Shown here: positions 1 to 64,000 of the stretch, piece by piece
How the letters are laid out: every line of letters begins with the position of its first letter
How positions within the stretch are numbered: position 1 is the stretch's first letter
From: Abditibacterium sp.
Lineage (GTDB): Bacteria > Armatimonadota > Abditibacteriia > Abditibacteriales > Abditibacteriaceae
Assembly (NCBI GenBank): GCA_965199495.1
Contig: CBDASK010000003.1
Location: 2,112,001-2,176,000, forward strand
DNA length: 64,000 nt
Reading direction: 5' to 3'
Notes under the pieces: model-generated
Database searches by the model: none
What the model saw: only the letters and a program-made list of their open reading frames with translations
Told to the model about the DNA's origin: nothing
Made by a program: the position numbers and the translations under genes

Positions 1-1024
1 GAATTCTGGAATCGGCAAACGCGACATCTTCGGGAATTGACGGATCGAGATGATGGCAAACCATCAGCATATCCAAATGTTCCTCGACGGTGTTAATCGT
101 AAAGGGCCGCGTCGGATTGGTCGAAGACGGCAAAACGTTGGGTTGCGCCGCGATGCGAATAATATCGGGCGCGTGGCCACCTCCGGCGCCCTCGGTGTGA
201 TAGGTGTGAATCGTGCGCCCGCCAATCGCGCGAATCGTGTCTTCGACGAAACCGGATTCGTTGAGCGTATCGGTGTGAATCGCGACTTGAACATCGAATT
301 CGTCGGCGACATTCAAACAGGTATCAATCGCTTTGGGCGTGCTGCCCCAATCTTCGTGCAACTTCAAACCGATGGCGCCCGCGCGGATTTGTTCGCGCAA
401 TGGTTGCGGCGTCGAGCAGTTGCCTTTGCCCAAAAAACCCAGGTTCATCGGAAACGCTTCGGCGCTTTCCAGCATTCGCGCCAAATGCCAACTTCCCGGC
501 GTGCAAGTCGTGGCCGATGTGCCCGCCGCCGGGCCGGTTCCGCCGCCGAGCATTGTCGTAATGCCGCTCGCCAGCGCCACTTCGATTTGCTGCGGGCAGA
601 TGAAATGAATGTGCGAATCAATCGCGCCCGCCGTCACGATGCGATTTTCGCCCGCAATAACTTCGGTCGAGGCGCCCACGACCATGTTAGCAGCCACGCC
701 GTCCTGCAAGTCGGGATTGCCCGATTTGCCGATGCCAACGATTACGCCATCGCGCAAACCAATATCGGCCTTGACGATGCCCCAATGATCGATAATCAGC
801 GCGTTGGTAATCACCGTATCCAAAACGCCGTCGGCGCGCGTGGCGCGCGCGCTTTGGCCCATGCCGTCACGGATAACTTTGCCGCCGCCGAACTTGATTT
901 CGTCGCCGTAAACGGTAAAATCTTTTTCAACGCGCGCCCACAAATCGGTATCGGCCAGACGCACGCAATCGCCGGTCGTCGGGCCAAACATCGCAGCGTA
1001 AGATTGGCGGTTTTGATAACTCAT
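1..1024 (-). CDS. ureC: Urease subunit alpha (partial, runs off the left edge)
   Basis: Not in the ORF track. Manual translation from the ATG at 1024 gives [28 protein letters not shown]...[14 protein letters not shown], with [19 protein letters not shown] and MLMVCHHL motifs downstream. Confidence 0.97.
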
Positions 1025-1025
1025 T

Positions 1026-1424
1026 TTAGAGAAAGTAATGCGACAGACAAATCGAGACTGCGAGTTCGCCGCTCAGACGCAGCAATTCAACAGGCAGCAA
1101 ATCGTATTGCGCTGGGAACTCATTGGGATTTTTGCGGCCAATACCAAAGTCAAGCTGTGCATCGGCGTTAAATCCCGCTAATTTTCGCAAATCGCTTTCG
1201 TGAGCGCGCAGAAAAGCGAGCGAATCTTCAATTTGAGCGGGCAAATCGTCGGCATCGCTCACGTCAACTTTGAAACCGTTGTCATCGAAACGGCCCAGTT
1301 TTTTGGCGCCGGGAATAACTTCTTCGCCCACGCGATAAACCTGGTAAGGCTGCAAATTCGTCTCGCCCAAAAAGGCGCCGACATCGAAATCATCGCCGCT
1401 CACGCGCAAAACACATCCGGCCAT
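1026..1424 (-). CDS. Hypothetical protein, DUF4279-like, between ureB and ureC
   Basis: 132-aa ORF abutting the ureB stop and the ureC start. The pattern LRVSGDDFD...[12 protein letters not shown] resembles DUF4279-type proteins (recognition only). Confidence 0.6.
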
Positions 1425-1775
1425 TTAAAGGTTCTCCCACGCGCTCAATCGCGTTTTGACTTCATCAAAATCCGTTGCGCCCGCCGTTAAATCATTGAAG
1501 CCAAACACCAATTTCGCGCCGCCGATTTCGACTAAGTTCACCGGCTTCTCTTCGCCCGGCTCGAACCGAACGGCAGTGCCCGCAGGAATATCGAGGCGCA
1601 TTCCAAACGCCGCTTCGCGGTCGAATTGTAGCGCGCGATTGACCTCGAAAAACGCGTAATGCGAGCCGACTTGGATCGGACGGTCGCCGACGTTTGTCAC
1701 GTCAATCGAGAGCGTGCGCCGACCGGCGTTAAGTTCGATGTCGCCGTCTGCGACGCGGTATTCTCCGGGAATCAT
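1425..1775 (-). CDS. ureB: Urease subunit beta
   Basis: MIPGEY...[19 protein letters not shown]...[18 protein letters not shown]. Confidence 0.97.
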
Positions 1776-1779
1776 AAGA

Positions 1780-2577
1780 TTATTCGTTCCAATTGGCGCG
1801 AGCTTTTGCCATCGTGTCGTTGAATTGGTTGAAAAATTCGTCGTATTTATGCGTGGTGTTGTCGCTCAATCCGGCGAAACGTTGGGCTTTGACGCGCTCA
1901 ACTGTAATTTCGCTCGCGTCGGGTTGCGTTTCGATGAGTTGCATCGCTTCGGCAATGAATTCATCCAATGGCATCGCATTGGGATCGTTGGCTTGCTTGT
2001 CACCTTGCAGCGACGTGGCGACATACGGCGGCACCAATTCCACGACTTCAACGTTGGTTTCTTTTAACTGATAACGCAAAGTTTGCGTGTAAGAATGAAT
2101 CGCGGCTTTAGTCGCGCAATACGTCGGATCGAGAAATAACGGCACATAAGCTAATCCGCTCGTCACCGTCATAATTGTGGCGTTTGTTTGTTGTTGCAAA
2201 TGCGGCAACAGATGCGCCGTCAAGCGAATTGGGCCGAGCAGATTAATATCAATCGTATTTTCGGCGATTCCAAGCGCGGCTGTGGGGTCATTGAGAATGT
2301 CCTCCGCTTGCATGATGCCCGCGTTGTTGATGAGAACATTCAATTCGGGAAATTGCGCTTTGACTTGCTGTGCCAATTCGCGCGTGCTGTCCGCATCAGC
2401 CACGTCGGCTTGCAGATACTTCATGCCTTCGTTGGCGGCGGCGACTTCGCGCAAAGTCTCTTCGTTGCGTCCGACGATAACGACTTGATTGCCTTTGCGG
2501 TGAAACGCCTCGGCTAACCCGCGCCCGATGCCGCTGTTGCCGCCGGTGATTAAGATGGTGTTGCCTGTAATTTTCAT
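1780..2577 (-). CDS. Short-chain dehydrogenase/reductase (DltE-like)
   Basis: TGGNSGIG Rossmann motif, NNAG, and the YCATK catalytic motif. Confidence 0.92.
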
Positions 2578-2610
2578 GTGGAAGTCAAACTTTCAAATCC
2601 GACGCCTCGA

Positions 2611-2913
2611 TTATTGGATCGGTTGGTGAATCGTCACCAGTTTGGTGCCGTCGGGAAAAGTCGCTTCGACTTGCACTTCGCCGAGCATTTCGGGCACGCC
2701 TTCCATCACTTGATCGCGCCGCAGAATTTCGCGGCCCGAACTCATCAGTTGCGCCACCGAATTTCCGTCGCGCGCGCCTTCCATGATTTCGGCGGTGATG
2801 AGCGCCACGCATTCGGGATAATTCAATTTCACGCCGCGACTTAGACGCCGCCGCGAGACATCAGCCGCGACGACGATGAGCAATTTTTCTTTTTCGCGTT
2901 CGGTCAAAAACAT
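2611..2913 (-). CDS. ureA: Urease subunit gamma
   Basis: [12 protein letters not shown]...GVKLNYPE...[20 protein letters not shown]. Confidence 0.97.
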
Positions 2914-2938
2914 GGGGAAAGTGTAGCGATTGCGATCT

Positions 2939-3032
2939 GTAGAGACACCGACTTGTCGTGTCTAAAATGTCGGATTTACCGTAACGTTAAAGCAAATCGA
3001 ACGTTTTAGACACGACAAGTCGGTGTCTCTAC
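2939..3032. repeat. GTAG-type REP doublet (REPIN-like inverted repeat)
   Basis: Perfect 29-bp arms GTAGAGACACCGACTTGTCGTGTCTAAAA at 2939-2967 and 3004-3032; each arm is itself a hairpin. Confidence 0.85.
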
Positions 3033-3040
3033 GGAGTGCA

Positions 3041-3754
3041 TCAAACAGTCAAATGGCCGCGCAGAACTTCTTCCGACAATTCGTTTGGCCCGCCCTGCGC
3101 GACGATTGTGCCCTTGTCCATCACATACGAATAATCGGCGACTTTGGTGGCGAAATCCAGACTCTGCTCGACCAGCAAAACCGCGATTTCGCGTTTTTTC
3201 TTGAGCGATTCGATGAAATGTTCGATGTCCTGCACCACCGAAGGCTGGATGCCTTCCATCGGTTCGTCCAAAATCAGAATCTGCGGCGCGGTTGCCAGAG
3301 CGCGGCCAATCGCCAATTGTTGTTGTTGGCCGCCCGATAATTGGCCGCCGCGCCGAATCAGCATTTTGCCCAGCATCGGGAACGAATCGAAGATGATGTC
3401 GGGCAGTTTGTCGGGCCGCTTACCAGCCACGTCGGGCGCGGCTTCGAGGCCCAACTCCAAATTTTCCTCGACCGACAGTTGCGGGAAAATATCGCGGCCC
3501 TGCGGCACGTAACCCAAACCGGCGCGCGCGCGTTTGTCGGGCGTTGTCTTCGTAATGTCAACGCCGCCCAATTCGATTGTCCCATGCGTCGGGCGCAAAA
3601 GTCCCATGATTGATTTCAGCAGCGTCGTTTTGCCGACGCCGTTGCGACCCATGACGCACACGACCTGGCCTTTGCCGACTTCCATATTAAGGCGGTGCAA
3701 AACGGTCGCGCCGTCGTAGCCGACTTCCAAATCTTTGACTTTAAGCATCGACAA
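3041..3754 (-). CDS. urtE: Urea ABC transporter ATP-binding subunit
   Basis: Walker A GRNGVGKT, GYVPQGRDIF, LSGGQQQQLAIGRAL and LDEPMEGIQPS; last gene of the urt operon. Confidence 0.93.
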   Translation of the reverse strand: MSMLKVKDLEVGYDGATVLHRLNMEVGKGQVVCVMGRNGVGKTTLLKSIMGLLRPTHGTIELGGVDITKTTPDKRARAGLGYVPQGRDIFPQLSVEENLELGLEAAPDVAGKRPDKLPDIIFDSFPMLGKMLIRRGGQLSGGQQQQLAIGRALATAPQILILDEPMEGIQPSVVQDIEHFIESLKKKREIAVLLVEQSLDFATKVADYSYVMDKGTIVAQGGPNELSEEVLRGHLTV

Positions 3755-4526
3755 CTCTCCTTTGCAGATAAACCTGCGCCACGCGCTCGTCGGCCTGCAC
3801 TTCGTCCATCGTGCCCTCGCACAAGATTTTGCCTTCGTGCATCACCGTCACGGTCTGCGCGTATTTGCGCACGAATTCCATGTCGTGTTCGACCACCAAA
3901 ATTGAAATATCGTCGCCCAGTTTGTTGAGCAACTGTCCCAAATCGTCGGTTTCCTGATCGGTCATGCCCGCCGCCGGTTCGTCCAACAACAAAACGTCGG
4001 GCTTTTGCGCCAACGTCATGCCGATTTCGAGCCACTGCTTTTGCCCGTGCGCCAACGGCCCGGCCAAGCGTTGCGCCTCGTCTTGCAAACCGATGGTTTC
4101 GAGCCAATTCTCGATTTCGGCTTTCTGCGAATTGGTCGCTTTGGCGCGCAACGTCGCCCATAAACCACGCGGTGCGCGTAGTGCCAGCGCCAGATTATCC
4201 CAAACGGTCAGCGAGCCGAAAACCGAGGGCGTCTGGAACTTGCGCGCGATGCCGCGCGCCACGATTTGGTGTTCCTGCAACTTGCCCAAGTTGGTGCCAT
4301 CGGCCATCAAGACGCGGCCTTTGGTTGGCTCGATGCGCCCGCAAATCACGTCCAAAAGCGTGGTTTTTCCGGCTCCGTTGGGGCCAATCAAAAAGCGCAG
4401 TTCGCCTTTGTTGAGCTTGAAATTCAAACCCTCGACGGCCTTGAAGCCAGAAAATTCGACGGTGACATCTTCGGTGCGCAATGCGGGCAAGCCCGGCGTG
4501 GCTGCATCTGCGTTAAGGGGAGACAT
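3741..4526 (-). CDS. urtD: Urea ABC transporter ATP-binding subunit
   Basis: GPNGAGKT, RKFQTPSVF, HGQKQWLEIGM and LLDEPAAGMT. The start is uncertain (ATG 4526 or GTG 4553). Confidence 0.92.
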   Translation of the reverse strand: MSPLNADAATPGLPALRTEDVTVEFSGFKAVEGLNFKLNKGELRFLIGPNGAGKTTLLDVICGRIEPTKGRVLMADGTNLGKLQEHQIVARGIARKFQTPSVFGSLTVWDNLALALRAPRGLWATLRAKATNSQKAEIENWLETIGLQDEAQRLAGPLAHGQKQWLEIGMTLAQKPDVLLLDEPAAGMTDQETDDLGQLLNKLGDDISILVVEHDMEFVRKYAQTVTVMHEGKILCEGTMDEVQADERVAQVYLQRRVVDA

Positions 4527-5610
4527 CGGCGATAACGGATTGACGTTCGGCACTTTTCCACCTCCCGCGCGCGGCGCTCAGGCTTTTGCTGCCGCTGACT
4601 TGCTTGAGCCATCCCATAATGCCCTGCGGCAAAAATAGAACCACAAAAATAAATAATCCGCCCAACATATACGACCAAGTTTCGGGATATTGTTCGCTTA
4701 AAAAGTTCTCGCCGCTATTGACCAAAAGCGCGCCCAGAATCGCGCCAACTAAAGTCGCGCGACCGCCGATGGCAACCCATAGCACCATTTCGATGGAGAT
4801 TAATATATCCATTTTAACCGGTGTAATTAATCCTTCCTGCAATACGAAAAGCATTCCAGCCAAACCTGCCAGCGCCGCCGATAAACCGAACACGAAGGTT
4901 TGATAAATCACCGGATTGTATCCGGTAAAACGCGCGCGATTTTCGCCGTCGCGAATGGCGATTAACACTTTGCCAACTTTGCCATTGACCAAAGCGCGGC
5001 AACCGAAGTAGACCGCGACCAAGGCTGCGACGGTGATGTAATAAAGCGCGCGGTCGGTTTTGGGATCGTTGAGATCGTAGCCCAGAAACGTCTTGAAGTT
5101 CGTCATGCCGTTGGTGCCGCCGGTGTAGCCCTGCTGACCGACGAATAGCGTGACCATAACGAGCGCCAAGGCTTGCGACAGAATCGAGAAGAACACGCCT
5201 TTGATGCGATTGCGAAACGCCGCGTAACCGATTAAAGCGCCCAAGATTCCCGGCACGGCGATGGCGCCCAAAATGCCCATCGCCGGATAGCGGAACGGCT
5301 CGTAGAACCACGGCAATTTATCCAAATCGCTCCACGCCATGAAGTCGGGCAAACGCCCGCCCGACGCTTCGAGTTTCAGGTAAAGCGCCGTGCAATACGC
5401 GCCCAAACCGAAGAAAACGCCGTGTCCCAGCGATAGAATTCCGGCGTAACCCCAGATCAAGTCAATGCCCAACGCGACGATGGCGTAGCAGAGAAACCGC
5501 GCCAACAAATTGACGCGAAAATCGGGCAAAACAAACGGCGCAACGATGAGTAAACCGACGAGAAACGCGGTCACTAACCATTGAACTTTGGAATTTTTTA
5601 GTTTTTCCAT
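4513..5610 (-). CDS. urtC: Urea ABC transporter permease
   Basis: ALGIDLIWGYAGILSLGHGVFFGLG, LPDFMAW and GGTNGMT. The start is taken at MEKLKN (5610) because the longer ORF overlaps urtB and a repeat. Confidence 0.92.
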   Translation of the reverse strand: MEKLKNSKVQWLVTAFLVGLLIVAPFVLPDFRVNLLARFLCYAIVALGIDLIWGYAGILSLGHGVFFGLGAYCTALYLKLEASGGRLPDFMAWSDLDKLPWFYEPFRYPAMGILGAIAVPGILGALIGYAAFRNRIKGVFFSILSQALALVMVTLFVGQQGYTGGTNGMTNFKTFLGYDLNDPKTDRALYYITVAALVAVYFGCRALVNGKVGKVLIAIRDGENRARFTGYNPVIYQTFVFGLSAALAGLAGMLFVLQEGLITPVKMDILISIEMVLWVAIGGRATLVGAILGALLVNSGENFLSEQYPETWSYMLGGLFIFVVLFLPQGIMGWLKQVSGSKSLSAARGRWKSAERQSVIADVSP

Positions 5611-5622
5611 GATGAAGCGATG

Positions 5623-5718
5623 TTTCACACAAAGAAACAAAGATCGCACAAAGGGGACAAAAGGTTTTCTTGAGTTCTCTTTGTTTTCTTCGTGTGATCT
5701 TTGTTTCTTTGTGAGAAA
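5623..5718. repeat. Imperfect inverted repeat of the CACAAAG-unit family
   Basis: Arms TTTCACACAAAGAAACAAAGATC and GATCTTTGTTTCTTTGTGAGAAA; related to the element at 55920-56036. Confidence 0.8.
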
Positions 5719-5732
5719 AACTAATCTAAAAA

Positions 5733-6638
5733 CTAATCTAAAGCCCGGCTCCTTGTCGCGATGATACCTGCGGGCTTCCATTGCAAGAACAAAATGATGC
5801 AAACGAAAGTTAATACTTTGCCCAACGAAGCGGTCGTTTCGTATTCCCAACCGGTGTTCAAGCCGCCCATGCCAAGGGCACCAGCTACGGCGCCGACCAG
5901 AGAACCGACGCCGCCCAAAACTACGACCATAAACGAGTCCACGATGTATTTCGAGCCGACGCTGGGATTGATCGAAGACAGCAGCGTCAGGGCGCAACCG
6001 GCGATGCCCGCGACGCCCGAACCGACGGCGAAAGTTAAGGCATCCACGCGGCGGGTCGAGATGCCGACGCACGCGGCCATTTCGCGGTTTTGCATCGTCG
6101 CCTGAATGCGCCGTCCGTTGGCGGTTTTATATAGAAAATACCACATTCCAAACAAACTTAATGCCGCAATTAAAAGTATGAACAACCGATTATAAGGCAT
6201 TACCAATGTGCCAATCGTTAATTGATCGTTCAACCATTTCGGCGTGGCGACGTTGACGCCCAACGGCCCAAATATCGAGCGCGCCGCTTGCTGCAAAATC
6301 AGACTCACGCCCCACGTTGCCAAAAGCGTATCGAGCGGGCGTCCGTATAAGCGGCGCACGACGGTCGCTTCGAGCGCCCAACCCATAATTGCGGTGACGA
6401 CGAAAGCGAACGGAATCGCGGCGATGAAGAAAAAGCCCATCGCGCCCGGCGCGAATTTGGCGAACAAATTTTGCATCACATAGGCCGCATAAGCGCCCGC
6501 CATGATAAATTCGCCATGCGCCATATTAATTACGCCCATCAAGCCGAAAGTAACGGCTAAACCGAGCGCGACTAATAATAGGATGGAGCCTAAACTAATT
6601 GCGTTAAAGATGTTGGAAGCGAGTGCGGAAGTGTTCAT
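5733..6638 (-). CDS. urtB: Urea ABC transporter permease
   Basis: ALGLAVTFGLMGVINMAHGEFIMAGAY and LYGRPLDTLLATWGVSLILQQ. Confidence 0.94.
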   Translation of the reverse strand: MNTSALASNIFNAISLGSILLLVALGLAVTFGLMGVINMAHGEFIMAGAYAAYVMQNLFAKFAPGAMGFFFIAAIPFAFVVTAIMGWALEATVVRRLYGRPLDTLLATWGVSLILQQAARSIFGPLGVNVATPKWLNDQLTIGTLVMPYNRLFILLIAALSLFGMWYFLYKTANGRRIQATMQNREMAACVGISTRRVDALTFAVGSGVAGIAGCALTLLSSINPSVGSKYIVDSFMVVVLGGVGSLVGAVAGALGMGGLNTGWEYETTASLGKVLTFVCIILFLQWKPAGIIATRSRALD

Positions 6639-6644
6639 ATCTTA

Positions 6645-6751
6645 AGGGACAAGTAACAAGTGACAGGGAACAAGTGGCAGGGAAAGATTGAAATTTGCCA
6701 GAGCAGCTTTAAATTTCCGCCCTTGTTCCCTGTCCCTTGCTCCTTGTCCCT
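6645..6751. repeat. Inverted arrays of degenerate heptamer repeats
   Basis: AGGGACA AGTAACA AGTGACA GGGAACA AGTGGCA ... TGTTCCC TGTCCCT TGCTCCT TGTCCCT. Confidence 0.8.
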
Positions 6752-6756
6752 TCCGA

Positions 6757-8151
6757 TTACGAAGTCTTCAACTTCTCTTTCAGACCTTTGGCCCACGGAT
6801 AACCGTCCAAATACGGATCGGGTTTGACCGGGCCGCTCGAACTCCAGACCTGCTTGAACTGGCCGTTGGGCATGATTTGTCCGATGCGCGCGGTCTTGTA
6901 AATGTGCTGCGTCGGGCCGTCGATTTTGATCTGGCCTTCGGGCGCGTCGAACGTGATGCCGCCCGCCGCTGCCTTGACCTTAGCCACGTCGAACGACTTG
7001 GCTTTCTCGACCGAAGCTTTCCACAGGTAAACCGCGTCGTAGGCGGCTTCCATCGGGTCGTCGGTGTAGGGCGTTTTCGGGTTGGCCTTGATGAAATCGG
7101 CCACGAATTTCTTGTTGGCGGGCGTATCGGTCGTCTGGAAATAGTTCCAGGCCGCGTAATGTCCGGCCAGCTTGTCCGCACCAATCGCCGCGATTTCGGG
7201 TTCGGCAATCGAAACCGACATCACCGGCAACTGCTGCGCGGTGATGCCAACCGCTTTCATCTGCTTGAAAAACTCGACGTTCGAGTCGCCGTTGAGCGAG
7301 TTGAAAACCACGTCCGGTTGCGCTGCCTTGATTTTATCGACCAGAGTCGCGTAATCGCGATGGCCGAGGGGCGTATATTCTTCGCCAACCGGCGTCAAAC
7401 CGGCGCCTTTGAGTTGCGCTTTAATTTCGGCGTTGGCGGTGCGCGGGAAGACGTAATCTGAGCCGAGCAAAAAGAACTTTTTCTTGCCCGATTTCAGCAG
7501 CCAATCGACGGCGGGCGAAATCTGTTGGTTTGTGGTGGCTCCGGTATAAAAGATGTTGGGCGAAGTTTCCATGCCCTCGTATTGGACGGGATAATACAAC
7601 AATCCATTGTATTTCTCGAAGACGGGCAGCACGGTTTTGCGCGAAACGCTCGTCCAGCAACCGAAGACGGCGGCGACTTTGTCCTGCGTCAACAGTTTCT
7701 CGGCTTTGGTTTTGAAAGTGTCCCAATCCGACGCGCCATCTTCGGTGACGGGCTTGATTTGCTTGCCCATCACGCCGCCTTTGGCGTTGATCTCGTTGAT
7801 GGCCAGCATTTCGGCGTCTTTGACGGTCGTCTCGGAAATCGCCATCGTGCCGGTCAGCGAATGCAAAATGCCGACGGGCACTTCTTTGACATCGGCTTTA
7901 TCGTAAACCGAGGCATCCACTTTGTCGCCCGTCGCGGCGGCGTCGGTCGACGTGGCTGCTGCGTTGGCGTCGCTCATGGCGGGCGCGGCGTTGTCGGCGG
8001 GTGCTTCCTGTTTGCCGCCGCAACCGGCGATGCCCAACATGGCAACGCCCAAAAGCGCGCTCGACCACAGCAGTTTTTGGGGAAGGTTAATGCGGCTTTC
8101 GACGCGCGGGGCGCCAGCAACAGAAGAAGGAGTTAGGGAAGGGATATTCAT
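6757..8151 (-). CDS. urtA: Urea ABC transporter substrate-binding lipoprotein
   Basis: Lipobox IAGC, VGILHSLTGTMAISE, VFGCWTSVSRK, YPVQYEG and LGSDYVFPR. Confidence 0.95.
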   Translation of the reverse strand: MNIPSLTPSSVAGAPRVESRINLPQKLLWSSALLGVAMLGIAGCGGKQEAPADNAAPAMSDANAAATSTDAAATGDKVDASVYDKADVKEVPVGILHSLTGTMAISETTVKDAEMLAINEINAKGGVMGKQIKPVTEDGASDWDTFKTKAEKLLTQDKVAAVFGCWTSVSRKTVLPVFEKYNGLLYYPVQYEGMETSPNIFYTGATTNQQISPAVDWLLKSGKKKFFLLGSDYVFPRTANAEIKAQLKGAGLTPVGEEYTPLGHRDYATLVDKIKAAQPDVVFNSLNGDSNVEFFKQMKAVGITAQQLPVMSVSIAEPEIAAIGADKLAGHYAAWNYFQTTDTPANKKFVADFIKANPKTPYTDDPMEAAYDAVYLWKASVEKAKSFDVAKVKAAAGGITFDAPEGQIKIDGPTQHIYKTARIGQIMPNGQFKQVWSSSGPVKPDPYLDGYPWAKGLKEKLKTS

Positions 8152-8445
8152 AACCAGTTGTAAATCGTGCGCTGCCGGGAAAGGGCGCCGAAACCACGAA
8201 TTCGTGGCACGGCGAGGATTTTAGGTGGCACTTGTTACCAACTGGTTTCTTTAAGGTAAATTTAAACTCTTTTTGTTGTCGCAAAAAAGATACGTTAATG
8301 AAATGAAAACGAAACAAAAGGGATTTAACATCTTTGGGACGATGCGACGGGCGCTTTGAATTCGTTCGTTTTTCGCGCTGGCAACATGGAAACAGTGCCA
8401 ACAAACGTTTGAATTGAGCTTTCGCACGCAATCACCCCAGAGATT

Positions 8446-9270
8446 ATGAATTCAATTCACTCCCCACAAAAGACGTTTTCCCTGTCGCGCCCTGCCGCCC
8501 TTTTGGTCGCTGGCGCTCTGATCGGTGCGCTCGCCGCTCCTGCCGCTCACGCGACCGATTCTGGTCTGGGTTTTTACCCGACCGCCGACATTTATCCGTC
8601 GGGCAACTATCACTTCGACGCCGACAGCTTTGGTAGCGGCATCAAAACCAACTTGACCAACTCGGTCGGTCTGGAATACGGTTTTGGCGGCGACCGCGAC
8701 GGATTATTTGGCCGCAACGAAGTCGGCTTCGATTACGGCGTCTCGAACTTTCTCGATGACCGGCCCGGCGACCGCGTTTCGCTGAACTTCAAGACGCAGC
8801 TTTATAACAACACCGCCAAAACCGAGCGCATTTCGCTGGGCTTTGGCGGGCTGGGCAGCAGCAACACTTTTTCCAGCACAAATATCCGTTTGTTGGGCTA
8901 CAAAGGCTTCAGTTTCGGGCGCGTTCACGCGGGCGTTTACAAGGACATCAAACGCAAAAGCGGCGGCTCCGATACCGGCGGCATCCAGTTGGGTTTCGAC
9001 CGTTCGGTCGGCAAACACATCATCGTTGGCGGCGACTATCGCAGCGGCCCATCGGGTTTTCTGGCGCCCTGTATCATCTACAATTTCAACGATAAAGCCG
9101 ACGTTGAATTGTGCCTTGGTATCGCCAACAATTCCAACGTTTCGCCGCGCAACCAGACTTATATCGGCTTCGACTATAACTTCGACTTCAAGAAAAACAG
9201 AGATGTCTCGCCGGTCAATCCGCCCAACCTCGACACCACGCCGGGCGATGCCAACCCCGGCCCGCAGTAG
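8446..9270 (+). CDS. Secreted or outer-membrane beta-strand-rich hypothetical protein
   Basis: Signal peptide (APAAHA), alternating aromatic/Gly strands and YIGFDYNF near the C-terminus; divergent from urtA. Confidence 0.7.
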   Translation: MNSIHSPQKTFSLSRPAALLVAGALIGALAAPAAHATDSGLGFYPTADIYPSGNYHFDADSFGSGIKTNLTNSVGLEYGFGGDRDGLFGRNEVGFDYGVSNFLDDRPGDRVSLNFKTQLYNNTAKTERISLGFGGLGSSNTFSSTNIRLLGYKGFSFGRVHAGVYKDIKRKSGGSDTGGIQLGFDRSVGKHIIVGGDYRSGPSGFLAPCIIYNFNDKADVELCLGIANNSNVSPRNQTYIGFDYNFDFKKNRDVSPVNPPNLDTTPGDANPGPQ

Positions 9271-9282
9271 AAATTAAACGCA

Positions 9283-9322
9283 GAAAACGCCGATGGCTAT
9301 CCGAGAAGCCATCGGCGTTTTC
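9283..9322. terminator. Likely bidirectional intrinsic terminator
   Basis: GAAAACGCCGATGGCT-loop-AGCCATCGGCGTTTTC between convergent genes. Confidence 0.8.
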
Positions 9323-9342
9323 GCGTTTTTTAACGCGCTTTT

Positions 9343-11430
9343 TCAACGCCCGATGCGTTCCAAAATTAGCGCGCGCGAGCCGTCGTCGCCGTTGAATTCG
9401 TGAACCGCGTAACCCGCCGCGCGCGCTTGGTTTGCATCGGGCGTTTGCCAGTTCGGTTTATTGCGCCCGAAGAAAACGTAGCGCGCGCCCAAATCGCTGG
9501 CGCCGCGCGCGGTATCGAGCGCCGAGGGCAAGCGATAAAGCGCCGCGATTTTTTGGCCGCGCGCCATCACTTCGCCGTAATTGCCGTCCCATCCCCAGAC
9601 GTGTTGCGGCCAGCCCAAAGTCGAACTCAACCCCGAAAACGCGCCGATAATGCCCCAGTTGGGATCGTAATCGCCGCCCGGCAAACCGTCGGGATTGATG
9701 GATACGTCTTCCATCGCGACTTCGCCCGCGCGCCCGTTGCGCTGCAACCATTCGATAGCGCGCCGGTCGGCGGCGGGCAAATAACGCATTCCGTCGAGAG
9801 AAGCGCCCAAAACCGGCGCGCTGCTCAGCGTCACGGCGCGCGCCCAAATCGTGGACGCGGGCGCCAGCGCCAACACCGGCGCAACGCAAATCAAGGCGAG
9901 CGCGACGACCACTTTCGGCGTTTTGGCAAGCGCCCTAAAGCGCGCGCCCAACTCGGCGCTCAAGCCGACGCCGAGCAAAATCCACGCTTGCAAACCGAAT
10001 TTGAAAACCGTGTCCTGATGGCGCAATTCGCCGTCTCCAAACGCGCCCTTAATATAGAAGAGAAACGGTATCAAAAGCGCCAACAATCCGGCGCCCAGCA
10101 ACACGAGCCGAAAGCGCGCGCGGGCGTCGTGGCTCGTTGCGGGCAGCAACAGCGTGAGCGCGCCCAAGAGTATCCAGCCGCCCCACAATAGAGCGAATGA
10201 AAGCAAATCGGGCATCCACGGATCGCGCACGACGCCGCCAACGGGCGATTTGAATTTCCAGAAATAAAGCGCCGCCGCCAAAATCGCGACCACAAACGGA
10301 GCTATAACCGACGCAATCGCGCGCGTTTTGCTTTGGTTTGGCGCGCGCGTCAGCCAAATCGAGGCGCCGAAAAGCAAGCCAAAAACCGGCGCGTCCCAAG
10401 TGTTGGTCATCAGCCACGCGCCCAGAACCAAGCCGCCGATAACTATAATCGCGCGGCGCGGCGAAGGTTTAGGGGTGGGGCTTGCGCTCCCTTTCAATCG
10501 GGATTTTTTCTTCGCACCCCGATTGGAAGAGGGCGCAAGCTCCGCTCCTACTTCATCTCTTTCGGGGGGCGCGAACAAACTCCACGCCAGCGAGAGCCAC
10601 AGCGCCGCGAAACTGAGCGCATAAAAATGCGCGTGCGCGTCGCCAATCGCCATCGTAAATGCCGGATATTCGTTGATGGTATTGGGAATCACCCGCGAAG
10701 TCGAGAACCAATCGAAAGGCCACATCCAACCTTTTTCGCTCCACTGGCGCAACGGCTCCAACGGCCCGCTCAGGCCGACCAAAAGCATCGTGACAACGCC
10801 CCAAATTTTCGAGCGCGTCAGGGCCGCACCCAGCGCCCACGTCGTCGAAAGGAAGAACGCGCAAAACGCCGGTTGAACCAAATTATAAGCGAAATTGGGC
10901 GTCGTATTGAGCGCGCGCCCCATCAACGCGCCCATCAGCGGCCCGAAATAATAGTAGTTGGTGAAACTGGCGCCGCCCCACCACGGATGGGCAAACGGCA
11001 ACCAATCGGCTTTCCACGCCGCGCTTAACAAGGCGGCGTCCATCGGTTTTTCCAAGTTGTTGATTTCGGGATGCTGCAAGCGAATCCACAAGAACGCCGC
11101 CCAACTCAACAAAAATATCGCGTCCGAAATCAATAATGATTTAACGTTCTGGCGCGCCCACTCGCGCGCCGATTTATCGCGCCAACCCGCCGCGCACACG
11201 ATGGCGGCGAGGGCAGCCACGGGAGGCGCCAGCTTGAGCGGCACGAGATGCAACGTCGCGCCCCAAAACGAAAACAGCGCGACCAAAACGACAAATAAGA
11301 CGCGTCCGGCGGCCAAACCGCCGTCGGGCAAACTCGCGAACAAGCGCCGCGAAATCGGCAACGCCAGCCAACCCAGCGCCCACAGGGCGAGCGTCCAAAT
11401 TAAAATCGTGCTGACCAGAGAAAAAGGCAC
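9343..11430 (-). CDS. DUF2298 (YYY-motif) polytopic membrane protein
   Basis: EKPMD, NYYYFG, SRVIPNTINEYP, GDAHAH and NTWD motifs; many TM segments. Confidence 0.85.
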   Translation of the reverse strand: MPFSLVSTILIWTLALWALGWLALPISRRLFASLPDGGLAAGRVLFVVLVALFSFWGATLHLVPLKLAPPVAALAAIVCAAGWRDKSAREWARQNVKSLLISDAIFLLSWAAFLWIRLQHPEINNLEKPMDAALLSAAWKADWLPFAHPWWGGASFTNYYYFGPLMGALMGRALNTTPNFAYNLVQPAFCAFFLSTTWALGAALTRSKIWGVVTMLLVGLSGPLEPLRQWSEKGWMWPFDWFSTSRVIPNTINEYPAFTMAIGDAHAHFYALSFAALWLSLAWSLFAPPERDEVGAELAPSSNRGAKKKSRLKGSASPTPKPSPRRAIIVIGGLVLGAWLMTNTWDAPVFGLLFGASIWLTRAPNQSKTRAIASVIAPFVVAILAAALYFWKFKSPVGGVVRDPWMPDLLSFALLWGGWILLGALTLLLPATSHDARARFRLVLLGAGLLALLIPFLFYIKGAFGDGELRHQDTVFKFGLQAWILLGVGLSAELGARFRALAKTPKVVVALALICVAPVLALAPASTIWARAVTLSSAPVLGASLDGMRYLPAADRRAIEWLQRNGRAGEVAMEDVSINPDGLPGGDYDPNWGIIGAFSGLSSTLGWPQHVWGWDGNYGEVMARGQKIAALYRLPSALDTARGASDLGARYVFFGRNKPNWQTPDANQARAAGYAVHEFNGDDGSRALILERIGR
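10470..10551. repeat. REP-like palindromic element inside the DUF2298 CDS
   Basis: Imperfect inverted repeat. 10521-10545 (GATTGGAAGAGGGCGCAAGCTCCGC) is identical to intergenic 35374-35398, and the element ends in CTAC (GTAG on the minus strand). Confidence 0.85.
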
Positions 11431-11511
11431 CCTTCTATTTTATTTCAGATGTCGGGTTGCGGATGTCAGATAATATTTGCTTCCCGATTTACAACTTTGG
11501 GCGACTTCACT

Positions 11512-12549
11512 ATGAAAATTGGATTTATCGTCAACCGCATCGAAACCGAAATGCCCGTCTACACCACGACTCGATTGGCTCACGCCGCGCACCGGCGCGG
11601 ACATCGGGCTTATATTATCGGCGTCGGCGATTTGGTGCAAAAGAGCGATGGCATCCTTCACGCGCGCGCCAAGTGCGCGCCCGCCAAGAAATATGGCAGC
11701 AACGAAACTTATTTTAACGCGCTGCAAAAATCCGAGAAAGTGATTGTCGAGGCCGACGATTTCGACGTCATTATGCTGCGCAACGACCCCGCCGATGCCG
11801 TCGAGCATCCGTGGGCCTCGGTTTCGGGTTATGTTTGGGGCCAACTGGCGAGCCAGCGCGGCATTTTGGTGGTCAACGATCCGCATTCTTTGGCCGATGC
11901 CGTCAACAAAATGTATTTTCAGCACTTCCCCGCGCAAGTGCGTCCGGCCACTTTGATTACGCGCGCCGTCGAAGATGTGCGCGAGTTTTACGACGAACAC
12001 CAATCGAATATCGTGCTGAAACCGTTGCAGGGTTCGGGCGGCGCCAGCGTGTTTTTGGCCGGGCCGGGCGATAAGCCGAACCTGAATCAGATGGTCGAGG
12101 CGATCACGCGCGACGGTTATATCGTGGCGCAGGAAAACTTGGCCGAAGCCAAAAATGGCGACGTGCGATTGTTCGTGATGAACGGCAGACCGTTGCAGGT
12201 CAAAGGCAAAACCGCGTTGTTTCGGCGCGTCAACAAAACCGACGATTTGAGATCGAATATGCACGTCGGCGGCAAATCGGAGGCGGCGGAATATACTCCC
12301 GAAATGGAGCGCATCGTCGAAACGGTGCGCCCCAAACTGGTCGCCGACGGTATGTTTTTAGTCGGCATTGACATCGTCGGCGATAAGTTGATGGAAATCA
12401 ACGTGTTTTCGCCCGGTGGCTTCGGCTCGACGCACCGCTTCACCGGCATCGAATTTTCGCTGGCTGTCATCGAAGATTTGGAGCGCAAGGTGTTTTATAA
12501 ATCGCTCTACAAACACAAAGTGCCCAACCAAACTTTGGCCACGATTTGA
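11512..12549 (+). CDS. gshB: Glutathione synthetase-like ATP-grasp ligase
   Basis: MLRNDP, VVNDP, VLKPLQGSGGASVF, GDVRLF, RSNMHVGG and GIDIVGDKLMEINVFSPGG. Confidence 0.8.
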   Translation: MKIGFIVNRIETEMPVYTTTRLAHAAHRRGHRAYIIGVGDLVQKSDGILHARAKCAPAKKYGSNETYFNALQKSEKVIVEADDFDVIMLRNDPADAVEHPWASVSGYVWGQLASQRGILVVNDPHSLADAVNKMYFQHFPAQVRPATLITRAVEDVREFYDEHQSNIVLKPLQGSGGASVFLAGPGDKPNLNQMVEAITRDGYIVAQENLAEAKNGDVRLFVMNGRPLQVKGKTALFRRVNKTDDLRSNMHVGGKSEAAEYTPEMERIVETVRPKLVADGMFLVGIDIVGDKLMEINVFSPGGFGSTHRFTGIEFSLAVIEDLERKVFYKSLYKHKVPNQTLATI

Positions 12550-12645
12550 AGGGGCCATTGCTTCTTCTCTGACGAGAATATTCGCAAAAAGAAGCGGCGA
12601 AATCAAAAGCGCCTCGTGCGACGCGGCGCGCTGTCGAAAACGCGC

Positions 12646-14703
12646 ATGAAAACTTTTTGGATCGTGGCATCGCTTGGTTTAGCGGCGCCGTTGGCGCGCG
12701 CGCAAAATACGCCCGCCATTGCGATTTCCGCGTCTGAGGCCGCGATTTTGGCGCCGCGCGCGGGCGAAATCCTGCTCGAAGGCGAAATCGTGAAGACGAG
12801 CGCCGACGGGCAGAATTTGGAAATTCTGGCGCGCGCGTTTTCGACGCCCTCCAACCGGCGCGAATTGGAAACGCCGCGCGCCAAAACGCTCGTCATCAAC
12901 GCCCAAACGCAATTGCTGGGCGCCAAACGTCCGTTGCAAACGCTGCCGCCGCAAACGCTGGTGCGCGTTGTGGGACGCGAAATCGCCGAACAGCCGTTCG
13001 TGGCGCGCGCCCTGCTGTGGGGCGACGCAGCTCAACCTGCCACAACCGCGCCCGCCGCCACCCACTCCGCTGTGCCGGTGGCTGGTGACGCGACTATCGA
13101 GGGCGACGCGACGGTGCCCGACGCGGTCGCCCAAATTTTGCCCGCGCCACGTCAAATCGCGGGCGCGAGCGTGCGCCTCGTGGACGCCGGTTTTCGACTC
13201 GACAAGAGGATTCCGCTCGCGCCGGTTTTCTACTTTGTGGTGCGCGCGACGCCGGGCGCCAAAGTGAGTTTGCTCAACATCGTGGGGCCGGATTTACAAT
13301 TGGCCACCTATTCGGCGGTGCCCACCCAGACCGGCGATGGGCACGCCGCCGAAAATTGGATCGCGCCCTACGTGGATGCGCGCTGGGATCACGTGCGCGT
13401 GTTCATGGAAGTTACCGCGCCCGACGCGCCCGCAGACGCGCGCGGTTCGTTCGTGCAGAACTTTCCCGTTGAACTGCCGTTGCCCGCGTTGGGACAAACC
13501 ATTCCGCTCCATAAAACGATTGCCACGCCGCACGGCAGCACCGTCGAAATCAGCGAAATCTCCAACAATAAGCCGCAAAAAGATGGCAACGGCGACCGTT
13601 TAAGCAACGCCGACGGCACCTTGAGCATCGAGATTCGCAGTCAAAAACCCGGTGATGCGCCCGATGCCAAAATTGGTCTGTGGCTGAAAGATTATCAAGT
13701 CGAAAACAAAGATTGGTATCCCAACAGCAGTGGCTCGGAAGGCAGCGCGGACAAAACCACGCTGCACCTGTCGCGCCCGCCCGCCGCGATTAAGACGATG
13801 ACGGCGAATTTGGAAGTCAGCGAATCGGCGCCTCAATGGGTGATGCCGCAGTATTTCGGCGTCGCCACATTCGAGTTGCCGGTGGCCGCATTGTTGAAAG
13901 CGCGCCCGCCCGCAACGCCCGCAGATGCGCCGCAATTGTTCGAGGCGCAGACGCCGGGCGGCGTGGCCCGAATAAGCGCGCCGCAATGGATTGACGGCGC
14001 CTGGCAAATGCGTTTGTGGACGCAACGCCACGATGTCGCCGGTTTGCCGGAAAGCAATCCGAATGTCGCCACGCGTTTGGTCGTGACCGAGGTTGTGGCG
14101 AAGAGCGCGCGGGGCCACGAGTTTTCGTGGAGCAACGGCGGTCATAGCGGCGACCTGTTTTTGACGCCCGATAACACGCCTCTGGCGCGCGACGAGGCCG
14201 CGCACCGCGTCATTTTTCGCGAGGCGACAGAGCTGGACGCGCCCGTTCAACTGACCGCGACCGCGCAGGAGCGCCGCTTCTATTCGTCCATGCACGATTT
14301 TCGCGGTTTGCCCATTCCGCCGCGCGGCCAAACTCTCGAACTGGGCGAAAAGTGGAGCGATGAAAGCGCGCAACTGGCGCGCATCGGCTGGACGAAAGGG
14401 GGTCAGTTGGTGGTGATTTGCGAGAACATCAGTTTATGGAACGGCTCTTTTAGCGCCTCGCCCGCCGCCACGACTAAAGGTGCGACCGGCGGCGCAGCCG
14501 ATAGCGCGCAGGCGCTGAAGCTGACTTCGCAGGGCACTTACGATCCGTTGGGCGGCGCTGGACTGAAGCCCGGCGCCCTCGCTCTGACGTTCGAGGCGCC
14601 ATTGCCCGGCGCTCAGACGCTCGATTTAATTTATGGCGTTACCGAAATCGCCTCCGATTCCAAACGCACTTTTCACTGGGATTTGAGCAAAAACGCGAAC
14701 TAA
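12646..14703 (+). CDS. Secreted hypothetical protein
   Basis: Long ORF with a signal peptide (MKTFWIVASLGLAAPLARA); no family recognised. Confidence 0.7.
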   Translation: MKTFWIVASLGLAAPLARAQNTPAIAISASEAAILAPRAGEILLEGEIVKTSADGQNLEILARAFSTPSNRRELETPRAKTLVINAQTQLLGAKRPLQTLPPQTLVRVVGREIAEQPFVARALLWGDAAQPATTAPAATHSAVPVAGDATIEGDATVPDAVAQILPAPRQIAGASVRLVDAGFRLDKRIPLAPVFYFVVRATPGAKVSLLNIVGPDLQLATYSAVPTQTGDGHAAENWIAPYVDARWDHVRVFMEVTAPDAPADARGSFVQNFPVELPLPALGQTIPLHKTIATPHGSTVEISEISNNKPQKDGNGDRLSNADGTLSIEIRSQKPGDAPDAKIGLWLKDYQVENKDWYPNSSGSEGSADKTTLHLSRPPAAIKTMTANLEVSESAPQWVMPQYFGVATFELPVAALLKARPPATPADAPQLFEAQTPGGVARISAPQWIDGAWQMRLWTQRHDVAGLPESNPNVATRLVVTEVVAKSARGHEFSWSNGGHSGDLFLTPDNTPLARDEAAHRVIFREATELDAPVQLTATAQERRFYSSMHDFRGLPIPPRGQTLELGEKWSDESAQLARIGWTKGGQLVVICENISLWNGSFSASPAATTKGATGGAADSAQALKLTSQGTYDPLGGAGLKPGALALTFEAPLPGAQTLDLIYGVTEIASDSKRTFHWDLSKNAN

Positions 14704-14753
14704 AACTTGCGTTGCATCGGATGAAATTTGGCAAACTCCAAGCAGTAAATCTA

Positions 14754-16286
14754 ATGATGAACTGTTGTATTTCGTGGCGTCGCGCTCTGTTGCTTTGCTG
14801 TTTGACTGGTCTGGGCGCCGCTTCTTTGTCGAGTTGCGGCGGCGGTGGCTCCAACCTGCCGACGCCCGCTCCATCGAATCCCGATGCGCAGACGCAAAGC
14901 ATCGCGCGCTGGCAACCAGTGATTTCCGCCGACGCCGGACAAACCGAGGCGCCGCCGGTTGCGGGCGGCGCCATCGCCAACGCCGAAATCGCGCAACTGT
15001 TGGCGCTGCAAAGCGCGCGCACTCCAGCGCAAATCGCGATTTTCAATAAATGGAACAATCGCGCCGCTTCGCAATGGAACGAAATCGCGCGCGATCTGGT
15101 CATCGCAAACGGCACGACGCCGCCGATTTCCTCGCGCGTTTACGCCGCGCTCAGCGTCGCGCAATATGACGCGACCATCGCCGCCGCGCGCGCGCAAATC
15201 ACTTTTAATCGCGCCGCGCCCGCCCAAGTGGATGTGCGCATCCAACCGCTTTCCCCAATTCGCGATGGTTATCCCTCGCGCACATGGGCACTGTGTCGCG
15301 CCAGCGCCGACGTTTTGAAGTCGCTTTATCCGGGCGATAAAGCGCAACTCGAAAGCGCCGAATCCGAATGCGAAACTTCGCGATTGGTCGGCGGCGTCAA
15401 TTTTCCCTCGGATATCGAAGCGGGCAATCAGGTCGGCGCCGCCGTGGCTGCTAAAGTCATCGCGCGTTTGGCGAACGATGGCGCCGACAAAGCCGCGCAA
15501 ACTTTGCCACAACCCAGCGGCCCCGGATATTGGACGGGTAAAGGCGGTTTGTTGCCTTCTTGGAAGTTCGTCAAGCCGTGGCTGACAACCGACATCAGCC
15601 AGTTTCGCGCGCCCGCGCCGCCCGCGTTTGGTTCGCCGCAGTTCAATCAAGATTTGGCCGAGGTGCGCCAAATCTCGGACAATCGCACGCCGGAGCAGTC
15701 CGCAATCGCCGATTTCTGGGCCGACGCCGCGCAAACCTTCACGCCGCCGGGACATTGGAACTTATTTGCAGATCGGATCATCGCCAGCCACAATTTGAGC
15801 GACGCGCAGGCCGCGCGCGTTTACGCGTTGCTGAACATGGCCGAGCAGGATTCGGGGATTTCGTGCTGGAACAGCAAATTTACCTATTGGGTCATTCGCC
15901 CGTCGCAAGCCGACCCGCAAATCACGACGCCAGTCGGTTTGCCCGATTTCCCATCGTATACGTCGGGCCACTCGAACTTTTCGGGCGCGGGCGCGTGGGT
16001 TTTGGGCGCGCTGTTTCCCGACGAAAAACCAATCGTTGACGCTCTGGCGCAAGAAGCCTCAGTTTCGCGCATCTACGGCGGCATTCATTATCGCTTCGAC
16101 GCCGACGGCGGCATCAATAACGGCCACGCCGTCGCCGACCTCGCTGTTGCGCGCTCGCAAAGCGACGGCTACACCGATGGCGTCCCAACGGGCCGCACGT
16201 TGTCGTTCGAGGAATTGAAAAATGACACCAACGCCGAATTAAACCGGCGCGCGCCGGGCACGCGTAAATCGGCGAACTGGGATTGA
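14754..16286 (+). CDS. PAP2 / vanadium-dependent haloperoxidase-family lipoprotein
   Basis: Lipobox LSSC; the C-terminal domain has KFTYWVIRP, PSYTSGH and SRIYGGIH. Confidence 0.85.
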   Translation: MMNCCISWRRALLLCCLTGLGAASLSSCGGGGSNLPTPAPSNPDAQTQSIARWQPVISADAGQTEAPPVAGGAIANAEIAQLLALQSARTPAQIAIFNKWNNRAASQWNEIARDLVIANGTTPPISSRVYAALSVAQYDATIAAARAQITFNRAAPAQVDVRIQPLSPIRDGYPSRTWALCRASADVLKSLYPGDKAQLESAESECETSRLVGGVNFPSDIEAGNQVGAAVAAKVIARLANDGADKAAQTLPQPSGPGYWTGKGGLLPSWKFVKPWLTTDISQFRAPAPPAFGSPQFNQDLAEVRQISDNRTPEQSAIADFWADAAQTFTPPGHWNLFADRIIASHNLSDAQAARVYALLNMAEQDSGISCWNSKFTYWVIRPSQADPQITTPVGLPDFPSYTSGHSNFSGAGAWVLGALFPDEKPIVDALAQEASVSRIYGGIHYRFDADGGINNGHAVADLAVARSQSDGYTDGVPTGRTLSFEELKNDTNAELNRRAPGTRKSANWD

Positions 16287-16381
16287 CGAAGACGCTTTAA
16301 CGCGCCAAATTCTCCGCGTGCGGAACGTCAACGCGGGGTTATCAGTCTTTTAAAACAGCCGAAAAACGGGCTAACAGACTT

Positions 16382-18145
16382 ATGGCCAAAAATCGCAATC
16401 GCCGCGACGATTCCTTTGAAGATTCCGGCGCCAATCCTTTCCAAAATTTCCCCGAAACGCAACTCGATGCGCCGGGACTTTTAGACGAAATTCTCAATTC
16501 GGGCCGCGTTGACGATTCGCGCACTTACAACACGTTGTTGCTGCTGCGCCATCAACTCGAAACCGACAAAAAACAACTCGAAGAAGCCGCCGAAGTTATC
16601 GGTCAATACGAGGAGGCTTATAACAAACTCACCCAGCCCGCCAATCGCATCGGCGTTTATCTGGGCAAACCGCCCGAAGAACGCGTCAAACGCAAAGTCG
16701 AACCCGAAAAACCCGACGAATTGGCGCTCATCGCCGTCGGCGATCAGGAATTCGTGGTGCAGGTTGACCCGAACATTGACGAACCCAAATTCGACATCGG
16801 CACGCGCGTCAAAGTCAACGAGGGTTACGCCGTCGTCGGCGATATGGGGCCAGCCGAAAACGGGCCAATCGCCAAAATTTCCGAAGTCATGGACGACGGG
16901 CGACTGCGCGTCTCGTCCGATCCGCAGGGAATGCAGGGCCGCATCGTCTATCGCGGCGAGAAGATTTTGGGCACCGAACTCAAAGTCGGCGACGAAGTGC
17001 GCATGGAGCCGTTTTTCAAAGTCGCGCTCGAACTTTTCGTCGGCAATGAAACGCGCGATTATTTTCTGGAAGAAGTGCCCGAACTGCCGTGGGAGAAAAT
17101 CGGCGGCCAGGAAGAAGCGATTCAATTGATCCGCGATACCATCGAGATGCCGCTTTTGTATCCCGAATTGTTCGAGCGTTTCGGCAAAAAACCGATCAAG
17201 GGCATTTTGCTGTTCGGCCCGCCCGGATGCGGCAAAACTTTGATTGGCAAGGCGACGGCTTACAACCTGACGCGCGCTTTCAACGAGCGCACGGGACAGG
17301 ATTTGAAAGAATATTTCATGCTCATCAACGGGCCGCAAATTTTGAATATGTGGCTGGGCGAAAGCGAGCGCCAAGTGCGCGAGATTTTCCAGACCGCGCG
17401 CGAAAAAGCCAAAGAAGGCCACTTGGTTTTCATCTTCATTGACGAAGCCGAATCGTTGCTCCGCACGCGTTCTTCGGGGAGAATGGGCAACATCAACAAC
17501 ACTTTGGTGCCGCAGTTCGCCGCCGAAATGGACGGCTTGGTTTCGATGGAAAACGTCGTGGTGATGCTGACATCGAACCGGCCCGACTACATCGACCCGG
17601 CGATTTTGCGTCCCTCGCGTATTGATCGCAAAGTCAAGATTCGGCGACCCGACAAAGCGGCGTCGCGCGACATCTTCGAGATTTATTTGCGCGAAGATTT
17701 GCCCTACGATCCGGCGCTACTCAAGAGCCACGGCGGCGACGTGGCTGCATCGCGCGCACAGTTGGCAAACATGGCGACCGATTACACGTTTCGTCGCACG
17801 CCGGAAACCGAGTTTTTGGAGGTCTACACGCGCGCGGGCGGCGTCGAGACTTTGCACTACAAAGATTTAGTTTCGGGCGCTCTCATCGAGAGCATCGTCG
17901 AGCGCGCCAAGGATTTCGTTATCAAACGTTCGATTGACGTGAAATCGAGTCAGGAAGGTTTGGGCGAAGACGACTTGAAAAAAGCGATTGACGCCGAGTT
18001 CAAGGAAAACGAGATTTTCCCCAAGACCGACAATATCGAGGATTGGATGAAGTTGCTCGATTACGATCAGGAAAATGTGGTGACGCTCAAGCCGATTCGT
18101 CCGGGTTCGCGTGACCGCGAACGCAGTGTGCGCGGCGTGATTTAG
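16382..18145 (+). CDS. arc: Proteasome-associated AAA ATPase (ARC/Mpa family)
   Basis: N-terminal coiled coil and OB-like region, LEEVP..WEKIGG, GPPGCGKTLIGKA, INGPQILNMWLGESER, IFIDE, SNRPDYIDPAILRP and SGALI. Confidence 0.85.
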   Translation: MAKNRNRRDDSFEDSGANPFQNFPETQLDAPGLLDEILNSGRVDDSRTYNTLLLLRHQLETDKKQLEEAAEVIGQYEEAYNKLTQPANRIGVYLGKPPEERVKRKVEPEKPDELALIAVGDQEFVVQVDPNIDEPKFDIGTRVKVNEGYAVVGDMGPAENGPIAKISEVMDDGRLRVSSDPQGMQGRIVYRGEKILGTELKVGDEVRMEPFFKVALELFVGNETRDYFLEEVPELPWEKIGGQEEAIQLIRDTIEMPLLYPELFERFGKKPIKGILLFGPPGCGKTLIGKATAYNLTRAFNERTGQDLKEYFMLINGPQILNMWLGESERQVREIFQTAREKAKEGHLVFIFIDEAESLLRTRSSGRMGNINNTLVPQFAAEMDGLVSMENVVVMLTSNRPDYIDPAILRPSRIDRKVKIRRPDKAASRDIFEIYLREDLPYDPALLKSHGGDVAASRAQLANMATDYTFRRTPETEFLEVYTRAGGVETLHYKDLVSGALIESIVERAKDFVIKRSIDVKSSQEGLGEDDLKKAIDAEFKENEIFPKTDNIEDWMKLLDYDQENVVTLKPIRPGSRDRERSVRGVI

Positions 18146-18164
18146 TTGCCGGTTCGGTTAAAAT

Positions 18165-18198
18165 AAAACGGCGCGTTCCTGCGGGAGCGCGCCGTTTT
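18165..18198 (+). terminator. Hairpin after arc
   Basis: AAAACGGCGCG-loop-CGCGCCGTTTT. Confidence 0.6.
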
Positions 18199-18201
18199 GC
18201 T

Positions 18202-19485
18202 ATGCCCGCCAATTTTCCAACACAAATCAGCGCCGACGGGCGTTTCTTGCAAACCGCCGACGGCACGCCGTTTTTCTGGCTCGCCGATACCGCATGGGAA
18301 CTGTTTCACCGTTTGTCGCGCGAAGAGGCCGATTTTTATCTGCAAACGCGCGCCCGCCAGGGCTACACCGTGATTCAAGCCGTCGTTTTGGCCGAGTTCG
18401 ACGGTTTGCACGAGCCCAATTTTTATGGCGATTTGCCGTTGCAGGGCGACGATCCGACCAAGCCCATCGAAGCGTATTTCGCTCATGTGGATTGGGTCGT
18501 GAAGCGCGCCAACGCGCTGGGCCTGACCATCGGGATGTTGCCGACTTGGGGCGACAAATGGAACAAAAAGTGGGGCGTTGGGCCAGAAATTTTTACGCCC
18601 GAAAACGCGCGGATTTACGGAAATTGGTTGGGTAATCGTTACCAAAACGCGGCGATTGTGTGGATTTTAGGAGGCGACCGGCCCATCGAAAACGAAACGC
18701 ACCGCGCCATTGTGGAAAGCATGGCGGCGGGCGTGGCTGCAAGCTCGAAGCACCTGAAAACGTTGCATCCCAACGGCGGCCAAACTTCGGCGCAATGGTT
18801 TCACGACGCGCCGTGGCTCGATTTCAACATGATGCAAACTGGGCATGGGCGCAACTCGGCTAATTACCAAAAAATCGCCGAAGATTACGCGCGCACTCCC
18901 GTCAAGCCGGTCATTGATGGCGAGCCGGGCTACGAAGATCATCCCGCCGGATTTCAGATAGAAAACGGTTATTTGGACGATTATGACAACCGCAAAAGTT
19001 TGTATTGGGCGCTGTTGTCGGGCACGGCGGGCCACACCTACGGTTGCCACGCCGTCTGGCAGATGCTGAGTCCGAAGCATCCGGCGATTAATCATCCGCG
19101 TTTGCCGTGGCGACAATCGCTGGAACTGGCGGGCGCACGGCAAATGCACCTGGCAAGGCAAATTTTGGCGCCGAGCTGGGGCCATCTCGTGCCCGATCAA
19201 TCTTTGATTATCGAGCAGCCACGCCAGGACGGGCAAGCCTTGGATTACGCGCACCTCGCCGCCGCGCGCGAGGCCAACGGCGCACGCGTCTGGATTTACT
19301 GTCCGCTCGATTGGGCCTTTGAAGTGGACACTTCCAATTTGCCCGACGCGCATCTGCGCGCCCATTGGATCGACCCGCGAACCGGCGAAGCTATGCCCGG
19401 CGAAGAGTTCGCGCGCGGCGCGCGGCGTAAGTTTCAGGCGCCGGGCTGGGGGCCGGATTGGATTTTAAGTTTGCAAGCCGTCTGA
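18202..19485 (+). CDS. DUF4038 / GH140 apiosidase-like glycoside hydrolase
   Basis: DGTPFFWLADTAWELF, WILGGD, WLDFNMMQTGH, KPVIDGEPGYE and GHTYG. Confidence 0.85.
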   Translation: MPANFPTQISADGRFLQTADGTPFFWLADTAWELFHRLSREEADFYLQTRARQGYTVIQAVVLAEFDGLHEPNFYGDLPLQGDDPTKPIEAYFAHVDWVVKRANALGLTIGMLPTWGDKWNKKWGVGPEIFTPENARIYGNWLGNRYQNAAIVWILGGDRPIENETHRAIVESMAAGVAASSKHLKTLHPNGGQTSAQWFHDAPWLDFNMMQTGHGRNSANYQKIAEDYARTPVKPVIDGEPGYEDHPAGFQIENGYLDDYDNRKSLYWALLSGTAGHTYGCHAVWQMLSPKHPAINHPRLPWRQSLELAGARQMHLARQILAPSWGHLVPDQSLIIEQPRQDGQALDYAHLAAAREANGARVWIYCPLDWAFEVDTSNLPDAHLRAHWIDPRTGEAMPGEEFARGARRKFQAPGWGPDWILSLQAV

Positions 19486-19664
19486 AAAAGGGCGCATCAG
19501 AAAAGTTAGGCTTATTTTGAGCGCACCGGAGCAACACTTTGCGCAATTTTCGTTGGAGTCGCGCGCGGCTCTTGCGCGTTGCTGACAAACCGAATAATTT
19601 TCGAGACGTTCTATACTGGCGTTTCTCGTTTGAACTTTGGTCGAACTCAAGCGTAGCTCAAGTT

Positions 19665-20633
19665 ATGTCCCTTCAAAAAATTCTGCTCGTGCAGCCGCGC
19701 GGCTTTTGCGCCGGAGTCGTGCGCGCGGTCGCCATCGTCGAAGAAGCCCTCGAAATTACCACGCCGATTTATGTGCGCAAAGAAATCGTGCATAACAAAC
19801 ACGTCGTGCAGGATTTGCGCGAGCGCGGCGCGGTTTTCGTCAACGAAATCGAGGAAATTCCTGCGGGCGAGCCGGGCAAACCCAGCGTTTGCATCTTTTC
19901 GGCGCACGGCGTCTCGCCCGAAGTGCGTCGTCAGGCCCGCGAAAAAAGCTTGTTTGTCATTGACGCGACTTGCCCGCTCGTCACCAAAGTTCACATGGAG
20001 GCGATTCGTTTCGCCAAAGAGGGCTACTCGATTATTCTCATCGGGCACAACGGCCACGAGGAAGTCGAGGGCACGATGGGCGAAGCGCCCTTTGCCATGA
20101 CGCTGGTCGAATCGGTCGAAGACGTGGAAAATTTGACCTTGCCCGATCCGGAAAAATTGATTTATCTGACGCAAACCACTTTGTCCGTTGACGATACGGC
20201 GGCGATTATCGAAGCGTTGAAACTCAAGTTTCCGCAAATGACGCCGCCGCCCAAAGAAGATATTTGCTATGCGACGACCAACCGCCAGCACGCCGTCAAG
20301 CAGTTGGCGCCTTTATGCGATTTGATTCTGGTCATCGGCGCCAAAAATAGTTCCAACTCGGCGCGCTTGCGCGAAACGGCGGAACTGTGCGGCACGACTT
20401 CTTATTTGATTGACGATCAAACGCAAATCCGCGACGAATGGTTCGACGGCGTAGCGACCGTCGGCATCACGGCGGGCGCGAGTGCGCCGGAAATTTTGGT
20501 GGATCGCGTCATCGAAAATTTGCACGGACGCGGCCCGGACGTGAAAGTCGAAACCCTCGACATTGCCGAAGAAGACGTGTTTTTCAAGTTGCCGACGACG
20601 ATCCAAAAATTGCCAGTTTTGATGAATAATTAG
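19665..20633 (+). CDS. ispH: 4-hydroxy-3-methylbut-2-enyl diphosphate reductase
   Basis: PRGFCAGV, IVHN, FSAHG, DATCPLV, QTT, DICYAT, NSSNS and GITAGASAP. Confidence 0.97.
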   Translation: MSLQKILLVQPRGFCAGVVRAVAIVEEALEITTPIYVRKEIVHNKHVVQDLRERGAVFVNEIEEIPAGEPGKPSVCIFSAHGVSPEVRRQAREKSLFVIDATCPLVTKVHMEAIRFAKEGYSIILIGHNGHEEVEGTMGEAPFAMTLVESVEDVENLTLPDPEKLIYLTQTTLSVDDTAAIIEALKLKFPQMTPPPKEDICYATTNRQHAVKQLAPLCDLILVIGAKNSSNSARLRETAELCGTTSYLIDDQTQIRDEWFDGVATVGITAGASAPEILVDRVIENLHGRGPDVKVETLDIAEEDVFFKLPTTIQKLPVLMNN

Positions 20634-20737
20634 CCACGAAAAAGCACAAAAGCAACAAAAAAGTTTGGAAGAAAGCGTTTAAAATGCGGGCGCTTTCTTC
20701 CAAACTTTTTTGTTGCTTTTGTGCTTTTTCGTAGCTA
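20631..20737. repeat. Long near-perfect inverted repeat, also a probable bidirectional terminator
   Basis: About 47-bp arms TAGCCACGAAAAAGCACAAAAGCAACAAAAAAGTTTGGAAGAAAGCG with one mismatch, between convergent genes. Confidence 0.85.
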
Positions 20738-20740
20738 AAA

Positions 20741-21874
20741 TTAACTTAAAGCCGCGTATTCCGGTAACGCGCCGCCCAAAAGTGGGCGCGCCCAATCCAA
20801 AAATTCGTCCGAGACATTGGTTTCGCCCGCGATGAATTCGTCGGGGAAAACGCGCGGGAACTCTTCGACTTGATCGAGTTGAAGCGTCTGCTCGATGACT
20901 TTGTAACCGCGTTCGCCGCGCGCTTCGCCTTCGCGGCCAATTGCCACGACGTAACCGCTCAAATCGTCGTCGGCCAAGCGCACGATGAGTTGGCCCAGAT
21001 TATAGGCTTCCTCGGCGTCGCCGCGCGCGATGTTGGCGCCCGAAACGCTGGTCGTCAGGCCCAAGCGGTCGTATCTGGCGGGCAAATTCAATCTTGTCGA
21101 AAGTTGTTCGGTCAGGCTGGCGGCGTCCAAAGCATTGCCGTTTTTGTCGCGCGCGGCGTCGGTCGTCACGACGACGACATAGCCGTGTTTCTGGTGCGCG
21201 CGGCGCATTTCCTCGACCAATTCATCCAGATCAACCTGCCGTTCGGGCAGCAAAATCGCGTGGGGCGCCGAGTTGAACTCGTCGCGCGCCAGCGCCGTGG
21301 CTGCTGCCAGCCAACCGGCTCCGGCGCCGCCAAATTCCAACACCACAATCGGTTCTTCGCCGCCCATCGCGCCGCGCCCGGCGTCGCGCGCCAGCAGCGC
21401 CGCCGCGCGCGCCGCGCTGCCATAGCCGGGGCAATGATCGCCCGCCGCAACTTCGTTTTCGGGCGAAACCGGCACGCACAAAACGCTCAATTCGTAACCG
21501 GCGGTTTTCGCGGCTTTGACGGCGAATTTGGCGCCTTCGATGGCGGGCAAACCGCCGATGAAAATCAGTGTGCCGATCTCGCGTTTGGTCAACGCTTCGA
21601 TGAGTTTGGGGCCATCTTCGTCGGTCATGGCGCGTGTGCGCCCACCCAAGATCGAGCCGGGCGTGCGCCGCAACGCCTCGACGGTTTTATGCTTTTGCAT
21701 GCCCAAATCAATGATGCGGTCGTCCAAAACGCCGGGCAAACCAGCGATGGCGCCCCACACTTCCAACAAATCGGCGCCTTCGCCGACCTGATCTAAAACG
21801 CCCGCGATGACGCCGTTGGTGATCGCCGTTGGCGCGCCCGCCGCTACAATTAATCCGTTTTCGCCTCTTGCCAT
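20741..21874 (-). CDS. Phosphofructokinase-family protein with degenerate catalytic motifs
   Basis: PFK landmarks are present (LRRTPGSILG, DHCPGYGSAA, AGWLAAA, PHAILLPE), but GGNDS reads GGLPA, PKTIDND reads PVSPENE and MGR reads FGG. Confidence 0.8.
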   Translation of the reverse strand: MARGENGLIVAAGAPTAITNGVIAGVLDQVGEGADLLEVWGAIAGLPGVLDDRIIDLGMQKHKTVEALRRTPGSILGGRTRAMTDEDGPKLIEALTKREIGTLIFIGGLPAIEGAKFAVKAAKTAGYELSVLCVPVSPENEVAAGDHCPGYGSAARAAALLARDAGRGAMGGEEPIVVLEFGGAGAGWLAAATALARDEFNSAPHAILLPERQVDLDELVEEMRRAHQKHGYVVVVTTDAARDKNGNALDAASLTEQLSTRLNLPARYDRLGLTTSVSGANIARGDAEEAYNLGQLIVRLADDDLSGYVVAIGREGEARGERGYKVIEQTLQLDQVEEFPRVFPDEFIAGETNVSDEFLDWARPLLGGALPEYAALS

Positions 21875-21905
21875 AATATTAGTAATTTTATCCTCTGTTT
21901 TGATC

Positions 21906-22062
21906 GAAACGCGCCGGAGACCGCTCGCAAATCCCAAAAGAAAAGCCGATGGCGCCAATGGCGCCTCGGCTCTTGCTTCTCTCACTGCGGTTGCGGCAAC
22001 GGCTGCAACCTTCCACTGCGTTTCAACTCTTACTTTTAAGGTTATCATTTCGGGCGCGTCTC
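21906..22062. ncRNA. Candidate structured RNA (6S-like on the plus strand, or an attenuator leader on the minus strand)
   Basis: The ends pair (GAAACGCGCC/GGCGCGTCTC), there are internal hairpins, and it lies directly upstream of 5-formyl-THF cyclo-ligase. Confidence 0.35.
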
Positions 22063-22105
22063 AACAATCGCACGCCACCAAAATCTGACGTTCAATCGCA
22101 CTTTC

Positions 22106-22684
22106 ATGACGCTTTCTCCCGCCGATATTTCGCGCCAAAAAGCCGAGTTGCGCCGCGAAATGAAGTCATATCGCGCGCAACTCGGCGAACAAGAACGCGC
22201 CCGCGCGTCGCAGAAATTATGCGATATTTTGTCAAATTGGCTGCGCACGCGCGATGAAAATCGCATCGCGATTTATCTGGCGTTGCCCACCGAAATCAAT
22301 CTGGATGCGCTGGGCGCCGAATTAATCGAACGCGATAAAATCGTGTGCGCCCCGCGCTTGGATACAGCCACGGGCACGATGTGTTTCGCGCGCTTGCCCG
22401 ATTTAGACGCTGTGACGCGCGGCGCTTACGGCGTGCGCGAACCGGTTGCGAGCGAGATTGTGCGCCCGCAACTGGCACTCGTGCCCGCTTTGGCTTTCGA
22501 CCAAACCGGCGGACGATTGGGCATGGGCGGCGGCTGGTATGACCGCGCTTTGTCCGATATTTCGGTCAAAGTTGGCGTGGGTTTCGGTGCCCAAATCGTG
22601 GCAAACGTTCCGGTTGAGGCGCACGATATTAAAATGGATTGGTTGGCCAGTGAAACCGGTTTGTGGCGCGTGCAAACGCGTTGA
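22106..22684 (+). CDS. 5-formyltetrahydrofolate cyclo-ligase
   Basis: KAELR, YGVREP, LVPALAFD..GGRLGMGGGWYDR and VEAHDIKMD. Confidence 0.93.
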   Translation: MTLSPADISRQKAELRREMKSYRAQLGEQERARASQKLCDILSNWLRTRDENRIAIYLALPTEINLDALGAELIERDKIVCAPRLDTATGTMCFARLPDLDAVTRGAYGVREPVASEIVRPQLALVPALAFDQTGGRLGMGGGWYDRALSDISVKVGVGFGAQIVANVPVEAHDIKMDWLASETGLWRVQTR

Positions 22685-22737
22685 TCCATTCGCGGGAACA
22701 TTTTTTCTCGCAATCCGGTCACACTTTCCGATAACCG

Positions 22738-25700
22738 ATGAAATCCCTCTTTCGATTCGCCGCTCTGGCGACGCTGCTCCTGTTTTTCTGCGCTGTTTCG
22801 GCGCGCGCACAAAACGCTATGAAACCTAATTTGCGCCAACAGGCCGATGCCGCGTTTAACGAGAAATCGTATGCGCGCGCCGTCGAGCTTTACCGTCAAG
22901 TCAAAGCCGCCGGGCCGTCGCTCGACGAAGCGATTGTCAATTATAATATCGCGGTCTCGCTTTTCAAAATGGAAAAGTGGGACGACGCGATTAAAGCGGC
23001 CAATTACACCCTCGAAAACTCCGATTGGAAGGCGCGCGTTTTGTATTTGCTGGGCCAAATTTACGTCAAAGTTCCGCATCAGGGCTACGAAGTGAACGGC
23101 CAAATTTATCGCGGCGACGAATATCCCGTCGTCGCGGGCGCCGAAAAACCGGAATTGAAATATATCGCGAACGAAGACCAGAAACAGGCGCTCGATTATT
23201 TCGAGAGCGCCAAAGTCGCCGCGCAAAAAGAGCGTTATAACGCCGAACATAATAAATATTTCGCGCCGATTTACCCGATGGCCGCGCGCGAAGAGATCGA
23301 TTTGAATTTCGATCTCGCGGCTTATTTGCCAATTGCCAGTTTCGACGAGTTCATTAAACAGATGGACGCCGACCCGCAACTCAAAGGCGGCGCAATTGAC
23401 CCGCAGCAAAATTACGATGTCGAATGGATTTTGCCGCGTAAAGTTCTGACGCTTTACGCCGAAATCCGCGCGTTAGATAACGCCGATAAAAAGCCCGATG
23501 CCGCGCCTTCGTTTTACGCGCAAGGTTTGTTCGAGCGCGCTTATCGCCAGCGCATGGACGGTTGGGCGCGCAAATACGACGAGAAAACCCAAACCACCAT
23601 CACGCGGCCCTATCCGTATAACGACCGCACCGCCGTGGCTTCGTGGCGCGCCCTCGTGACGCAATTTCCCGATTCGAGTCTGGCTCCGCAATGTCTGATT
23701 CTCATCTCGCAAACGCAGCAGCAAGATAGCGACCTGATAGCAGCCACGGCGACGCTGCGCGAACTGATCCAGAAATATCCCAAAACGAAATGGGTTTCCG
23801 ATGCGCGCGCGACTATCGCGCAAATCGAGAAACACGAGGTTTCGTTTGGCATTTCGGAAGCCACGCGGCCCGGCGTGCAGCCGAAATTGAGCGTCAGCGC
23901 GCGCAACGTCAAGACAGTTAATTTCGCGGCTTATAAAGTGAAGTTGGAAGATACTCTGGCGGCGCCGGGCAACCTGAAAAACGCCGATACGCAATTCACC
24001 GAGTTTTCCGAGAATTTCGGCACTATCGCGGCGGCGACCAAAAAATTCGGCCAACCGGTCGCGACGTGGAAATTCGACACGCAGACCAAATCGGATTACC
24101 AACCCACGAACGGCGAAACCCGCGTTCCGGTCGAGAAAATCGGCGCGTATGCGGTTGTCGCCGAAGCGGGCGGCGTGCGGTTCGCTCAAATCGTGGTGAT
24201 TACCGATTTGACGTTGCTCAAGAAAGTGGATAAAAACGGCAGTTTCGTGTTCGTCGCTAACGACAAAACGGGCGAAGCCGTGAACGGCGTCAATGTCATT
24301 TTGAAAGAAACCTGGGATTACAATCCGCGCCTGACCGAATTTGCTCAGGGCCAGTCGAACGATGGCGGATTTTTCGACAAAACACGCAGCTCCAAGGCAG
24401 ATGATAATCGTCAGGTCGAGGCGTTCGCGTGGAGCGGCGACCGTTATGCGCTGACCGGCGCGCAGGGCAACTATTTTGGATACAACGGTGACGGCGAAGA
24501 TCAACGCGCGTTGGGCACGACCGACCGGCCCGTTTATCGGCCCGGCCAGAAAGTCAATTTTCGCCAGATTTTGACGGCGCGCAAAGGCGGCGATTGGAAT
24601 CCACTTGTGGGCGCCACGATTCGCGTGACGGCCACAAATCCCAAAGGCGAAGAGATTTATCGCAAAGATTTCACGTCGAGCGAATTTGGAACTGTTAATG
24701 GCGACTTCCAATTGCCCACCGAAACGCCATTGGGCGTTTACAATGTCAGCGCAATTCTGATTAAAGCCGATAAATCCGAAGACGGTCTGGGCGGCACGCA
24801 ATTTCGCGTTGAAGAATATAAACGGCCCGAATTTGAAGTCACGGTTTCGGCGCCGACCGAAGCCAAACGGCCCGGCGAAGTTGTGGCGGCGCGCATCAAC
24901 GCGAAGTATTATTTCGGCGCGCCCGTTCCCAATGCCAAGGTGAAATATACGGTTCGCAAAGCCAGCTGGTATGCGGGTTATCATTTCCCGTCGCCCTACG
25001 ATTGGCTGTATGCGAGTTGGGGCGTCGGCGATTACGATACCGGACGCCGCAACATCGGTGGCGAAGGTTCGGGCAAGATTATCAAAGAAGGCGAAGTGAC
25101 GACCGACGACAAAGGGTTCGCCGAATTGAGTTTTAAAACCGATGAAATCGAGCCGATTGACGATAACAATTGGTGGGCGCGCTATTCCAATCCGCTTTAT
25201 ACGATTGAAGCCGAAGTGACGGATGCTTCGCGGCGCACGATTGAGGCGCAAGGGCAAGTCAAAGTCGCGCGCCAGCAGTATTTCGCTTTTTTGAATACCG
25301 ACAACGGCTATTTCCAGCAGGGCGACCGCGTGCCAGTTGAACTGCGCACGCAGGACGCCAACGAACAGCCGGTGGCTGCATCGGGCAAGATGGTGGTTTA
25401 CCGTCTGTTGCCGGGCGATAAAGAAGAAAAAGTCTTCGAGCAAGCGATTTCGACCAACGCGCAGGGTTACGCCAAATGGATTTGGGAAGCCAAAGATTCG
25501 GGGCAATTTCGCGTCGAATATCAGGCGACTGACGAGTGGAATCAGGAAGTCAAAGCGTCGCAGGAAATCTGGGTTGTCGGCGACCAAATCGGCGCGGTTC
25601 GCTTGCGCGGCGTGACGATTTTATTGGACAAAGAATCGTATGCCGAAGGCGACACGCTCAAGGCGCGATTGGTGGCTGACAAGCCGGGCGCGACGGTTTT

Positions 25701-28700
25701 GCTGACGCAGGAAGTCGGCGACGAAATTCTGCGGCGCGACGTTTACAAAATTGACGGACAATCGCGCGAAGTTTCGATTCCGATTGACAAATCGAAGGTG
25801 CCGAACTTCTTTTTGTCGGCGGCGTTGGTGCAAGATTATGAGGTTTATCAGGCGCAAACCGAAGTGTTCGTGCCGCCGGTTCGCCAGTTGCTGAACATTA
25901 GTGTGAAAGGCGACAAAGCGGTTTACAAGCCGGGTGAAACCGGAACTTTTGAAGTGACCGCGCTCGATTACGCCGGAAAACCGGCGCGCGCCGAAGTGAG
26001 TCTGGCGCTGATTGACGCGAGTTTGTTTTACATTCAAAAGAGCTTCACGCCCGACGTGCGCGGGTTTTATTACGGCGACCGTCGCAGCGATCAAGTCGGT
26101 CTGGATTCGAGCCGCAGCGGCAACCCGCAGGCGCGGCGCGAAGACGATAACAAATCGCCGAATTACGAAACGCACGGCTTGGAATTGCCCGACGATTTCG
26201 GCCAATTGCAATTGACGCCGGGGCAATTTGGTTACTATTACGGCGGCGGATTTGGCGGGCGCGGCGATATGGAGTTTGCGTCGGCTGTCAATAGAATGCC
26301 GATGAATGCGCCAATGGCAGTTAAGGCGGCGCCCGCACCTCCGGGCGCACCGCGAGCCGCTATGCGAATGAAAGCCGCGAACGAACCCGTGTCCGATGCA
26401 GCCACGCCGTCCGCGCCGCCGGTTGAAGTGCGCTCGAATTTCGCCGAAACCGCATATTGGTCGCCCGCGATTGTCACCGATGGCGGCAAAGCGACGGTGA
26501 AAGTGACTTTCCCCGATTCGCTGACGCAGTGGCACGCTTCGGCTTTGGGTTTGACCAAAACCGTTCAAGTCGGCGAGGCGGAAAGCGATGTCGCGACCAA
26601 AAAAGATTTGCTGGTGCGTTTGCAGGCGCCGCGCTTTTTCGTCGAACGCGACGAAGTGACGATTTCGGCCAACGTGCATAATTACACCGACAAACCACAA
26701 AACGTGACGGTGAATTTAACTTCGCAAGGCGCGACGCAAAGTTTGGACGTAGCTATGGTCAAGCGCGCGCCGCTCGTCATCCAGGCGGGCGAAGAAGCGC
26801 GCGTGGATTGGCCCGTCAAAGTCGTGCGTTCGGGCGAAGCACAAATTCAAGTTACCGCGCAGACAGCCACGGCGTCCGATGGTGTGAAGATGAGTTTTCC
26901 GGTTCTGGTTCATGGCGTGCAGCGCTTCGATGGCAAAGCCGGAGAAATCAAGGGCGACGGCACGACGAAAATCGCGCTCAATTTCCCCCAAGAACGGCAA
27001 TTGGGCGCCAGCCGTTTGAACGTGCAACTCAATCCGAGCTTGGCCGGACAGATGCTCGAAGCGTTGCCGTATTTGGCCGATTATCCTTACGGTTGTGTCG
27101 AGCAAACCATGTCGCGCTTTTTGCCGACCGTCATCGTGCAAAAGACGTTGCGACAAAGCGGCGTTGACCTCGAAACGCTGCGCAAACGCGCGCAGGCTTA
27201 CGACGCGCAAGCCAAAGACGAGCCGGTGAGCGAGCGCATCAAAAACAGCGGTTATTCTTATCCGCAAGGCCAGCCCAACGCGCGCGATTTGAACGAAATG
27301 TCGTCGCAGTTGGGTTATCACGCGCGCTCGAACAATCCGATTTACGACGCCAAAACCGTTGACAAAATGACGCAGGAAGGTTTGCAGCGTTTGGGTTCGA
27401 TGCAACGTAGCGACGGCGGTTGGGGTTGGTGGCCGGGTTCGGAAAACAGCGACGAATATATGTCGGCGTATGTGATGTATGGTTTGTATCAGGCGCGCCG
27501 CGCCGACGTGGCTGTGAAGTCGGACGTCATCAATCGCGGGCGCGATTATCTGGTCAAGCAGATGAAAGATGAAGATAATCTGAATCTGCTGACTTACATC
27601 GCTTATGCGTTGACGCAAGACGCCAATTATAAGTTAGTTGGTCGGCGGCGCGTCATTGCCGATTGGGAAAAAGTCGTGACGGGACGTTTGTTCGAGCAAC
27701 GCGAACGTTTGGCGCCGCTTTCCAAAGCGTATCTGGCGATGACATTGGACAATTTGGGCGACAAAACCAAAGCCAATGTCGTGGTGCGCAATCTCGAAAA
27801 TACCGCCGTGATTGACGCGGCTAACGGCACGGCGCGCTACAAAACGCAACCAGCGTATTGGTATTGGTGGAACAACGATGTCGAAACCGTCGCGTTGGCT
27901 TTGCGCGCGTTCGATCAAATCGAGCCGACTAACAAACTGGCGCCGATGTTGATGAAATGGCTGACGTTGCAAGCGCGCGGCAATCATTATCGCTCGACCA
28001 AAGAAACCGCCGAAGTCGTTTACACGCTCGCCGATTATGTCGTCAAGAACAAGGAATTGGACGTGGATTACACGGTTAAAGTCAATCTCAACGGCAAATT
28101 GGCGCGCACTTATCGCGTCACCAAAGAGAACGCGCTGTGGTTCGATAATCGGTTTATTACCGGGGACGTGTTTTTGCAAGACGGCGAAAATACGTTGACG
28201 ATCGAGAAAGTTGGCAAAGGCAAATTGTATTGGAACGCTTACACCGAATACTTCTCGCTCGAAGAGCCGATCAAAGCGAGCGGCAACGAACTCGAAATTT
28301 CGCGGCGTTTCTTCAAATTGACGCGCAAAGCCGAAACAAAAATCAATCCGATTGTGGAACTCAATCAAATCCCGATAGTTCCGGGACAAAAATTGTTCCG
28401 TAGCAAAATTATCGCGCCAGTTCCGCAGGAAAGTTCCGAACAAGAATACACGCGGACGGAAATCAAGGATGGCGAAACCGTGACGAGCGGCGATTTGATC
28501 GAGGTTGAACTCGTCGTCAACGCCAAAAACGATTACGAATATCTGGTTTTCGAGGACATGAAAGCCGCCGGATTCGAGCCGGTTGATTTGCGTTCGGGCG
28601 CGAGTTACGGCGACGGATTAAGCTCGAACGTCGAACTGCGCGACGAGAAAGTCGCGTTCTTCGTGGATAGATTGCCCCAGGGGCGCCGCGTGTTGCGCTA

Positions 28701-28818
28701 TCGCGTGCGCGCCGAAGTTCCGGGGCAGTTCCACGCGCTTCCGACCAACGGTTACGCGATGTATGCGCCCGAAGTGCGCGCGATTTCGGATGAAATGCGC
28801 GTCGGCGTGAAAGATTAA
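22738..28818 (+). CDS. Bacterial alpha-2-macroglobulin with N-terminal TPR-like region
   Basis: Signal peptide, TDRPVYRPG, FRVEEY, RSNFAETAYW, FPDSLTQW, thioester motif YPYGCVEQ, QRSDGGWGWW and AMYAPE. Confidence 0.95.
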   Translation: MKSLFRFAALATLLLFFCAVSARAQNAMKPNLRQQADAAFNEKSYARAVELYRQVKAAGPSLDEAIVNYNIAVSLFKMEKWDDAIKAANYTLENSDWKARVLYLLGQIYVKVPHQGYEVNGQIYRGDEYPVVAGAEKPELKYIANEDQKQALDYFESAKVAAQKERYNAEHNKYFAPIYPMAAREEIDLNFDLAAYLPIASFDEFIKQMDADPQLKGGAIDPQQNYDVEWILPRKVLTLYAEIRALDNADKKPDAAPSFYAQGLFERAYRQRMDGWARKYDEKTQTTITRPYPYNDRTAVASWRALVTQFPDSSLAPQCLILISQTQQQDSDLIAATATLRELIQKYPKTKWVSDARATIAQIEKHEVSFGISEATRPGVQPKLSVSARNVKTVNFAAYKVKLEDTLAAPGNLKNADTQFTEFSENFGTIAAATKKFGQPVATWKFDTQTKSDYQPTNGETRVPVEKIGAYAVVAEAGGVRFAQIVVITDLTLLKKVDKNGSFVFVANDKTGEAVNGVNVILKETWDYNPRLTEFAQGQSNDGGFFDKTRSSKADDNRQVEAFAWSGDRYALTGAQGNYFGYNGDGEDQRALGTTDRPVYRPGQKVNFRQILTARKGGDWNPLVGATIRVTATNPKGEEIYRKDFTSSEFGTVNGDFQLPTETPLGVYNVSAILIKADKSEDGLGGTQFRVEEYKRPEFEVTVSAPTEAKRPGEVVAARINAKYYFGAPVPNAKVKYTVRKASWYAGYHFPSPYDWLYASWGVGDYDTGRRNIGGEGSGKIIKEGEVTTDDKGFAELSFKTDEIEPIDDNNWWARYSNPLYTIEAEVTDASRRTIEAQGQVKVARQQYFAFLNTDNGYFQQGDRVPVELRTQDANEQPVAASGKMVVYRLLPGDKEEKVFEQAISTNAQGYAKWIWEAKDSGQFRVEYQATDEWNQEVKASQEIWVVGDQIGAVRLRGVTILLDKESYAEGDTLKARLVADKPGATVLLTQEVGDEILRRDVYKIDGQSREVSIPIDKSKVPNFFLSAALVQDYEVYQAQTEVFVPPVRQLLNISVKGDKAVYKPGETGTFEVTALDYAGKPARAEVSLALIDASLFYIQKSFTPDVRGFYYGDRRSDQVGLDSSRSGNPQARREDDNKSPNYETHGLELPDDFGQLQLTPGQFGYYYGGGFGGRGDMEFASAVNRMPMNAPMAVKAAPAPPGAPRAAMRMKAANEPVSDAATPSAPPVEVRSNFAETAYWSPAIVTDGGKATVKVTFPDSLTQWHASALGLTKTVQVGEAESDVATKKDLLVRLQAPRFFVERDEVTISANVHNYTDKPQNVTVNLTSQGATQSLDVAMVKRAPLVIQAGEEARVDWPVKVVRSGEAQIQVTAQTATASDGVKMSFPVLVHGVQRFDGKAGEIKGDGTTKIALNFPQERQLGASRLNVQLNPSLAGQMLEALPYLADYPYGCVEQTMSRFLPTVIVQKTLRQSGVDLETLRKRAQAYDAQAKDEPVSERIKNSGYSYPQGQPNARDLNEMSSQLGYHARSNNPIYDAKTVDKMTQEGLQRLGSMQRSDGGWGWWPGSENSDEYMSAYVMYGLYQARRADVAVKSDVINRGRDYLVKQMKDEDNLNLLTYIAYALTQDANYKLVGRRRVIADWEKVVTGRLFEQRERLAPLSKAYLAMTLDNLGDKTKANVVVRNLENTAVIDAANGTARYKTQPAYWYWWNNDVETVALALRAFDQIEPTNKLAPMLMKWLTLQARGNHYRSTKETAEVVYTLADYVVKNKELDVDYTVKVNLNGKLARTYRVTKENALWFDNRFITGDVFLQDGENTLTIEKVGKGKLYWNAYTEYFSLEEPIKASGNELEISRRFFKLTRKAETKINPIVELNQIPIVPGQKLFRSKIIAPVPQESSEQEYTRTEIKDGETVTSGDLIEVELVVNAKNDYEYLVFEDMKAAGFEPVDLRSGASYGDGLSSNVELRDEKVAFFVDRLPQGRRVLRYRVRAEVPGQFHALPTNGYAMYAPEVRAISDEMRVGVKD

Positions 28819-28835
28819 AATCGGATTAGCTATAA

Positions 28836-28880
28836 AACAACAAAAGGCGTTGAAACATTATTTCAACGCCTTTTGTTGTT
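28836..28880 (+). terminator. Intrinsic terminator
   Basis: AACAACAAAAGGCGTTGAAA-loop-TTTCAACGCCTTTTGTTGTT. Confidence 0.8.
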
Positions 28881-29032
28881 TATTCCGGTTGTTTCGCGGG
28901 TAATAAAGAAGATAGTTAAAGGAAATTAAATAAATATAAGAGAGAAAACCCTTGTTTGTTAATTTAAGCAACTTTTTTGCATGATAAGCCGTCCTTCTTC
29001 TCATTCATGAGTTGCTATTTGTCAGATTAATC

Positions 29033-30307
29033 ATGCAATTTTCTCCTAAAAACGAAGCCGCCGCGCAGGCGAACGTTCATCTTTATAACGACGATGGCAA
29101 CTACGAACAAGGCGAGCCTTCCGCCGAAGATTTGAAATTAAAAACGCACGAACAAACATTGGCGAGCGAGCTTCAGGGCGCGTGGCATGGTTTGACTTTG
29201 CCGCTCGAAGAAAACGTGCAGGTCGGCGCGCCGCAGTGCCAACGCTGCGAAGTGTTGCCGCGTCCGATGACCGAAGCCGGTCGTTTGGAACTGCGCTTTC
29301 CTCACACGTTCACCTTGGGCAAAACGCTCGAATTTTTGCTCACCAACAAGTGGAAACACTCGCAGCAGGAGGGTTTAGTCAGCATTGGCGTGCCCGCCGG
29401 AATGTTGCCGACGCTGGTTTCGGCGTTGAGCGAACTCATGTCGGGGCCGGAGCAGCGCGACGTGCGCGCGGTTTTCCATTTTGCCGAAGATTTGGTGCAA
29501 AAAGCCGATTACTTCGAGGTCGAATCGTTTCCCGATTTCGTCGAGGAAGTGCGCGCGACGTGGCTGGTCGAAATTCTGCGCGCACAATCTATTTATTCGG
29601 TGTTTCAGCCGATTGTGCGGATGCCGCCAATGGGTGCAACTCCCGAAGTTTTTGGCTACGAATGTTTGATGCGCGGTCAACATAATGGTCAGGTCGTCGC
29701 GCCCAACACCATGTTGCAAATGGCGCGCGGCGCCGATTTAATTTTCCAGCTCGATTTGGCGGCGCGTCGTTCGGCGCTCGTCAGCGCCGGGCGTTATGGC
29801 ATCAAAGAGAAAGTGTTCATCAACTTTTCGCCCAATGCGATTTACGATCCGTGGCATTGTTTGCGTTCGACGGTGAACACCGTCGAGGAAGTCGGTTTGA
29901 CGCGCGAGCAAGTCGTGTTTGAAATCACCGAAACCGAGCGTTTGCCCAGCATCAAACATTTGCGGCGCATCTTGGATTTTTACCGCGAAGAGGGTTTTCA
30001 GGTGGCTTTGGATGATGTCGGTTCGGGTTATTCGTCGCTCAACGTTTTGGTCGAACTCAAACCCGATTTCGTCAAGTTGGACATGGATTTGGTGCGCGAT
30101 GTTGACCGTGACAAAACCAAAACGATTGTGGCGCGCAAGCTCATCGAAACCGTGAGCGAACTGGAACTTTTGACCATCGCCGAAGGCATCGAGCGGCCCG
30201 AAGAATTGAATTGGGTGCGCGCGAGCGGCGCCGATTTCGCGCAGGGCTACTTTTTTGCGCGCCCCGCCGTGCCGCCACCTGCCATTGCGGGTGCGATGAA
30301 TTTATAG
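29033..30307 (+). CDS. EAL-domain c-di-GMP phosphodiesterase
   Basis: FQPIV, YECLMR, INFS, FEITE, LDDVGSGYSS, KLD, AEGIE and QGYFF. Confidence 0.92.
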   Translation: MQFSPKNEAAAQANVHLYNDDGNYEQGEPSAEDLKLKTHEQTLASELQGAWHGLTLPLEENVQVGAPQCQRCEVLPRPMTEAGRLELRFPHTFTLGKTLEFLLTNKWKHSQQEGLVSIGVPAGMLPTLVSALSELMSGPEQRDVRAVFHFAEDLVQKADYFEVESFPDFVEEVRATWLVEILRAQSIYSVFQPIVRMPPMGATPEVFGYECLMRGQHNGQVVAPNTMLQMARGADLIFQLDLAARRSALVSAGRYGIKEKVFINFSPNAIYDPWHCLRSTVNTVEEVGLTREQVVFEITETERLPSIKHLRRILDFYREEGFQVALDDVGSGYSSLNVLVELKPDFVKLDMDLVRDVDRDKTKTIVARKLIETVSELELLTIAEGIERPEELNWVRASGADFAQGYFFARPAVPPPAIAGAMNL

Positions 30308-30383
30308 TGCCCAAACGTATGCGCGAAGCGTTCAAACTGATAGCCTAAATAAGAGCGATTTCTTCGGGAAATCCGTTATCTTT

Positions 30384-31370
30384 ATGCAGACTACCGCATT
30401 TCTGGGCGTGGCCCACATTCATACTCCCGGTTTCATCGGCACCATCAAAAAGCGTGACGATGTGACCTGCAAATACGTCCAGGACAACGACGCCGCGCGC
30501 GCCCAAAAACGCGCCGACGAACTGGGCGCCAAAGTCGCCGACGTTGACACGATTTTAGCTGACAAAGAAGTCACCAGCGTGATTATTTGTAGCGAAACCA
30601 GTTTGCACACTTCACTCGTCGAGCGCGCGGCGCAAGCGGGCAAAAATATCTTCGCCGAAAAACCGCTCGCCACGACGCAGGAAGATGCCGAGCGTATGGC
30701 GGCGGCCATCGAAAAGGCGGGCGTTTTGTTCCAGACCGGCTTTTTCATGCGCGGCTGGCCTTCGTGTCAGTTCATCAAACAGGAAGTCGAGGCGGGCCAT
30801 TTGGGCACCGTCACGCGCATGAGCTACACCAATTGCCATCAGGGCGCGTTGGGCGGTTGGTTCGATAGCGAATGGCGCTGGATCGCCGACAAAAAATTGG
30901 CGGGCGGCGGCGGTTTCGCCGATTTGGGCGCGCACGCCCTCGACATCGTTTTGTGGTGCCTGACGCCGACTTGCGGCCCGGTCGTCAAGACCGCCGCGAC
31001 ATTGGGCAACGCGACCGGGCGTTACGGCGATTTGAGCCAGATTGACGAATGGGGCGTCGGTCTCGTCACTTTTGAAAGCGGCGCCGTCGGCATCGTGCAG
31101 GCGGGCTGGGTTGACCCGAAAGGTTCGACGCCGGTCGAGGTTCACGGCACCAAAGGCCACATCATCGTGCGCGATAACAAAGTGTTTTATTTCTCGGAAG
31201 CCGTCGAGGGCGCCGACGGCGGCGAATGGACGGATTTGCCCGCCGAGAAGTCCAACGGTTTTAGTGCGTTCTGGGACAAACTCGAAGGCAAAGGCGACGT
31301 GGCTCTGGTTACGGTGCAACAAGCCGCGCAGGAAAGCAGCGTGATGGCGCGCTTGTATGATTCGGTTTAA
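30384..31370 (+). CDS. Gfo/Idh/MocA family oxidoreductase
   Basis: AGKNIFAEKPLA and GGGGFADLGAHALD. Confidence 0.9.
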   Translation: MQTTAFLGVAHIHTPGFIGTIKKRDDVTCKYVQDNDAARAQKRADELGAKVADVDTILADKEVTSVIICSETSLHTSLVERAAQAGKNIFAEKPLATTQEDAERMAAAIEKAGVLFQTGFFMRGWPSCQFIKQEVEAGHLGTVTRMSYTNCHQGALGGWFDSEWRWIADKKLAGGGGFADLGAHALDIVLWCLTPTCGPVVKTAATLGNATGRYGDLSQIDEWGVGLVTFESGAVGIVQAGWVDPKGSTPVEVHGTKGHIIVRDNKVFYFSEAVEGADGGEWTDLPAEKSNGFSAFWDKLEGKGDVALVTVQQAAQESSVMARLYDSV

Positions 31371-31382
31371 TTTTTCGATAAG

Positions 31383-31483
31383 CCCGTAGAGACGCCGATT
31401 TATCGCGTCTAAAACGTAAATGAACTCGCGAAATTTGCGGGAATATTCAAGATTTAGACGCGATAAATCGGCGTCTCTACGGG
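31383..31483. repeat. GTAG-type REP doublet
   Basis: Perfect arms CCCGTAGAGACGCCGATTTATCGCGTCTAAA; same family as 2939-3032. Confidence 0.85.
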
Positions 31484-31529
31484 ACGCGGGCGATATTTTA
31501 CGCGAGTCAAAGTTTCAAACTCCCAATTT

Positions 31530-32687
31530 ATGACCTCCGAAACTCCCCACGCCGCGCTTCCGGTGCGACAGCGCGGCACGCTCGAAATCATTGATACGGC
31601 GCTGAAACTCTACCGGCGCTATTTTGGCGTGTTGATGGGTTGGTCGGCGCTGGTCATTTTCGCCTCGATCATTACTTATCCGGTTGGTTTCGTGCTGGCC
31701 TATCCGTTGATGGCCGGAGTCTGTTCGTGTGCCATCGCGGCGGCGGTGCGCGGTCAGCGCATTTCGTTTGGTCAGGGCTGGGATTTCTCCAAGCCGCGCT
31801 ATGGCGCGCTCGTGCTTATTACTTTTGTCCAAGGTCTGCTCTTGAGCGCGGGCATCGGCGTTATTTCGCTGCTGTGCGTGTTACTCGCGGCGGCGGGCGC
31901 GTGGTTGCTCAGTGCCATTGGAACGCCCGATTCGGTGACCGCCGTTGTGGCGATTGTCGGCATGATCGCCGCCGTTCTGGTGTTCAGCATTTTGAGCGTT
32001 TTGGTTTACGCGTGGCTGGGATTGGTGCCGATTATCGCCTGTTTGGAAGACGACCACCGCAGCCTGAGCGCGATGAGCCGTGCGTGGACTTTGATGAAAG
32101 GCAGTTGGGGCCGCGTGCTGGGCCTTTCGACGCTTTTATCCATCGCGATTACGGCAGTTTCGGGCATCGTTATCGGCACATTGGCGCTGTTGGGAGAAAG
32201 TCTTAACGTGTTTAGTTCCAATTCTTCTGTTTCGTCAATAATCGGCTTGGGTCTCGCTTACATGGGGTTTTTCGGCGCGTTCTTTTTGTTCTGGAACCCG
32301 ATTCAAAACCTGATTTTGGCCGTGCTTTACCTCGATTTGCGCGTTCGCAACGAGGCGCTCGATTTGGAGTGGAGTTCCTACGCCTCGGCTCCCCTACCCG
32401 TCGAAAACGCCGAATCCAACGCCGTTCAAGTGGCGCCGACTGCGCCCGAATTGGTGCAACAACTTGCGGCTAATCCGCTCGATATTAACGATTCGCCCGC
32501 GTCCTTGTCTGCCGCACCGCCAATGAGACCGCCCGCTCCGACGCCAGCAAATATCGAAATCGAACCGGTTGTGATTGCCAAACCGCCCGCGCCGCAAGCA
32601 GCCACTGCGCCCGAACCGTTCGATTTTTCGAGTTCGTTTAGCGCGGGAGCTGCGCCGGATGTCGAGGGAAAAGACGCATTGTCGTGA
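31530..32687 (+). CDS. Membrane protein of the MoxR/DUF4129 cluster
   Basis: Several TM helices, EIID.A..LYR at the N-terminus, AMSRAWTL, LYLDLRVRNEALDL and a Pro-rich tail. Confidence 0.75.
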   Translation: MTSETPHAALPVRQRGTLEIIDTALKLYRRYFGVLMGWSALVIFASIITYPVGFVLAYPLMAGVCSCAIAAAVRGQRISFGQGWDFSKPRYGALVLITFVQGLLLSAGIGVISLLCVLLAAAGAWLLSAIGTPDSVTAVVAIVGMIAAVLVFSILSVLVYAWLGLVPIIACLEDDHRSLSAMSRAWTLMKGSWGRVLGLSTLLSIAITAVSGIVIGTLALLGESLNVFSSNSSVSSIIGLGLAYMGFFGAFFLFWNPIQNLILAVLYLDLRVRNEALDLEWSSYASAPLPVENAESNAVQVAPTAPELVQQLAANPLDINDSPASLSAAPPMRPPAPTPANIEIEPVVIAKPPAPQAATAPEPFDFSSSFSAGAAPDVEGKDALS

Positions 32688-32700
32688 TTTAATTTTCCTT

Positions 32701-32790
32701 CGACAACAGCGGGGCTGACGCACCCTTCCAATCGGCGTGCTTGGGAAGAAATCCGCCGATTGGAAGGGTGCGTCAGCCCCGCTGTTGTCG
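32701..32790. repeat. Inverted repeat of the GATTGGAAG-core family
   Basis: Perfect 37-bp arms CGACAACAGCGGGGCTGACGCACCCTTCCAATCGGCG. Confidence 0.85.
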
Positions 32791-32855
32791 CCTCTATGCT
32801 GTATAGAAAGAGAGTCACGCCCCAACGAGTTTTGAGAAAATTCTCTCACACGATC

Positions 32856-34043
32856 ATGCGAACTTCTCCGCCTTCTCGCGCCCGTTTTTTCGCCTCGGTT
32901 TTGTGCGCGCTTTTGGCGTTGGCGGCGCCGTCAAATGCGCAAACGCCGCTCGCGGCGGCGGGCAAAACGGCCAAGCCAATCACGGTTTCGGTTGACCAAT
33001 ATCGCGCGCAACGCGTCAAGGCGCGCGATGACCTGGCGAAGTTGGCGGCGCGCACGGGCGGCGGCGCGCGCAATGCGACCAAGATTGTCAAAGCGCTCGA
33101 CAAAGCGCAAATTGTCAAGCGCGCCGATGGGCAAACGCAAAGCGCCAACGGCAATCGCTGGAGCGCCCTGACGGCGGGCGTTTTGCCGCTCGGCGCGGGC
33201 GAGGATTACGATATCAAAGCGCTCCAGCGCGACGAAATTAAGCAATTACAACGCGACTTGGACGCCGAAATCGCCGAAGTTGACGCCTGGAACACGCGCA
33301 CGAACGGCGCTTATTACGCGCCGGTTGACGCGGGCGCGATCATTCGGGACTTGGAAAAGAGCGGGCAAATTCGCACTGGCCCGACGTGGTTGCAATTGCA
33401 GTGGCAGAACTTGAAAAAGTGGGGATTGGGCATTTTAGAAAAGTTTTTCAAATGGCTCGGCAGCCTGTTTCCCTCGTTTGCGCCGCGCGCGGGCGGCGGC
33501 TCGTTGCCCAATTTGAGTTGGCTCATTTTCGTATTCTGGGCGCTCATCGCGTCGCTATTGGCGTTTTTGTTGTTGGCGGCTTATCGCGCGTTCGCGGGCA
33601 ACATTCGCTGGGGCGGGCGCCGTCGCAAGAAAAACGAAGAACAACTCGAAGGCGAGGACGCCGAACTTTTGCTGTTGCCACCCGATGAATTGGCCGAGCG
33701 TGCCGCGCAATTCGCGAGCGAGGGCAACTTCCGCGAGGCGCTACGCCATCGTTATATCGCGCTTTTGCTGCGCCTCGACGGGCGCGGCGTGTGGCGCTAC
33801 GACACGCGGCGCACCAACTGGGAACACATCGCGGCGTTGCGGCGCGGCGACGCCGAATTGGTGGGGGCCAACGCGCAAATCGTGGCGCCGCTTTCGGATT
33901 TGACGCGCCGCTTCGACCGCGTGCGCTACGGTGGCGCGCCCTGCGACAGCGCGCATTGGCAACAGTTCGCCGCCGACGCGCACTCGCTCGAATCGAGCGC
34001 GGGCACAACTCAAGCGCGCGAAATGGTGGGGGCATCGCGATGA
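32856..34043 (+). CDS. DUF4129 domain protein
   Basis: Signal peptide, TM helix, GNFREALR..Y..LL..L, RTNWE and FDRVRYG. Confidence 0.8.
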   Translation: MRTSPPSRARFFASVLCALLALAAPSNAQTPLAAAGKTAKPITVSVDQYRAQRVKARDDLAKLAARTGGGARNATKIVKALDKAQIVKRADGQTQSANGNRWSALTAGVLPLGAGEDYDIKALQRDEIKQLQRDLDAEIAEVDAWNTRTNGAYYAPVDAGAIIRDLEKSGQIRTGPTWLQLQWQNLKKWGLGILEKFFKWLGSLFPSFAPRAGGGSLPNLSWLIFVFWALIASLLAFLLLAAYRAFAGNIRWGGRRRKKNEEQLEGEDAELLLLPPDELAERAAQFASEGNFREALRHRYIALLLRLDGRGVWRYDTRRTNWEHIAALRRGDAELVGANAQIVAPLSDLTRRFDRVRYGGAPCDSAHWQQFAADAHSLESSAGTTQAREMVGASR

Positions 34044-35290
34044 AGAAATCCAACAAAAATCGCTGGCTGCTGGGCGGCTTGCTCGTCGTGCTTTTGCTGG
34101 TCGCGGGCGTGGTATCGCGGGCGCGACAAAACGCGTTCGTCTTGTTGCCCGCCGCCGCTTTCGCCGACGCCAAACCGACGGGCGGCAAAGGTTTGGCGCT
34201 CTTGCTCAATCGCATCGGCTACCAATCGAAAGTGCAGGACGCGCCGCTCCAAACGATGCCGCCGGACGCGCGCGTCTGGCTGATGCTCGGCCCCGACAAC
34301 AGCTTTACCGCGCGCGAATCGAAACTTTTGCTCGATTGGGTCAAGGCGGGCGGCACGCTGGTTTATAGCGTGGGGCGCGGCGATTTGTTCGAGATGCAGC
34401 TCAACCCGTATGCCGACAAAAAGCCCGCCGCGACGGGCGTCGAAAAGTTGGCCGACGAACTGAAAGTCAGCTCAACCGCGCCCGATTTCGGGGGCGCGGG
34501 CGTCGCCAGCGATTTGCCCGAACTGCCAAAAATCGCGCTCGACGTGCCCTCGAACGCGCGCGCGGGCGTGAAAAACGCGGTCGGCCCCGGCGGCAACTTC
34601 GGAGTCAAACGCAGCCACGTCGAAGTCGCGAGCGCGCCGGGCGGAACAATCGCGCGTATGCCTTTGGGCAAAGGTCAAGTGTGGGCCGTGCCCAACGCGT
34701 GGATGTTCACCAATTACGGCCTGTCCAAACCCGATAACGCCGTTTTGGTCACCAACCTTTTGCGCGCGCAATCGCCGCCGCTCGGCGAGCGCAAAGTCGT
34801 CTATTTTGACGAGCGCAACCACGATGAATCGGAGCGCCCGCCCGTGCCCGACACGCTTATTAACCGCTTGAAACAGCCGCCGATTTCGACGGCGCTATGG
34901 CAACTTTTTTTCGCCGGAGTTTTGCTATGGATTTTCGCCGCGCGTCGTTTGGGCGCGGCGGTTCCGCTCCCGACGCGTGGCCCGGTGACGCGTGCCTCGC
35001 AGTTCGCGCAAGCGATGGGCGCGCTGTTTTCCAAGAACTCGCGCCCCGCCGCCGCCGCCGACATCATCGGCCAAGATTTCCGCAAACGTTTGGGCGCGCG
35101 CGTCGGGCTTTCGCCGGGGGAAAACGACATGGTTTTGGCCCGCCGCGCGCACGAATTGAGCGGCGTGCCCATTGATGTCGTGGATCGTCTGCTGCTGCAA
35201 ACGCGCACGCCCGCGACCAGCGAAGCACAAGCGTTGCGCGACGCGCAGGAAATGGACGCGGTTTTGAAACGTTTGGAGGGCAAAGTTTAG
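34040..35290 (+). CDS. DUF4350 domain protein
   Basis: N-terminal TM helix, LLDWVKAGGTLV, LGKGQV, FTNYGL..DNA, FDE..H and RRLG; ATGA overlap with the DUF4129 gene. Confidence 0.78.
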   Translation: MKKSNKNRWLLGGLLVVLLLVAGVVSRARQNAFVLLPAAAFADAKPTGGKGLALLLNRIGYQSKVQDAPLQTMPPDARVWLMLGPDNSFTARESKLLLDWVKAGGTLVYSVGRGDLFEMQLNPYADKKPAATGVEKLADELKVSSTAPDFGGAGVASDLPELPKIALDVPSNARAGVKNAVGPGGNFGVKRSHVEVASAPGGTIARMPLGKGQVWAVPNAWMFTNYGLSKPDNAVLVTNLLRAQSPPLGERKVVYFDERNHDESERPPVPDTLINRLKQPPISTALWQLFFAGVLLWIFAARRLGAAVPLPTRGPVTRASQFAQAMGALFSKNSRPAAAADIIGQDFRKRLGARVGLSPGENDMVLARRAHELSGVPIDVVDRLLLQTRTPATSEAQALRDAQEMDAVLKRLEGKV

Positions 35291-35309
35291 GGAAAATTTC
35301 CACGCAAAA

Positions 35310-35413
35310 GCTCGCTTACGTTTTGCGGGGCTTGCGCCCTCTTCCAATCGTTGGTCTTTCGAGAAACTTTTCTGATTGGAAGAGGGCGCAAGCTCCGCAA
35401 AACGTAAGCGAGC
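35310..35413. repeat. Inverted repeat of the GATTGGAAG-core family
   Basis: 40-bp arms with one mismatch at 35310-35349 and 35374-35413. Confidence 0.85.
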
Positions 35414-35488
35414 GCACAAAGTGATGAACCGGCCTTCTTTTGAAGCCGCAACGAGCCGCCGCGCATATCGTAAAATTTCTCTCGGAAT

Positions 35489-36517
35489 ATGTCCCAAAAC
35501 CAATCGCCCCAAATCGAACCCGCAACCCCAGCCACGCCGACCGAAGTCGAAGTGAATCGCGGCACCACGACGCCTGTGCAAGAATTGGTCGCGGCGGTGC
35601 GCGGCGAAGTGCGTAAAGCCGTCGTCGGTCAAGACGATGTCATCGGCCAATTTCTCGTTGCCCTACTCGTCGGTGGCCACGTTTTGCTCGAAGGCGTGCC
35701 CGGCGTGGCTAAGACTTTGACCGCCAAATCGTTGGCGCAAAGCATCAACGCCGAATTCAAACGCATCCAATTCACGCCCGACTTGATGCCGTCCGACGTG
35801 GTCGGAACCAACGTTTTCAACGTCAAAACGCAGGATTTCAATCTCAAAGAAGGCCCGGTTTTTACCGACATTCTGCTGGCCGACGAAATCAATCGCACAC
35901 CGCCCAAAACGCAGGCGTCGCTGCTCGAAGCGATGCAGGAACGCAGCGTCACCATTGACGGCACTTCGCGCCCACTATCGCCGCTATTTATCGTTTTCGC
36001 CACGCAAAATCCCCTCGATTACGAAGGCACCTATCCTCTGCCCGAAGCGCAGGTTGACCGATTTTTGATCAAAGTTTTAATGGATTATCCCAGCGCCGAA
36101 CAAGAGATGCAACTGCTGGATCGCGTGCATCGCGGCTTCGATGCGCACGAGCTTTCGACAGTTGGACTTCGCGGCGTGACGAGCAAGGAAACGATTTTGC
36201 GCGCGCGTCGAGCGGTGCAACAAGTCACTGTCAGCGAGGGCATGGTGCGCTATATTTATCAGATTATCGCGCGCACGCGCAACATGGCGAACCTGACTTT
36301 GGGCGCCTCGCCACGCGCGGGCATCGCTCTGCTCGAATGTTCCAAGGCGCTGGCCGCGATGAACGGGCGCGATTACATCATTCCCGAAGATGTGAAGGCA
36401 ATGGCGCCGCCGGTTTTGCGTCACCGTTTGCTGTTGCGCGCCGAAAGCGAAATGGAAGGTCTGCGCGCCGACGACGTAATTCGCTCGCTCTTGGGCGCCG
36501 TCGAAGTCCCGCGTTGA
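35489..36517 (+). CDS. moxR: MoxR-family AAA+ ATPase
   Basis: GHVLLEGVPGVAKT, RIQFTPDLMPSD, LADEINRTPPKTQ, ATQNP and GTYPLPEAQ. Confidence 0.95.
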   Translation: MSQNQSPQIEPATPATPTEVEVNRGTTTPVQELVAAVRGEVRKAVVGQDDVIGQFLVALLVGGHVLLEGVPGVAKTLTAKSLAQSINAEFKRIQFTPDLMPSDVVGTNVFNVKTQDFNLKEGPVFTDILLADEINRTPPKTQASLLEAMQERSVTIDGTSRPLSPLFIVFATQNPLDYEGTYPLPEAQVDRFLIKVLMDYPSAEQEMQLLDRVHRGFDAHELSTVGLRGVTSKETILRARRAVQQVTVSEGMVRYIYQIIARTRNMANLTLGASPRAGIALLECSKALAAMNGRDYIIPEDVKAMAPPVLRHRLLLRAESEMEGLRADDVIRSLLGAVEVPR

Positions 36518-36539
36518 TCAGGGAAAGAATGGCGCGACG

Positions 36540-36673
36540 TGTCATTTCGAGCGAAGCCGAGAAATCTTTCGCCCGCGCGGCAGCGCAAGTTCAAGCAGTT
36601 TTCATATTTCGGCTCTTGCATTCATTCCGCTGGCGCGGGGCCGAAAGATTTCTCGGCTTCGCTCGAAATGACA
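36540..36673. repeat. TGTCATT-type (CGTC-like) REP doublet
   Basis: Arms TGTCATTTCGAGCGAAGCCGAGAAATCTTTCG and CGAAAGATTTCTCGGCTTCGCTCGAAATGACA. Confidence 0.85.
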
Positions 36674-36725
36674 ACGTGACTTCAAAGCAAAAGCGCAAAT
36701 TTTTCCCTGTTCCCTGTTTCCCATC

Positions 36726-37499
36726 TCACCGATTCATCAGCCAAATCGTCGTGGCCAGAGCGGCGAACAAAATCGAATCGCACCTGTCCAGCACGCCGCC
36801 GTGGCCGGGGAGTAAGGTGCCCAAATCTTTGACGCCCAACTCGCGCTTCCAAAACGATTCGGCCAAATCGCCGAAGATCGTGGCGAATCCTAAAATCAGG
36901 CCCAAACCCAAGCCTTGCGCGACGGGAATATGCAGCATAAATCCCAGACCCGCGCCCACCAAAACCGAGAAGAAAATGCCGCCCAACGCGCCCTCGCGCG
37001 TTTTGCCGGGCGAAAGCGAAATCAATTTGTTTTTTCCAATCGCGCGCCCAACATAATAAGCGGCGGTATCGTTGGCCCACACGCAACCGAGCATCAGCCA
37101 CAGCCAATTGCCGTGTTCGCGGAGCGGCGGCAACAAGGCGAAAAGCGCCACGTAAACCGTCGCCAACAGCGTGACCGCAATCGAGGCGAGCGAAAATCGC
37201 GCAGTTGTATCGTAAAATAAGACGCTGACGATAAATAAAATCGCCAGCGTCGAAGCGGCCCACAGCGCCGAAATGCCCCACCAGACCGCGCAAAAAACCG
37301 AGACGTAAGCCACAGCGCCCATCAACTGCGTGCCGCGATAATCTTCGCTACGCCCCATCGCGTTTTGCAGCTCGCGCAGTCCCATCAACGAAAGCGCCAA
37401 AACGAACAGTTTGAACGGCGCGCCGCCCCACCAGACGAGTGCCAGCACGAGCGGAATGCCGACGAGCGCAGTGAGAATTCGCGGAGAAATTTTGGACAT
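36726..37499 (-). CDS. cdsA: Phosphatidate cytidylyltransferase
   Basis: WANDTAAYYVG, SPGKTREG and GDLAESFWKR..GVKD.G.LLPGHGGVLDRCDS. Confidence 0.95.
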   Translation of the reverse strand: MSKISPRILTALVGIPLVLALVWWGGAPFKLFVLALSLMGLRELQNAMGRSEDYRGTQLMGAVAYVSVFCAVWWGISALWAASTLAILFIVSVLFYDTTARFSLASIAVTLLATVYVALFALLPPLREHGNWLWLMLGCVWANDTAAYYVGRAIGKNKLISLSPGKTREGALGGIFFSVLVGAGLGFMLHIPVAQGLGLGLILGFATIFGDLAESFWKRELGVKDLGTLLPGHGGVLDRCDSILFAALATTIWLMNR

Positions 37500-37583
37500 A
37501 AATAGCGGAAGCTGCGTTTGCGGCGCGGTGGCTGCTCTTGAGTTAAACGCAATCGCGTCCGGCGACAAACGCAACGTATTTCT

Positions 37584-38393
37584 TCACCCGTCTAACCGCG
37601 CAATTAACTCGTTCAAATCGTTCAACAAAACATCCGGCTTTTCCTCGCCCTGCGCCGCGCGCGCGGTTTCCCAACCGACAACGCCCGTCGCGACCCACAC
37701 GCTGGCGATGCCCGCGCGATGCGCGCACGCGATGTCGGTATCGAGGCGGTCGCCGACCATCACGACTTCGCTGAATTGCAAACCGGCATCGGCGACGATT
37801 TGCTGCAACATCGTCGGCTGCGGTTTGCCCATTGTCGCGGGCGCTTGGCCGCTCGCGGTTTCGATGGCGGCGACGACGGCGCCCGCGCCCGGTAATACGC
37901 CGTTTTCGACGGGGAAAGTCGCGTCGCGGTTGGTCGCCACCCAAAGCGCGCCGCTCAAAATATAGGTTTGTGCGCGTGCCAAGTCGGCGTAACAAAACTC
38001 GCGCGCCAGACCAGCCACGACGGCGATGACATCTTCCAAATCGCCGCTATTGCGCTGCGTGACTTCAAAACCCGCGCTTTCCAGTTGCGCGCGAAGTCCG
38101 GCCTCGCCGACGATGAAAATGCGCCCGCCTCCAGGGAACTTGGCGCGCAAATACGAAACGGCGATGGTCGTCGAAGTTACGATGTCGGCGGGCGCAGCAC
38201 GAATGCCCAGCTTGCCCAGTTTGTCGGCGAAGTATTGCGGCGTGCGCGTCGAATTGTTGGACGCAAACATCGCGCGGCAACCGCGCGCCTGCAATGCAGC
38301 CACGGCGGCGGCGGCGCCGGGAATGACGCTGTCACCGCGCCAGATTACGCCGTCCAAATCGAAGACCCAAATTTTAAATTGCGAAAGATTCAC
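37584..38393 (-). CDS. HAD-IIA family phosphatase (NagD-like)
   Basis: FDLDGV, SNNS, TNRD, GKP and MVGDRLDTDI. The start is uncertain (GTG 38393 chosen). Confidence 0.9.
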   Translation of the reverse strand: MNLSQFKIWVFDLDGVIWRGDSVIPGAAAAVAALQARGCRAMFASNNSTRTPQYFADKLGKLGIRAAPADIVTSTTIAVSYLRAKFPGGGRIFIVGEAGLRAQLESAGFEVTQRNSGDLEDVIAVVAGLAREFCYADLARAQTYILSGALWVATNRDATFPVENGVLPGAGAVVAAIETASGQAPATMGKPQPTMLQQIVADAGLQFSEVVMVGDRLDTDIACAHRAGIASVWVATGVVGWETARAAQGEEKPDVLLNDLNELIARLDG

Positions 38394-38476
38394 TGCGCCT
38401 AAATTTAGCACATTTTCCAAAGGCGGAATCGAAAATTGCAATTGTAGAAAGCGCGCCAATCAGGGAAAATAGAGCC

Positions 38477-40954
38477 ATGTCTTTTGCTCCTGAGACGATT
38501 AATCCTGAGATGAACCACGCGCCCGATTCGGCGCAGTTGAGCGCCGAACTCGCGGCCTCAGAAGATCGCTATCGCACGCTGTTTTTGCAGGAACAACGGC
38601 GCGCACGCCATTTGTCGCTGATCAACGAGGTGCAAAAATGCGCGCTCGCCACGCGCGAAATTCGGGCATTTTTGCCGCAGGTCACGCGCGCGATTTCTTC
38701 GCATTTTCCCGACTGCGATGTCGCGTTTTATATGTCGCACGCGCTTAGTCTGGGCTTGACTCAGGCGAACGAGGAAAACGTTCAGGAGGGCGCCGACCGC
38801 AGTTGGCGCGTAGACAGTTGGGACGACGGTGACGATAATTTTCAACTCACGGTCGTCGCCAGCTATGGCAAATTTGGCTTGCGTCCGCCCGTGGGCGCGC
38901 ATCTCTCGCTGCGCGATGTCGGCGATGACGGCGAAATTTCCGCACCCGGCGCGCGTTCGGCGCTGACGGTGCCGGTTGCGCTCGAAGGCGAAACTATTGG
39001 TCTGATTTCGGTGCAAAGTCCTGAATCCGATGTGCTCGATGCGCGCGACGTGGCTGCTCTGCACACGGCGGGCGCCATCATCGCCGCGCACGTCCAAAAC
39101 TCGCGTTTGTTTCGCCACATGAACGAGATCAACGCCTTCAACCAGAGTCTGCTCGATTCGATGTTGCACTCGATGATGGTGGTGGATGACAAAGGTTGGA
39201 TCCAGTTCGTCAACGAGCGCTTGCTTTCGATGTCGGGCAAATCGCGCGCGGAGTTGCGCTATCAACCGCTCGAAACGATTTTCGGCGAAAACCCGGCCTA
39301 CCATCACAATCTGCGTGGTGCGATTCAGCGTGTTTTAGAAACCGGCGAAGGACAGGAGTTGACTGACGTTCACATCTGGACGCCCAAAGGCCCGCAGATT
39401 TTCGATTTGCGTATGTTTCGCGTTTTCTTTCGCGGCCAGGCCGAAACCGCGATTCTATTGATTAATTTAACTGACCGTTGGCGTCAGACCAATCAATTGC
39501 AAATGACCCACGAAATCGGGCGATTATTTCAGCAATCGCTCGACATCGAACGCGTTTTAAGCACGGTCTTGACCTGCATCACCGCCGGTTCGGCGCTGGG
39601 ATTTAATCGGGCTTTCGTTTTTTTATTGGACGAAAGCGGCACGCGCCTCGAAGGGCGCATGGCGTTGGGGCCGAGTTCTCCCGAAGAAGCCTCGCGCATT
39701 TGGGGCGAAATCTCGCAGCGCGATTTATCCCTCGAAGAAATTTTGGCCGATAGCGAAAAAGTCGCCTCGCAAATGACGCCGCTTCAGGAGCGCACAGCGC
39801 AACTGGCGATTCGGTTGGACAATCCGTTTATCCCCAATTTGCAGCGCGCGCTCGAAACCAAAAGCGCGCTGCAACTAACGCACTCCGAGCTAATTTCGCC
39901 CGACTGCCATAGCGATGAAAGTGGCGATTCGCGCGACTGTCACGAAGCGCGTCAGTTCGCGGCTTTGCTTGATGCCTACGACGTGGCTATCGCGCCGCTC
40001 ATCGCCAAAGACCGCTTTATCGGCGTAGTTTTCGCCGATAATCTCTATTCCAGCGCGCCCATCGAACCCGAAGACGTTCAACTGCTCGACACCCTCGCGC
40101 AACAGGCGGCGCTCACCATTGACAACGCGCTGACTTATCAGGCTTTGCAGGACGCGCAGCGCGAATTGGTGAGTGCCGAACGCTTGGTCGCCGTCGGCGA
40201 AATGGCGGCGCGCGTGTCGCACGAAATCCGCAATCCCCTCGCCACCGTCGGCGGTTTCGCCAATTCGATTTTGAAAAAGCCGACCGACGAAAAATCCGTG
40301 GTGCGCAAATCGCGCGTCATCGTCGCCGAAATCGCGCGATTGGAAGAATTATTGACCGATTTATTGGATATGGCGCGCACTCGCCCGCTCAAACGCGAGC
40401 CGGAATCCATCAACGAAATTCTCGAACATTCGTTGCTGTTGGCGCAGGCCGACATCAAAGCGTATAACGTGCAGGTCGAACGCGAATTCGCCCCCGATTT
40501 GCCGATGACCTGCGTTGACCGCGCCCGCCTGTTGCAAGCGTTTCTCAATACCATCCGCAACGGCGCGCAGGCGATGACCGATGGCGGCGTTTTGCGCATC
40601 GCCACGCGTTTAATCGAACATGCGGACGCAATGAATGAGGCGGGCGAACCCACCGAATCCATCGAAATCCAGATCGGCGATAGCGGCCACGGCATCCCGC
40701 AACGCGCGCTCGATCAGGTTTTCGACCCGTTTTTCTCGACCAAAGTTTCCGGTTCGGGATTGGGATTGCCCGTGACTCAGCGCATCATCAAAGATCACGG
40801 TGGCTACGTCGTAGTCGCCAGTCGTGAAGGCGAAGGCACGACCTTTATTTTTACGCTCCCAATTGAACGCGTGGAATTAACCGAAGAGGGCACGCCGATT
40901 TGCGCACAGGCCGTCTGTGAAGAGGCTAACGATTCAGAAATTTCGCTCGAATAA
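38477..40954 (+). CDS. GAF/PAS/GAF sensor histidine kinase
   Basis: H-box SHEIRNPL, N-box NTIRNG, DSGHGI and FDPFFSTK..GSGLGL; no obvious TM segments. Confidence 0.93.
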   Translation: MSFAPETINPEMNHAPDSAQLSAELAASEDRYRTLFLQEQRRARHLSLINEVQKCALATREIRAFLPQVTRAISSHFPDCDVAFYMSHALSLGLTQANEENVQEGADRSWRVDSWDDGDDNFQLTVVASYGKFGLRPPVGAHLSLRDVGDDGEISAPGARSALTVPVALEGETIGLISVQSPESDVLDARDVAALHTAGAIIAAHVQNSRLFRHMNEINAFNQSLLDSMLHSMMVVDDKGWIQFVNERLLSMSGKSRAELRYQPLETIFGENPAYHHNLRGAIQRVLETGEGQELTDVHIWTPKGPQIFDLRMFRVFFRGQAETAILLINLTDRWRQTNQLQMTHEIGRLFQQSLDIERVLSTVLTCITAGSALGFNRAFVFLLDESGTRLEGRMALGPSSPEEASRIWGEISQRDLSLEEILADSEKVASQMTPLQERTAQLAIRLDNPFIPNLQRALETKSALQLTHSELISPDCHSDESGDSRDCHEARQFAALLDAYDVAIAPLIAKDRFIGVVFADNLYSSAPIEPEDVQLLDTLAQQAALTIDNALTYQALQDAQRELVSAERLVAVGEMAARVSHEIRNPLATVGGFANSILKKPTDEKSVVRKSRVIVAEIARLEELLTDLLDMARTRPLKREPESINEILEHSLLLAQADIKAYNVQVEREFAPDLPMTCVDRARLLQAFLNTIRNGAQAMTDGGVLRIATRLIEHADAMNEAGEPTESIEIQIGDSGHGIPQRALDQVFDPFFSTKVSGSGLGLPVTQRIIKDHGGYVVVASREGEGTTFIFTLPIERVELTEEGTPICAQAVCEEANDSEISLE

Positions 40955-41249
40955 ATTGTTACTGTCTCACCTGTTGAAAACGAAAATTAGCGCAGTGCGC
41001 CGCATTTATTCGAGAAAATACTGAGAAAATCATTAAAATACGCGTTGGAAAAACGGGCGCCCGCGTTCTAACGTTGCTGCATCAAGAAAAAATTAAATTT
41101 CTGAGTAATTTGTTGGGCTAAACTGCGGCTTAATCCGCATTTTTTGCAATCGCGGTGTTTATTTTGCAGATTACCACGCAGACTTAATTTCTGTTTTACT
41201 ACTTCCGGCATTAAACCGCCATAAATTTGCAAAACAAGAGGTCACTCCC

Positions 41250-41648
41250 ATGAACGAATCCCCATCCGAATCTCTCATTTTGCTGGTTGAAGATGATGTC
41301 AACCAGCGCGCCCTGTTTGAAGAAGAATTGTGCGACGAAGGTTATCGCGTTGTCACCGCAGGCGATGGTCGCGAAGCATTGAGCGTCGCTTCCAAGCATA
41401 AACCCGATTTGGTCGTAATGGACGTTAACATGCCTGTGATGGACGGCCTTGACACGATGGCTCGTCTTCTCGAAGAGGATCGCCATATTCCGGTCATCAT
41501 CCATACGGCTTACGCTTCCTACCGCGAATCGTTTTCGTCTTGGTCAGCCGATGCTTACATCGTGAAAAACTCGGATTTGACCGAATTGAAGAATGCCGTG
41601 CGTGAATTACTCGCCAAACGTTCCAATTCAGACGAAAAAGTCGCTTAA
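41250..41648 (+). CDS. Single-domain response regulator
   Basis: LLVEDD, PDLVVMDVNMPVMDG, HTAY and YIVK. Confidence 0.93.
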   Translation: MNESPSESLILLVEDDVNQRALFEEELCDEGYRVVTAGDGREALSVASKHKPDLVVMDVNMPVMDGLDTMARLLEEDRHIPVIIHTAYASYRESFSSWSADAYIVKNSDLTELKNAVRELLAKRSNSDEKVA

Positions 41649-41675
41649 TTTTAAAACTTTCCTGTTCCCTTTCCT

Positions 41676-43052
41676 ATGAACAATCCCGCTTCCACAGAAT
41701 CGCCTTCCGAAACCTCTTCCCATTCCGCTTCCCTCTCGCCAGTGGACGCTTACGCCAAGCCAAGCGATGTGCACTTCGCGCCAACGATTTCTCGTGGCGC
41801 GCTTGTGCGCGGTCAGCAATCGCATCTGCAAAACACCGTCGTAATGCTGTTGGCGGGCGGACAGGGCGAGCGACTTTATCCCCTCACGCGCGACCGCGCC
41901 AAACCTAGCGTTCCCATCGGCGGCAACTATCGCATCATTGATTTCGCGCTTTCCAACTGTATTAATTCCGGATTGCGTCGCATTTTAGTGATGACACAAT
42001 ACAAATCGTTTTCGCTGCAACGCCATATTCAGGCGGCGTGGGAGCTTTTCAACCCGGTGATGGGCGAATATATTGATGTGATTCCGCCGCAGCAACGCAA
42101 CGTGAAACGCTGGTATCAGGGCACCGCCGACGCGATTTTCCAGAACATTTATATGCTGGAGCAGGAAAAGCCCGCTTACGTCGTGATTTTGAGCGGCGAT
42201 CATATTTACAAAATGGATTACTCCAAGATGTTGGAGTTTCACATCGAGAAGGGCGCCGACTTGACGATGAGTTGCACCAAGGTGCCGCGCGCCGAAGCCT
42301 CGCGCTTTGGCATTGCAGCCACCGACGCCGACAACCGCATCACCGCCTTCGTCGAAAAGCCCAGCGACCCACCCGCCATTCCCAACGACCCAGATTATTC
42401 TTATTCTTCGATGGGCGTTTACATTTTTTCCACCGAAAAATTGGTGCGCCGCGTTATTCAAGATGTCAAGCAAGAAACCGAACATGATTTCGGCAAAAAC
42501 GTGATTCCGCGTATGGTTGAAAATGGCGACCGAGTTTACGCCTACGAATACGAAGATGAGAACCACTCGATTTCTGTGCCCCAAGGCGAGGTTTACTGGC
42601 GCGACATCGGCACCATCGCTTCCTACTACGAAGCCAACATGGATTTGGTGAAAGTCGCGCCGCAATTCGATCTTTACGACGATAATTGGCCGATTCATCG
42701 CCGCTCGCAACCCGGCCCCCCCGCTCGTATTCTTTCGCATGGCGAAGACCGTGTTCCAGTTATTGTTGATTCGATTCTCTCGACGGGCGTCATCGTTTCG
42801 GGGGCGCGCGTCGAGCGTTCGATCATCGGGCCACGCTCGTTTATTCATTCGTGGGCCAGCGTTGAGGATTCCATTTTGTTCGATGATGTCGAAGTCGGGC
42901 GCAACTGTAAGATTCGGCGCGCCATCATTGATAAGCACGTCAAAATTCCCGCTGGCACTACCATCGGTTATGACTTAGAGGAAGACGCCAAACGTTTCAC
43001 GGTTTCGCCCGAAGGTATCGTTGTTGTGCCAAAAAGCATGGCGCTGACTTAA
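41676..43052 (+). CDS. glgC: Glucose-1-phosphate adenylyltransferase
   Basis: LAGGQGERLYPLTRDRAKP, WYQGTADA, SGDHIYKMDY, FVEKP, DFGKNVIP and YWRDIGT. Confidence 0.97.
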   Translation: MNNPASTESPSETSSHSASLSPVDAYAKPSDVHFAPTISRGALVRGQQSHLQNTVVMLLAGGQGERLYPLTRDRAKPSVPIGGNYRIIDFALSNCINSGLRRILVMTQYKSFSLQRHIQAAWELFNPVMGEYIDVIPPQQRNVKRWYQGTADAIFQNIYMLEQEKPAYVVILSGDHIYKMDYSKMLEFHIEKGADLTMSCTKVPRAEASRFGIAATDADNRITAFVEKPSDPPAIPNDPDYSYSSMGVYIFSTEKLVRRVIQDVKQETEHDFGKNVIPRMVENGDRVYAYEYEDENHSISVPQGEVYWRDIGTIASYYEANMDLVKVAPQFDLYDDNWPIHRRSQPGPPARILSHGEDRVPVIVDSILSTGVIVSGARVERSIIGPRSFIHSWASVEDSILFDDVEVGRNCKIRRAIIDKHVKIPAGTTIGYDLEEDAKRFTVSPEGIVVVPKSMALT

Positions 43053-43121
43053 ATTGGGCAGAGAAATTCTGCCGTGAATCGGAGAATGGTGTAAAATTAA
43101 AGCGCGTTGTTTCACAGGGAT

Positions 43122-43137
43122 TGTTTCACGTGAAACA
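43122..43137. promoter_or_regulatory. parS centromere site
   Basis: Perfect TGTTTCACGTGAAACA upstream of parA, with an extra half-site at 43108-43115. Confidence 0.93.
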
Positions 43138-43213
43138 ACGCGTTTTTCTGTTTTGTGTTCAGTCTGTCTTTTGTTCACGCCGTATAAATGCGTCTTTTGT
43201 TGGCAATATCCTT

Positions 43214-44050
43214 ATGATTCTGAGCGTGATTAACCAAAAAGGCGGCGTCGGCAAAACGACGACTGCCATCAACGTGGCGGCGGCACTGGCACTTTGGGGC
43301 CACGAAACGCTGTTGATTGATTTAGATCCGCAAGGCAATGCAACCAGTGGTTGCGGCGTCAATCCCGGCGAAATCGCTGGCCCCAGCCTTTATGAAGCGC
43401 TGCTCGCCGTTCAGGAAAAAAACGCGGAAATCGTGCGTCCCGGCATCGCTTCAACGGGCATCGCCGGATTATCGGTTGTGGGTGCCTCGCCCGAATTGGC
43501 GGGATCAGAAGTTGAGCTGGCCGACAACGCGCGCCGTGACGGACTCCGTCGAATTTTAAAAGATTTCGGCGACGAGTATTCTTTTATCATCGTAGATACG
43601 CCGCCCTCTCTGTCGTTGCTCACAGTCAATTCGCTGGTGGCTGCTGATCGGTTGATTATTCCCGTCCAATGCGAATATTTCGCGCTCGAAGGTTTGGGAC
43701 AATTGCTGCGCACACTGGAAAAGATTCGCCGCTTTCTTAATCCCGATTTGGCTGTAATGGGTTTGTTACGCACCATGTTCGATTCGCGCGTTGCGTTATC
43801 GGGCCAGGTTTCGGCGGAGCTGGAAAAGCATTTTTCGCAGTTGGTCTTCAGAACCATCGTCCCCCGCAACGTGCGATTGGCCGAAGCTCCTTCGCATGGT
43901 AAACCCATCGCCCTGCACGATCGTCGCTCGGTCGGCGCGGACGCTTACCGCCGTCTGGCGCTTGAAGTTTTGGCGCGCGCCGGGAAAAAGCCGAAAGTGG
44001 CTGGTTCCGATGTTGCCGATGATAATTCCGTTGGAGAAACCAATAAGTAG
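43214..44050 (+). CDS. parA: Chromosome partitioning ATPase ParA/Soj
   Basis: NQKGGVGKTT, DLDPQGNAT, DTPPSL, PVQCEYFALEG and PRNVRLAEAPSHG. Confidence 0.96.
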   Translation: MILSVINQKGGVGKTTTAINVAAALALWGHETLLIDLDPQGNATSGCGVNPGEIAGPSLYEALLAVQEKNAEIVRPGIASTGIAGLSVVGASPELAGSEVELADNARRDGLRRILKDFGDEYSFIIVDTPPSLSLLTVNSLVAADRLIIPVQCEYFALEGLGQLLRTLEKIRRFLNPDLAVMGLLRTMFDSRVALSGQVSAELEKHFSQLVFRTIVPRNVRLAEAPSHGKPIALHDRRSVGADAYRRLALEVLARAGKKPKVAGSDVADDNSVGETNK

Positions 44051-44087
44051 CTGAGGACTTCTGATTTTCGACTATAAATCTCAAATT

Positions 44088-45149
44088 ATGGCAAACAAAA
44101 CTACCGCTTCCCCTCCTAAACGCGCCCTGGGACGAGGGCTTTCTGCGCTTATTCCCGAATCCGATTTCGATTTGCTTTCGGGCGTTGCTCGCGGCACTAT
44201 TCAACCTTCGCCCGTTGATTCATCGTTTGCAGCCAACGCAGGCGAACCCATCAACACGAAGAAATTCGATGACAAAAAAGCGGAAACGGACAAAGAGAAC
44301 TCTGTGACGGAAAGCGCACATCGGCCCATGCAAATGGAAGACGGGGCGGTGCAATACATCGCACTGGAGCAGATCGAAGCGAATCCCTTCCAGCCACGTC
44401 AGGTTTGGAGCGAAGAAGAATTGGAAAATCTGGCGGATTCGATTCGCGAACACGGTGTTTTGCAGCCGGTTTTAGTGCGTCCCCTGCCCGACCGCCAGCC
44501 TTCAGATGTCGTTCAATTTCAATTAATCGCGGGCGAACGCCGTTGGCGCGCCGCAACGCGCGCTCAATTAAAGCAGATTCCCGCCATCGTACGCGATGTA
44601 GATAACAAGTCGGCGCTCGAATTGGCGATAATCGAAAATGTCCAGCGTCACGACATCAGCGCTGTCGAATCGGCGCAGGCCTATCGGCGTTTATCCGATG
44701 AATTTAATCTGTCGCAGGAGAAAATCGCGGCGCGCGTGGGAAAAAGCCGCGCCGCCGTGGCTAACACGATGCGCTTGCTTGACCTTCCCGAAGAGGCATT
44801 GGAAGCCATTCGTAACAACAACATTAGCGAAGGACATGGCCGCGCCTTGTTGACTGCTTCCGACGATGGCACGCGCCGTGCGCTTCTACGCCGCACTTTA
44901 CGGGATCACTTGACAGTGCGCGAGGTCGAACGCTTGGCACGCGAAGCCACCGCATCCACTGCGCCTTCAGTTCGATTGCCGCGTTCAAATGCTGCCGATA
45001 TTACGCGTTTAGAAGATACCCTCCAACGCACATTGGGTATGCGCCTCAAACTGCGCGTGCGCAAAAGCGGTGGACAATTGATCATTGAATATTCTTCGAC
45101 CGAAGAGCTGCAACGTTTGGCCACCAATTTAACTAACGCCGCAAAATAA
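44088..45149 (+). CDS. parB: Chromosome partitioning protein ParB/Spo0J
   Basis: ALGRGL.AL, NPFQPR, LIAGERRWRA, IENVQR and the HTH GKSRAAVAN. Confidence 0.96.
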   Translation: MANKTTASPPKRALGRGLSALIPESDFDLLSGVARGTIQPSPVDSSFAANAGEPINTKKFDDKKAETDKENSVTESAHRPMQMEDGAVQYIALEQIEANPFQPRQVWSEEELENLADSIREHGVLQPVLVRPLPDRQPSDVVQFQLIAGERRWRAATRAQLKQIPAIVRDVDNKSALELAIIENVQRHDISAVESAQAYRRLSDEFNLSQEKIAARVGKSRAAVANTMRLLDLPEEALEAIRNNNISEGHGRALLTASDDGTRRALLRRTLRDHLTVREVERLAREATASTAPSVRLPRSNAADITRLEDTLQRTLGMRLKLRVRKSGGQLIIEYSSTEELQRLATNLTNAAK

Positions 45150-45156
45150 ATCAGAT

Positions 45157-45172
45157 TGTTTCACATGAAATA
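45157..45172. promoter_or_regulatory. Degenerate parS site
   Basis: TGTTTCACATGAAATA (2 mismatches), just after parB. Confidence 0.65.
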
Positions 45173-45199
45173 AAGGCCTGAAATAACTATTCCCGTAAA

Positions 45200-45679
45200 A
45201 TGAAGTGCCCTCACTGTCAGCATCAAGACACGCGCGTCGTTGATTCGCGCCCCATCGAAGATGGGGCGCTGTTGCGTCGTCGGCGCCAGTGCGATCATTG
45301 TGGCGCCCGATTTTCTACGCACGAACGGGCGATTAGTTCGCCCTTAGTTGTTGTTAAAAAAGACGGTCGCCGCGAAGAATTTTCTGGGGCAAAACTGCGC
45401 GGTGGAATTGCCAAAGCCTGCAATAAACGCCCGGTCGCGACTGCCGACATAGAGGGCGCCGTCGAAGAAATCGAGGCGGCTCTACGACGTGAAAACAGTA
45501 GCGAAGTACCGGTTGAGCGTGTCGGCGAACTGGTCATGGAAAAATTATTGGCCCTCGATCAAGTGGCTTACGTGCGTTTTGCCTCGGTTTATCAACAGTT
45601 TGATGATGTCAAATTGTTCGCTCAACTACTCGAACGAATGAGCCGTCGCAACCGGAGCAAAACTGCGCAAAATGAGTAA
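45200..45679 (+). CDS. nrdR: Transcriptional repressor NrdR
   Basis: CPHC..VVDSR..RRRRQC..C..RFST.E, an ATP-cone and DQVAYVRFASVY. Confidence 0.97.
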   Translation: MKCPHCQHQDTRVVDSRPIEDGALLRRRRQCDHCGARFSTHERAISSPLVVVKKDGRREEFSGAKLRGGIAKACNKRPVATADIEGAVEEIEAALRRENSSEVPVERVGELVMEKLLALDQVAYVRFASVYQQFDDVKLFAQLLERMSRRNRSKTAQNE

Positions 45680-45744
45680 AGCCATTGTTTTTTAATACAC
45701 CTCCGAATGGCAAAAACTTTTTCCGAATGAACCACTCGTCCTTT

Positions 45745-46731
45745 ATGACACCCAACTTATCTCATGCGTCAAATCGTGCTGCACATAAAGCCCGCGTCCT
45801 TGAATTTTGCGAGGTCGCTCCTTTGCATTATCAACTGCGGCTGCAATGTCCACAATTAGCGCAATCCGCTCAGCCCGGCCAGTTCGTGCATATTCTCCCT
45901 TCACCTAATTCTGATTCGTTTCATTTCGATCCATTATTACGTCGCGCTTTTTCCATTATGAGCGTGGGCAAAAGTGAAGATTCACAGACCAAAGAGACAA
46001 TTGACGTTTTATTTCGGGTTGAGGGTCGCGGAACAAAATTACTGGCCCAATCCCAAATTGGCGATGAAATAGATTTGATTGGCCCGCTCGGACTTGCTTT
46101 TGACATTTCTTCCTATGGCATATCATTCGATGTGGAACATTCATTGTTTCACGTGAAACAATCTACGGCTGACCGGCGGGTCATCGTTGTGGGCGGTGGC
46201 GTTGGAGTGCCGCCCTTAGTTTTTCTGAGCGATGTTTTATCAAAGGCGGGCGTTGAAGTCGAAGGAATTATTGGCGCTCGGACATCCAACGAGATTATTG
46301 GATGGGACGAACTCGATACTTTCTGTCAGAGAGTGAGCGTAACTACGGACGATGGGAGTCGGGGGCATCATGGGCGCGTCACGGATATTTTGGCCGATGT
46401 TTTGAATCAATCGAATGAAGAAGATAAAGCGGTAATTCCCATCGTTTACGCGTGTGGGCCTCTGCCGATGCTACGGGCCGTCGCGCAAATGTGCGCTTCA
46501 TTGGGTGTGAAATGTCAGGTTTCAATGGAAGAGAATATGCCCTGCGGCATTGGTGTTTGCAATGGCTGCGTCGTTCGCGTTTGCCAGAAAGAGAAGGAAT
46601 TGAAGGATCGAGAAGGATCGAGAATTGATCGTCAGGAAGATTGGTCGGCCTACCATTCCTATCGCAGAGTGTGCGTGGAAGGCCCGGCTTGTTGGGCGGA
46701 TGAAATCGATTGGGAGCATAATCATGGTTGA
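45745..46731 (+). CDS. pyrK: Dihydroorotate dehydrogenase B electron transfer subunit
   Basis: PGQFV, LRRAFSI, GPLG, GGGVGVPP, YACGP, MPCGIGVCNGC and RVCVEGP. The start is uncertain (45727 or 45745). Confidence 0.92.
   Translation: MTPNLSHASNRAAHKARVLEFCEVAPLHYQLRLQCPQLAQSAQPGQFVHILPSPNSDSFHFDPLLRRAFSIMSVGKSEDSQTKETIDVLFRVEGRGTKLLAQSQIGDEIDLIGPLGLAFDISSYGISFDVEHSLFHVKQSTADRRVIVVGGGVGVPPLVFLSDVLSKAGVEVEGIIGARTSNEIIGWDELDTFCQRVSVTTDDGSRGHHGRVTDILADVLNQSNEEDKAVIPIVYACGPLPMLRAVAQMCASLGVKCQVSMEENMPCGIGVCNGCVVRVCQKEKELKDREGSRIDRQEDWSAYHSYRRVCVEGPACWADEIDWEHNHG
46145..46160. promoter_or_regulatory. parS site inside the pyrK CDS
   Basis: Perfect TGTTTCACGTGAAACA encoding LFHVKQ; half-site GTGGAACA at 46132-46139. 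Confidence 0.9.
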
Positions 46732-47632
46732 TTTAACAACGAAAATTGGCGATTTGACGCTTCGTAATCCGGTGCTGACAGCTTCGGGAACGTTCGGTTA
46801 TGGCGAGGAGATCGCCGATTTGATCTCGTTGGATGGGTTGGGGGCGATTATTTGCAAAACGGTGACGCGGCGACCACGCGAAGGTAATCCGCCGCCGCGC
46901 ACCTGTGAGACGGCGGCGGGTATGCTCAACGCCATCGGCTTGCAAAACGTCGGGGTCGAAACGTTTATTCGGGAAAAAATGCCGTTTTTACGAGAATGCG
47001 CGACACCAATCGTGGTTAATATCGCGGGCGAATCGGTTGAAGATTTCGGGTTTCTCTGTCGCGCTTTAAGCGAAGTCGAAGGTATCAGCGCACTGGAATT
47101 GAATATCTCCTGTCCCAACGTGGCTCATGGTCTCGACTTCGCGACCGATCCTGCAATCACCGAAGATGTAGTGAACCACGCGCGAAATTCCACTCATTTG
47201 CCGATTTGGATAAAATTATCGCCGAACGTGACGGACATCGCTTCCCTTGCGCGTGCGGCAGAGCAGGGCGGAGCCGATGCACTCTGCGTCGCCAATACTT
47301 TCGTGGGAATCGCGATTGACATTAAACGGCGGCGCCCACGACTTTCCAACAAAACGGGCGGGCTTTCTGGGCCAGCGATCAAGCCACTGGCACTGCGTGC
47401 GGTCTGGCAATGCGCGGGCGCCGTCGAGATTCCGATTCTTGGCATTGGCGGTATCGCCACTGCTTCCGATGCCATCGAATTTTTGCTGGCTGGAGCGAGC
47501 GCCGTGCAAGTCGGAACCGCGACTTTTGTGCAGCCATGCGCAGCGACTGATGTCGCGCAGGGCATCGCTAATTACTTAGAGCAAAACGGGCTCAATTCGC
47601 CCGCAGAATTAGTGGGATTGGCGCGAGAATAA
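46724..47632 (+). CDS. pyrD: Dihydroorotate dehydrogenase 1B catalytic subunit
   Basis: NPVLTASGTFG, GMLNAIGLQN, ELNISCPN, KLSPN, GGLSGPAIKP and GASAVQVGT. Confidence 0.96.
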   Translation: MVDLTTKIGDLTLRNPVLTASGTFGYGEEIADLISLDGLGAIICKTVTRRPREGNPPPRTCETAAGMLNAIGLQNVGVETFIREKMPFLRECATPIVVNIAGESVEDFGFLCRALSEVEGISALELNISCPNVAHGLDFATDPAITEDVVNHARNSTHLPIWIKLSPNVTDIASLARAAEQGGADALCVANTFVGIAIDIKRRRPRLSNKTGGLSGPAIKPLALRAVWQCAGAVEIPILGIGGIATASDAIEFLLAGASAVQVGTATFVQPCAATDVAQGIANYLEQNGLNSPAELVGLARE

Positions 47633-47634
47633 AC

Positions 47635-47672
47635 GCGAAAGGCGACAATTTAATCGAATTGTCGCCTTTCGC
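47635..47672. terminator. Likely bidirectional terminator
   Basis: GCGAAAGGCGACAATT-loop-AATTGTCGCCTTTCGC between convergent genes. Confidence 0.8.
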
Positions 47673-47680
47673 TGTTTTTA

Positions 47681-48661
47681 TTAACCCCACGGGTTAGTTT
47701 TCTCATCGGGCACTGCATCCAAAACGGGCTGTGCGATCTTGGTGATCGCTTCAATATCCTGCGAACTCAATTTTAAGGAGGCGGCCTGTGCGGTATCCTG
47801 AATTTGTTCGGCGTTGCGCGCGCCCACAATAGGCGAAGTCACTCCGGGCTGCGCGATGAGCCACGCCAAGGCGATTTGCGCCGTATTGGAATCGTATTTT
47901 TCGGCAATCGGTTTGAGTTGATTAGTGGCTTCGAGGGCGATTCCATAAGCCGGGTCTTTGAAGAGGTGATTGCCCTCGCGATTGTCCGTCGGACGATTGT
48001 CCATATTGAACTTGCCCGTTACCAAACCCTGCGCCAAAGGCGAGTAGGGGATGATGCCGATTTCGTTCTTGATGCAAAATTCGACGGTGCCATTAGCGAC
48101 ATACGGCTGAAAAAACAACGAGTAGGGTGGCTGCAACGCGTCCACGCGTCCATATTGCAGCGCTTCTTCAATGAGCGATTTATCGAAGTTAGAAACGCCA
48201 ATCGCCCCAATCTTTCCGGCTTCCTGCAATTTGACCAAAGCCGACATCGTCTCTTCGAGCGGAACTTTATCGCCGCCCCATGTTCCACTGGGCCAGTGGA
48301 TTTGGTAAAGATCTATTTTGTCAACGCCCAAACGTTTGAGGGAGTCTTCGCAGGACTTGTTCAAATTTTCGGAGGCCAGCGAACCCGCCCCGACTTTGGT
48401 GGCGATAGTCAAATTATCGTAGCCTACTTCGCGGATGAACTTACCGACAATTTCTTCGGAGTGGCCGTCGCCATAGCCTTCGGCAGTATCATAAGAAGTG
48501 ATGCCGCTTTCGTAGGCAGCACGCATCGCGGCCAGAGAATCGTCGTCGTTGGTGTCAGTCCACTGCTTGCCGCCAGCCTGCCAACAACCGAAAGTAAGAA
48601 CCGTAAAATCGAGGTTTGAACGCCCCAATTTGCGCGTGGGAATGGAATTATGTGTTGCCAT
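47681..48661 (-). CDS. Aldo/keto reductase
   Basis: DTAEGYG, IATK, IDLYQIHWP, IGVSNF, YSPLAQG and PIVGAR. Confidence 0.93.
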   Translation of the reverse strand: MATHNSIPTRKLGRSNLDFTVLTFGCWQAGGKQWTDTNDDDSLAAMRAAYESGITSYDTAEGYGDGHSEEIVGKFIREVGYDNLTIATKVGAGSLASENLNKSCEDSLKRLGVDKIDLYQIHWPSGTWGGDKVPLEETMSALVKLQEAGKIGAIGVSNFDKSLIEEALQYGRVDALQPPYSLFFQPYVANGTVEFCIKNEIGIIPYSPLAQGLVTGKFNMDNRPTDNREGNHLFKDPAYGIALEATNQLKPIAEKYDSNTAQIALAWLIAQPGVTSPIVGARNAEQIQDTAQAASLKLSSQDIEAITKIAQPVLDAVPDEKTNPWG

Positions 48662-48736
48662 AGAAGCATTTGTTTATTGCAACTCGCGAACCAATAATCT
48701 TCCCATAGAGGCGTTCGTCAAGGGAAAACTCCCCGT

Positions 48737-48752
48737 TGTTTCACGTGAAACA
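48737..48752. promoter_or_regulatory. parS site
   Basis: Perfect TGTTTCACGTGAAACA in a divergent intergenic region. Confidence 0.9.
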
Positions 48753-48797
48753 ATGGATAGAACAGGATTGGAATGCGCTTTGCCGTTGTATCAAAAA

Positions 48798-50036
48798 ATG
48801 AGTTCTCCTTTGATATACGTTTTAATTGGTGGTTATGCTGCCGTTCATGCCGCGCGTAACATTCGTGAGCGCGATTCGCGCGGACGCATCGTTTTGATCA
48901 ATGCCGAAAAGTGGGCGCCCTACGAGCGTCCGCCGCTTTCCAAAGATTTGCTTTACGACGCTGATTATAAGACTGAAAATACTTTTGCCGAACCGGAGAC
49001 ATTCTATCGCGAACATAATATCGAATTGCGCTTGAACACGAGGGCGGCTTCGATTGATCGGGAAAAATGCGAGATTGCCTTGGATGATGGCTCCGTTTTG
49101 GGTTACGACAAATTGTTGCTGGCGCCCGGATCGAGCGCCAAAAAACCGGATTTTGAGGGCGGCGATTTCTCGAATATTCGTGTAATTCGCACTTTAGATG
49201 ACAGCCTAACTTTGCGTGAGGAGTTGGGGCGAGTTGAGAATGTCGCCATCGTCGGTGGTTCTTATCTGGGCTTGGAAGTCGCATCGGGCGCCCTCAAAAT
49301 GGGCGCCAAACCAACGATTATTGATTCTAACGAGGGGCCGTGGAGCAAATTCGCCTCACCGGATTTGCAGGAGTTTTTGGTTGGCGAGTTTGAAAAGGCG
49401 GGGGCAAAGTTCGTGTGGAATCAACGCGTGAAAACTCTGGGCGGGGATAAAAACGGCAAAGCCAACGCGGTTCAAACGGACGAAGGGCCGATTCAAGCTG
49501 ACTTAGTTGTGGCGGCGATTGGCGCGACTTTGCATACCGAATTGGCGAAAAACGCGGGCTTAAAAGTTCACGAAAAGCATGGCATTGTGGTGGATGCGAC
49601 TCTTCGCACCGATGACCCCAATATTTGGGTGGCGGGCGATTGCGCGGCTTATCCCGAAGCGTTCGTTGGGACTTTGTGGCATAACGAGCATTATCGTAAC
49701 GCGCAGTGGCAGGGCGAAATCGCGGGCGCCAATATGGCGAGTGCAGACGATAAGGCCCAGAAGTTCGCGCGCGCACCTTACTTCTTTTCGGATGTTTTGG
49801 ATTTGCACATGATTTTGCGCGGCAACCCGGCGGGCGGCAAACCCGCGAAGGTTTTGGGCGATAGGAAGGCGGGCGAGTTCGCCGAATTATATGCGGACGA
49901 TGAGGGAATTGTCGCGATGGTCGTGATGATTTCACATGATAAACCTAAAACGCGCGCCGTGGCTGATAAATTGGAGCCTTGGTTATGGGAAAAGAAAAAA
50001 ATCGGAGACTACAACGCCGAAATGTTGGAATTGTAA
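48798..50036 (+). CDS. FAD/NAD(P)-dependent oxidoreductase (ferredoxin reductase-like)
   Basis: PYERPPLSK, YDKLLLAPG, VGGSYLGLE, IWVAGD and PYFFSD. The first Gly motif reads IGGYAA. Confidence 0.88.
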   Translation: MSSPLIYVLIGGYAAVHAARNIRERDSRGRIVLINAEKWAPYERPPLSKDLLYDADYKTENTFAEPETFYREHNIELRLNTRAASIDREKCEIALDDGSVLGYDKLLLAPGSSAKKPDFEGGDFSNIRVIRTLDDSLTLREELGRVENVAIVGGSYLGLEVASGALKMGAKPTIIDSNEGPWSKFASPDLQEFLVGEFEKAGAKFVWNQRVKTLGGDKNGKANAVQTDEGPIQADLVVAAIGATLHTELAKNAGLKVHEKHGIVVDATLRTDDPNIWVAGDCAAYPEAFVGTLWHNEHYRNAQWQGEIAGANMASADDKAQKFARAPYFFSDVLDLHMILRGNPAGGKPAKVLGDRKAGEFAELYADDEGIVAMVVMISHDKPKTRAVADKLEPWLWEKKKIGDYNAEMLEL

Positions 50037-50069
50037 TCCTGCGCTCTGACAACAAAAAACTTTTATCCA

Positions 50070-50329
50070 ATGAATAACATTTCCACAAACACAGCCACGG
50101 CGCACAAATTAACGAGAAGAATGTTGGCGAAACGAAGAAAACGTTTCTTATTTTGGTTATCGCCAAAAATCCCGAAGTCGAAGGGTTGATGAAAACCTTG
50201 CTCAAGGCTTCGGGATTCGAGTGCCAGTTCGCGCCGCAGGGCGGATTGGGTTTATCTATGTTCGAGAATAATCCCGCTGATCTGGTTCTGAATTCGACCG
50301 AATTGCTGAGGTCGGTTGAGCGAACTTAA
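50070..50329 (+). pseudogene. Probable remnant of a receiver-domain gene
   Basis: The frame from 50120 reads ...FLILVIAKNPEVEGLMKTLLKASGFECQFAPQGGLGLSMFENNPADLVLNS..stop. The ATG at 50070 is out of frame with it. Confidence 0.45.
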
Positions 50330-50330
50330 T

Positions 50331-51209
50331 TCAAGCTGGATGAACGAGTTGGTTCCATAACGTAAGCGGCGAATTGCAAGATAGCCCCGCGAATTGAGCG
50401 TCGCCAACTTCAATAACGATCCAGCGCAAATCTTCGCGTTGGCCGATGTCAACGGCGATGTAAGGCACTTCAAGTCGCCGGGCGGATTCGAGCGCCAGTG
50501 CGCGCACGGCTTGTTCTTCGGCGTGGCTGAGTGCGGATAGTGAATCTTCGCCGGGCCAATAATAGCCCACACTGAGAATTCGATTGTTCAAAACGAAAAC
50601 GCGATATTCGCGGCCCAGAGGAAAATCTTGGTGCGAGCGCGTGTGGCGCAGTTTCGCCAATTCGCGCGCAATGACGCGGCCCCGCGCGCGGTTTTCCAGC
50701 GACCATAAATGGGCGGATAATTCATTTAACTCGGCTTCGTTATTGGCGACGCACGCGCGCCAGCCGCGCGCTTTGCGCGATTGAACGGCACCTTTGAGGA
50801 ACATCGGAAAACCGATTTCTCGCGCTGCGCGGTTGCAGTCTTCGGGCGTCCACATCGTCAGGCTGCGCGGCGTTAAATCCTCGATGAACGGATAAGCCAC
50901 GTCGAACTCCTGCGCGCGTTGATGTTGGTTGGGCGCGTTGAAAAGGCGCACGTTTTTGGCGTTGGCGGCCTCGTGAATCGCGCGATAACGCGCGGCGTCG
51001 GGAATATAGCCAAGCCAAATTGCGGGCGTTGGTTGCGATTGAGCCGGGATATGCCAGAGCGCGTTTTCGGCGGTTTCGCACTGCGAGAAGTCGGGCGCGA
51101 TGGTGAATATGTGCGCGCCCGCGATGCGCGCGGCTTCGAGACTGCGCGCGATGTCGTCGCGCGACGAAGAGGCCGCGAGCAGTTGTGGGTCTTCAGCGAG
51201 TAAAATCAT
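50331..51209 (-). CDS. ATP-grasp domain protein (DUF4343-like)
   Basis: FPMFLKG, REYRVFV, AVDIG and WIVIEVGDAQFAG. Confidence 0.78.
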   Translation of the reverse strand: MILLAEDPQLLAASSSRDDIARSLEAARIAGAHIFTIAPDFSQCETAENALWHIPAQSQPTPAIWLGYIPDAARYRAIHEAANAKNVRLFNAPNQHQRAQEFDVAYPFIEDLTPRSLTMWTPEDCNRAAREIGFPMFLKGAVQSRKARGWRACVANNEAELNELSAHLWSLENRARGRVIARELAKLRHTRSHQDFPLGREYRVFVLNNRILSVGYYWPGEDSLSALSHAEEQAVRALALESARRLEVPYIAVDIGQREDLRWIVIEVGDAQFAGLSCNSPLTLWNQLVHPA

Positions 51210-51292
51210 TGAGTTGGAAAATTTGCGCGCGTTTTGGGCGCCGGGTTTGCGGTGATGGGGCGCACTCTCCATTTTAACGAGTAGGAAAAATC

Positions 51293-51742
51293 ATGTTGAA
51301 CGAACAAAAAATTAACGATAATATCAGTATCGGCGGCGCCCTGCGCGATGGCGATGCGCAGGATTTAGAAAATCGCGGCTTTAAAACCGTGGTGAATTTG
51401 ATGATGCCCGAAGAATCGAGCGACGGCGAGGAGGAACTCGTCAAAGGCGTCGGCCTGACCTACGCACCGATTCCGACTTCGCCCGCGACGCTCGACGATA
51501 TTACCGTCGCGCGCTTTTTACAGGCCATCGAAAGCTCCGAGGGGCCGGTGGCTGTTCATTGCAAAGGCGGCGGGCGCGCTGGTTTAATGACCCTCGTCGC
51601 GTTGGCCATCGAACACGGTTGGTCGCTCGATCAGACTTTTGAAGAAGGCGAGAAAATGGGCATTAAAATCGAAGCTAAGTCGCCCTATCGCAGCTTTTTT
51701 GAAAGTTACATCAAACGCCATTCGGCGGGCGAACGTTCGTAA
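51293..51742 (+). CDS. DUF442 / PTP-like (Cx5R) phosphatase or sulfurtransferase
   Basis: GFKTVVNL and PVAVHCKGGGRAG. Confidence 0.85.
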   Translation: MLNEQKINDNISIGGALRDGDAQDLENRGFKTVVNLMMPEESSDGEEELVKGVGLTYAPIPTSPATLDDITVARFLQAIESSEGPVAVHCKGGGRAGLMTLVALAIEHGWSLDQTFEEGEKMGIKIEAKSPYRSFFESYIKRHSAGERS

Positions 51743-51872
51743 AGGAGCAAGGAACAAGTGGCAGGGAGCAAGAATCTCGGTGGATTAAGGTTTATCGGGG
51801 TTGCGATTCCAGGCAGTCAGCAAACCGTAGCGCGCCAAAATTCTTGTCCCTTGTTCCTTGCCACTTGTTCCC
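51743..51872. repeat. Inverted arrays of degenerate heptamer repeats
   Basis: AGGAGCA AGGAACA AGTGGCA GGGAGCA AGAAT ... ATTCT TGTCCCT TGTTCCT TGCCACT TGTTCCC. Confidence 0.8.
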
Positions 51873-51874
51873 TA

Positions 51875-53371
51875 TCACATGACGCCGCGACTTTTCATGT
51901 TGAGATAGCGATTCACTGTCGCGACTGAAAGTTCGCGGGCCTCGACATCCAAAATACCGACACCAAAAGCGCGCAAGTTTTCCAGCGCGCTTTCGCGTTG
52001 ATTGAGCATACGCCTCGCCATCGCTTTTTCGTAAAGTTCGCCCGGCGTTTGCGGAGTTTGCGCGGCTAAATCGGTCACGTCACGATTGTTGATCGTCACA
52101 CACAAAGCGTTATGATGCCGCCGCAAAGCCGCCGACGCGTTGAGCAATTCGCGTGAGGCTTCGGGGTCTATGATGTCGGTGAACGTCACGATTAAGCTGC
52201 GACGCAAACGGCGCGTCAGCAGATATTCGTAGGCGACTTGATAATCCGGCTCGACCAGCGACGGTTGCGCGCCATACAGAGCTTCGATAATTTGGCCGGT
52301 TTGGATGCGGCCTTTGCGCGGCGGCAGATAATTGAGAACCGTATCGGAGAACAAAAGCAAGCCGACGTTGTCGCCCATCGAAGCCGAAACGTGCGCCAAT
52401 AAAACCGTGGCGTTAATCGCGCAATCGAGCTTGGAAAGCGGCGTTTCGATGACGGGCGCGGTCATGCGTGGCGCTTCTCTTCCCCAATCCTCGTCCGCTG
52501 TGGCTGCTGTTTGGGCGATGGGAATTTCGGCTTTGGAACTCGCCATCGAAGTCATCATGCGCCCGCAATCGAGACAAATCACGACGGTTTGATCGCGCTC
52601 GATTTCGTAGTTGGTCGCGATGAGTTTGCCGCTACGCGCGCTCGCTTTCCAGTTGATGGACTTGAATTCGTCGTCGCTGGTGTAATCGCGCAAACTCTCG
52701 AACTCTGTTCCGCGTCCGCGCAGTTTGAGCAAGTGCAGACCAATGTCGCGCATTTTGCCTTCGCGTAGCGCCAATTCGTAGCGGCGCACGCCAGTCGTAT
52801 CGGGATAAACGCGCGCGCCGTCGCCTTCGGTTTGACGTTTGAATTGGCGAAACCATAAACCGAGCGTTGTGCCATAACGCCCGGATAAATCGCCGAAACG
52901 GAAGTCGCCGCGCCGATTGGGCGTGAGCTTATATTGGCCGCTTTCTTCGTCTTGCGTTTCGAGTTTGAGCGTCGCGCGCGGCAATGGCGGCAAAGGCACA
53001 TTGTCCTGAAATCGCGGCAGCTCGTCCGTAGCCACGGCGAAGGAGTCGGGCACTTCGTCGCGCACGATAAGCGTGGATTTCTGGCGCGACTGGCTGCGCG
53101 CGTGCAACGTGACGACGTTGGGCACGCCCAAATTCATCTTCGGCTCGAACGTGCGCCAGACCTCGAAATCGGTGGGGCGAGGCGAAAGATAAACGTCGGC
53201 GACGGCAATCGCCAGCAAAGCCAAATCGTAGACGATAGCGAGCAAACGAAAGCCGGGCAACCATGCTGAAACCAGCCACAATACCGCGCCCAATCCGACG
53301 TAAATCGCCAGCCGGGGCGAGGGCAAAATCGAGTTCCACAGTGCGCCGAGCGCGAGAAGTAAACGTTTCAA
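51875..53371 (-). CDS. DUF58 (vWA-like) MoxR-associated protein
   Basis: RRGDF.FG, VYP, GTEFESLRDY..DE...INWKASAR, LDCGRMM and VTFTD. The start is uncertain. Confidence 0.9.
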   Translation of the reverse strand: MKRLLLALGALWNSILPSPRLAIYVGLGAVLWLVSAWLPGFRLLAIVYDLALLAIAVADVYLSPRPTDFEVWRTFEPKMNLGVPNVVTLHARSQSRQKSTLIVRDEVPDSFAVATDELPRFQDNVPLPPLPRATLKLETQDEESGQYKLTPNRRGDFRFGDLSGRYGTTLGLWFRQFKRQTEGDGARVYPDTTGVRRYELALREGKMRDIGLHLLKLRGRGTEFESLRDYTSDDEFKSINWKASARSGKLIATNYEIERDQTVVICLDCGRMMTSMASSKAEIPIAQTAATADEDWGREAPRMTAPVIETPLSKLDCAINATVLLAHVSASMGDNVGLLLFSDTVLNYLPPRKGRIQTGQIIEALYGAQPSLVEPDYQVAYEYLLTRRLRRSLIVTFTDIIDPEASRELLNASAALRRHHNALCVTINNRDVTDLAAQTPQTPGELYEKAMARRMLNQRESALENLRAFGVGILDVEARELSVATVNRYLNMKSRGVM

Positions 53372-53492
53372 ATTTGGGCCTTGTTCTGCGCTTGCAGTTT
53401 GGGCGAGATGTGCAGTTAAAGCAACCAAAATCACGGGTTGTCAAGTCGGATCGGTTCTGATCTAATATCTTTAGAAAAAGTTTTCGCCCCTT

Positions 53493-55382
53493 ATGAACAA
53501 AGCCACTCAAATAGTCGCGCCCGCCGAAATCAGTTATGAACAGTTTTGCGGGCAGTGGATCGCCGATGTCAAAGCGGTTTTTGCGCCCGACGAAAAGCCG
53601 GCGGGAAAAGAGTTGCGCCGCGAGACCATCGCCCAACTTTTGCGCGACGGTTTGAACAACGATTTCGGCGACGAAGAATTGGTCTGGATCGAAGACGGTG
53701 CGGCGGGCATTGACGCTTATTTCTGGGACAACGACGAAGAGGACGCGCCATTGATGCGCGTTGTGCGATTTCTGCTGTCCGCCGATTTGCCAACGGATGG
53801 GCGCGCCGTGACACGCGAAATCAGTGCGCTTTGTAACCTGCTCAACGAAGCGCCCGCGAGTGGCGAATTGGAGCCGTTATTAGATTTCTGGCGCCGCCCC
53901 GAAGCGAACGCGCGTTTGGTCGTGACGTTCGTTTCGCCCAACCAATTGCCTACAAAAGAACGCGACGCTTTGCCTGATGCGGCGGCGATTCTGGCGTCGA
54001 ACGCCAATTTGGAAACCAGCGTCGAAACGATTTCGCTTCACACGATTTACACGCGCGATTACGTGGACATCAGCGTCGCCGTCCCGCTTCGCGTGCGCGG
54101 CGAGTTGGACGCGGGTTTTATTATCGGCGCGGTTTCGCTGCCCGATTTGTATGAGTTTTTGAAGGAATTTCGCGGCGCCCGCGGCGACTTAGATTCGCTT
54201 TATGATAAAAACGTGCGCGTTTTTCTGGGGCGCAACGGCAAAACTAACAAAGGCATCTCGAAAACTCTGCGCGAAGAGCCGGAAAACTTCGGGCTATTCA
54301 ACAACGGTTTGACAATCGTGGCGCGCGCGATTGAAGCGGGCGAAAACGGCGCGTTTGTGTTGACCGATCCAGCTGTTGTCAACGGTTGCCAGACGACACG
54401 CACGCTGTGGGACACGCTTTCCGAGCAGTTGCGCGCGCCGGTGGCTACTGATGTCGAACTGATCGAAAAGCATCGCGATTGGCGCGCGCGTTTGGAAAAG
54501 GGCAGCGTCGCCGTGAAGATCGTGCGCGTCGCGCCCGGCGAAGACGAAAGTCTGGACGAAGACGACGCTTTGCTGGGCAAAATCACGCGTTTCACCAACA
54601 CGCAAAACACGGTTCAGGAAAAAGATTTCATCGCGCTTGACCGCGACTTTCGGCGCTGGAAACGCGAGTTAGCGACGCGCGGCGTGTTTTTGGAAATTCT
54701 GCGCAACGAGGGCGCGCGCCAGAAAGTTCGCCAGAGCAAGCGCGGTTATCAAGGCACGCATTACGAGCAAATCGCTAAAGCGTTTGAACTGCTCAAAGTT
54801 TACGGCGCCGGTTGGATGAACGAGCCGGGCGCGGCGTGGAACAAAAACGCGGCGTTCGTGCCGCCGCGCGGCAAAATTTTCCGCGAAATTATGCGCGACG
54901 ACAACGCGATGGCGGGTGACGATTTTTTAGCCGCGTTGTATCTGCAAAATGCGGGTTTCGAGCGCTTTTTTGGTCGGCGCGGCAACGCGGTGCCCGACGC
55001 ACGCAAGCTGACCAAACATCTGTTTTATCGCACGACGGTGGAACTGACGCGCCGCGTGTTAAAGCATTTCGATTTGCCCGCCGAGCGCGGCGATTGTTCG
55101 CGGGCACTGTTAAAAATTCATAATAGCCGCGACGATTGGCGCATTTTTGTGGATTATGCAACTGATGCGATTGACGATTATATGAAGCGCGACGGCGATT
55201 ATTCGGTGCAGCAAGAGCCGATTTATAGCGGCGATTTCAACGCGTTTTTCAAGCGCGAAGATTTGGCGAAATCGCAGGGCAACTATCCGCAATTGTGGAG
55301 TTTGTGGAATTTGACTGAACGTTTGATGGTGCGCAATAACGAGGCGTTCGCCGGACGATTGGAGAAGTTGCTGCGCGATTGA
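53493..55382 (+). CDS. AIPR family protein
   Basis: NVRVFLG, FGLFNNGLTIV, VVNGCQTT and TNTQN.V...DF. Confidence 0.85.
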   Translation: MNKATQIVAPAEISYEQFCGQWIADVKAVFAPDEKPAGKELRRETIAQLLRDGLNNDFGDEELVWIEDGAAGIDAYFWDNDEEDAPLMRVVRFLLSADLPTDGRAVTREISALCNLLNEAPASGELEPLLDFWRRPEANARLVVTFVSPNQLPTKERDALPDAAAILASNANLETSVETISLHTIYTRDYVDISVAVPLRVRGELDAGFIIGAVSLPDLYEFLKEFRGARGDLDSLYDKNVRVFLGRNGKTNKGISKTLREEPENFGLFNNGLTIVARAIEAGENGAFVLTDPAVVNGCQTTRTLWDTLSEQLRAPVATDVELIEKHRDWRARLEKGSVAVKIVRVAPGEDESLDEDDALLGKITRFTNTQNTVQEKDFIALDRDFRRWKRELATRGVFLEILRNEGARQKVRQSKRGYQGTHYEQIAKAFELLKVYGAGWMNEPGAAWNKNAAFVPPRGKIFREIMRDDNAMAGDDFLAALYLQNAGFERFFGRRGNAVPDARKLTKHLFYRTTVELTRRVLKHFDLPAERGDCSRALLKIHNSRDDWRIFVDYATDAIDDYMKRDGDYSVQQEPIYSGDFNAFFKREDLAKSQGNYPQLWSLWNLTERLMVRNNEAFAGRLEKLLRD

Positions 55383-55469
55383 TTCTCGATTATAGGGCAG
55401 GGCGTGGCTGCATTGGCTTAGGAAAACAGGGGTGAACTTTGGCGTCCAAGAAGCATCTAATTTCTCGCT

Positions 55470-55913
55470 ATGAAACTTCAAAAATCCAAAGCCACGCTTC
55501 TCGTCGCGGGCGCGCTGGTATTCAGCGCGGGCGCGGCCAGCGCGCAATTAGGCTCATTAGGCTCGATTCTCAAAATCGGCGGCACCGCTTTAATCGTCAA
55601 ACAGTTCGGCGGCACGATTAATAACGTTCTCGACAAAGTGACTGGCCAGAACAAGCTCAGCGACGAAGGTATCGTCACCAAAGTCGTGCCGGTTTTGTCG
55701 GCGGGTTCGCGCGGCGCCATCGGCATCGTGCAGGTGGCTGGGCCGCGCGAACAAGTGGATCGGGTCAAAGCCGTCGCGCAATTGCAAACGCAAGTCAAGG
55801 CTTTGAGCACGTTGCAGGCGCGCATCTTAATTCCGATTGACGCCGATAATTTGACGCATATCAACCGCGTTTCGGGCGTCGGTGTCAGCGCCATTGTCGA
55901 TATTAAGTTGTAA
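55470..55913 (+). CDS. Secreted hypothetical protein
   Basis: Signal peptide (ASA/Q), TKVVPVLS and IGIVQVAGP; typical codon usage. Confidence 0.75.
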   Translation: MKLQKSKATLLVAGALVFSAGAASAQLGSLGSILKIGGTALIVKQFGGTINNVLDKVTGQNKLSDEGIVTKVVPVLSAGSRGAIGIVQVAGPREQVDRVKAVAQLQTQVKALSTLQARILIPIDADNLTHINRVSGVGVSAIVDIKL

Positions 55914-55919
55914 AATTCG

Positions 55920-56036
55920 GTTCACACAAAGATACAAAGTTCACACAAAGAATACAAAGGGTTTGAAGAGAATTATATTTTTATCTTCTTCAAACCCTTT
56001 GTATTCTTTGTGTGAACTTTGTATCTTTGTGTGAAC
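55920..56036. repeat. Perfect 50-bp inverted repeat of the CACAAAG-unit family, a probable terminator
   Basis: Arms at 55920-55969 and 55987-56036; each arm has an internal tandem of GTTCACACAAAGA(A)TACAAA. Confidence 0.9.
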
Positions 56037-57461
56037 TCAATGCCCGTGTTGGGTCGCTTCGTGATAACCGGGTTTATCGTGATAGAAAAACGTCACCCAA
56101 ATCGTGAACGCGGTCATAATCGCGGCGATAACTCCTACCCAGAATAAGCCAATGGTATCAACCAGCAGATAGACGTTGAGTGCCGCGATGATGGTGCAAA
56201 CCAGATAACCGATGATTTTCGTCGGCAGATTGTTGACGAATTGGCCCATGCGATTTTTGTCCGAAGTAAACATCATCAGCGGGAAAATCGCGAACGAGAG
56301 TTGCATCGAAAGCACGACCTGCGAGAGAATCAGCAATTGAACCGTATTCTTGCCGCCCGATGCCGAAATGAGAAACAGCGCGGGAATAATCGCCAGACCG
56401 CGCGTAATCATACGACGTAACCACGGCGCAATACGAATGTTGAGGAAGCCTTCCATCACGATTTGTCCGGCCAAAGTTCCGGTAATCGTCGAAGATTGGC
56501 CCGACGCTAAAAGCGCGACGGCGAACAATGTGGAAGCCAGCGATGCGCCCATCATGGGCGAGAGTAGTTTGTAGGCGTCCTGCAGTTCTTCGACATCGGC
56601 GTGCGCCGTGCCGTGAAAGACCGCGCCCGCCAGAACCAAAATCGCCGCGTTGACGAAAAACGCTGCGCCCAACGCGACAATCGTGTCCCAAGTGTTGAAC
56701 TTGATCGCCTGCCGTACGCCTGCGGGCGTTTTATCGGTGTTGCGCGTTTGCACCAGCGACGTATGCAGATAAAGGTTGTGCGGCATCACCGTCGCGCCCA
56801 GAATGCCCAGCGAAACGATGAACGCTTCTTTGTTGGGAATCGAGGGGACTAAACCAGCAGCCACGTCGCCCCACACGGGTTTGGCGAAGAAGATTTCGAC
56901 GCCAAAACAAACCGCAATTGTGGCGACGAGGGTAACAATAATCGCCTCAATTTTGCGGAAGCCAAAGTGCGTCATGCCCAAAAGCAGCAACACGTCGAAG
57001 CCGGTGATTAAAACTCCCGCCATCAACGAAATGCGTCCGCCCGACAGCAAGTTCAGCGCGACCGCCGAACCGATAACTTCGGCTAAATCGCAGGCGACAA
57101 TCGCGATCTCACATAAAATCCACAAAACAATCGCCGCTGGCTTTTTGTAATAATCGCGGCACGATTGCGCCAAATCTTTGCCGGTCACCAGGCCGAGGCG
57201 CGCGCACAAAACTTGAAGCAACATCGCCATTAAGTTGGAGGCCAAAATGACCCACAACAGCGCGTAGCCATATTTGCCGCCGCCCGCGAGGTCAGTGCCC
57301 CAGTTGCCCGGATCCATGTAGCCGACCGAAACCAAATAGCCCGGCCCGGCAAAAGCCAAAAACCGTTTGATCCAATTGCTTTTTTCAGTCGAAATGCTGC
57401 GATAGGCTTCGGGCAACGAAGGCGCCGCGTTTTCTTTTTCTTTGAATTCTTGTGTTGCCAT
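56037..57461 (-). CDS. mntH: Nramp-family Mn/Fe transporter
   Basis: GYMDPGNW, GATVMPHNLYLH and SSTITGTLAGQIVMEGF. Confidence 0.96.
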   Translation of the reverse strand: MATQEFKEKENAAPSLPEAYRSISTEKSNWIKRFLAFAGPGYLVSVGYMDPGNWGTDLAGGGKYGYALLWVILASNLMAMLLQVLCARLGLVTGKDLAQSCRDYYKKPAAIVLWILCEIAIVACDLAEVIGSAVALNLLSGGRISLMAGVLITGFDVLLLLGMTHFGFRKIEAIIVTLVATIAVCFGVEIFFAKPVWGDVAAGLVPSIPNKEAFIVSLGILGATVMPHNLYLHTSLVQTRNTDKTPAGVRQAIKFNTWDTIVALGAAFFVNAAILVLAGAVFHGTAHADVEELQDAYKLLSPMMGASLASTLFAVALLASGQSSTITGTLAGQIVMEGFLNIRIAPWLRRMITRGLAIIPALFLISASGGKNTVQLLILSQVVLSMQLSFAIFPLMMFTSDKNRMGQFVNNLPTKIIGYLVCTIIAALNVYLLVDTIGLFWVGVIAAIMTAFTIWVTFFYHDKPGYHEATQHGH

Positions 57462-57476
57462 TATTTAAATTCTCGC

Positions 57477-58049
57477 TCACGAACTGCCGAACGCGATGCC
57501 CACGCCCAGCACCAATAATCCGCCCAGAACGACTTGAACGACCGATTTCCAAAACGGCGTTTCCATGAAGTGATAACGAATCCACGCGATTAAAATCAGC
57601 TCGACGCCGACAACTCCGTAAGCCGCCAACAGCGCGACGTGCAAACTGGGAATCAAGAATGGCAACGTATGAAAGATGCCGCCGAAGAAAGTCGCCACGC
57701 CGCAAATAATGCCGCGAATCGTTCCGCTTCCGCGCCCGGTTAATTCGCCATCGTCGCTCAAACCTTCGCTCATACCCATGCTGATGCCCGCGCCAAGCGA
57801 CGTGGCTGCTCCAATCAAGAACGCCGTGTGCGGATTGCCCGTCGCATAGGCCGTCGCGAAGAGCGGCGCCAAAGTCGAAATCGAACCATCCACTAAACCA
57901 ACCAGAGCCGGTTGCACCACGCGCAACACGAATTCGCTACATTTGCCATCGGGCGCGACTTGACAATCGCGCACGCCCAATTTGTGTAACATCGAACAGC
58001 CCGCGTGGCGCGGTTCGGGCTGAATGACGGGTAATTCTTGAAGACTCAT
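57477..58049 (-). CDS. VIT1/CCC1-family membrane protein (like the C-terminal domain of MbfA)
   Basis: VQPALVGLVDGSISTLAP, GAGISMGMSEGLSDDG and HTLPFLI. Confidence 0.85.
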   Translation of the reverse strand: MSLQELPVIQPEPRHAGCSMLHKLGVRDCQVAPDGKCSEFVLRVVQPALVGLVDGSISTLAPLFATAYATGNPHTAFLIGAATSLGAGISMGMSEGLSDDGELTGRGSGTIRGIICGVATFFGGIFHTLPFLIPSLHVALLAAYGVVGVELILIAWIRYHFMETPFWKSVVQVVLGGLLVLGVGIAFGSS

Positions 58050-58078
58050 TTCGGTTGTTATGGACGCTCTAATTTTTG

Positions 58079-58096
58079 ATTTAGCTCCGACTAAAT
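58079..58096. promoter_or_regulatory. Putative DtxR/MntR-family operator
   Basis: Palindrome ATTTAG-CTCCGA-CTAAAT about 30 bp upstream of the VIT-mntH operon. Confidence 0.55.
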
Positions 58097-58241
58097 TTCT
58101 ACCTAAAATATAAATCCAGTTTCGCGTTGGGCGTTGCGAGCGAAACTGGAAATTTCTAATACGAACGGGACAAGGTGAAAACACGGTTTTCAGCGAAAGC
58201 CCAAGGATTGGAAAAAGGACGTTAGTCCCGCTCTTTTTAAA

Positions 58242-58343
58242 TAGGAGTTACGCAGTTGAAGATTTTCACGCTTGAGCGTGGAGCGAAAAGATGCAAAAAC
58301 GGCTCACGTTCACGCTCAGATTTTTCCAACTGCGTAACTCCTA
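58242..58343. mobile_element. MITE, 102 bp
   Basis: 17-bp TIRs TAGGAGTTACGCAGTTG and CAACTGCGTAACTCCTA, flanked by the direct repeat TTAAA (58237-41 and 58344-48). Confidence 0.8.
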
Positions 58344-58454
58344 TTAAAAAAGCTATTTTTCGGGTTCGCTATTGCCGATTTAAGTGAATCCGAATTGTCA
58401 AGTAAGACAACGCTCAATCGGAACTTTGGCGCCTGATTTGGCGTTGAAGAGCGC

Positions 58455-60386
58455 ATGCAATCCCTTCTAAAGACCACCGGCGTCGCGCTTCTGCTCGGCG
58501 GCGCTTTATTAATCGCTCAACCCGTTCACGCTATGCCCGAAGCCATCCAAGTCGCCGCGCCCGCCAAAAATTTGGTGCGCGCGCCCGAATTCCCCGCCGG
58601 TTTAACGTGGCTCAATACCGACAAACCGCTTTCGATCAAAGGCCTACGCGGCAAAGTCGTGCTGCTCGATTTTTGGACGTATGGCTGCATCAACTGCATT
58701 CATATTATTCCCGATTTGAAAAAGTTAGAAGCCAAATATCCCAACGAATTGGTCGTTATCGGCGTGCATTCGGCCAAGTTCGCCACCGAATCTGATGCGG
58801 GCAATTTGCGTCAGGCCGTGATGCGTTATGGTTTGGAACATCCGGTTGTTTCGGATAAAGACCTGCGCATTTGGAACGAATATGCGGTGCGCGCGTGGCC
58901 GACGCAGATTTTGATCGATCCCGATGGCCGCATCGTCGGGCAGGTCGCGGGCGAAGGCAACTACGACACGCTGGACAAGGCCATCGCGCAGACGATCCAA
59001 ACTTTTGGCAATCGCTTGGACAAAACTCCATTGAAAATCGCGCTCGAACGCTCTAAAGTCGCGCCGACTCCGCTTTATTTTCCCGGTAAAATCGCCGCGC
59101 AAAACGGAAGTCTGCTGATTTCCGATTCGAGCCACAATCGTGTCGTGTGGGCGTTGGGCGGCAAACTTGAGGCGACAATTGGTTCGGGCGAAGCCGGATT
59201 AAAAGACGGTGATTTCCAAAGCGCGCAGTTCTTCAATCCTCAAGGAATAGCGATGGACGGCGACGTTTTTTATGTGGCCGATACCAACAATCACGCGATT
59301 CGGTGCGTAAACTCAATAGACAAAACGGTGACGACCATCGCCGGGAACGGTCATCAGGCTGCTTATGGAGCGAAAGGTGGCGTCGGCACCAAAGCCGAAT
59401 TATCGTCGCCGTGGGATGTTTTGAGAATTGGCAGAACACTTTATATCGCGATGGCCGGGCCGCACCAGATTTGGCGCATGGATTTGGACACCAAAAAAGT
59501 GGACGTTTTCGCCGGTTCGGGCGCCGAAGCTCGCAAAGATGGCCCGCGTTTGCAAGCGGCGTTCGCGCAACCGTCGGGCTTGGCGAGCGATGGCAAAACT
59601 CTGTTCGTCGCCGATGCCGAAACTTCGACGATTCGCGCGATTAATCTGGCGAGCGGCGAAGTCGTAACATTAGCGGGTGGCGATTTGTTCGATTTCGGCG
59701 ACCGCGACGGACGCGGCGATGCGGCGCGTTTGCAGCACCCGCTCGGTCTGGATTATCACGATGGCGCGTTGTATTTGACCGATACGTATAACTCGAAAAT
59801 CAAGCGTTTAAATCCAGAGACGGGCGACGTGGCTACTGTTTTCGGCGGCGCGGGGCAATTGGACGAACCGGGCGGTCTGGCCTTCGATGGCGACACGCTT
59901 TATGTCGCCGACACCAACGATAGCGCGCTTAAAACCGTGGATTTAACCGCGAAAACCGCGACTCCACTAAAATTAATCGGATTGAGCGCGCCGAAGTTAG
60001 GCGCGGCGCCGGTCGAAATCGCTGTCAAAGAGGGCGCGCAAATTTTGGCACCGGGCGCGACGGTGAACTTGGTTTTCACGCCGCAAATTCCCAAAGGTTA
60101 TCATCTCAATTACGAAGCGCCGATTAAAGTCGAACTTTCGACAACCGGTTCGGGCGTCGTGCCTTCGACGATGAAAGTGCGCGGCAAAGACGTGAAATTG
60201 ACGACAACGATTCCGCTCAAAATCGCCAAATCTGGCAAAGGCACCATCGAAGTGAATGCGCTCATCGCCTATTGCAACGACGGCGACGGCGCGGTTTGCA
60301 AGGTTGATTCGGTCAAACGCTCGATTCCATTCGAGATTCGAGCGGGCGGCGCACAGGAAATTCGCGTCGCAGCTTCGTTTAAATAG
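58455..60386 (+). CDS. Secreted thioredoxin-like + NHL-repeat protein (NHLRC2/SOQ1-like)
   Basis: LDFWTYGCINC, GVHSAKF, AWPT, and repeated YVADT.NH / PxGLA units. Confidence 0.9.
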   Translation: MQSLLKTTGVALLLGGALLIAQPVHAMPEAIQVAAPAKNLVRAPEFPAGLTWLNTDKPLSIKGLRGKVVLLDFWTYGCINCIHIIPDLKKLEAKYPNELVVIGVHSAKFATESDAGNLRQAVMRYGLEHPVVSDKDLRIWNEYAVRAWPTQILIDPDGRIVGQVAGEGNYDTLDKAIAQTIQTFGNRLDKTPLKIALERSKVAPTPLYFPGKIAAQNGSLLISDSSHNRVVWALGGKLEATIGSGEAGLKDGDFQSAQFFNPQGIAMDGDVFYVADTNNHAIRCVNSIDKTVTTIAGNGHQAAYGAKGGVGTKAELSSPWDVLRIGRTLYIAMAGPHQIWRMDLDTKKVDVFAGSGAEARKDGPRLQAAFAQPSGLASDGKTLFVADAETSTIRAINLASGEVVTLAGGDLFDFGDRDGRGDAARLQHPLGLDYHDGALYLTDTYNSKIKRLNPETGDVATVFGGAGQLDEPGGLAFDGDTLYVADTNDSALKTVDLTAKTATPLKLIGLSAPKLGAAPVEIAVKEGAQILAPGATVNLVFTPQIPKGYHLNYEAPIKVELSTTGSGVVPSTMKVRGKDVKLTTTIPLKIAKSGKGTIEVNALIAYCNDGDGAVCKVDSVKRSIPFEIRAGGAQEIRVAASFK

Positions 60387-60397
60387 AATCGCGATTT

Positions 60398-60479
60398 GCG
60401 CCAACAGAACCCGGAGCGGAAGCGACGCGGCTAACGAACATAAAAGCCGCGTTGCTTCCGCTCTGGGTTCTGTTGGCGC
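60398..60479. repeat. Inverted repeat of a further REP-like family, a probable terminator
   Basis: 35-bp arms GCGCCAACAGAACCCGGAGCGGAAGCGACGCGGCT with 2 G-T-type mismatches. Confidence 0.8.
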
Positions 60480-60494
60480 GTGAAACGCGCTTGT

Positions 60495-61128
60495 TTACTC
60501 GCCCCGCACCGCAGCAACGCCCGATTTACTCTGCTGCGCCAATTCGCGAATGACCTTAACCGTCACCGCGTAATCTTCACCGAAATCGAATTGGATCAAT
60601 CCCAACGCTTCAGGAAAACGCCCCAGTTCGCGCGCGATTTCGGCGCGCAACATCCGATGTTCGGGCTTCACGCGGTCGAGCATCGTGAATAACGCTTTCA
60701 TGTTCGATGCAGCCACGTCGGACAACTCATTCAATTCGGCGGCGTTTTTCTCGTCGCGTCGCGCGTCGTTGAAGCAGTGCCACGCGTGAATGCGGCAATA
60801 AATTTCGCGTTCTTTGTCGGGCGCCAAACCCGATTCGATGGCTTCGAGATAATCGATTTCGGTTAACGCAATCGGCGCGCGCGCCCGGCACATTTTGGAA
60901 CGTTTGCGGCGGCGTCTCAAATGGATGTTCGCGCGCTTCGGGCAACCACAGCAACGTTTGGCAGTGTGCGCACCGCACCAAGGCCGGAGTTTGCGCAAAC
61001 ATCGGCGCGTCCATTTTGCCGTCCGTCCAATAACGCGCGCCGATGATGTTGCCCGAAAGCAACGTGCGTTCAATGAGCAAACCGTCGCACGACGGACATT
61101 CGCGATAAATCGTTTCGCCGGGCATCAT
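60495..61128 (-). pseudogene. Frameshifted gene for a Zn-ribbon (2x CxxC) + helical hypothetical protein
   Basis: The N-terminal half (CPSC...GARYWTDG...CAHC) and the C-terminal half (LTEIDY...RAEIARELGRF) lie in different frames that join near a (GC)5 run at about 60875-60884. Confidence 0.65.
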
Positions 61129-61168
61129 AAGTTGGCGCGCTGGGGGCAAAACGGGCGCCGCGAATCAT

Positions 61169-62035
61169 TCAAAATAAGCTCATCTGCTGCGCGCCCTCTT
61201 CGCCCGTCGCCGGAAAGCTGAGGCCGCCATCGAAAAGTTGCACGCCGCCGTGCGCCGAAATCGTGCTGCGCACTTCGCCCAGACATTCCGCCATTTCGTG
61301 AACGATTTGCTGCGTATTGAATCGCAAAACCGCCCAACCTTCGTGCGTCAGGGCGTTGTTGCGCTGGTTATCGTCGCGACTTTTTTCGGGATTGGCGTGA
61401 TAAGTGTCGCCGTCGCATTCGATATTCACGTTGCCGCGCGGACAGAAAACCGCGAAATCGAGGCAGTAATTGCGCTTGGCGATTTTGAGCCGCCATTGCC
61501 CTTCGGCTTCGATATTTCCCTGTTTCAGGCCGCGCCACATCGCGTCTTCGAGCGGCGATTCGTGCCACAAATCGTTGAGTTCGCGCGCGTTTTGCAGCTT
61601 GCGTAGCGTCGTCGCAAAGAACACCAGAAATCGCTGGCGCCGCGAAACTATCGGTTGTGGCAACGCTTGCAAAAGACCCAGATTAATTTTCAAATACGGT
61701 AAATCGGCGCGCGGATGAAATGGCTCGGACGGAAATAAATCGCGGCGCAAAACGGTGCGCTCGCTGGCGACGCGCGCCATCCACGCGATTGTGTAGGCGT
61801 CGGGGCCGAACTTTTTGCTGCCAAAATAAAACGCGATATGCTCGTAATTCGAGGGCGGCGCGCTCTTGCACGGAATCCAATACCAGCCCTGCGATTTGAC
61901 CATTTGCCAGTTGCGCGGTTCGGGCAGAATCGCCACCAGAACGCGCTCGGCGGGCGCAACACGCGCATACTCGGACGAACGCGCGAACAGATGATTCGTT
62001 GAATTTGCCGATGGATTCGTGCGCCGTGGCTGCAT
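61169..62035 (-). CDS. DUF559 (Vsr-like) endonuclease with an additional N-terminal domain
   Basis: C-terminal ESPLE, YCLDFA, IECDGDTYH, RDDNQRNNAL..GWAVLRF; N-terminal VLVAI...GWYWIP...IAFY domain. Confidence 0.85.
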   Translation of the reverse strand: MQPRRTNPSANSTNHLFARSSEYARVAPAERVLVAILPEPRNWQMVKSQGWYWIPCKSAPPSNYEHIAFYFGSKKFGPDAYTIAWMARVASERTVLRRDLFPSEPFHPRADLPYLKINLGLLQALPQPIVSRRQRFLVFFATTLRKLQNARELNDLWHESPLEDAMWRGLKQGNIEAEGQWRLKIAKRNYCLDFAVFCPRGNVNIECDGDTYHANPEKSRDDNQRNNALTHEGWAVLRFNTQQIVHEMAECLGEVRSTISAHGGVQLFDGGLSFPATGEEGAQQMSLF

Positions 62036-62100
62036 TGGCTCAGTGTGACACAAATCGGAGCATTGTGTTCACTGATTTGAGATTAAGCAATGTCATTGTA

Positions 62101-62373
62101 TGAAAGCGGGACTAACATCCAGGGCAAACGCACACCGAATTGAGCGTGAATCGTAGGGTCACCGGCTTGCCGTGACCGCAAAGGTCAGTTGACTTTGTTG
62201 TTTGGCAAGAGCTTGGACTTGACCTGAAGCCGTGACTTTGCGGTCACGGCAAGCCGGTGACCCTACGGTTCACGCTCAATTCGGTGTGCGTTTGCCCTGG
62301 GACTAACATCCTCTTCCAATCTCTGGTTTTCTCGATAGCCAAAGATTGGAAGAGGACGTTCGTCCCGCTTTCA
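62101..62373. repeat. GATTGGAAG-core palindrome interrupted by a MITE
   Basis: Removing the insert restores TGAAAGCGGGACTAACATCCTCTTCCAATCT...AGATTGGAAGAGGACGTTCGTCCCGCTTTCA. Confidence 0.8.
62120..62299. mobile_element. MITE with CAGGG ends, 180 bp, carrying a GTAG REP doublet
   Basis: TIRs begin CAGGGCAAACGCACACCGAATTGAGCGTGAA; direct repeat GGACTAACATC at 62109-62119 and 62300-62310. Confidence 0.88.
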
Positions 62374-62402
62374 CTTACAGGCGCATAGCAGCGCGATTTA
62401 CT

Positions 62403-63365
62403 TCACCACGAATAGCCTTCGGGCGAGGGTCTGTAACCGGGGAAAATCTCGTTTATCTGTTTGAGCGTTTCTTCGCTCAACTCGATTTCGGGCGCGCGTA
62501 GGGCACCTTCGAGTTGCTCCATCGTGCGCGGCCCGATGATGGGCGCTGTCACGACGGGATTGTGCAGCAACCACGCCAGAGCCACGTCGGCGGGCTGTTC
62601 GCCCAAATCGCGGCATAAACCTTCCCATTTTTCCAGCGATTCGCGGTTCTCTTCGATGCGTTCGCTCATGCCCGCGCGCCGACCTTCGCTGGGCTTATCT
62701 AACACGCCTCCTAACATTCCACCGCCGAGGGGACTCCACGGAATCAGGCCCAAACCGTAGGATTCGCACGCCGGAATCAGGTCGCGTTCGGCGGTGCGTT
62801 GCATCAAATTGTAGTGGGTTTGCTCGGAAACCAAGCCCAGAAAATTGCGGCGTTTGGCGATTTCGTTGGCCTGCGCGATGTGCCATCCGGCGAAGTTGGA
62901 CGAGCCGACGTAAATCACTTTGCCCTGCGAAACCAACAGTTCCATCGCCTGCCAGACTTCAGCCCACGGCGCCTCGCGCCAAACGTGGTGCATTTGATAC
63001 AAATCCAGATAATCGGTCTGCAAGCGCTGAAGCGATGCCTCGCACGCGCGCCGAATGTGCAGCGCCGAAAGCCGCGAAGTGTTGGGCCAATCGCCCATAT
63101 CGCCATAAACTTTGGTCGCCAAAACGACTTTCTCGCGTCGCCCGCCGCCCTGCGCGAAATAGCGCCCGATGATCGCTTCGGTGACGCCTTCGCCCTTTTT
63201 GTTGCCGTAAACGTTGGCGGTGTCCCAGAAATTGATGCCTTCATCGAGCGCCCGATCCATGATGGCGAACGCGTCCTTTTCTTCGGTTTGCGGCCCGAAA
63301 TTCATTGTGCCCAGACAAAGCCGACTCACCTTGAGGCCGGTGCGGCCCAGATTTGTGGTTTTCAT
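62403..63365 (-). CDS. Aldo/keto reductase
   Basis: LCLGTMNFG, DTANVYG, LATKV, LDLYQMH, GSSNF and WSPLGGG. Confidence 0.94.
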   Translation of the reverse strand: MKTTNLGRTGLKVSRLCLGTMNFGPQTEEKDAFAIMDRALDEGINFWDTANVYGNKKGEGVTEAIIGRYFAQGGGRREKVVLATKVYGDMGDWPNTSRLSALHIRRACEASLQRLQTDYLDLYQMHHVWREAPWAEVWQAMELLVSQGKVIYVGSSNFAGWHIAQANEIAKRRNFLGLVSEQTHYNLMQRTAERDLIPACESYGLGLIPWSPLGGGMLGGVLDKPSEGRRAGMSERIEENRESLEKWEGLCRDLGEQPADVALAWLLHNPVVTAPIIGPRTMEQLEGALRAPEIELSEETLKQINEIFPGYRPSPEGYSW

Positions 63366-63435
63366 AATATTTATTTTCGATTCGGAACTGAAACTCGCCA
63401 CCTACTGCGCGATTCGCGCGCCAACATCGCGGATT

Positions 63436-64000
63436 TTAACCACGCGCCACGCGAAAACCGCAATGCGCCGTCGTCGAATCGGGCGTGTTGCCCGTCCGCG
63501 CGGCGCAACGATAACGATTGCAATAGCTGGCGTGACACAAAAACGAGCCGCCGCGAATCGCTTTGAGCGTTTCGTCGCGCTGCGTCGGCGTGAAAAACCA
63601 ATCACTCGTCCAATCCCAAGTGTTGCCAGTCATGTTATAAAGTCCAAAACCGTTGGGCGCGAACGCGCGCGCGGGCGCCGTGCTTTTGTAGCCGTCGGCG
63701 CCGGTATCCAAATCGGGGAATTTGCCCTGCCACACGTTCATGCGATGATCGGGTTTGCCCTTTTGGGTCGGCACCAACTCGTCGCCCCACGGGAAAATTT
63801 TGCGTTCCAAACCGCCGCGCGCCGCGAATTCCCATTCGATTTCGGTCGGCAGACGCGCGCCCGCCCACGCGCAAAACGCGACGGCATCGTTCCACGAAAC
63901 GTGCGTCACCGGATAATCTTCGCGTTTTTTGATGTTGCTGCCCGGCCCTTCGGGATGCCGCCAATTGGCGCCTTCGACGCCAACCCACCACTGCGCGCCA
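63436..64000 (-). CDS. Formylglycine-generating enzyme (SUMF1) family protein, 5'-partial
   Basis: [52 protein letters not shown] and GFR. Confidence 0.93.

What the first reader, a model, noticed from the sequence alone, without database searches (positions are those of the whole stretch)
690..62034. Dispersed over-represented motif (C)GTGGCTGC(A/T): candidate new DNA-uptake or genome-signature sequence
Seen: I counted 24 exact copies by eye. GTGGCTGC starts at 4498, 7952, 15444, 17741, 18733, 21297, 25372, 37528, 39050, 43637, 48127, 52500, 55404, 57802 and 62026. Its complement GCAGCCAC starts at 690, 11213, 23740, 26398, 32598, 38296, 42315, 56857 and 60709. A base-composition estimate at roughly 57% GC predicts about 3. 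In 23 of 24 copies the next base is A or T. Near-matches with the GTGGCT core are common (e.g. 25672, 27508, 35704, 39983, 51549, 54441, 59829). Copies occur on both strands, in more than one reading frame (V-A-A, A-A-T, Q-P) and outside genes (55404). They often use GCT/GCA codons that look uncommon here. Established: Neisseriaceae DUS and Pasteurellaceae USS show this pattern of even spacing, no strand bias and accommodation within codons. Inference: this may be an undescribed uptake signal for natural transformation, or a recombination or nucleoid-protein site, in this lineage.
Basis: partly seen in the sequence, partly recalled or inferred. Interest (0 to 1): 0.85.

Follow-up and report, generated by a model that had tools for sequence, protein, structure and literature searches.

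The report
Clade-specific hyper-abundant DNA word
A 9-13 letter DNA word is written about 1,800 times across this Abditibacterium chromosome and in only two sister species, much as Neisseria and Haemophilus mark their own DNA with uptake sequences, but what reads it is still unknown.

Summary
The window has 26 exact GTGGCTGC, against 1.6 expected. The true unit is CGTGGCTGC, with consensus CGVCGTGGCTGCW. It occurs 1,780 times on the 4.72-Mb chromosome. Shuffling synonymous codons leaves about 50 copies per strand, against 800 and 760 observed. It lies in all six frames and in spacers, with no replichore skew.

Only 3 of 13 congeners carry it (Abditibacterium). One sister genome uses its own dialect, GGACGTGGCTGGTGT, as single copies in genes and hairpin pairs between genes.

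A new feature is that same-orientation copies exclude each other out to about 1 kb, while opposite-orientation copies are independent. No other abundant 8-mer does this.

RecC, Vsr, REP transposases, methyltransferases and AddAB gave no convincing reader.

The best reading is a DUS/USS-like self word acting in transformation or recombination and read on one strand (confidence 0.4). Chi-like and HIP1-like readings remain open.

This scan has noted similar dispersed words in other genomes, but not this one.

The parts
690..697 (-). word copy, full 9-mer CGTGGCTGC (C precedes)
   Evidence: inside the ORF that runs off the window start, sense strand
4498..4505 (+). word copy, full 9-mer
   Evidence: antisense in ORF 3741-4553(-), ABC ATPase
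7952..7959 (+). word copy, full 9-mer
   Evidence: antisense in ORF 6757-8151(-), periplasmic binding protein
11213..11220 (-). word copy, full 9-mer
   Evidence: sense in ORF 9343-11430(-), DUF2298
15444..15451 (+). word copy, full 9-mer
   Evidence: sense in ORF 14712-16286(+)
17741..17748 (+). word copy, full 9-mer. G000 and G011 share it; G004 and three more distant genomes have an unrelated stretch here with different amino acids
   Evidence: sense in the proteasomal-ATPase gene 16382-18145(+)
18733..18740 (+). word copy, full 9-mer
   Evidence: sense in ORF 18202-19485(+)
   Evidence: antisense in ORF 18202-19485(+)
21297..21304 (+). word copy, full 9-mer
   Evidence: antisense in ORF 20741-22048(-), PFK
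23740..23747 (-). word copy, full 9-mer
   Evidence: antisense in the 2026-aa alpha-2-macroglobulin gene 22738-28818(+)
25372..25379 (+). 8-mer copy (G precedes)
   Evidence: sense in 22738-28818(+)
26398..26405 (-). word copy, full 9-mer
   Evidence: antisense in 22738-28818(+)
32598..32605 (-). 8-mer copy (A precedes)
   Evidence: antisense in ORF 31530-32687(+)
   Evidence: antisense in ORF 33791-35290(+)
37528..37535 (+). 8-mer copy (G precedes)
   Evidence: antisense in ORF 36726-37574(-)
38296..38303 (-). word copy, full 9-mer
   Evidence: sense in ORF 37584-38459(-)
39050..39057 (+). word copy, full 9-mer
   Evidence: sense in histidine-kinase gene 38477-40954(+)
42315..42322 (-). 8-mer copy (G precedes)
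   Evidence: antisense in ORF 41676-43052(+)
43637..43644 (+). 8-mer copy (G precedes)
   Evidence: sense in parA-like gene 43121-44050(+)
48127..48134 (+). 8-mer copy (G precedes)
   Evidence: antisense in ORF 47681-48661(-)
52500..52507 (+). 8-mer copy (T precedes)
   Evidence: antisense in ORF 51875-53434(-)
55404..55411 (+). word copy, full 9-mer, intergenic
   Evidence: between ORFs 53493-55382 and 55470-55913
56857..56864 (-). word copy, full 9-mer
   Evidence: sense in ORF 56037-57461(-)
57802..57809 (+). word copy, full 9-mer
   Evidence: antisense in ORF 57477-58184(-)
60709..60716 (-). word copy, full 9-mer, intergenic by my gene calls
62026..62033 (+). word copy, full 9-mer
   Evidence: antisense in ORF 61169-62053(-)

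Best explanation
The motif is a lineage-specific 'self' DNA word. Its core is CGTGGCTG, its commonest form is CGTGGCTGC, and its consensus is CGVCGTGGCTGCW.

Proposed mechanism (inferred). DNA that carries the word is favoured when homologous DNA is taken up and recombined, as with the DUS of Neisseriaceae and the USS of Pasteurellaceae. New copies therefore spread by molecular drive. They are written into genes wherever the protein tolerates it (mostly V-A-A and A-A-T), using rare codons, and also into spacers.

It could act, for example, on the single strand that enters the cell or is resected. A second copy on the same strand within about 1 kb adds nothing and does not accumulate, whereas a copy on the other strand is unaffected.

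Shown here: the statistics, the phyletic pattern, the conservation of sites and the orientation rule. Inferred: the link to transformation or recombination, and the drive.
For: (1) Discreteness. There are 1,780 CGTGGCTGC copies on the chromosome, against 7-536 for each of the 27 one-letter variants. The 13-letter consensus occurs 1,085 times.

(2) Not coding-driven. Synonymous shuffles give 41-72 and 31-51 copies against 800 and 760 observed. All six frames are used and 220 of 1,780 copies are intergenic or at gene edges. The same flanks appear at 427 strictly intergenic cores.

(3) Strand symmetry. There are 863 copies on + and 917 on -. About 51% are co-oriented with replication, by my sum of the bins with the origin placed at the GC-skew minimum.

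(4) Clade restriction. CGTGGCTG occurs 3,091, 2,676 and 3,503 times in G000, G011 and G004. The other 10 of 13 congeners have 133-348, at or below the reversed-word control.

(5) Dialect. G004 uses GGACGTGGCTGGTGT (38 of 101 cores match exactly). Orthologous sites carry each genome's own flanks.

(6) Sites are kept. 46 of 75 9-mer copies are identical in G011, which is 85% identical overall. The figures are 33.5% for all 9-mers and 37.8% for 9-mers of the same composition.

(7) A DUS/USS-like split in G004. 24 of 27 paired sites are non-coding and 35 of 42 single sites are coding. Of 369 sites, 132 sit in -/+ hairpin pairs. In G000, close inverted pairs number 60 -/+ and 39 +/-. H. influenzae has 69 -/+ and 40 +/- (PMC7811141, passage).

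(8) Orientation rule. The observed/expected ratio for same-orientation pairs is 0.1 below 60 bp, 0.29 at 100-400 bp, 0.47 at 400-700 bp, and about 1 beyond 1.5 kb. Opposite-orientation pairs stay near 1. Among 216 abundant 8-mers, only those derived from the word fall below 0.97. No orientation shuffle out of 2,000 reaches the observed value.

(9) The two small replicons lack the word: 3 copies of the 9-mer in 89 kb, and none of the 13-letter consensus. Low-GC islands are poor in it.

(10) ComEC, DprA, a ComEA-type domain, secretins and PilB/PilT-type ATPases are encoded.
Against: No transformation or uptake data exist for this organism or phylum in anything I saw. The competence genes are not discriminating: ComEC is in all 12 other congeners, including the 10 without the word. 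No receptor was identified.

USS uptake is reported to be independent of orientation (PMC1939737, passages). Exclusion limited to same-orientation copies is therefore not what a classical surface receptor predicts. I could not test whether true DUS or USS show this rule.

In G000, 80 of the 99 close inverted pairs lie inside my coding calls, so they are not mainly terminators there.

Divergence around conserved sites shows no dependence on distance or direction.

G000 and G004 share sites no more often than background: 9 of 48 and 9 of 29, against 26.9%. This fits fast turnover, but it also fits other processes that keep writing new copies.

Earlier notes of this scan report similar words in viruses. 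Viruses do not take up DNA, so such words need not mean uptake.
Confidence: 0.4

Rival explanations
1. Chi-like signal. The word is read on the unwound strand by a translocating helicase-nuclease that enters at DNA ends. It switches the enzyme from degradation to recombination, or protects self DNA. Both orientations are needed because breaks are two-ended.
For: Exclusion per strand with the two strands independent is what a one-directional, single-strand reader with diminishing returns would give.

Within the genus, a 1,421-aa protein joining a PD-(D/E)XK nuclease to an SF1B (Dna2/Upf1-like) helicase is found only in G000, G004 and, in part, G011. It is not found in the 10 congeners without the word.

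The AddAB-like pair present in all 10 word-less congeners is not found in the three word-bearing genomes.
Against: RecC was found in 0 of 21 genomes. No AddAB was found in the word-bearing genomes.

The candidate enzyme lacks its first ~680 residues and is frameshifted in G011, which is still full of the word. It is present in G016, where no word was found in 122 kb.

The AddB-like protein is also not found in five other genomes, G016, G017, G014, G033 and G034; I examined only G016 for a word and found none in 122 kb. The clade-level correlation is a single evolutionary event.

There is no replichore skew. The word has 13-15 informative positions, which by my recollection is longer than any known Chi. 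Hairpin pairs are not expected for Chi.
Confidence: 0.15
2. HIP1-like word. The motif is maintained by selection or by methylation-linked repair, for a role in chromosome or nucleoid organisation or in DNA processing. Its reader is a modification enzyme or a DNA-binding protein, not an uptake machine.
For: The hyper-abundance, the conservation between genomes and the use within and between ORFs parallel what is reported for HIP1 (PMC5861425, abstract).

Other Abditibacteriaceae MAGs carry a hyper-abundant palindrome, CGAGTACTCG: 14 copies in 5.9 kb and 18 in 19.6 kb. This is HIP-like in form, so the family is prone to such words.

Methylated HIP1 is reported to raise transformation efficiency (bioRxiv 10.1101/2024.09.10.611283, abstract), so the classes may overlap.
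Against: The word is asymmetric, not a palindrome. Vsr does not track it: there is a strong hit only in G004, a sub-threshold hit in G000 and none in G011.

C5 and N4/N6 methyltransferase families occur in congeners both with and without the word, with no clade-restricted member evident. Orthology was not resolved.

A protein binding duplex DNA would not distinguish same from opposite orientation at 100-1,000 bp.
Confidence: 0.2
3. REP/REPIN-type mobile hairpin. The word is the arm of a small palindromic element spread by a RAYT-type Y1 transposase, and the copies in genes are half-sites or decayed copies.
For: In G004, 132 of 369 sites form -/+ hairpins with 19-letter arms and 14-20 letter loops, mostly between genes. 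Some G004 copies align against gaps in G000. G000 and G004 encode RAYT-like genes.
Against: In G000, about 88% of copies lie inside coding calls, in all frames, and only 198 of 3,083 sites sit in close inverted pairs.

The RAYT-like genes are flanked by a different REPIN family, which merely contains the 8-mer preceded by T. This holds for 1 of 5 Y1 loci examined in G000 and 2 of 8 in G004. None of the 13 is flanked on both sides by the word's hairpin.

Y1 transposases occur in 25 of 31 relatives regardless of the word, and none was found in G017, which has the densest hairpins.
Confidence: 0.07
4. Compositional or coding artefact. The word is simply a by-product of amino-acid, codon or dinucleotide usage in a CpG-rich genome.
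For: The two commonest frames encode Ala-rich tripeptides, and the genome is very CpG-rich.
Against: Synonymous shuffles remove over 90% of copies. The word uses rare codons. It is enriched in spacers. Ten congeners lack it. One-letter variants are 3 to 250 times rarer.
Confidence: 0.01

Closest known systems
DNA uptake sequence (DUS) of Neisseriaceae and its dialects (Frye et al. 2013, PMC3630211; I saw only the search listing and the start of the abstract)
   Same: A short asymmetric word present in thousands of copies on both strands, inside genes and in spacers, with inverted pairs that can form hairpins, lineage-specific dialects among related species, and low density in foreign DNA.
   Different: It lies in a different phylum (Abditibacteriota) and has an unrelated sequence. 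No uptake bias has been measured and no ComP-type receptor identified. In G000 the inverted pairs are mostly inside genes. The rule that only same-orientation copies exclude each other is not something I know for DUS (not tested here).
Uptake signal sequence (USS) of Pasteurellaceae (PMC7811141 and PMC1939737, passages read)
   Same: Density is of the same order (USS about one per kb). [quoted passage not shown] Most copies lie in ORFs (65% in H. influenzae, per PMC1939737). About a tenth or fewer sit in inverted pairs. The excess of -/+ over +/- close pairs is similar: 60 to 39 here, 69 to 40 in H. influenzae.
   Different: USS uptake is reported to be independent of orientation, whereas here the two orientations behave as separate series. 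There are no AT-rich flanking segments. Function is untested.
HIP1 of cyanobacteria (GCGATCGC; PMC5861425 abstract; bioRxiv 10.1101/2024.09.10.611283 abstract)
   Same: Over-representation by 15- to 300-fold, sites conserved between genomes inside and between ORFs, lineage-specific variants, and an unknown reader.
   Different: HIP1 is a palindromic octamer linked to methyltransferases. This word is asymmetric and 9-13 letters long, and no methyltransferase link was found. A HIP-like palindrome does occur in sister genera.
Chi sites read by RecBCD/AddAB (recalled from general knowledge; no paper read)
   Same: An asymmetric over-represented word read on one strand in one direction. This is the simplest way to obtain exclusion per strand.
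   Different: No replichore skew, and no RecC or AddAB in the word-bearing genomes. By my recollection the word is longer than any known Chi. It forms hairpin pairs.
REP/REPIN elements with RAYT transposases (recalled)
   Same: Hairpin-forming inverted pairs between genes, especially in G004 and G017.
   Different: Most copies here are single and intragenic. The RAYT-like genes of G000 and G004 are flanked by another repeat family.

Membership tests
DUS/USS-type uptake sequences | Hyper-abundant short asymmetric word, equal on both strands, far above codon-aware expectation | tested here: met
   1,780 copies, 863 on + and 917 on -; 15-19 times the synonymous-shuffle count
DUS/USS-type uptake sequences | Present in genes (several frames) and in spacers | tested here: met
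   All six frames, plus 220 of 1,780 copies intergenic or at gene edges; intergenic logo is the same
DUS/USS-type uptake sequences | [quoted passage not shown] | tested here: met
   About 51% co-oriented with replication (bins, origin); cumulative excess at most 71 of 3,083
DUS/USS-type uptake sequences | Inverted pairs forming hairpins after genes | tested here: inconclusive
   G004: 24 of 27 paired sites are non-coding. G000: only 15 of 99 close pairs are intergenic and 80 are coding. Terminator activity not tested.
DUS/USS-type uptake sequences | Lineage-specific dialects | tested here: met
   G000 and G011 versus G004 flanks
DUS/USS-type uptake sequences | Competent cells preferentially take up DNA that carries the word | not testable with these tools
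   Needs uptake or transformation assays
DUS/USS-type uptake sequences | A cognate receptor (such as the ComP minor pilin in Neisseria) | not tested
   No receptor search was feasible. Competence genes are present but are also in word-less congeners.
Chi | Read by RecBCD or AddAB | tested here: not met
   RecC PF04257 in 0 of 21 genomes. AddB-like protein in 10 of 10 word-less congeners but not in G000, G004 or G011.
Chi | Strong co-orientation with replication | tested here: not met
HIP1-type iterated palindromes | Palindromic word | tested here: not met
   The word differs from its reverse complement. Palindrome CGAGTACTCG occurs only in other genera.
HIP1-type iterated palindromes | Cognate methyltransferase or mismatch-repair nuclease that tracks the word | tested here: inconclusive
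   Vsr does not track it. Methyltransferase families are present with and without the word; orthology unresolved.
REP/REPIN-RAYT | Extragenic location | tested here: not met
   About 88% of copies lie inside coding calls
REP/REPIN-RAYT | RAYT gene flanked by its own repeats | tested here: not met
   0 of 13 Y1 loci (5 in G000, 8 in G004) are flanked on both sides by the word's hairpin. 3 are flanked by another REPIN family.
KOPS/architecture-imparting skewed words | Orientation switches at origin and terminus | tested here: not met

The most novel reading that the evidence does not exclude
The word belongs to a class of its own. It is a rapidly re-targeted 'self-DNA word' read on single strands by a still unknown recombination or DNA-entry machine. 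Each strand carries its own series with a dead zone of about 1 kb. Sister species have shifted dialects, and sister genera carry unrelated words: a terminator-like hairpin in G017 and a 10-letter palindrome in two MAGs.
Probability: 0.3. Interest if true: 0.85.

Novelty: new variant of a known kind. Interest (0 to 1): 0.68.

Why it matters
Experimentally proven uptake words are, to my knowledge, known from only two proteobacterial families, and the function of HIP1 is still debated. This would be a sharply defined example in a barely studied phylum that has cultured members. It has a natural control set: three species carry the word and ten congeners do not.

The rule that only same-orientation copies exclude each other says something concrete about mechanism, namely reading of one strand or in one direction over about 1 kb. 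That can be tested on known uptake and Chi words, and at the bench.

If the word does bias transformation, it would also be a practical handle for genetics in Abditibacteriota.

Tried and rejected
- **RecBCD:** RecC PF04257 was found in 0 of 21 genomes.
- **Vsr-type repair drive:** PF03852 does not track the word.
- **AddAB loss as the cause:** the correlation is perfect within the genus. But the AddB-like protein is also not found in G016, G017, G014, G033 and G034, so its absence is not confined to the word-bearing clade.
- **The 1,421-aa nuclease-helicase as reader:** it is truncated and frameshifted in G011. It is present in word-less G016 and not found in the palindrome-bearing G033 and G034. 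It has no full-length match in PADLOC or NCBIfam. I keep it only as a lead.
- **TopIB next to it:** found in 16 of the 18 other genomes of the family, so unrelated to the word.
- **RAYT/REP:** rejected.
- **Methyltransferases:** no clade-restricted member is evident.
- **Direction-dependent divergence around sites:** none.
- **Hot clusters or position bias within genes:** none.
- **Public runs:** only assembled contigs were served. They cannot show read ends, nicks or modified bases. Laying four metagenome runs told nothing about the word.
- **Rfam on the window:** only a urease-antisense sRNA family matched, unrelated to the word.
- **Literature:** 'Abditibacterium' occurs in 62 papers. The 15 that were listed are ecology or taxonomy by title, with none on genome words; I did not see the other 47. 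The searches turned up no report of this word.

Full report
**Observation.** The window holds 26 exact GTGGCTGC (15 on +, 11 on -). One hundred dinucleotide-preserving shuffles give a mean of 1.61 and at most 5. The next base is A or T in 24 of 26 copies, and C precedes in 19 of 26. The window is G000:C3:2112001-2176000 in a 4.81-Mb assembly of three contigs. The chromosome C3 is 4.72 Mb with 55.75% GC.

**The unit.** On C3 the commonest form is CGTGGCTGC, with 1,780 copies. Each of its 27 one-letter variants has only 7-536. The flanks add information: C (0.79) and G (0.85) at -3 and -2, almost never T at -1, and A or T (0.78) after the word. The consensus CGVCGTGGCTGCW occurs 1,085 times. By my arithmetic, base composition predicts roughly one. 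The same flanks appear at 427 cores that lie strictly outside my gene calls, so the consensus does not come from codons.

**Not a coding by-product.** I made rough gene calls: 3,233 genes covering 80.6% of C3. By these, 646 copies are in the sense frame xxC-GTG-GCT-GCx (V-A-A) and 547 in the antisense frame GCA-GCC-ACG (A-A-T). The other four frames hold 157, 123, 56 and 31 copies, and 220 are intergenic or at gene edges. Shuffling synonymous codons within each gene, ten times, leaves 41-72 sense and 31-51 antisense copies against 800 and 760 observed. The word uses the rare Ala codons GCT (10%) and GCA (5.9%).

In the window's proteasomal-ATPase gene, G000 and G011 carry the word at 17741. 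G004 and three more distant genomes have an unrelated stretch of the same length there, encoding different residues, between conserved flanks. The word is therefore imposed even at the cost of amino-acid changes.

**Distribution.** Copies number 863 on + and 917 on -. GC skew is weak, with its cumulative minimum near 1.92 Mb. Using that as the origin and summing the bins, about 51% of CGTGGCTG copies are co-oriented with replication. The cumulative strand excess never exceeds 71 of 3,083. This excludes a skewed role of the Chi or KOPS type.

Density is even at 65 ± 10 per 100 kb, with no hot clusters and no bias along genes. Dips occur in a few stretches, several of them low in GC. The two small contigs, 89 kb together, hold 3 copies of the 9-mer and none of the 13-letter consensus.

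**A rule of orientation.** Neighbouring copies alternate in orientation: 1,142 of 3,082 adjacent pairs share orientation. Orientation shuffles give 1,540 ± 28, and none of 2,000 goes below 1,451.

The pair correlation shows why. For same-orientation pairs the observed/expected ratio is 0.1 below 60 bp, 0.15 at 60-100 bp, 0.29 at 100-400 bp, 0.47 at 400-700 bp, 0.76 at 700-1,000 bp, and about 1 beyond 1.5 kb. Opposite-orientation pairs stay near 1 at all distances, apart from an excess below 40 bp.

Among 216 non-palindromic 8-mers with at least 1,200 copies, the eight lowest same-orientation ratios (0.33-0.87) all belong to 8-mers cut from the word and its flank. Every other 8-mer is at 0.97 or more, with a median of 1.22. 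This is therefore not general avoidance of direct repeats. G011 shows the same pattern, though many of its sites are orthologous.

Close inverted pairs (60 bp or less) number 60 -/+ and 39 +/-, against 6 direct pairs. Of these 99 inverted pairs, 80 lie in coding calls.

**Relatives.** The organism is an Abditibacterium (Abditibacteriota). The nearest public records are MAGs with 95-96% identity in the proteasomal ATPase, and the next nearest are at 81% or less.

Of 13 genomes in the genus, only G000, G011 and G004 carry the word. CGTGGCTG occurs 3,091, 2,676 and 3,503 times in them, against reversed-word controls of about 300. The other ten have 133-348, at or below their controls (9-mer counts). 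This is a single clade, so it counts as one origin.

G004 speaks a dialect. ACGTGGCTG occurs 2,717 times against a control of 26. The consensus is (T)(A)GGACGTGGCTGGTGT(C), and 38 of 101 cores match the 15-letter form exactly. At some orthologous places each genome has its own flanks.

G000 and G011 are 85% identical over 206 kb. They share 46 of 75 9-mer copies (61%), against 33.5% for all 9-mers and 37.8% for 9-mers of the same composition. G000 and G004 are about 80% identical. They share 9 of 48 and 9 of 29 sites, which is no more than the 26.9% background. Sites are thus held in the short term and turned over in the longer term.

In 500 kb of G004, 132 of 369 sites form -/+ hairpins with arms of about 19 letters and loops of 14-20. 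In the first 100 kb, 24 of 27 paired sites are non-coding and 35 of 42 single sites are coding. This is the split described for USS and DUS.

**Other words in the family.**
- G017, in another genus, has a different word, (G)AGTACGGTCGA. There are 209 copies of its 9-letter core in 200 kb, against about 2 for one-letter variants. Most are perfect hairpins flanked by A and T runs, like bidirectional terminators.
- Two other MAGs carry the palindrome CGAGTACTCG at about one per kb or more.
- G016 showed no word in 122 kb. Single 20-kb samples of several other relatives showed none either.

**Search for a reader.**
- RecC was found in 0 of 21 genomes.
- Vsr gave a strong hit only in G004 among the word-bearing genomes.
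- Competence genes are present in G000: ComEC, DprA, a ComEA-type domain, eight secretin hits and eight PilB/PilT-type hits. But ComEC is in all the congeners too.
- An AddAB-like pair is present in all 10 word-less congeners and was not found in the three word-bearing genomes. It is also not found in five other genomes, G016, G017, G014, G033 and G034.
- A 1,421-aa protein joining a PD-(D/E)XK nuclease to an SF1B helicase is found in the genus only in the word-bearing clade. However, it is truncated in G011, present in word-less G016 and not found in the palindrome-bearing MAGs.
- The neighbouring TopIB is family-wide.
- Y1 transposases are widespread. Those that look like RAYTs are flanked by another REPIN family that merely contains the 8-mer.
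- Methyltransferase families show no clade-restricted member that I could see.

No reader is identified.

**Interpretation.** Every genomic hallmark listed for uptake words is met:
- most copies inside ORFs;
- about a tenth or fewer in inverted pairs;
- relatively even spacing;
- more -/+ than +/- close pairs.

These hallmarks come from passages of PMC1939737 and PMC7811141.

The exception is that uptake is described there as blind to orientation, whereas here the two orientations form independent series. That calls for a reader that sees one strand or moves in one direction over about 1 kb. I therefore place the action at or after conversion to single-stranded DNA in transformation or recombination. 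This sits between the classical DUS/USS and Chi pictures.

My confidences are 0.4 for a transformation-linked self word, 0.15 for a Chi-like signal, 0.2 for a HIP1-like word, 0.07 for a REP-like element and about 0.01 for an artefact. The abstracts on HIP1 show that even that long-known word is still argued between nucleoid and transformation roles.

**Limits.**
- Gene calls are my own rough ones.
- Relatives were sampled at 20-500 kb each, apart from the whole-genome pattern counts.
- The clade correlation is a single event.
- No experiment bears on function.
- The Elhai methylation-repair model, the strand preference of DUS, the lengths of Chi sites and REP/RAYT biology are recalled, not read here.
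- Earlier notes of this scan describe similar dispersed words in other bacteria, phages and giant viruses, one with an evenly spaced series on each strand. I did not test those notes.

Noticed in passing
G017 loci L089-L098 (G017:C14:600001-800000): A different genus carries its own hyper-abundant word, (G)AGTACGGTCGA. Most copies are perfect hairpins flanked by A and T runs, about one unit per 2 kb, and look like bidirectional terminators that all share one stem sequence.
   Followed up: partly
L004 (5.9 kb) and L006 (19.6 kb), Abditibacteriaceae MAGs: The palindrome CGAGTACTCG is hyper-abundant (14 and 18 copies). This is a HIP1-like iterated palindrome outside cyanobacteria.
   Followed up: partly
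G000:C3:4111368-4115630 (L082:7365-11630, - strand): A 1,421-aa protein with an N-terminal PD-(D/E)XK nuclease, a ~680-aa region with no family match and a C-terminal Dna2/Upf1-like SF1B helicase. In the genus it is found only in the word-bearing clade. It is truncated in G011, and homologues at 42-45% identity occur in G016 and G017.
   Followed up: partly
G009 locus L083:6065-12544 (- strand): An AddA/AddB-like pair (1,079 and 1,072 aa). The AddB-like member was found in all 10 word-less congeners, and not in G000, G004 or G011, nor in five genomes of other genera.
   Followed up: partly
G000:C3:3721150-3722050 (L114:2150-3050): A 150-aa IS200/IS605-type (RAYT-like) gene flanked on both sides by REPIN-type nested inverted repeats. 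This is a separate repeat family of perhaps 16-20 copies that contains the 8-mer preceded by T. The same family flanks two Y1 genes in G004.
   Followed up: partly
G000 chromosome, genome-wide: Several other 10-12 letter words occur 100-130 times each (for example TAAATCGGCGTC, GATTTATCGCGT, TCTTCGACTTCG), which suggests further dispersed repeat families. The commonest 8-mers are all CpG-rich.
   Followed up: no
G004 sample (among loci L002, L045-L052): A repeat of about 107 copies with CRISPR-like regularity dominates the k-mer table. I did not locate it further.
   Followed up: no
window 577-872 (+): Rfam match to 5_ureB_sRNA (RF02514, 102 bits) inside the urease region. It probably reflects conserved urease coding sequence rather than the sRNA.
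   Followed up: no
window 43121-45149: A parA and parB pair lies about 0.24 Mb from the weak GC-skew minimum (1.92 Mb on the chromosome). Replication-linked asymmetries are unusually weak in this genome.
   Followed up: no
window 14001-34000 in coded runs X1-X4: Contigs from lichen and rock metagenomes match this stretch at 85-99% or more. Relatives of this organism therefore occur in those sample types.
   Followed up: no
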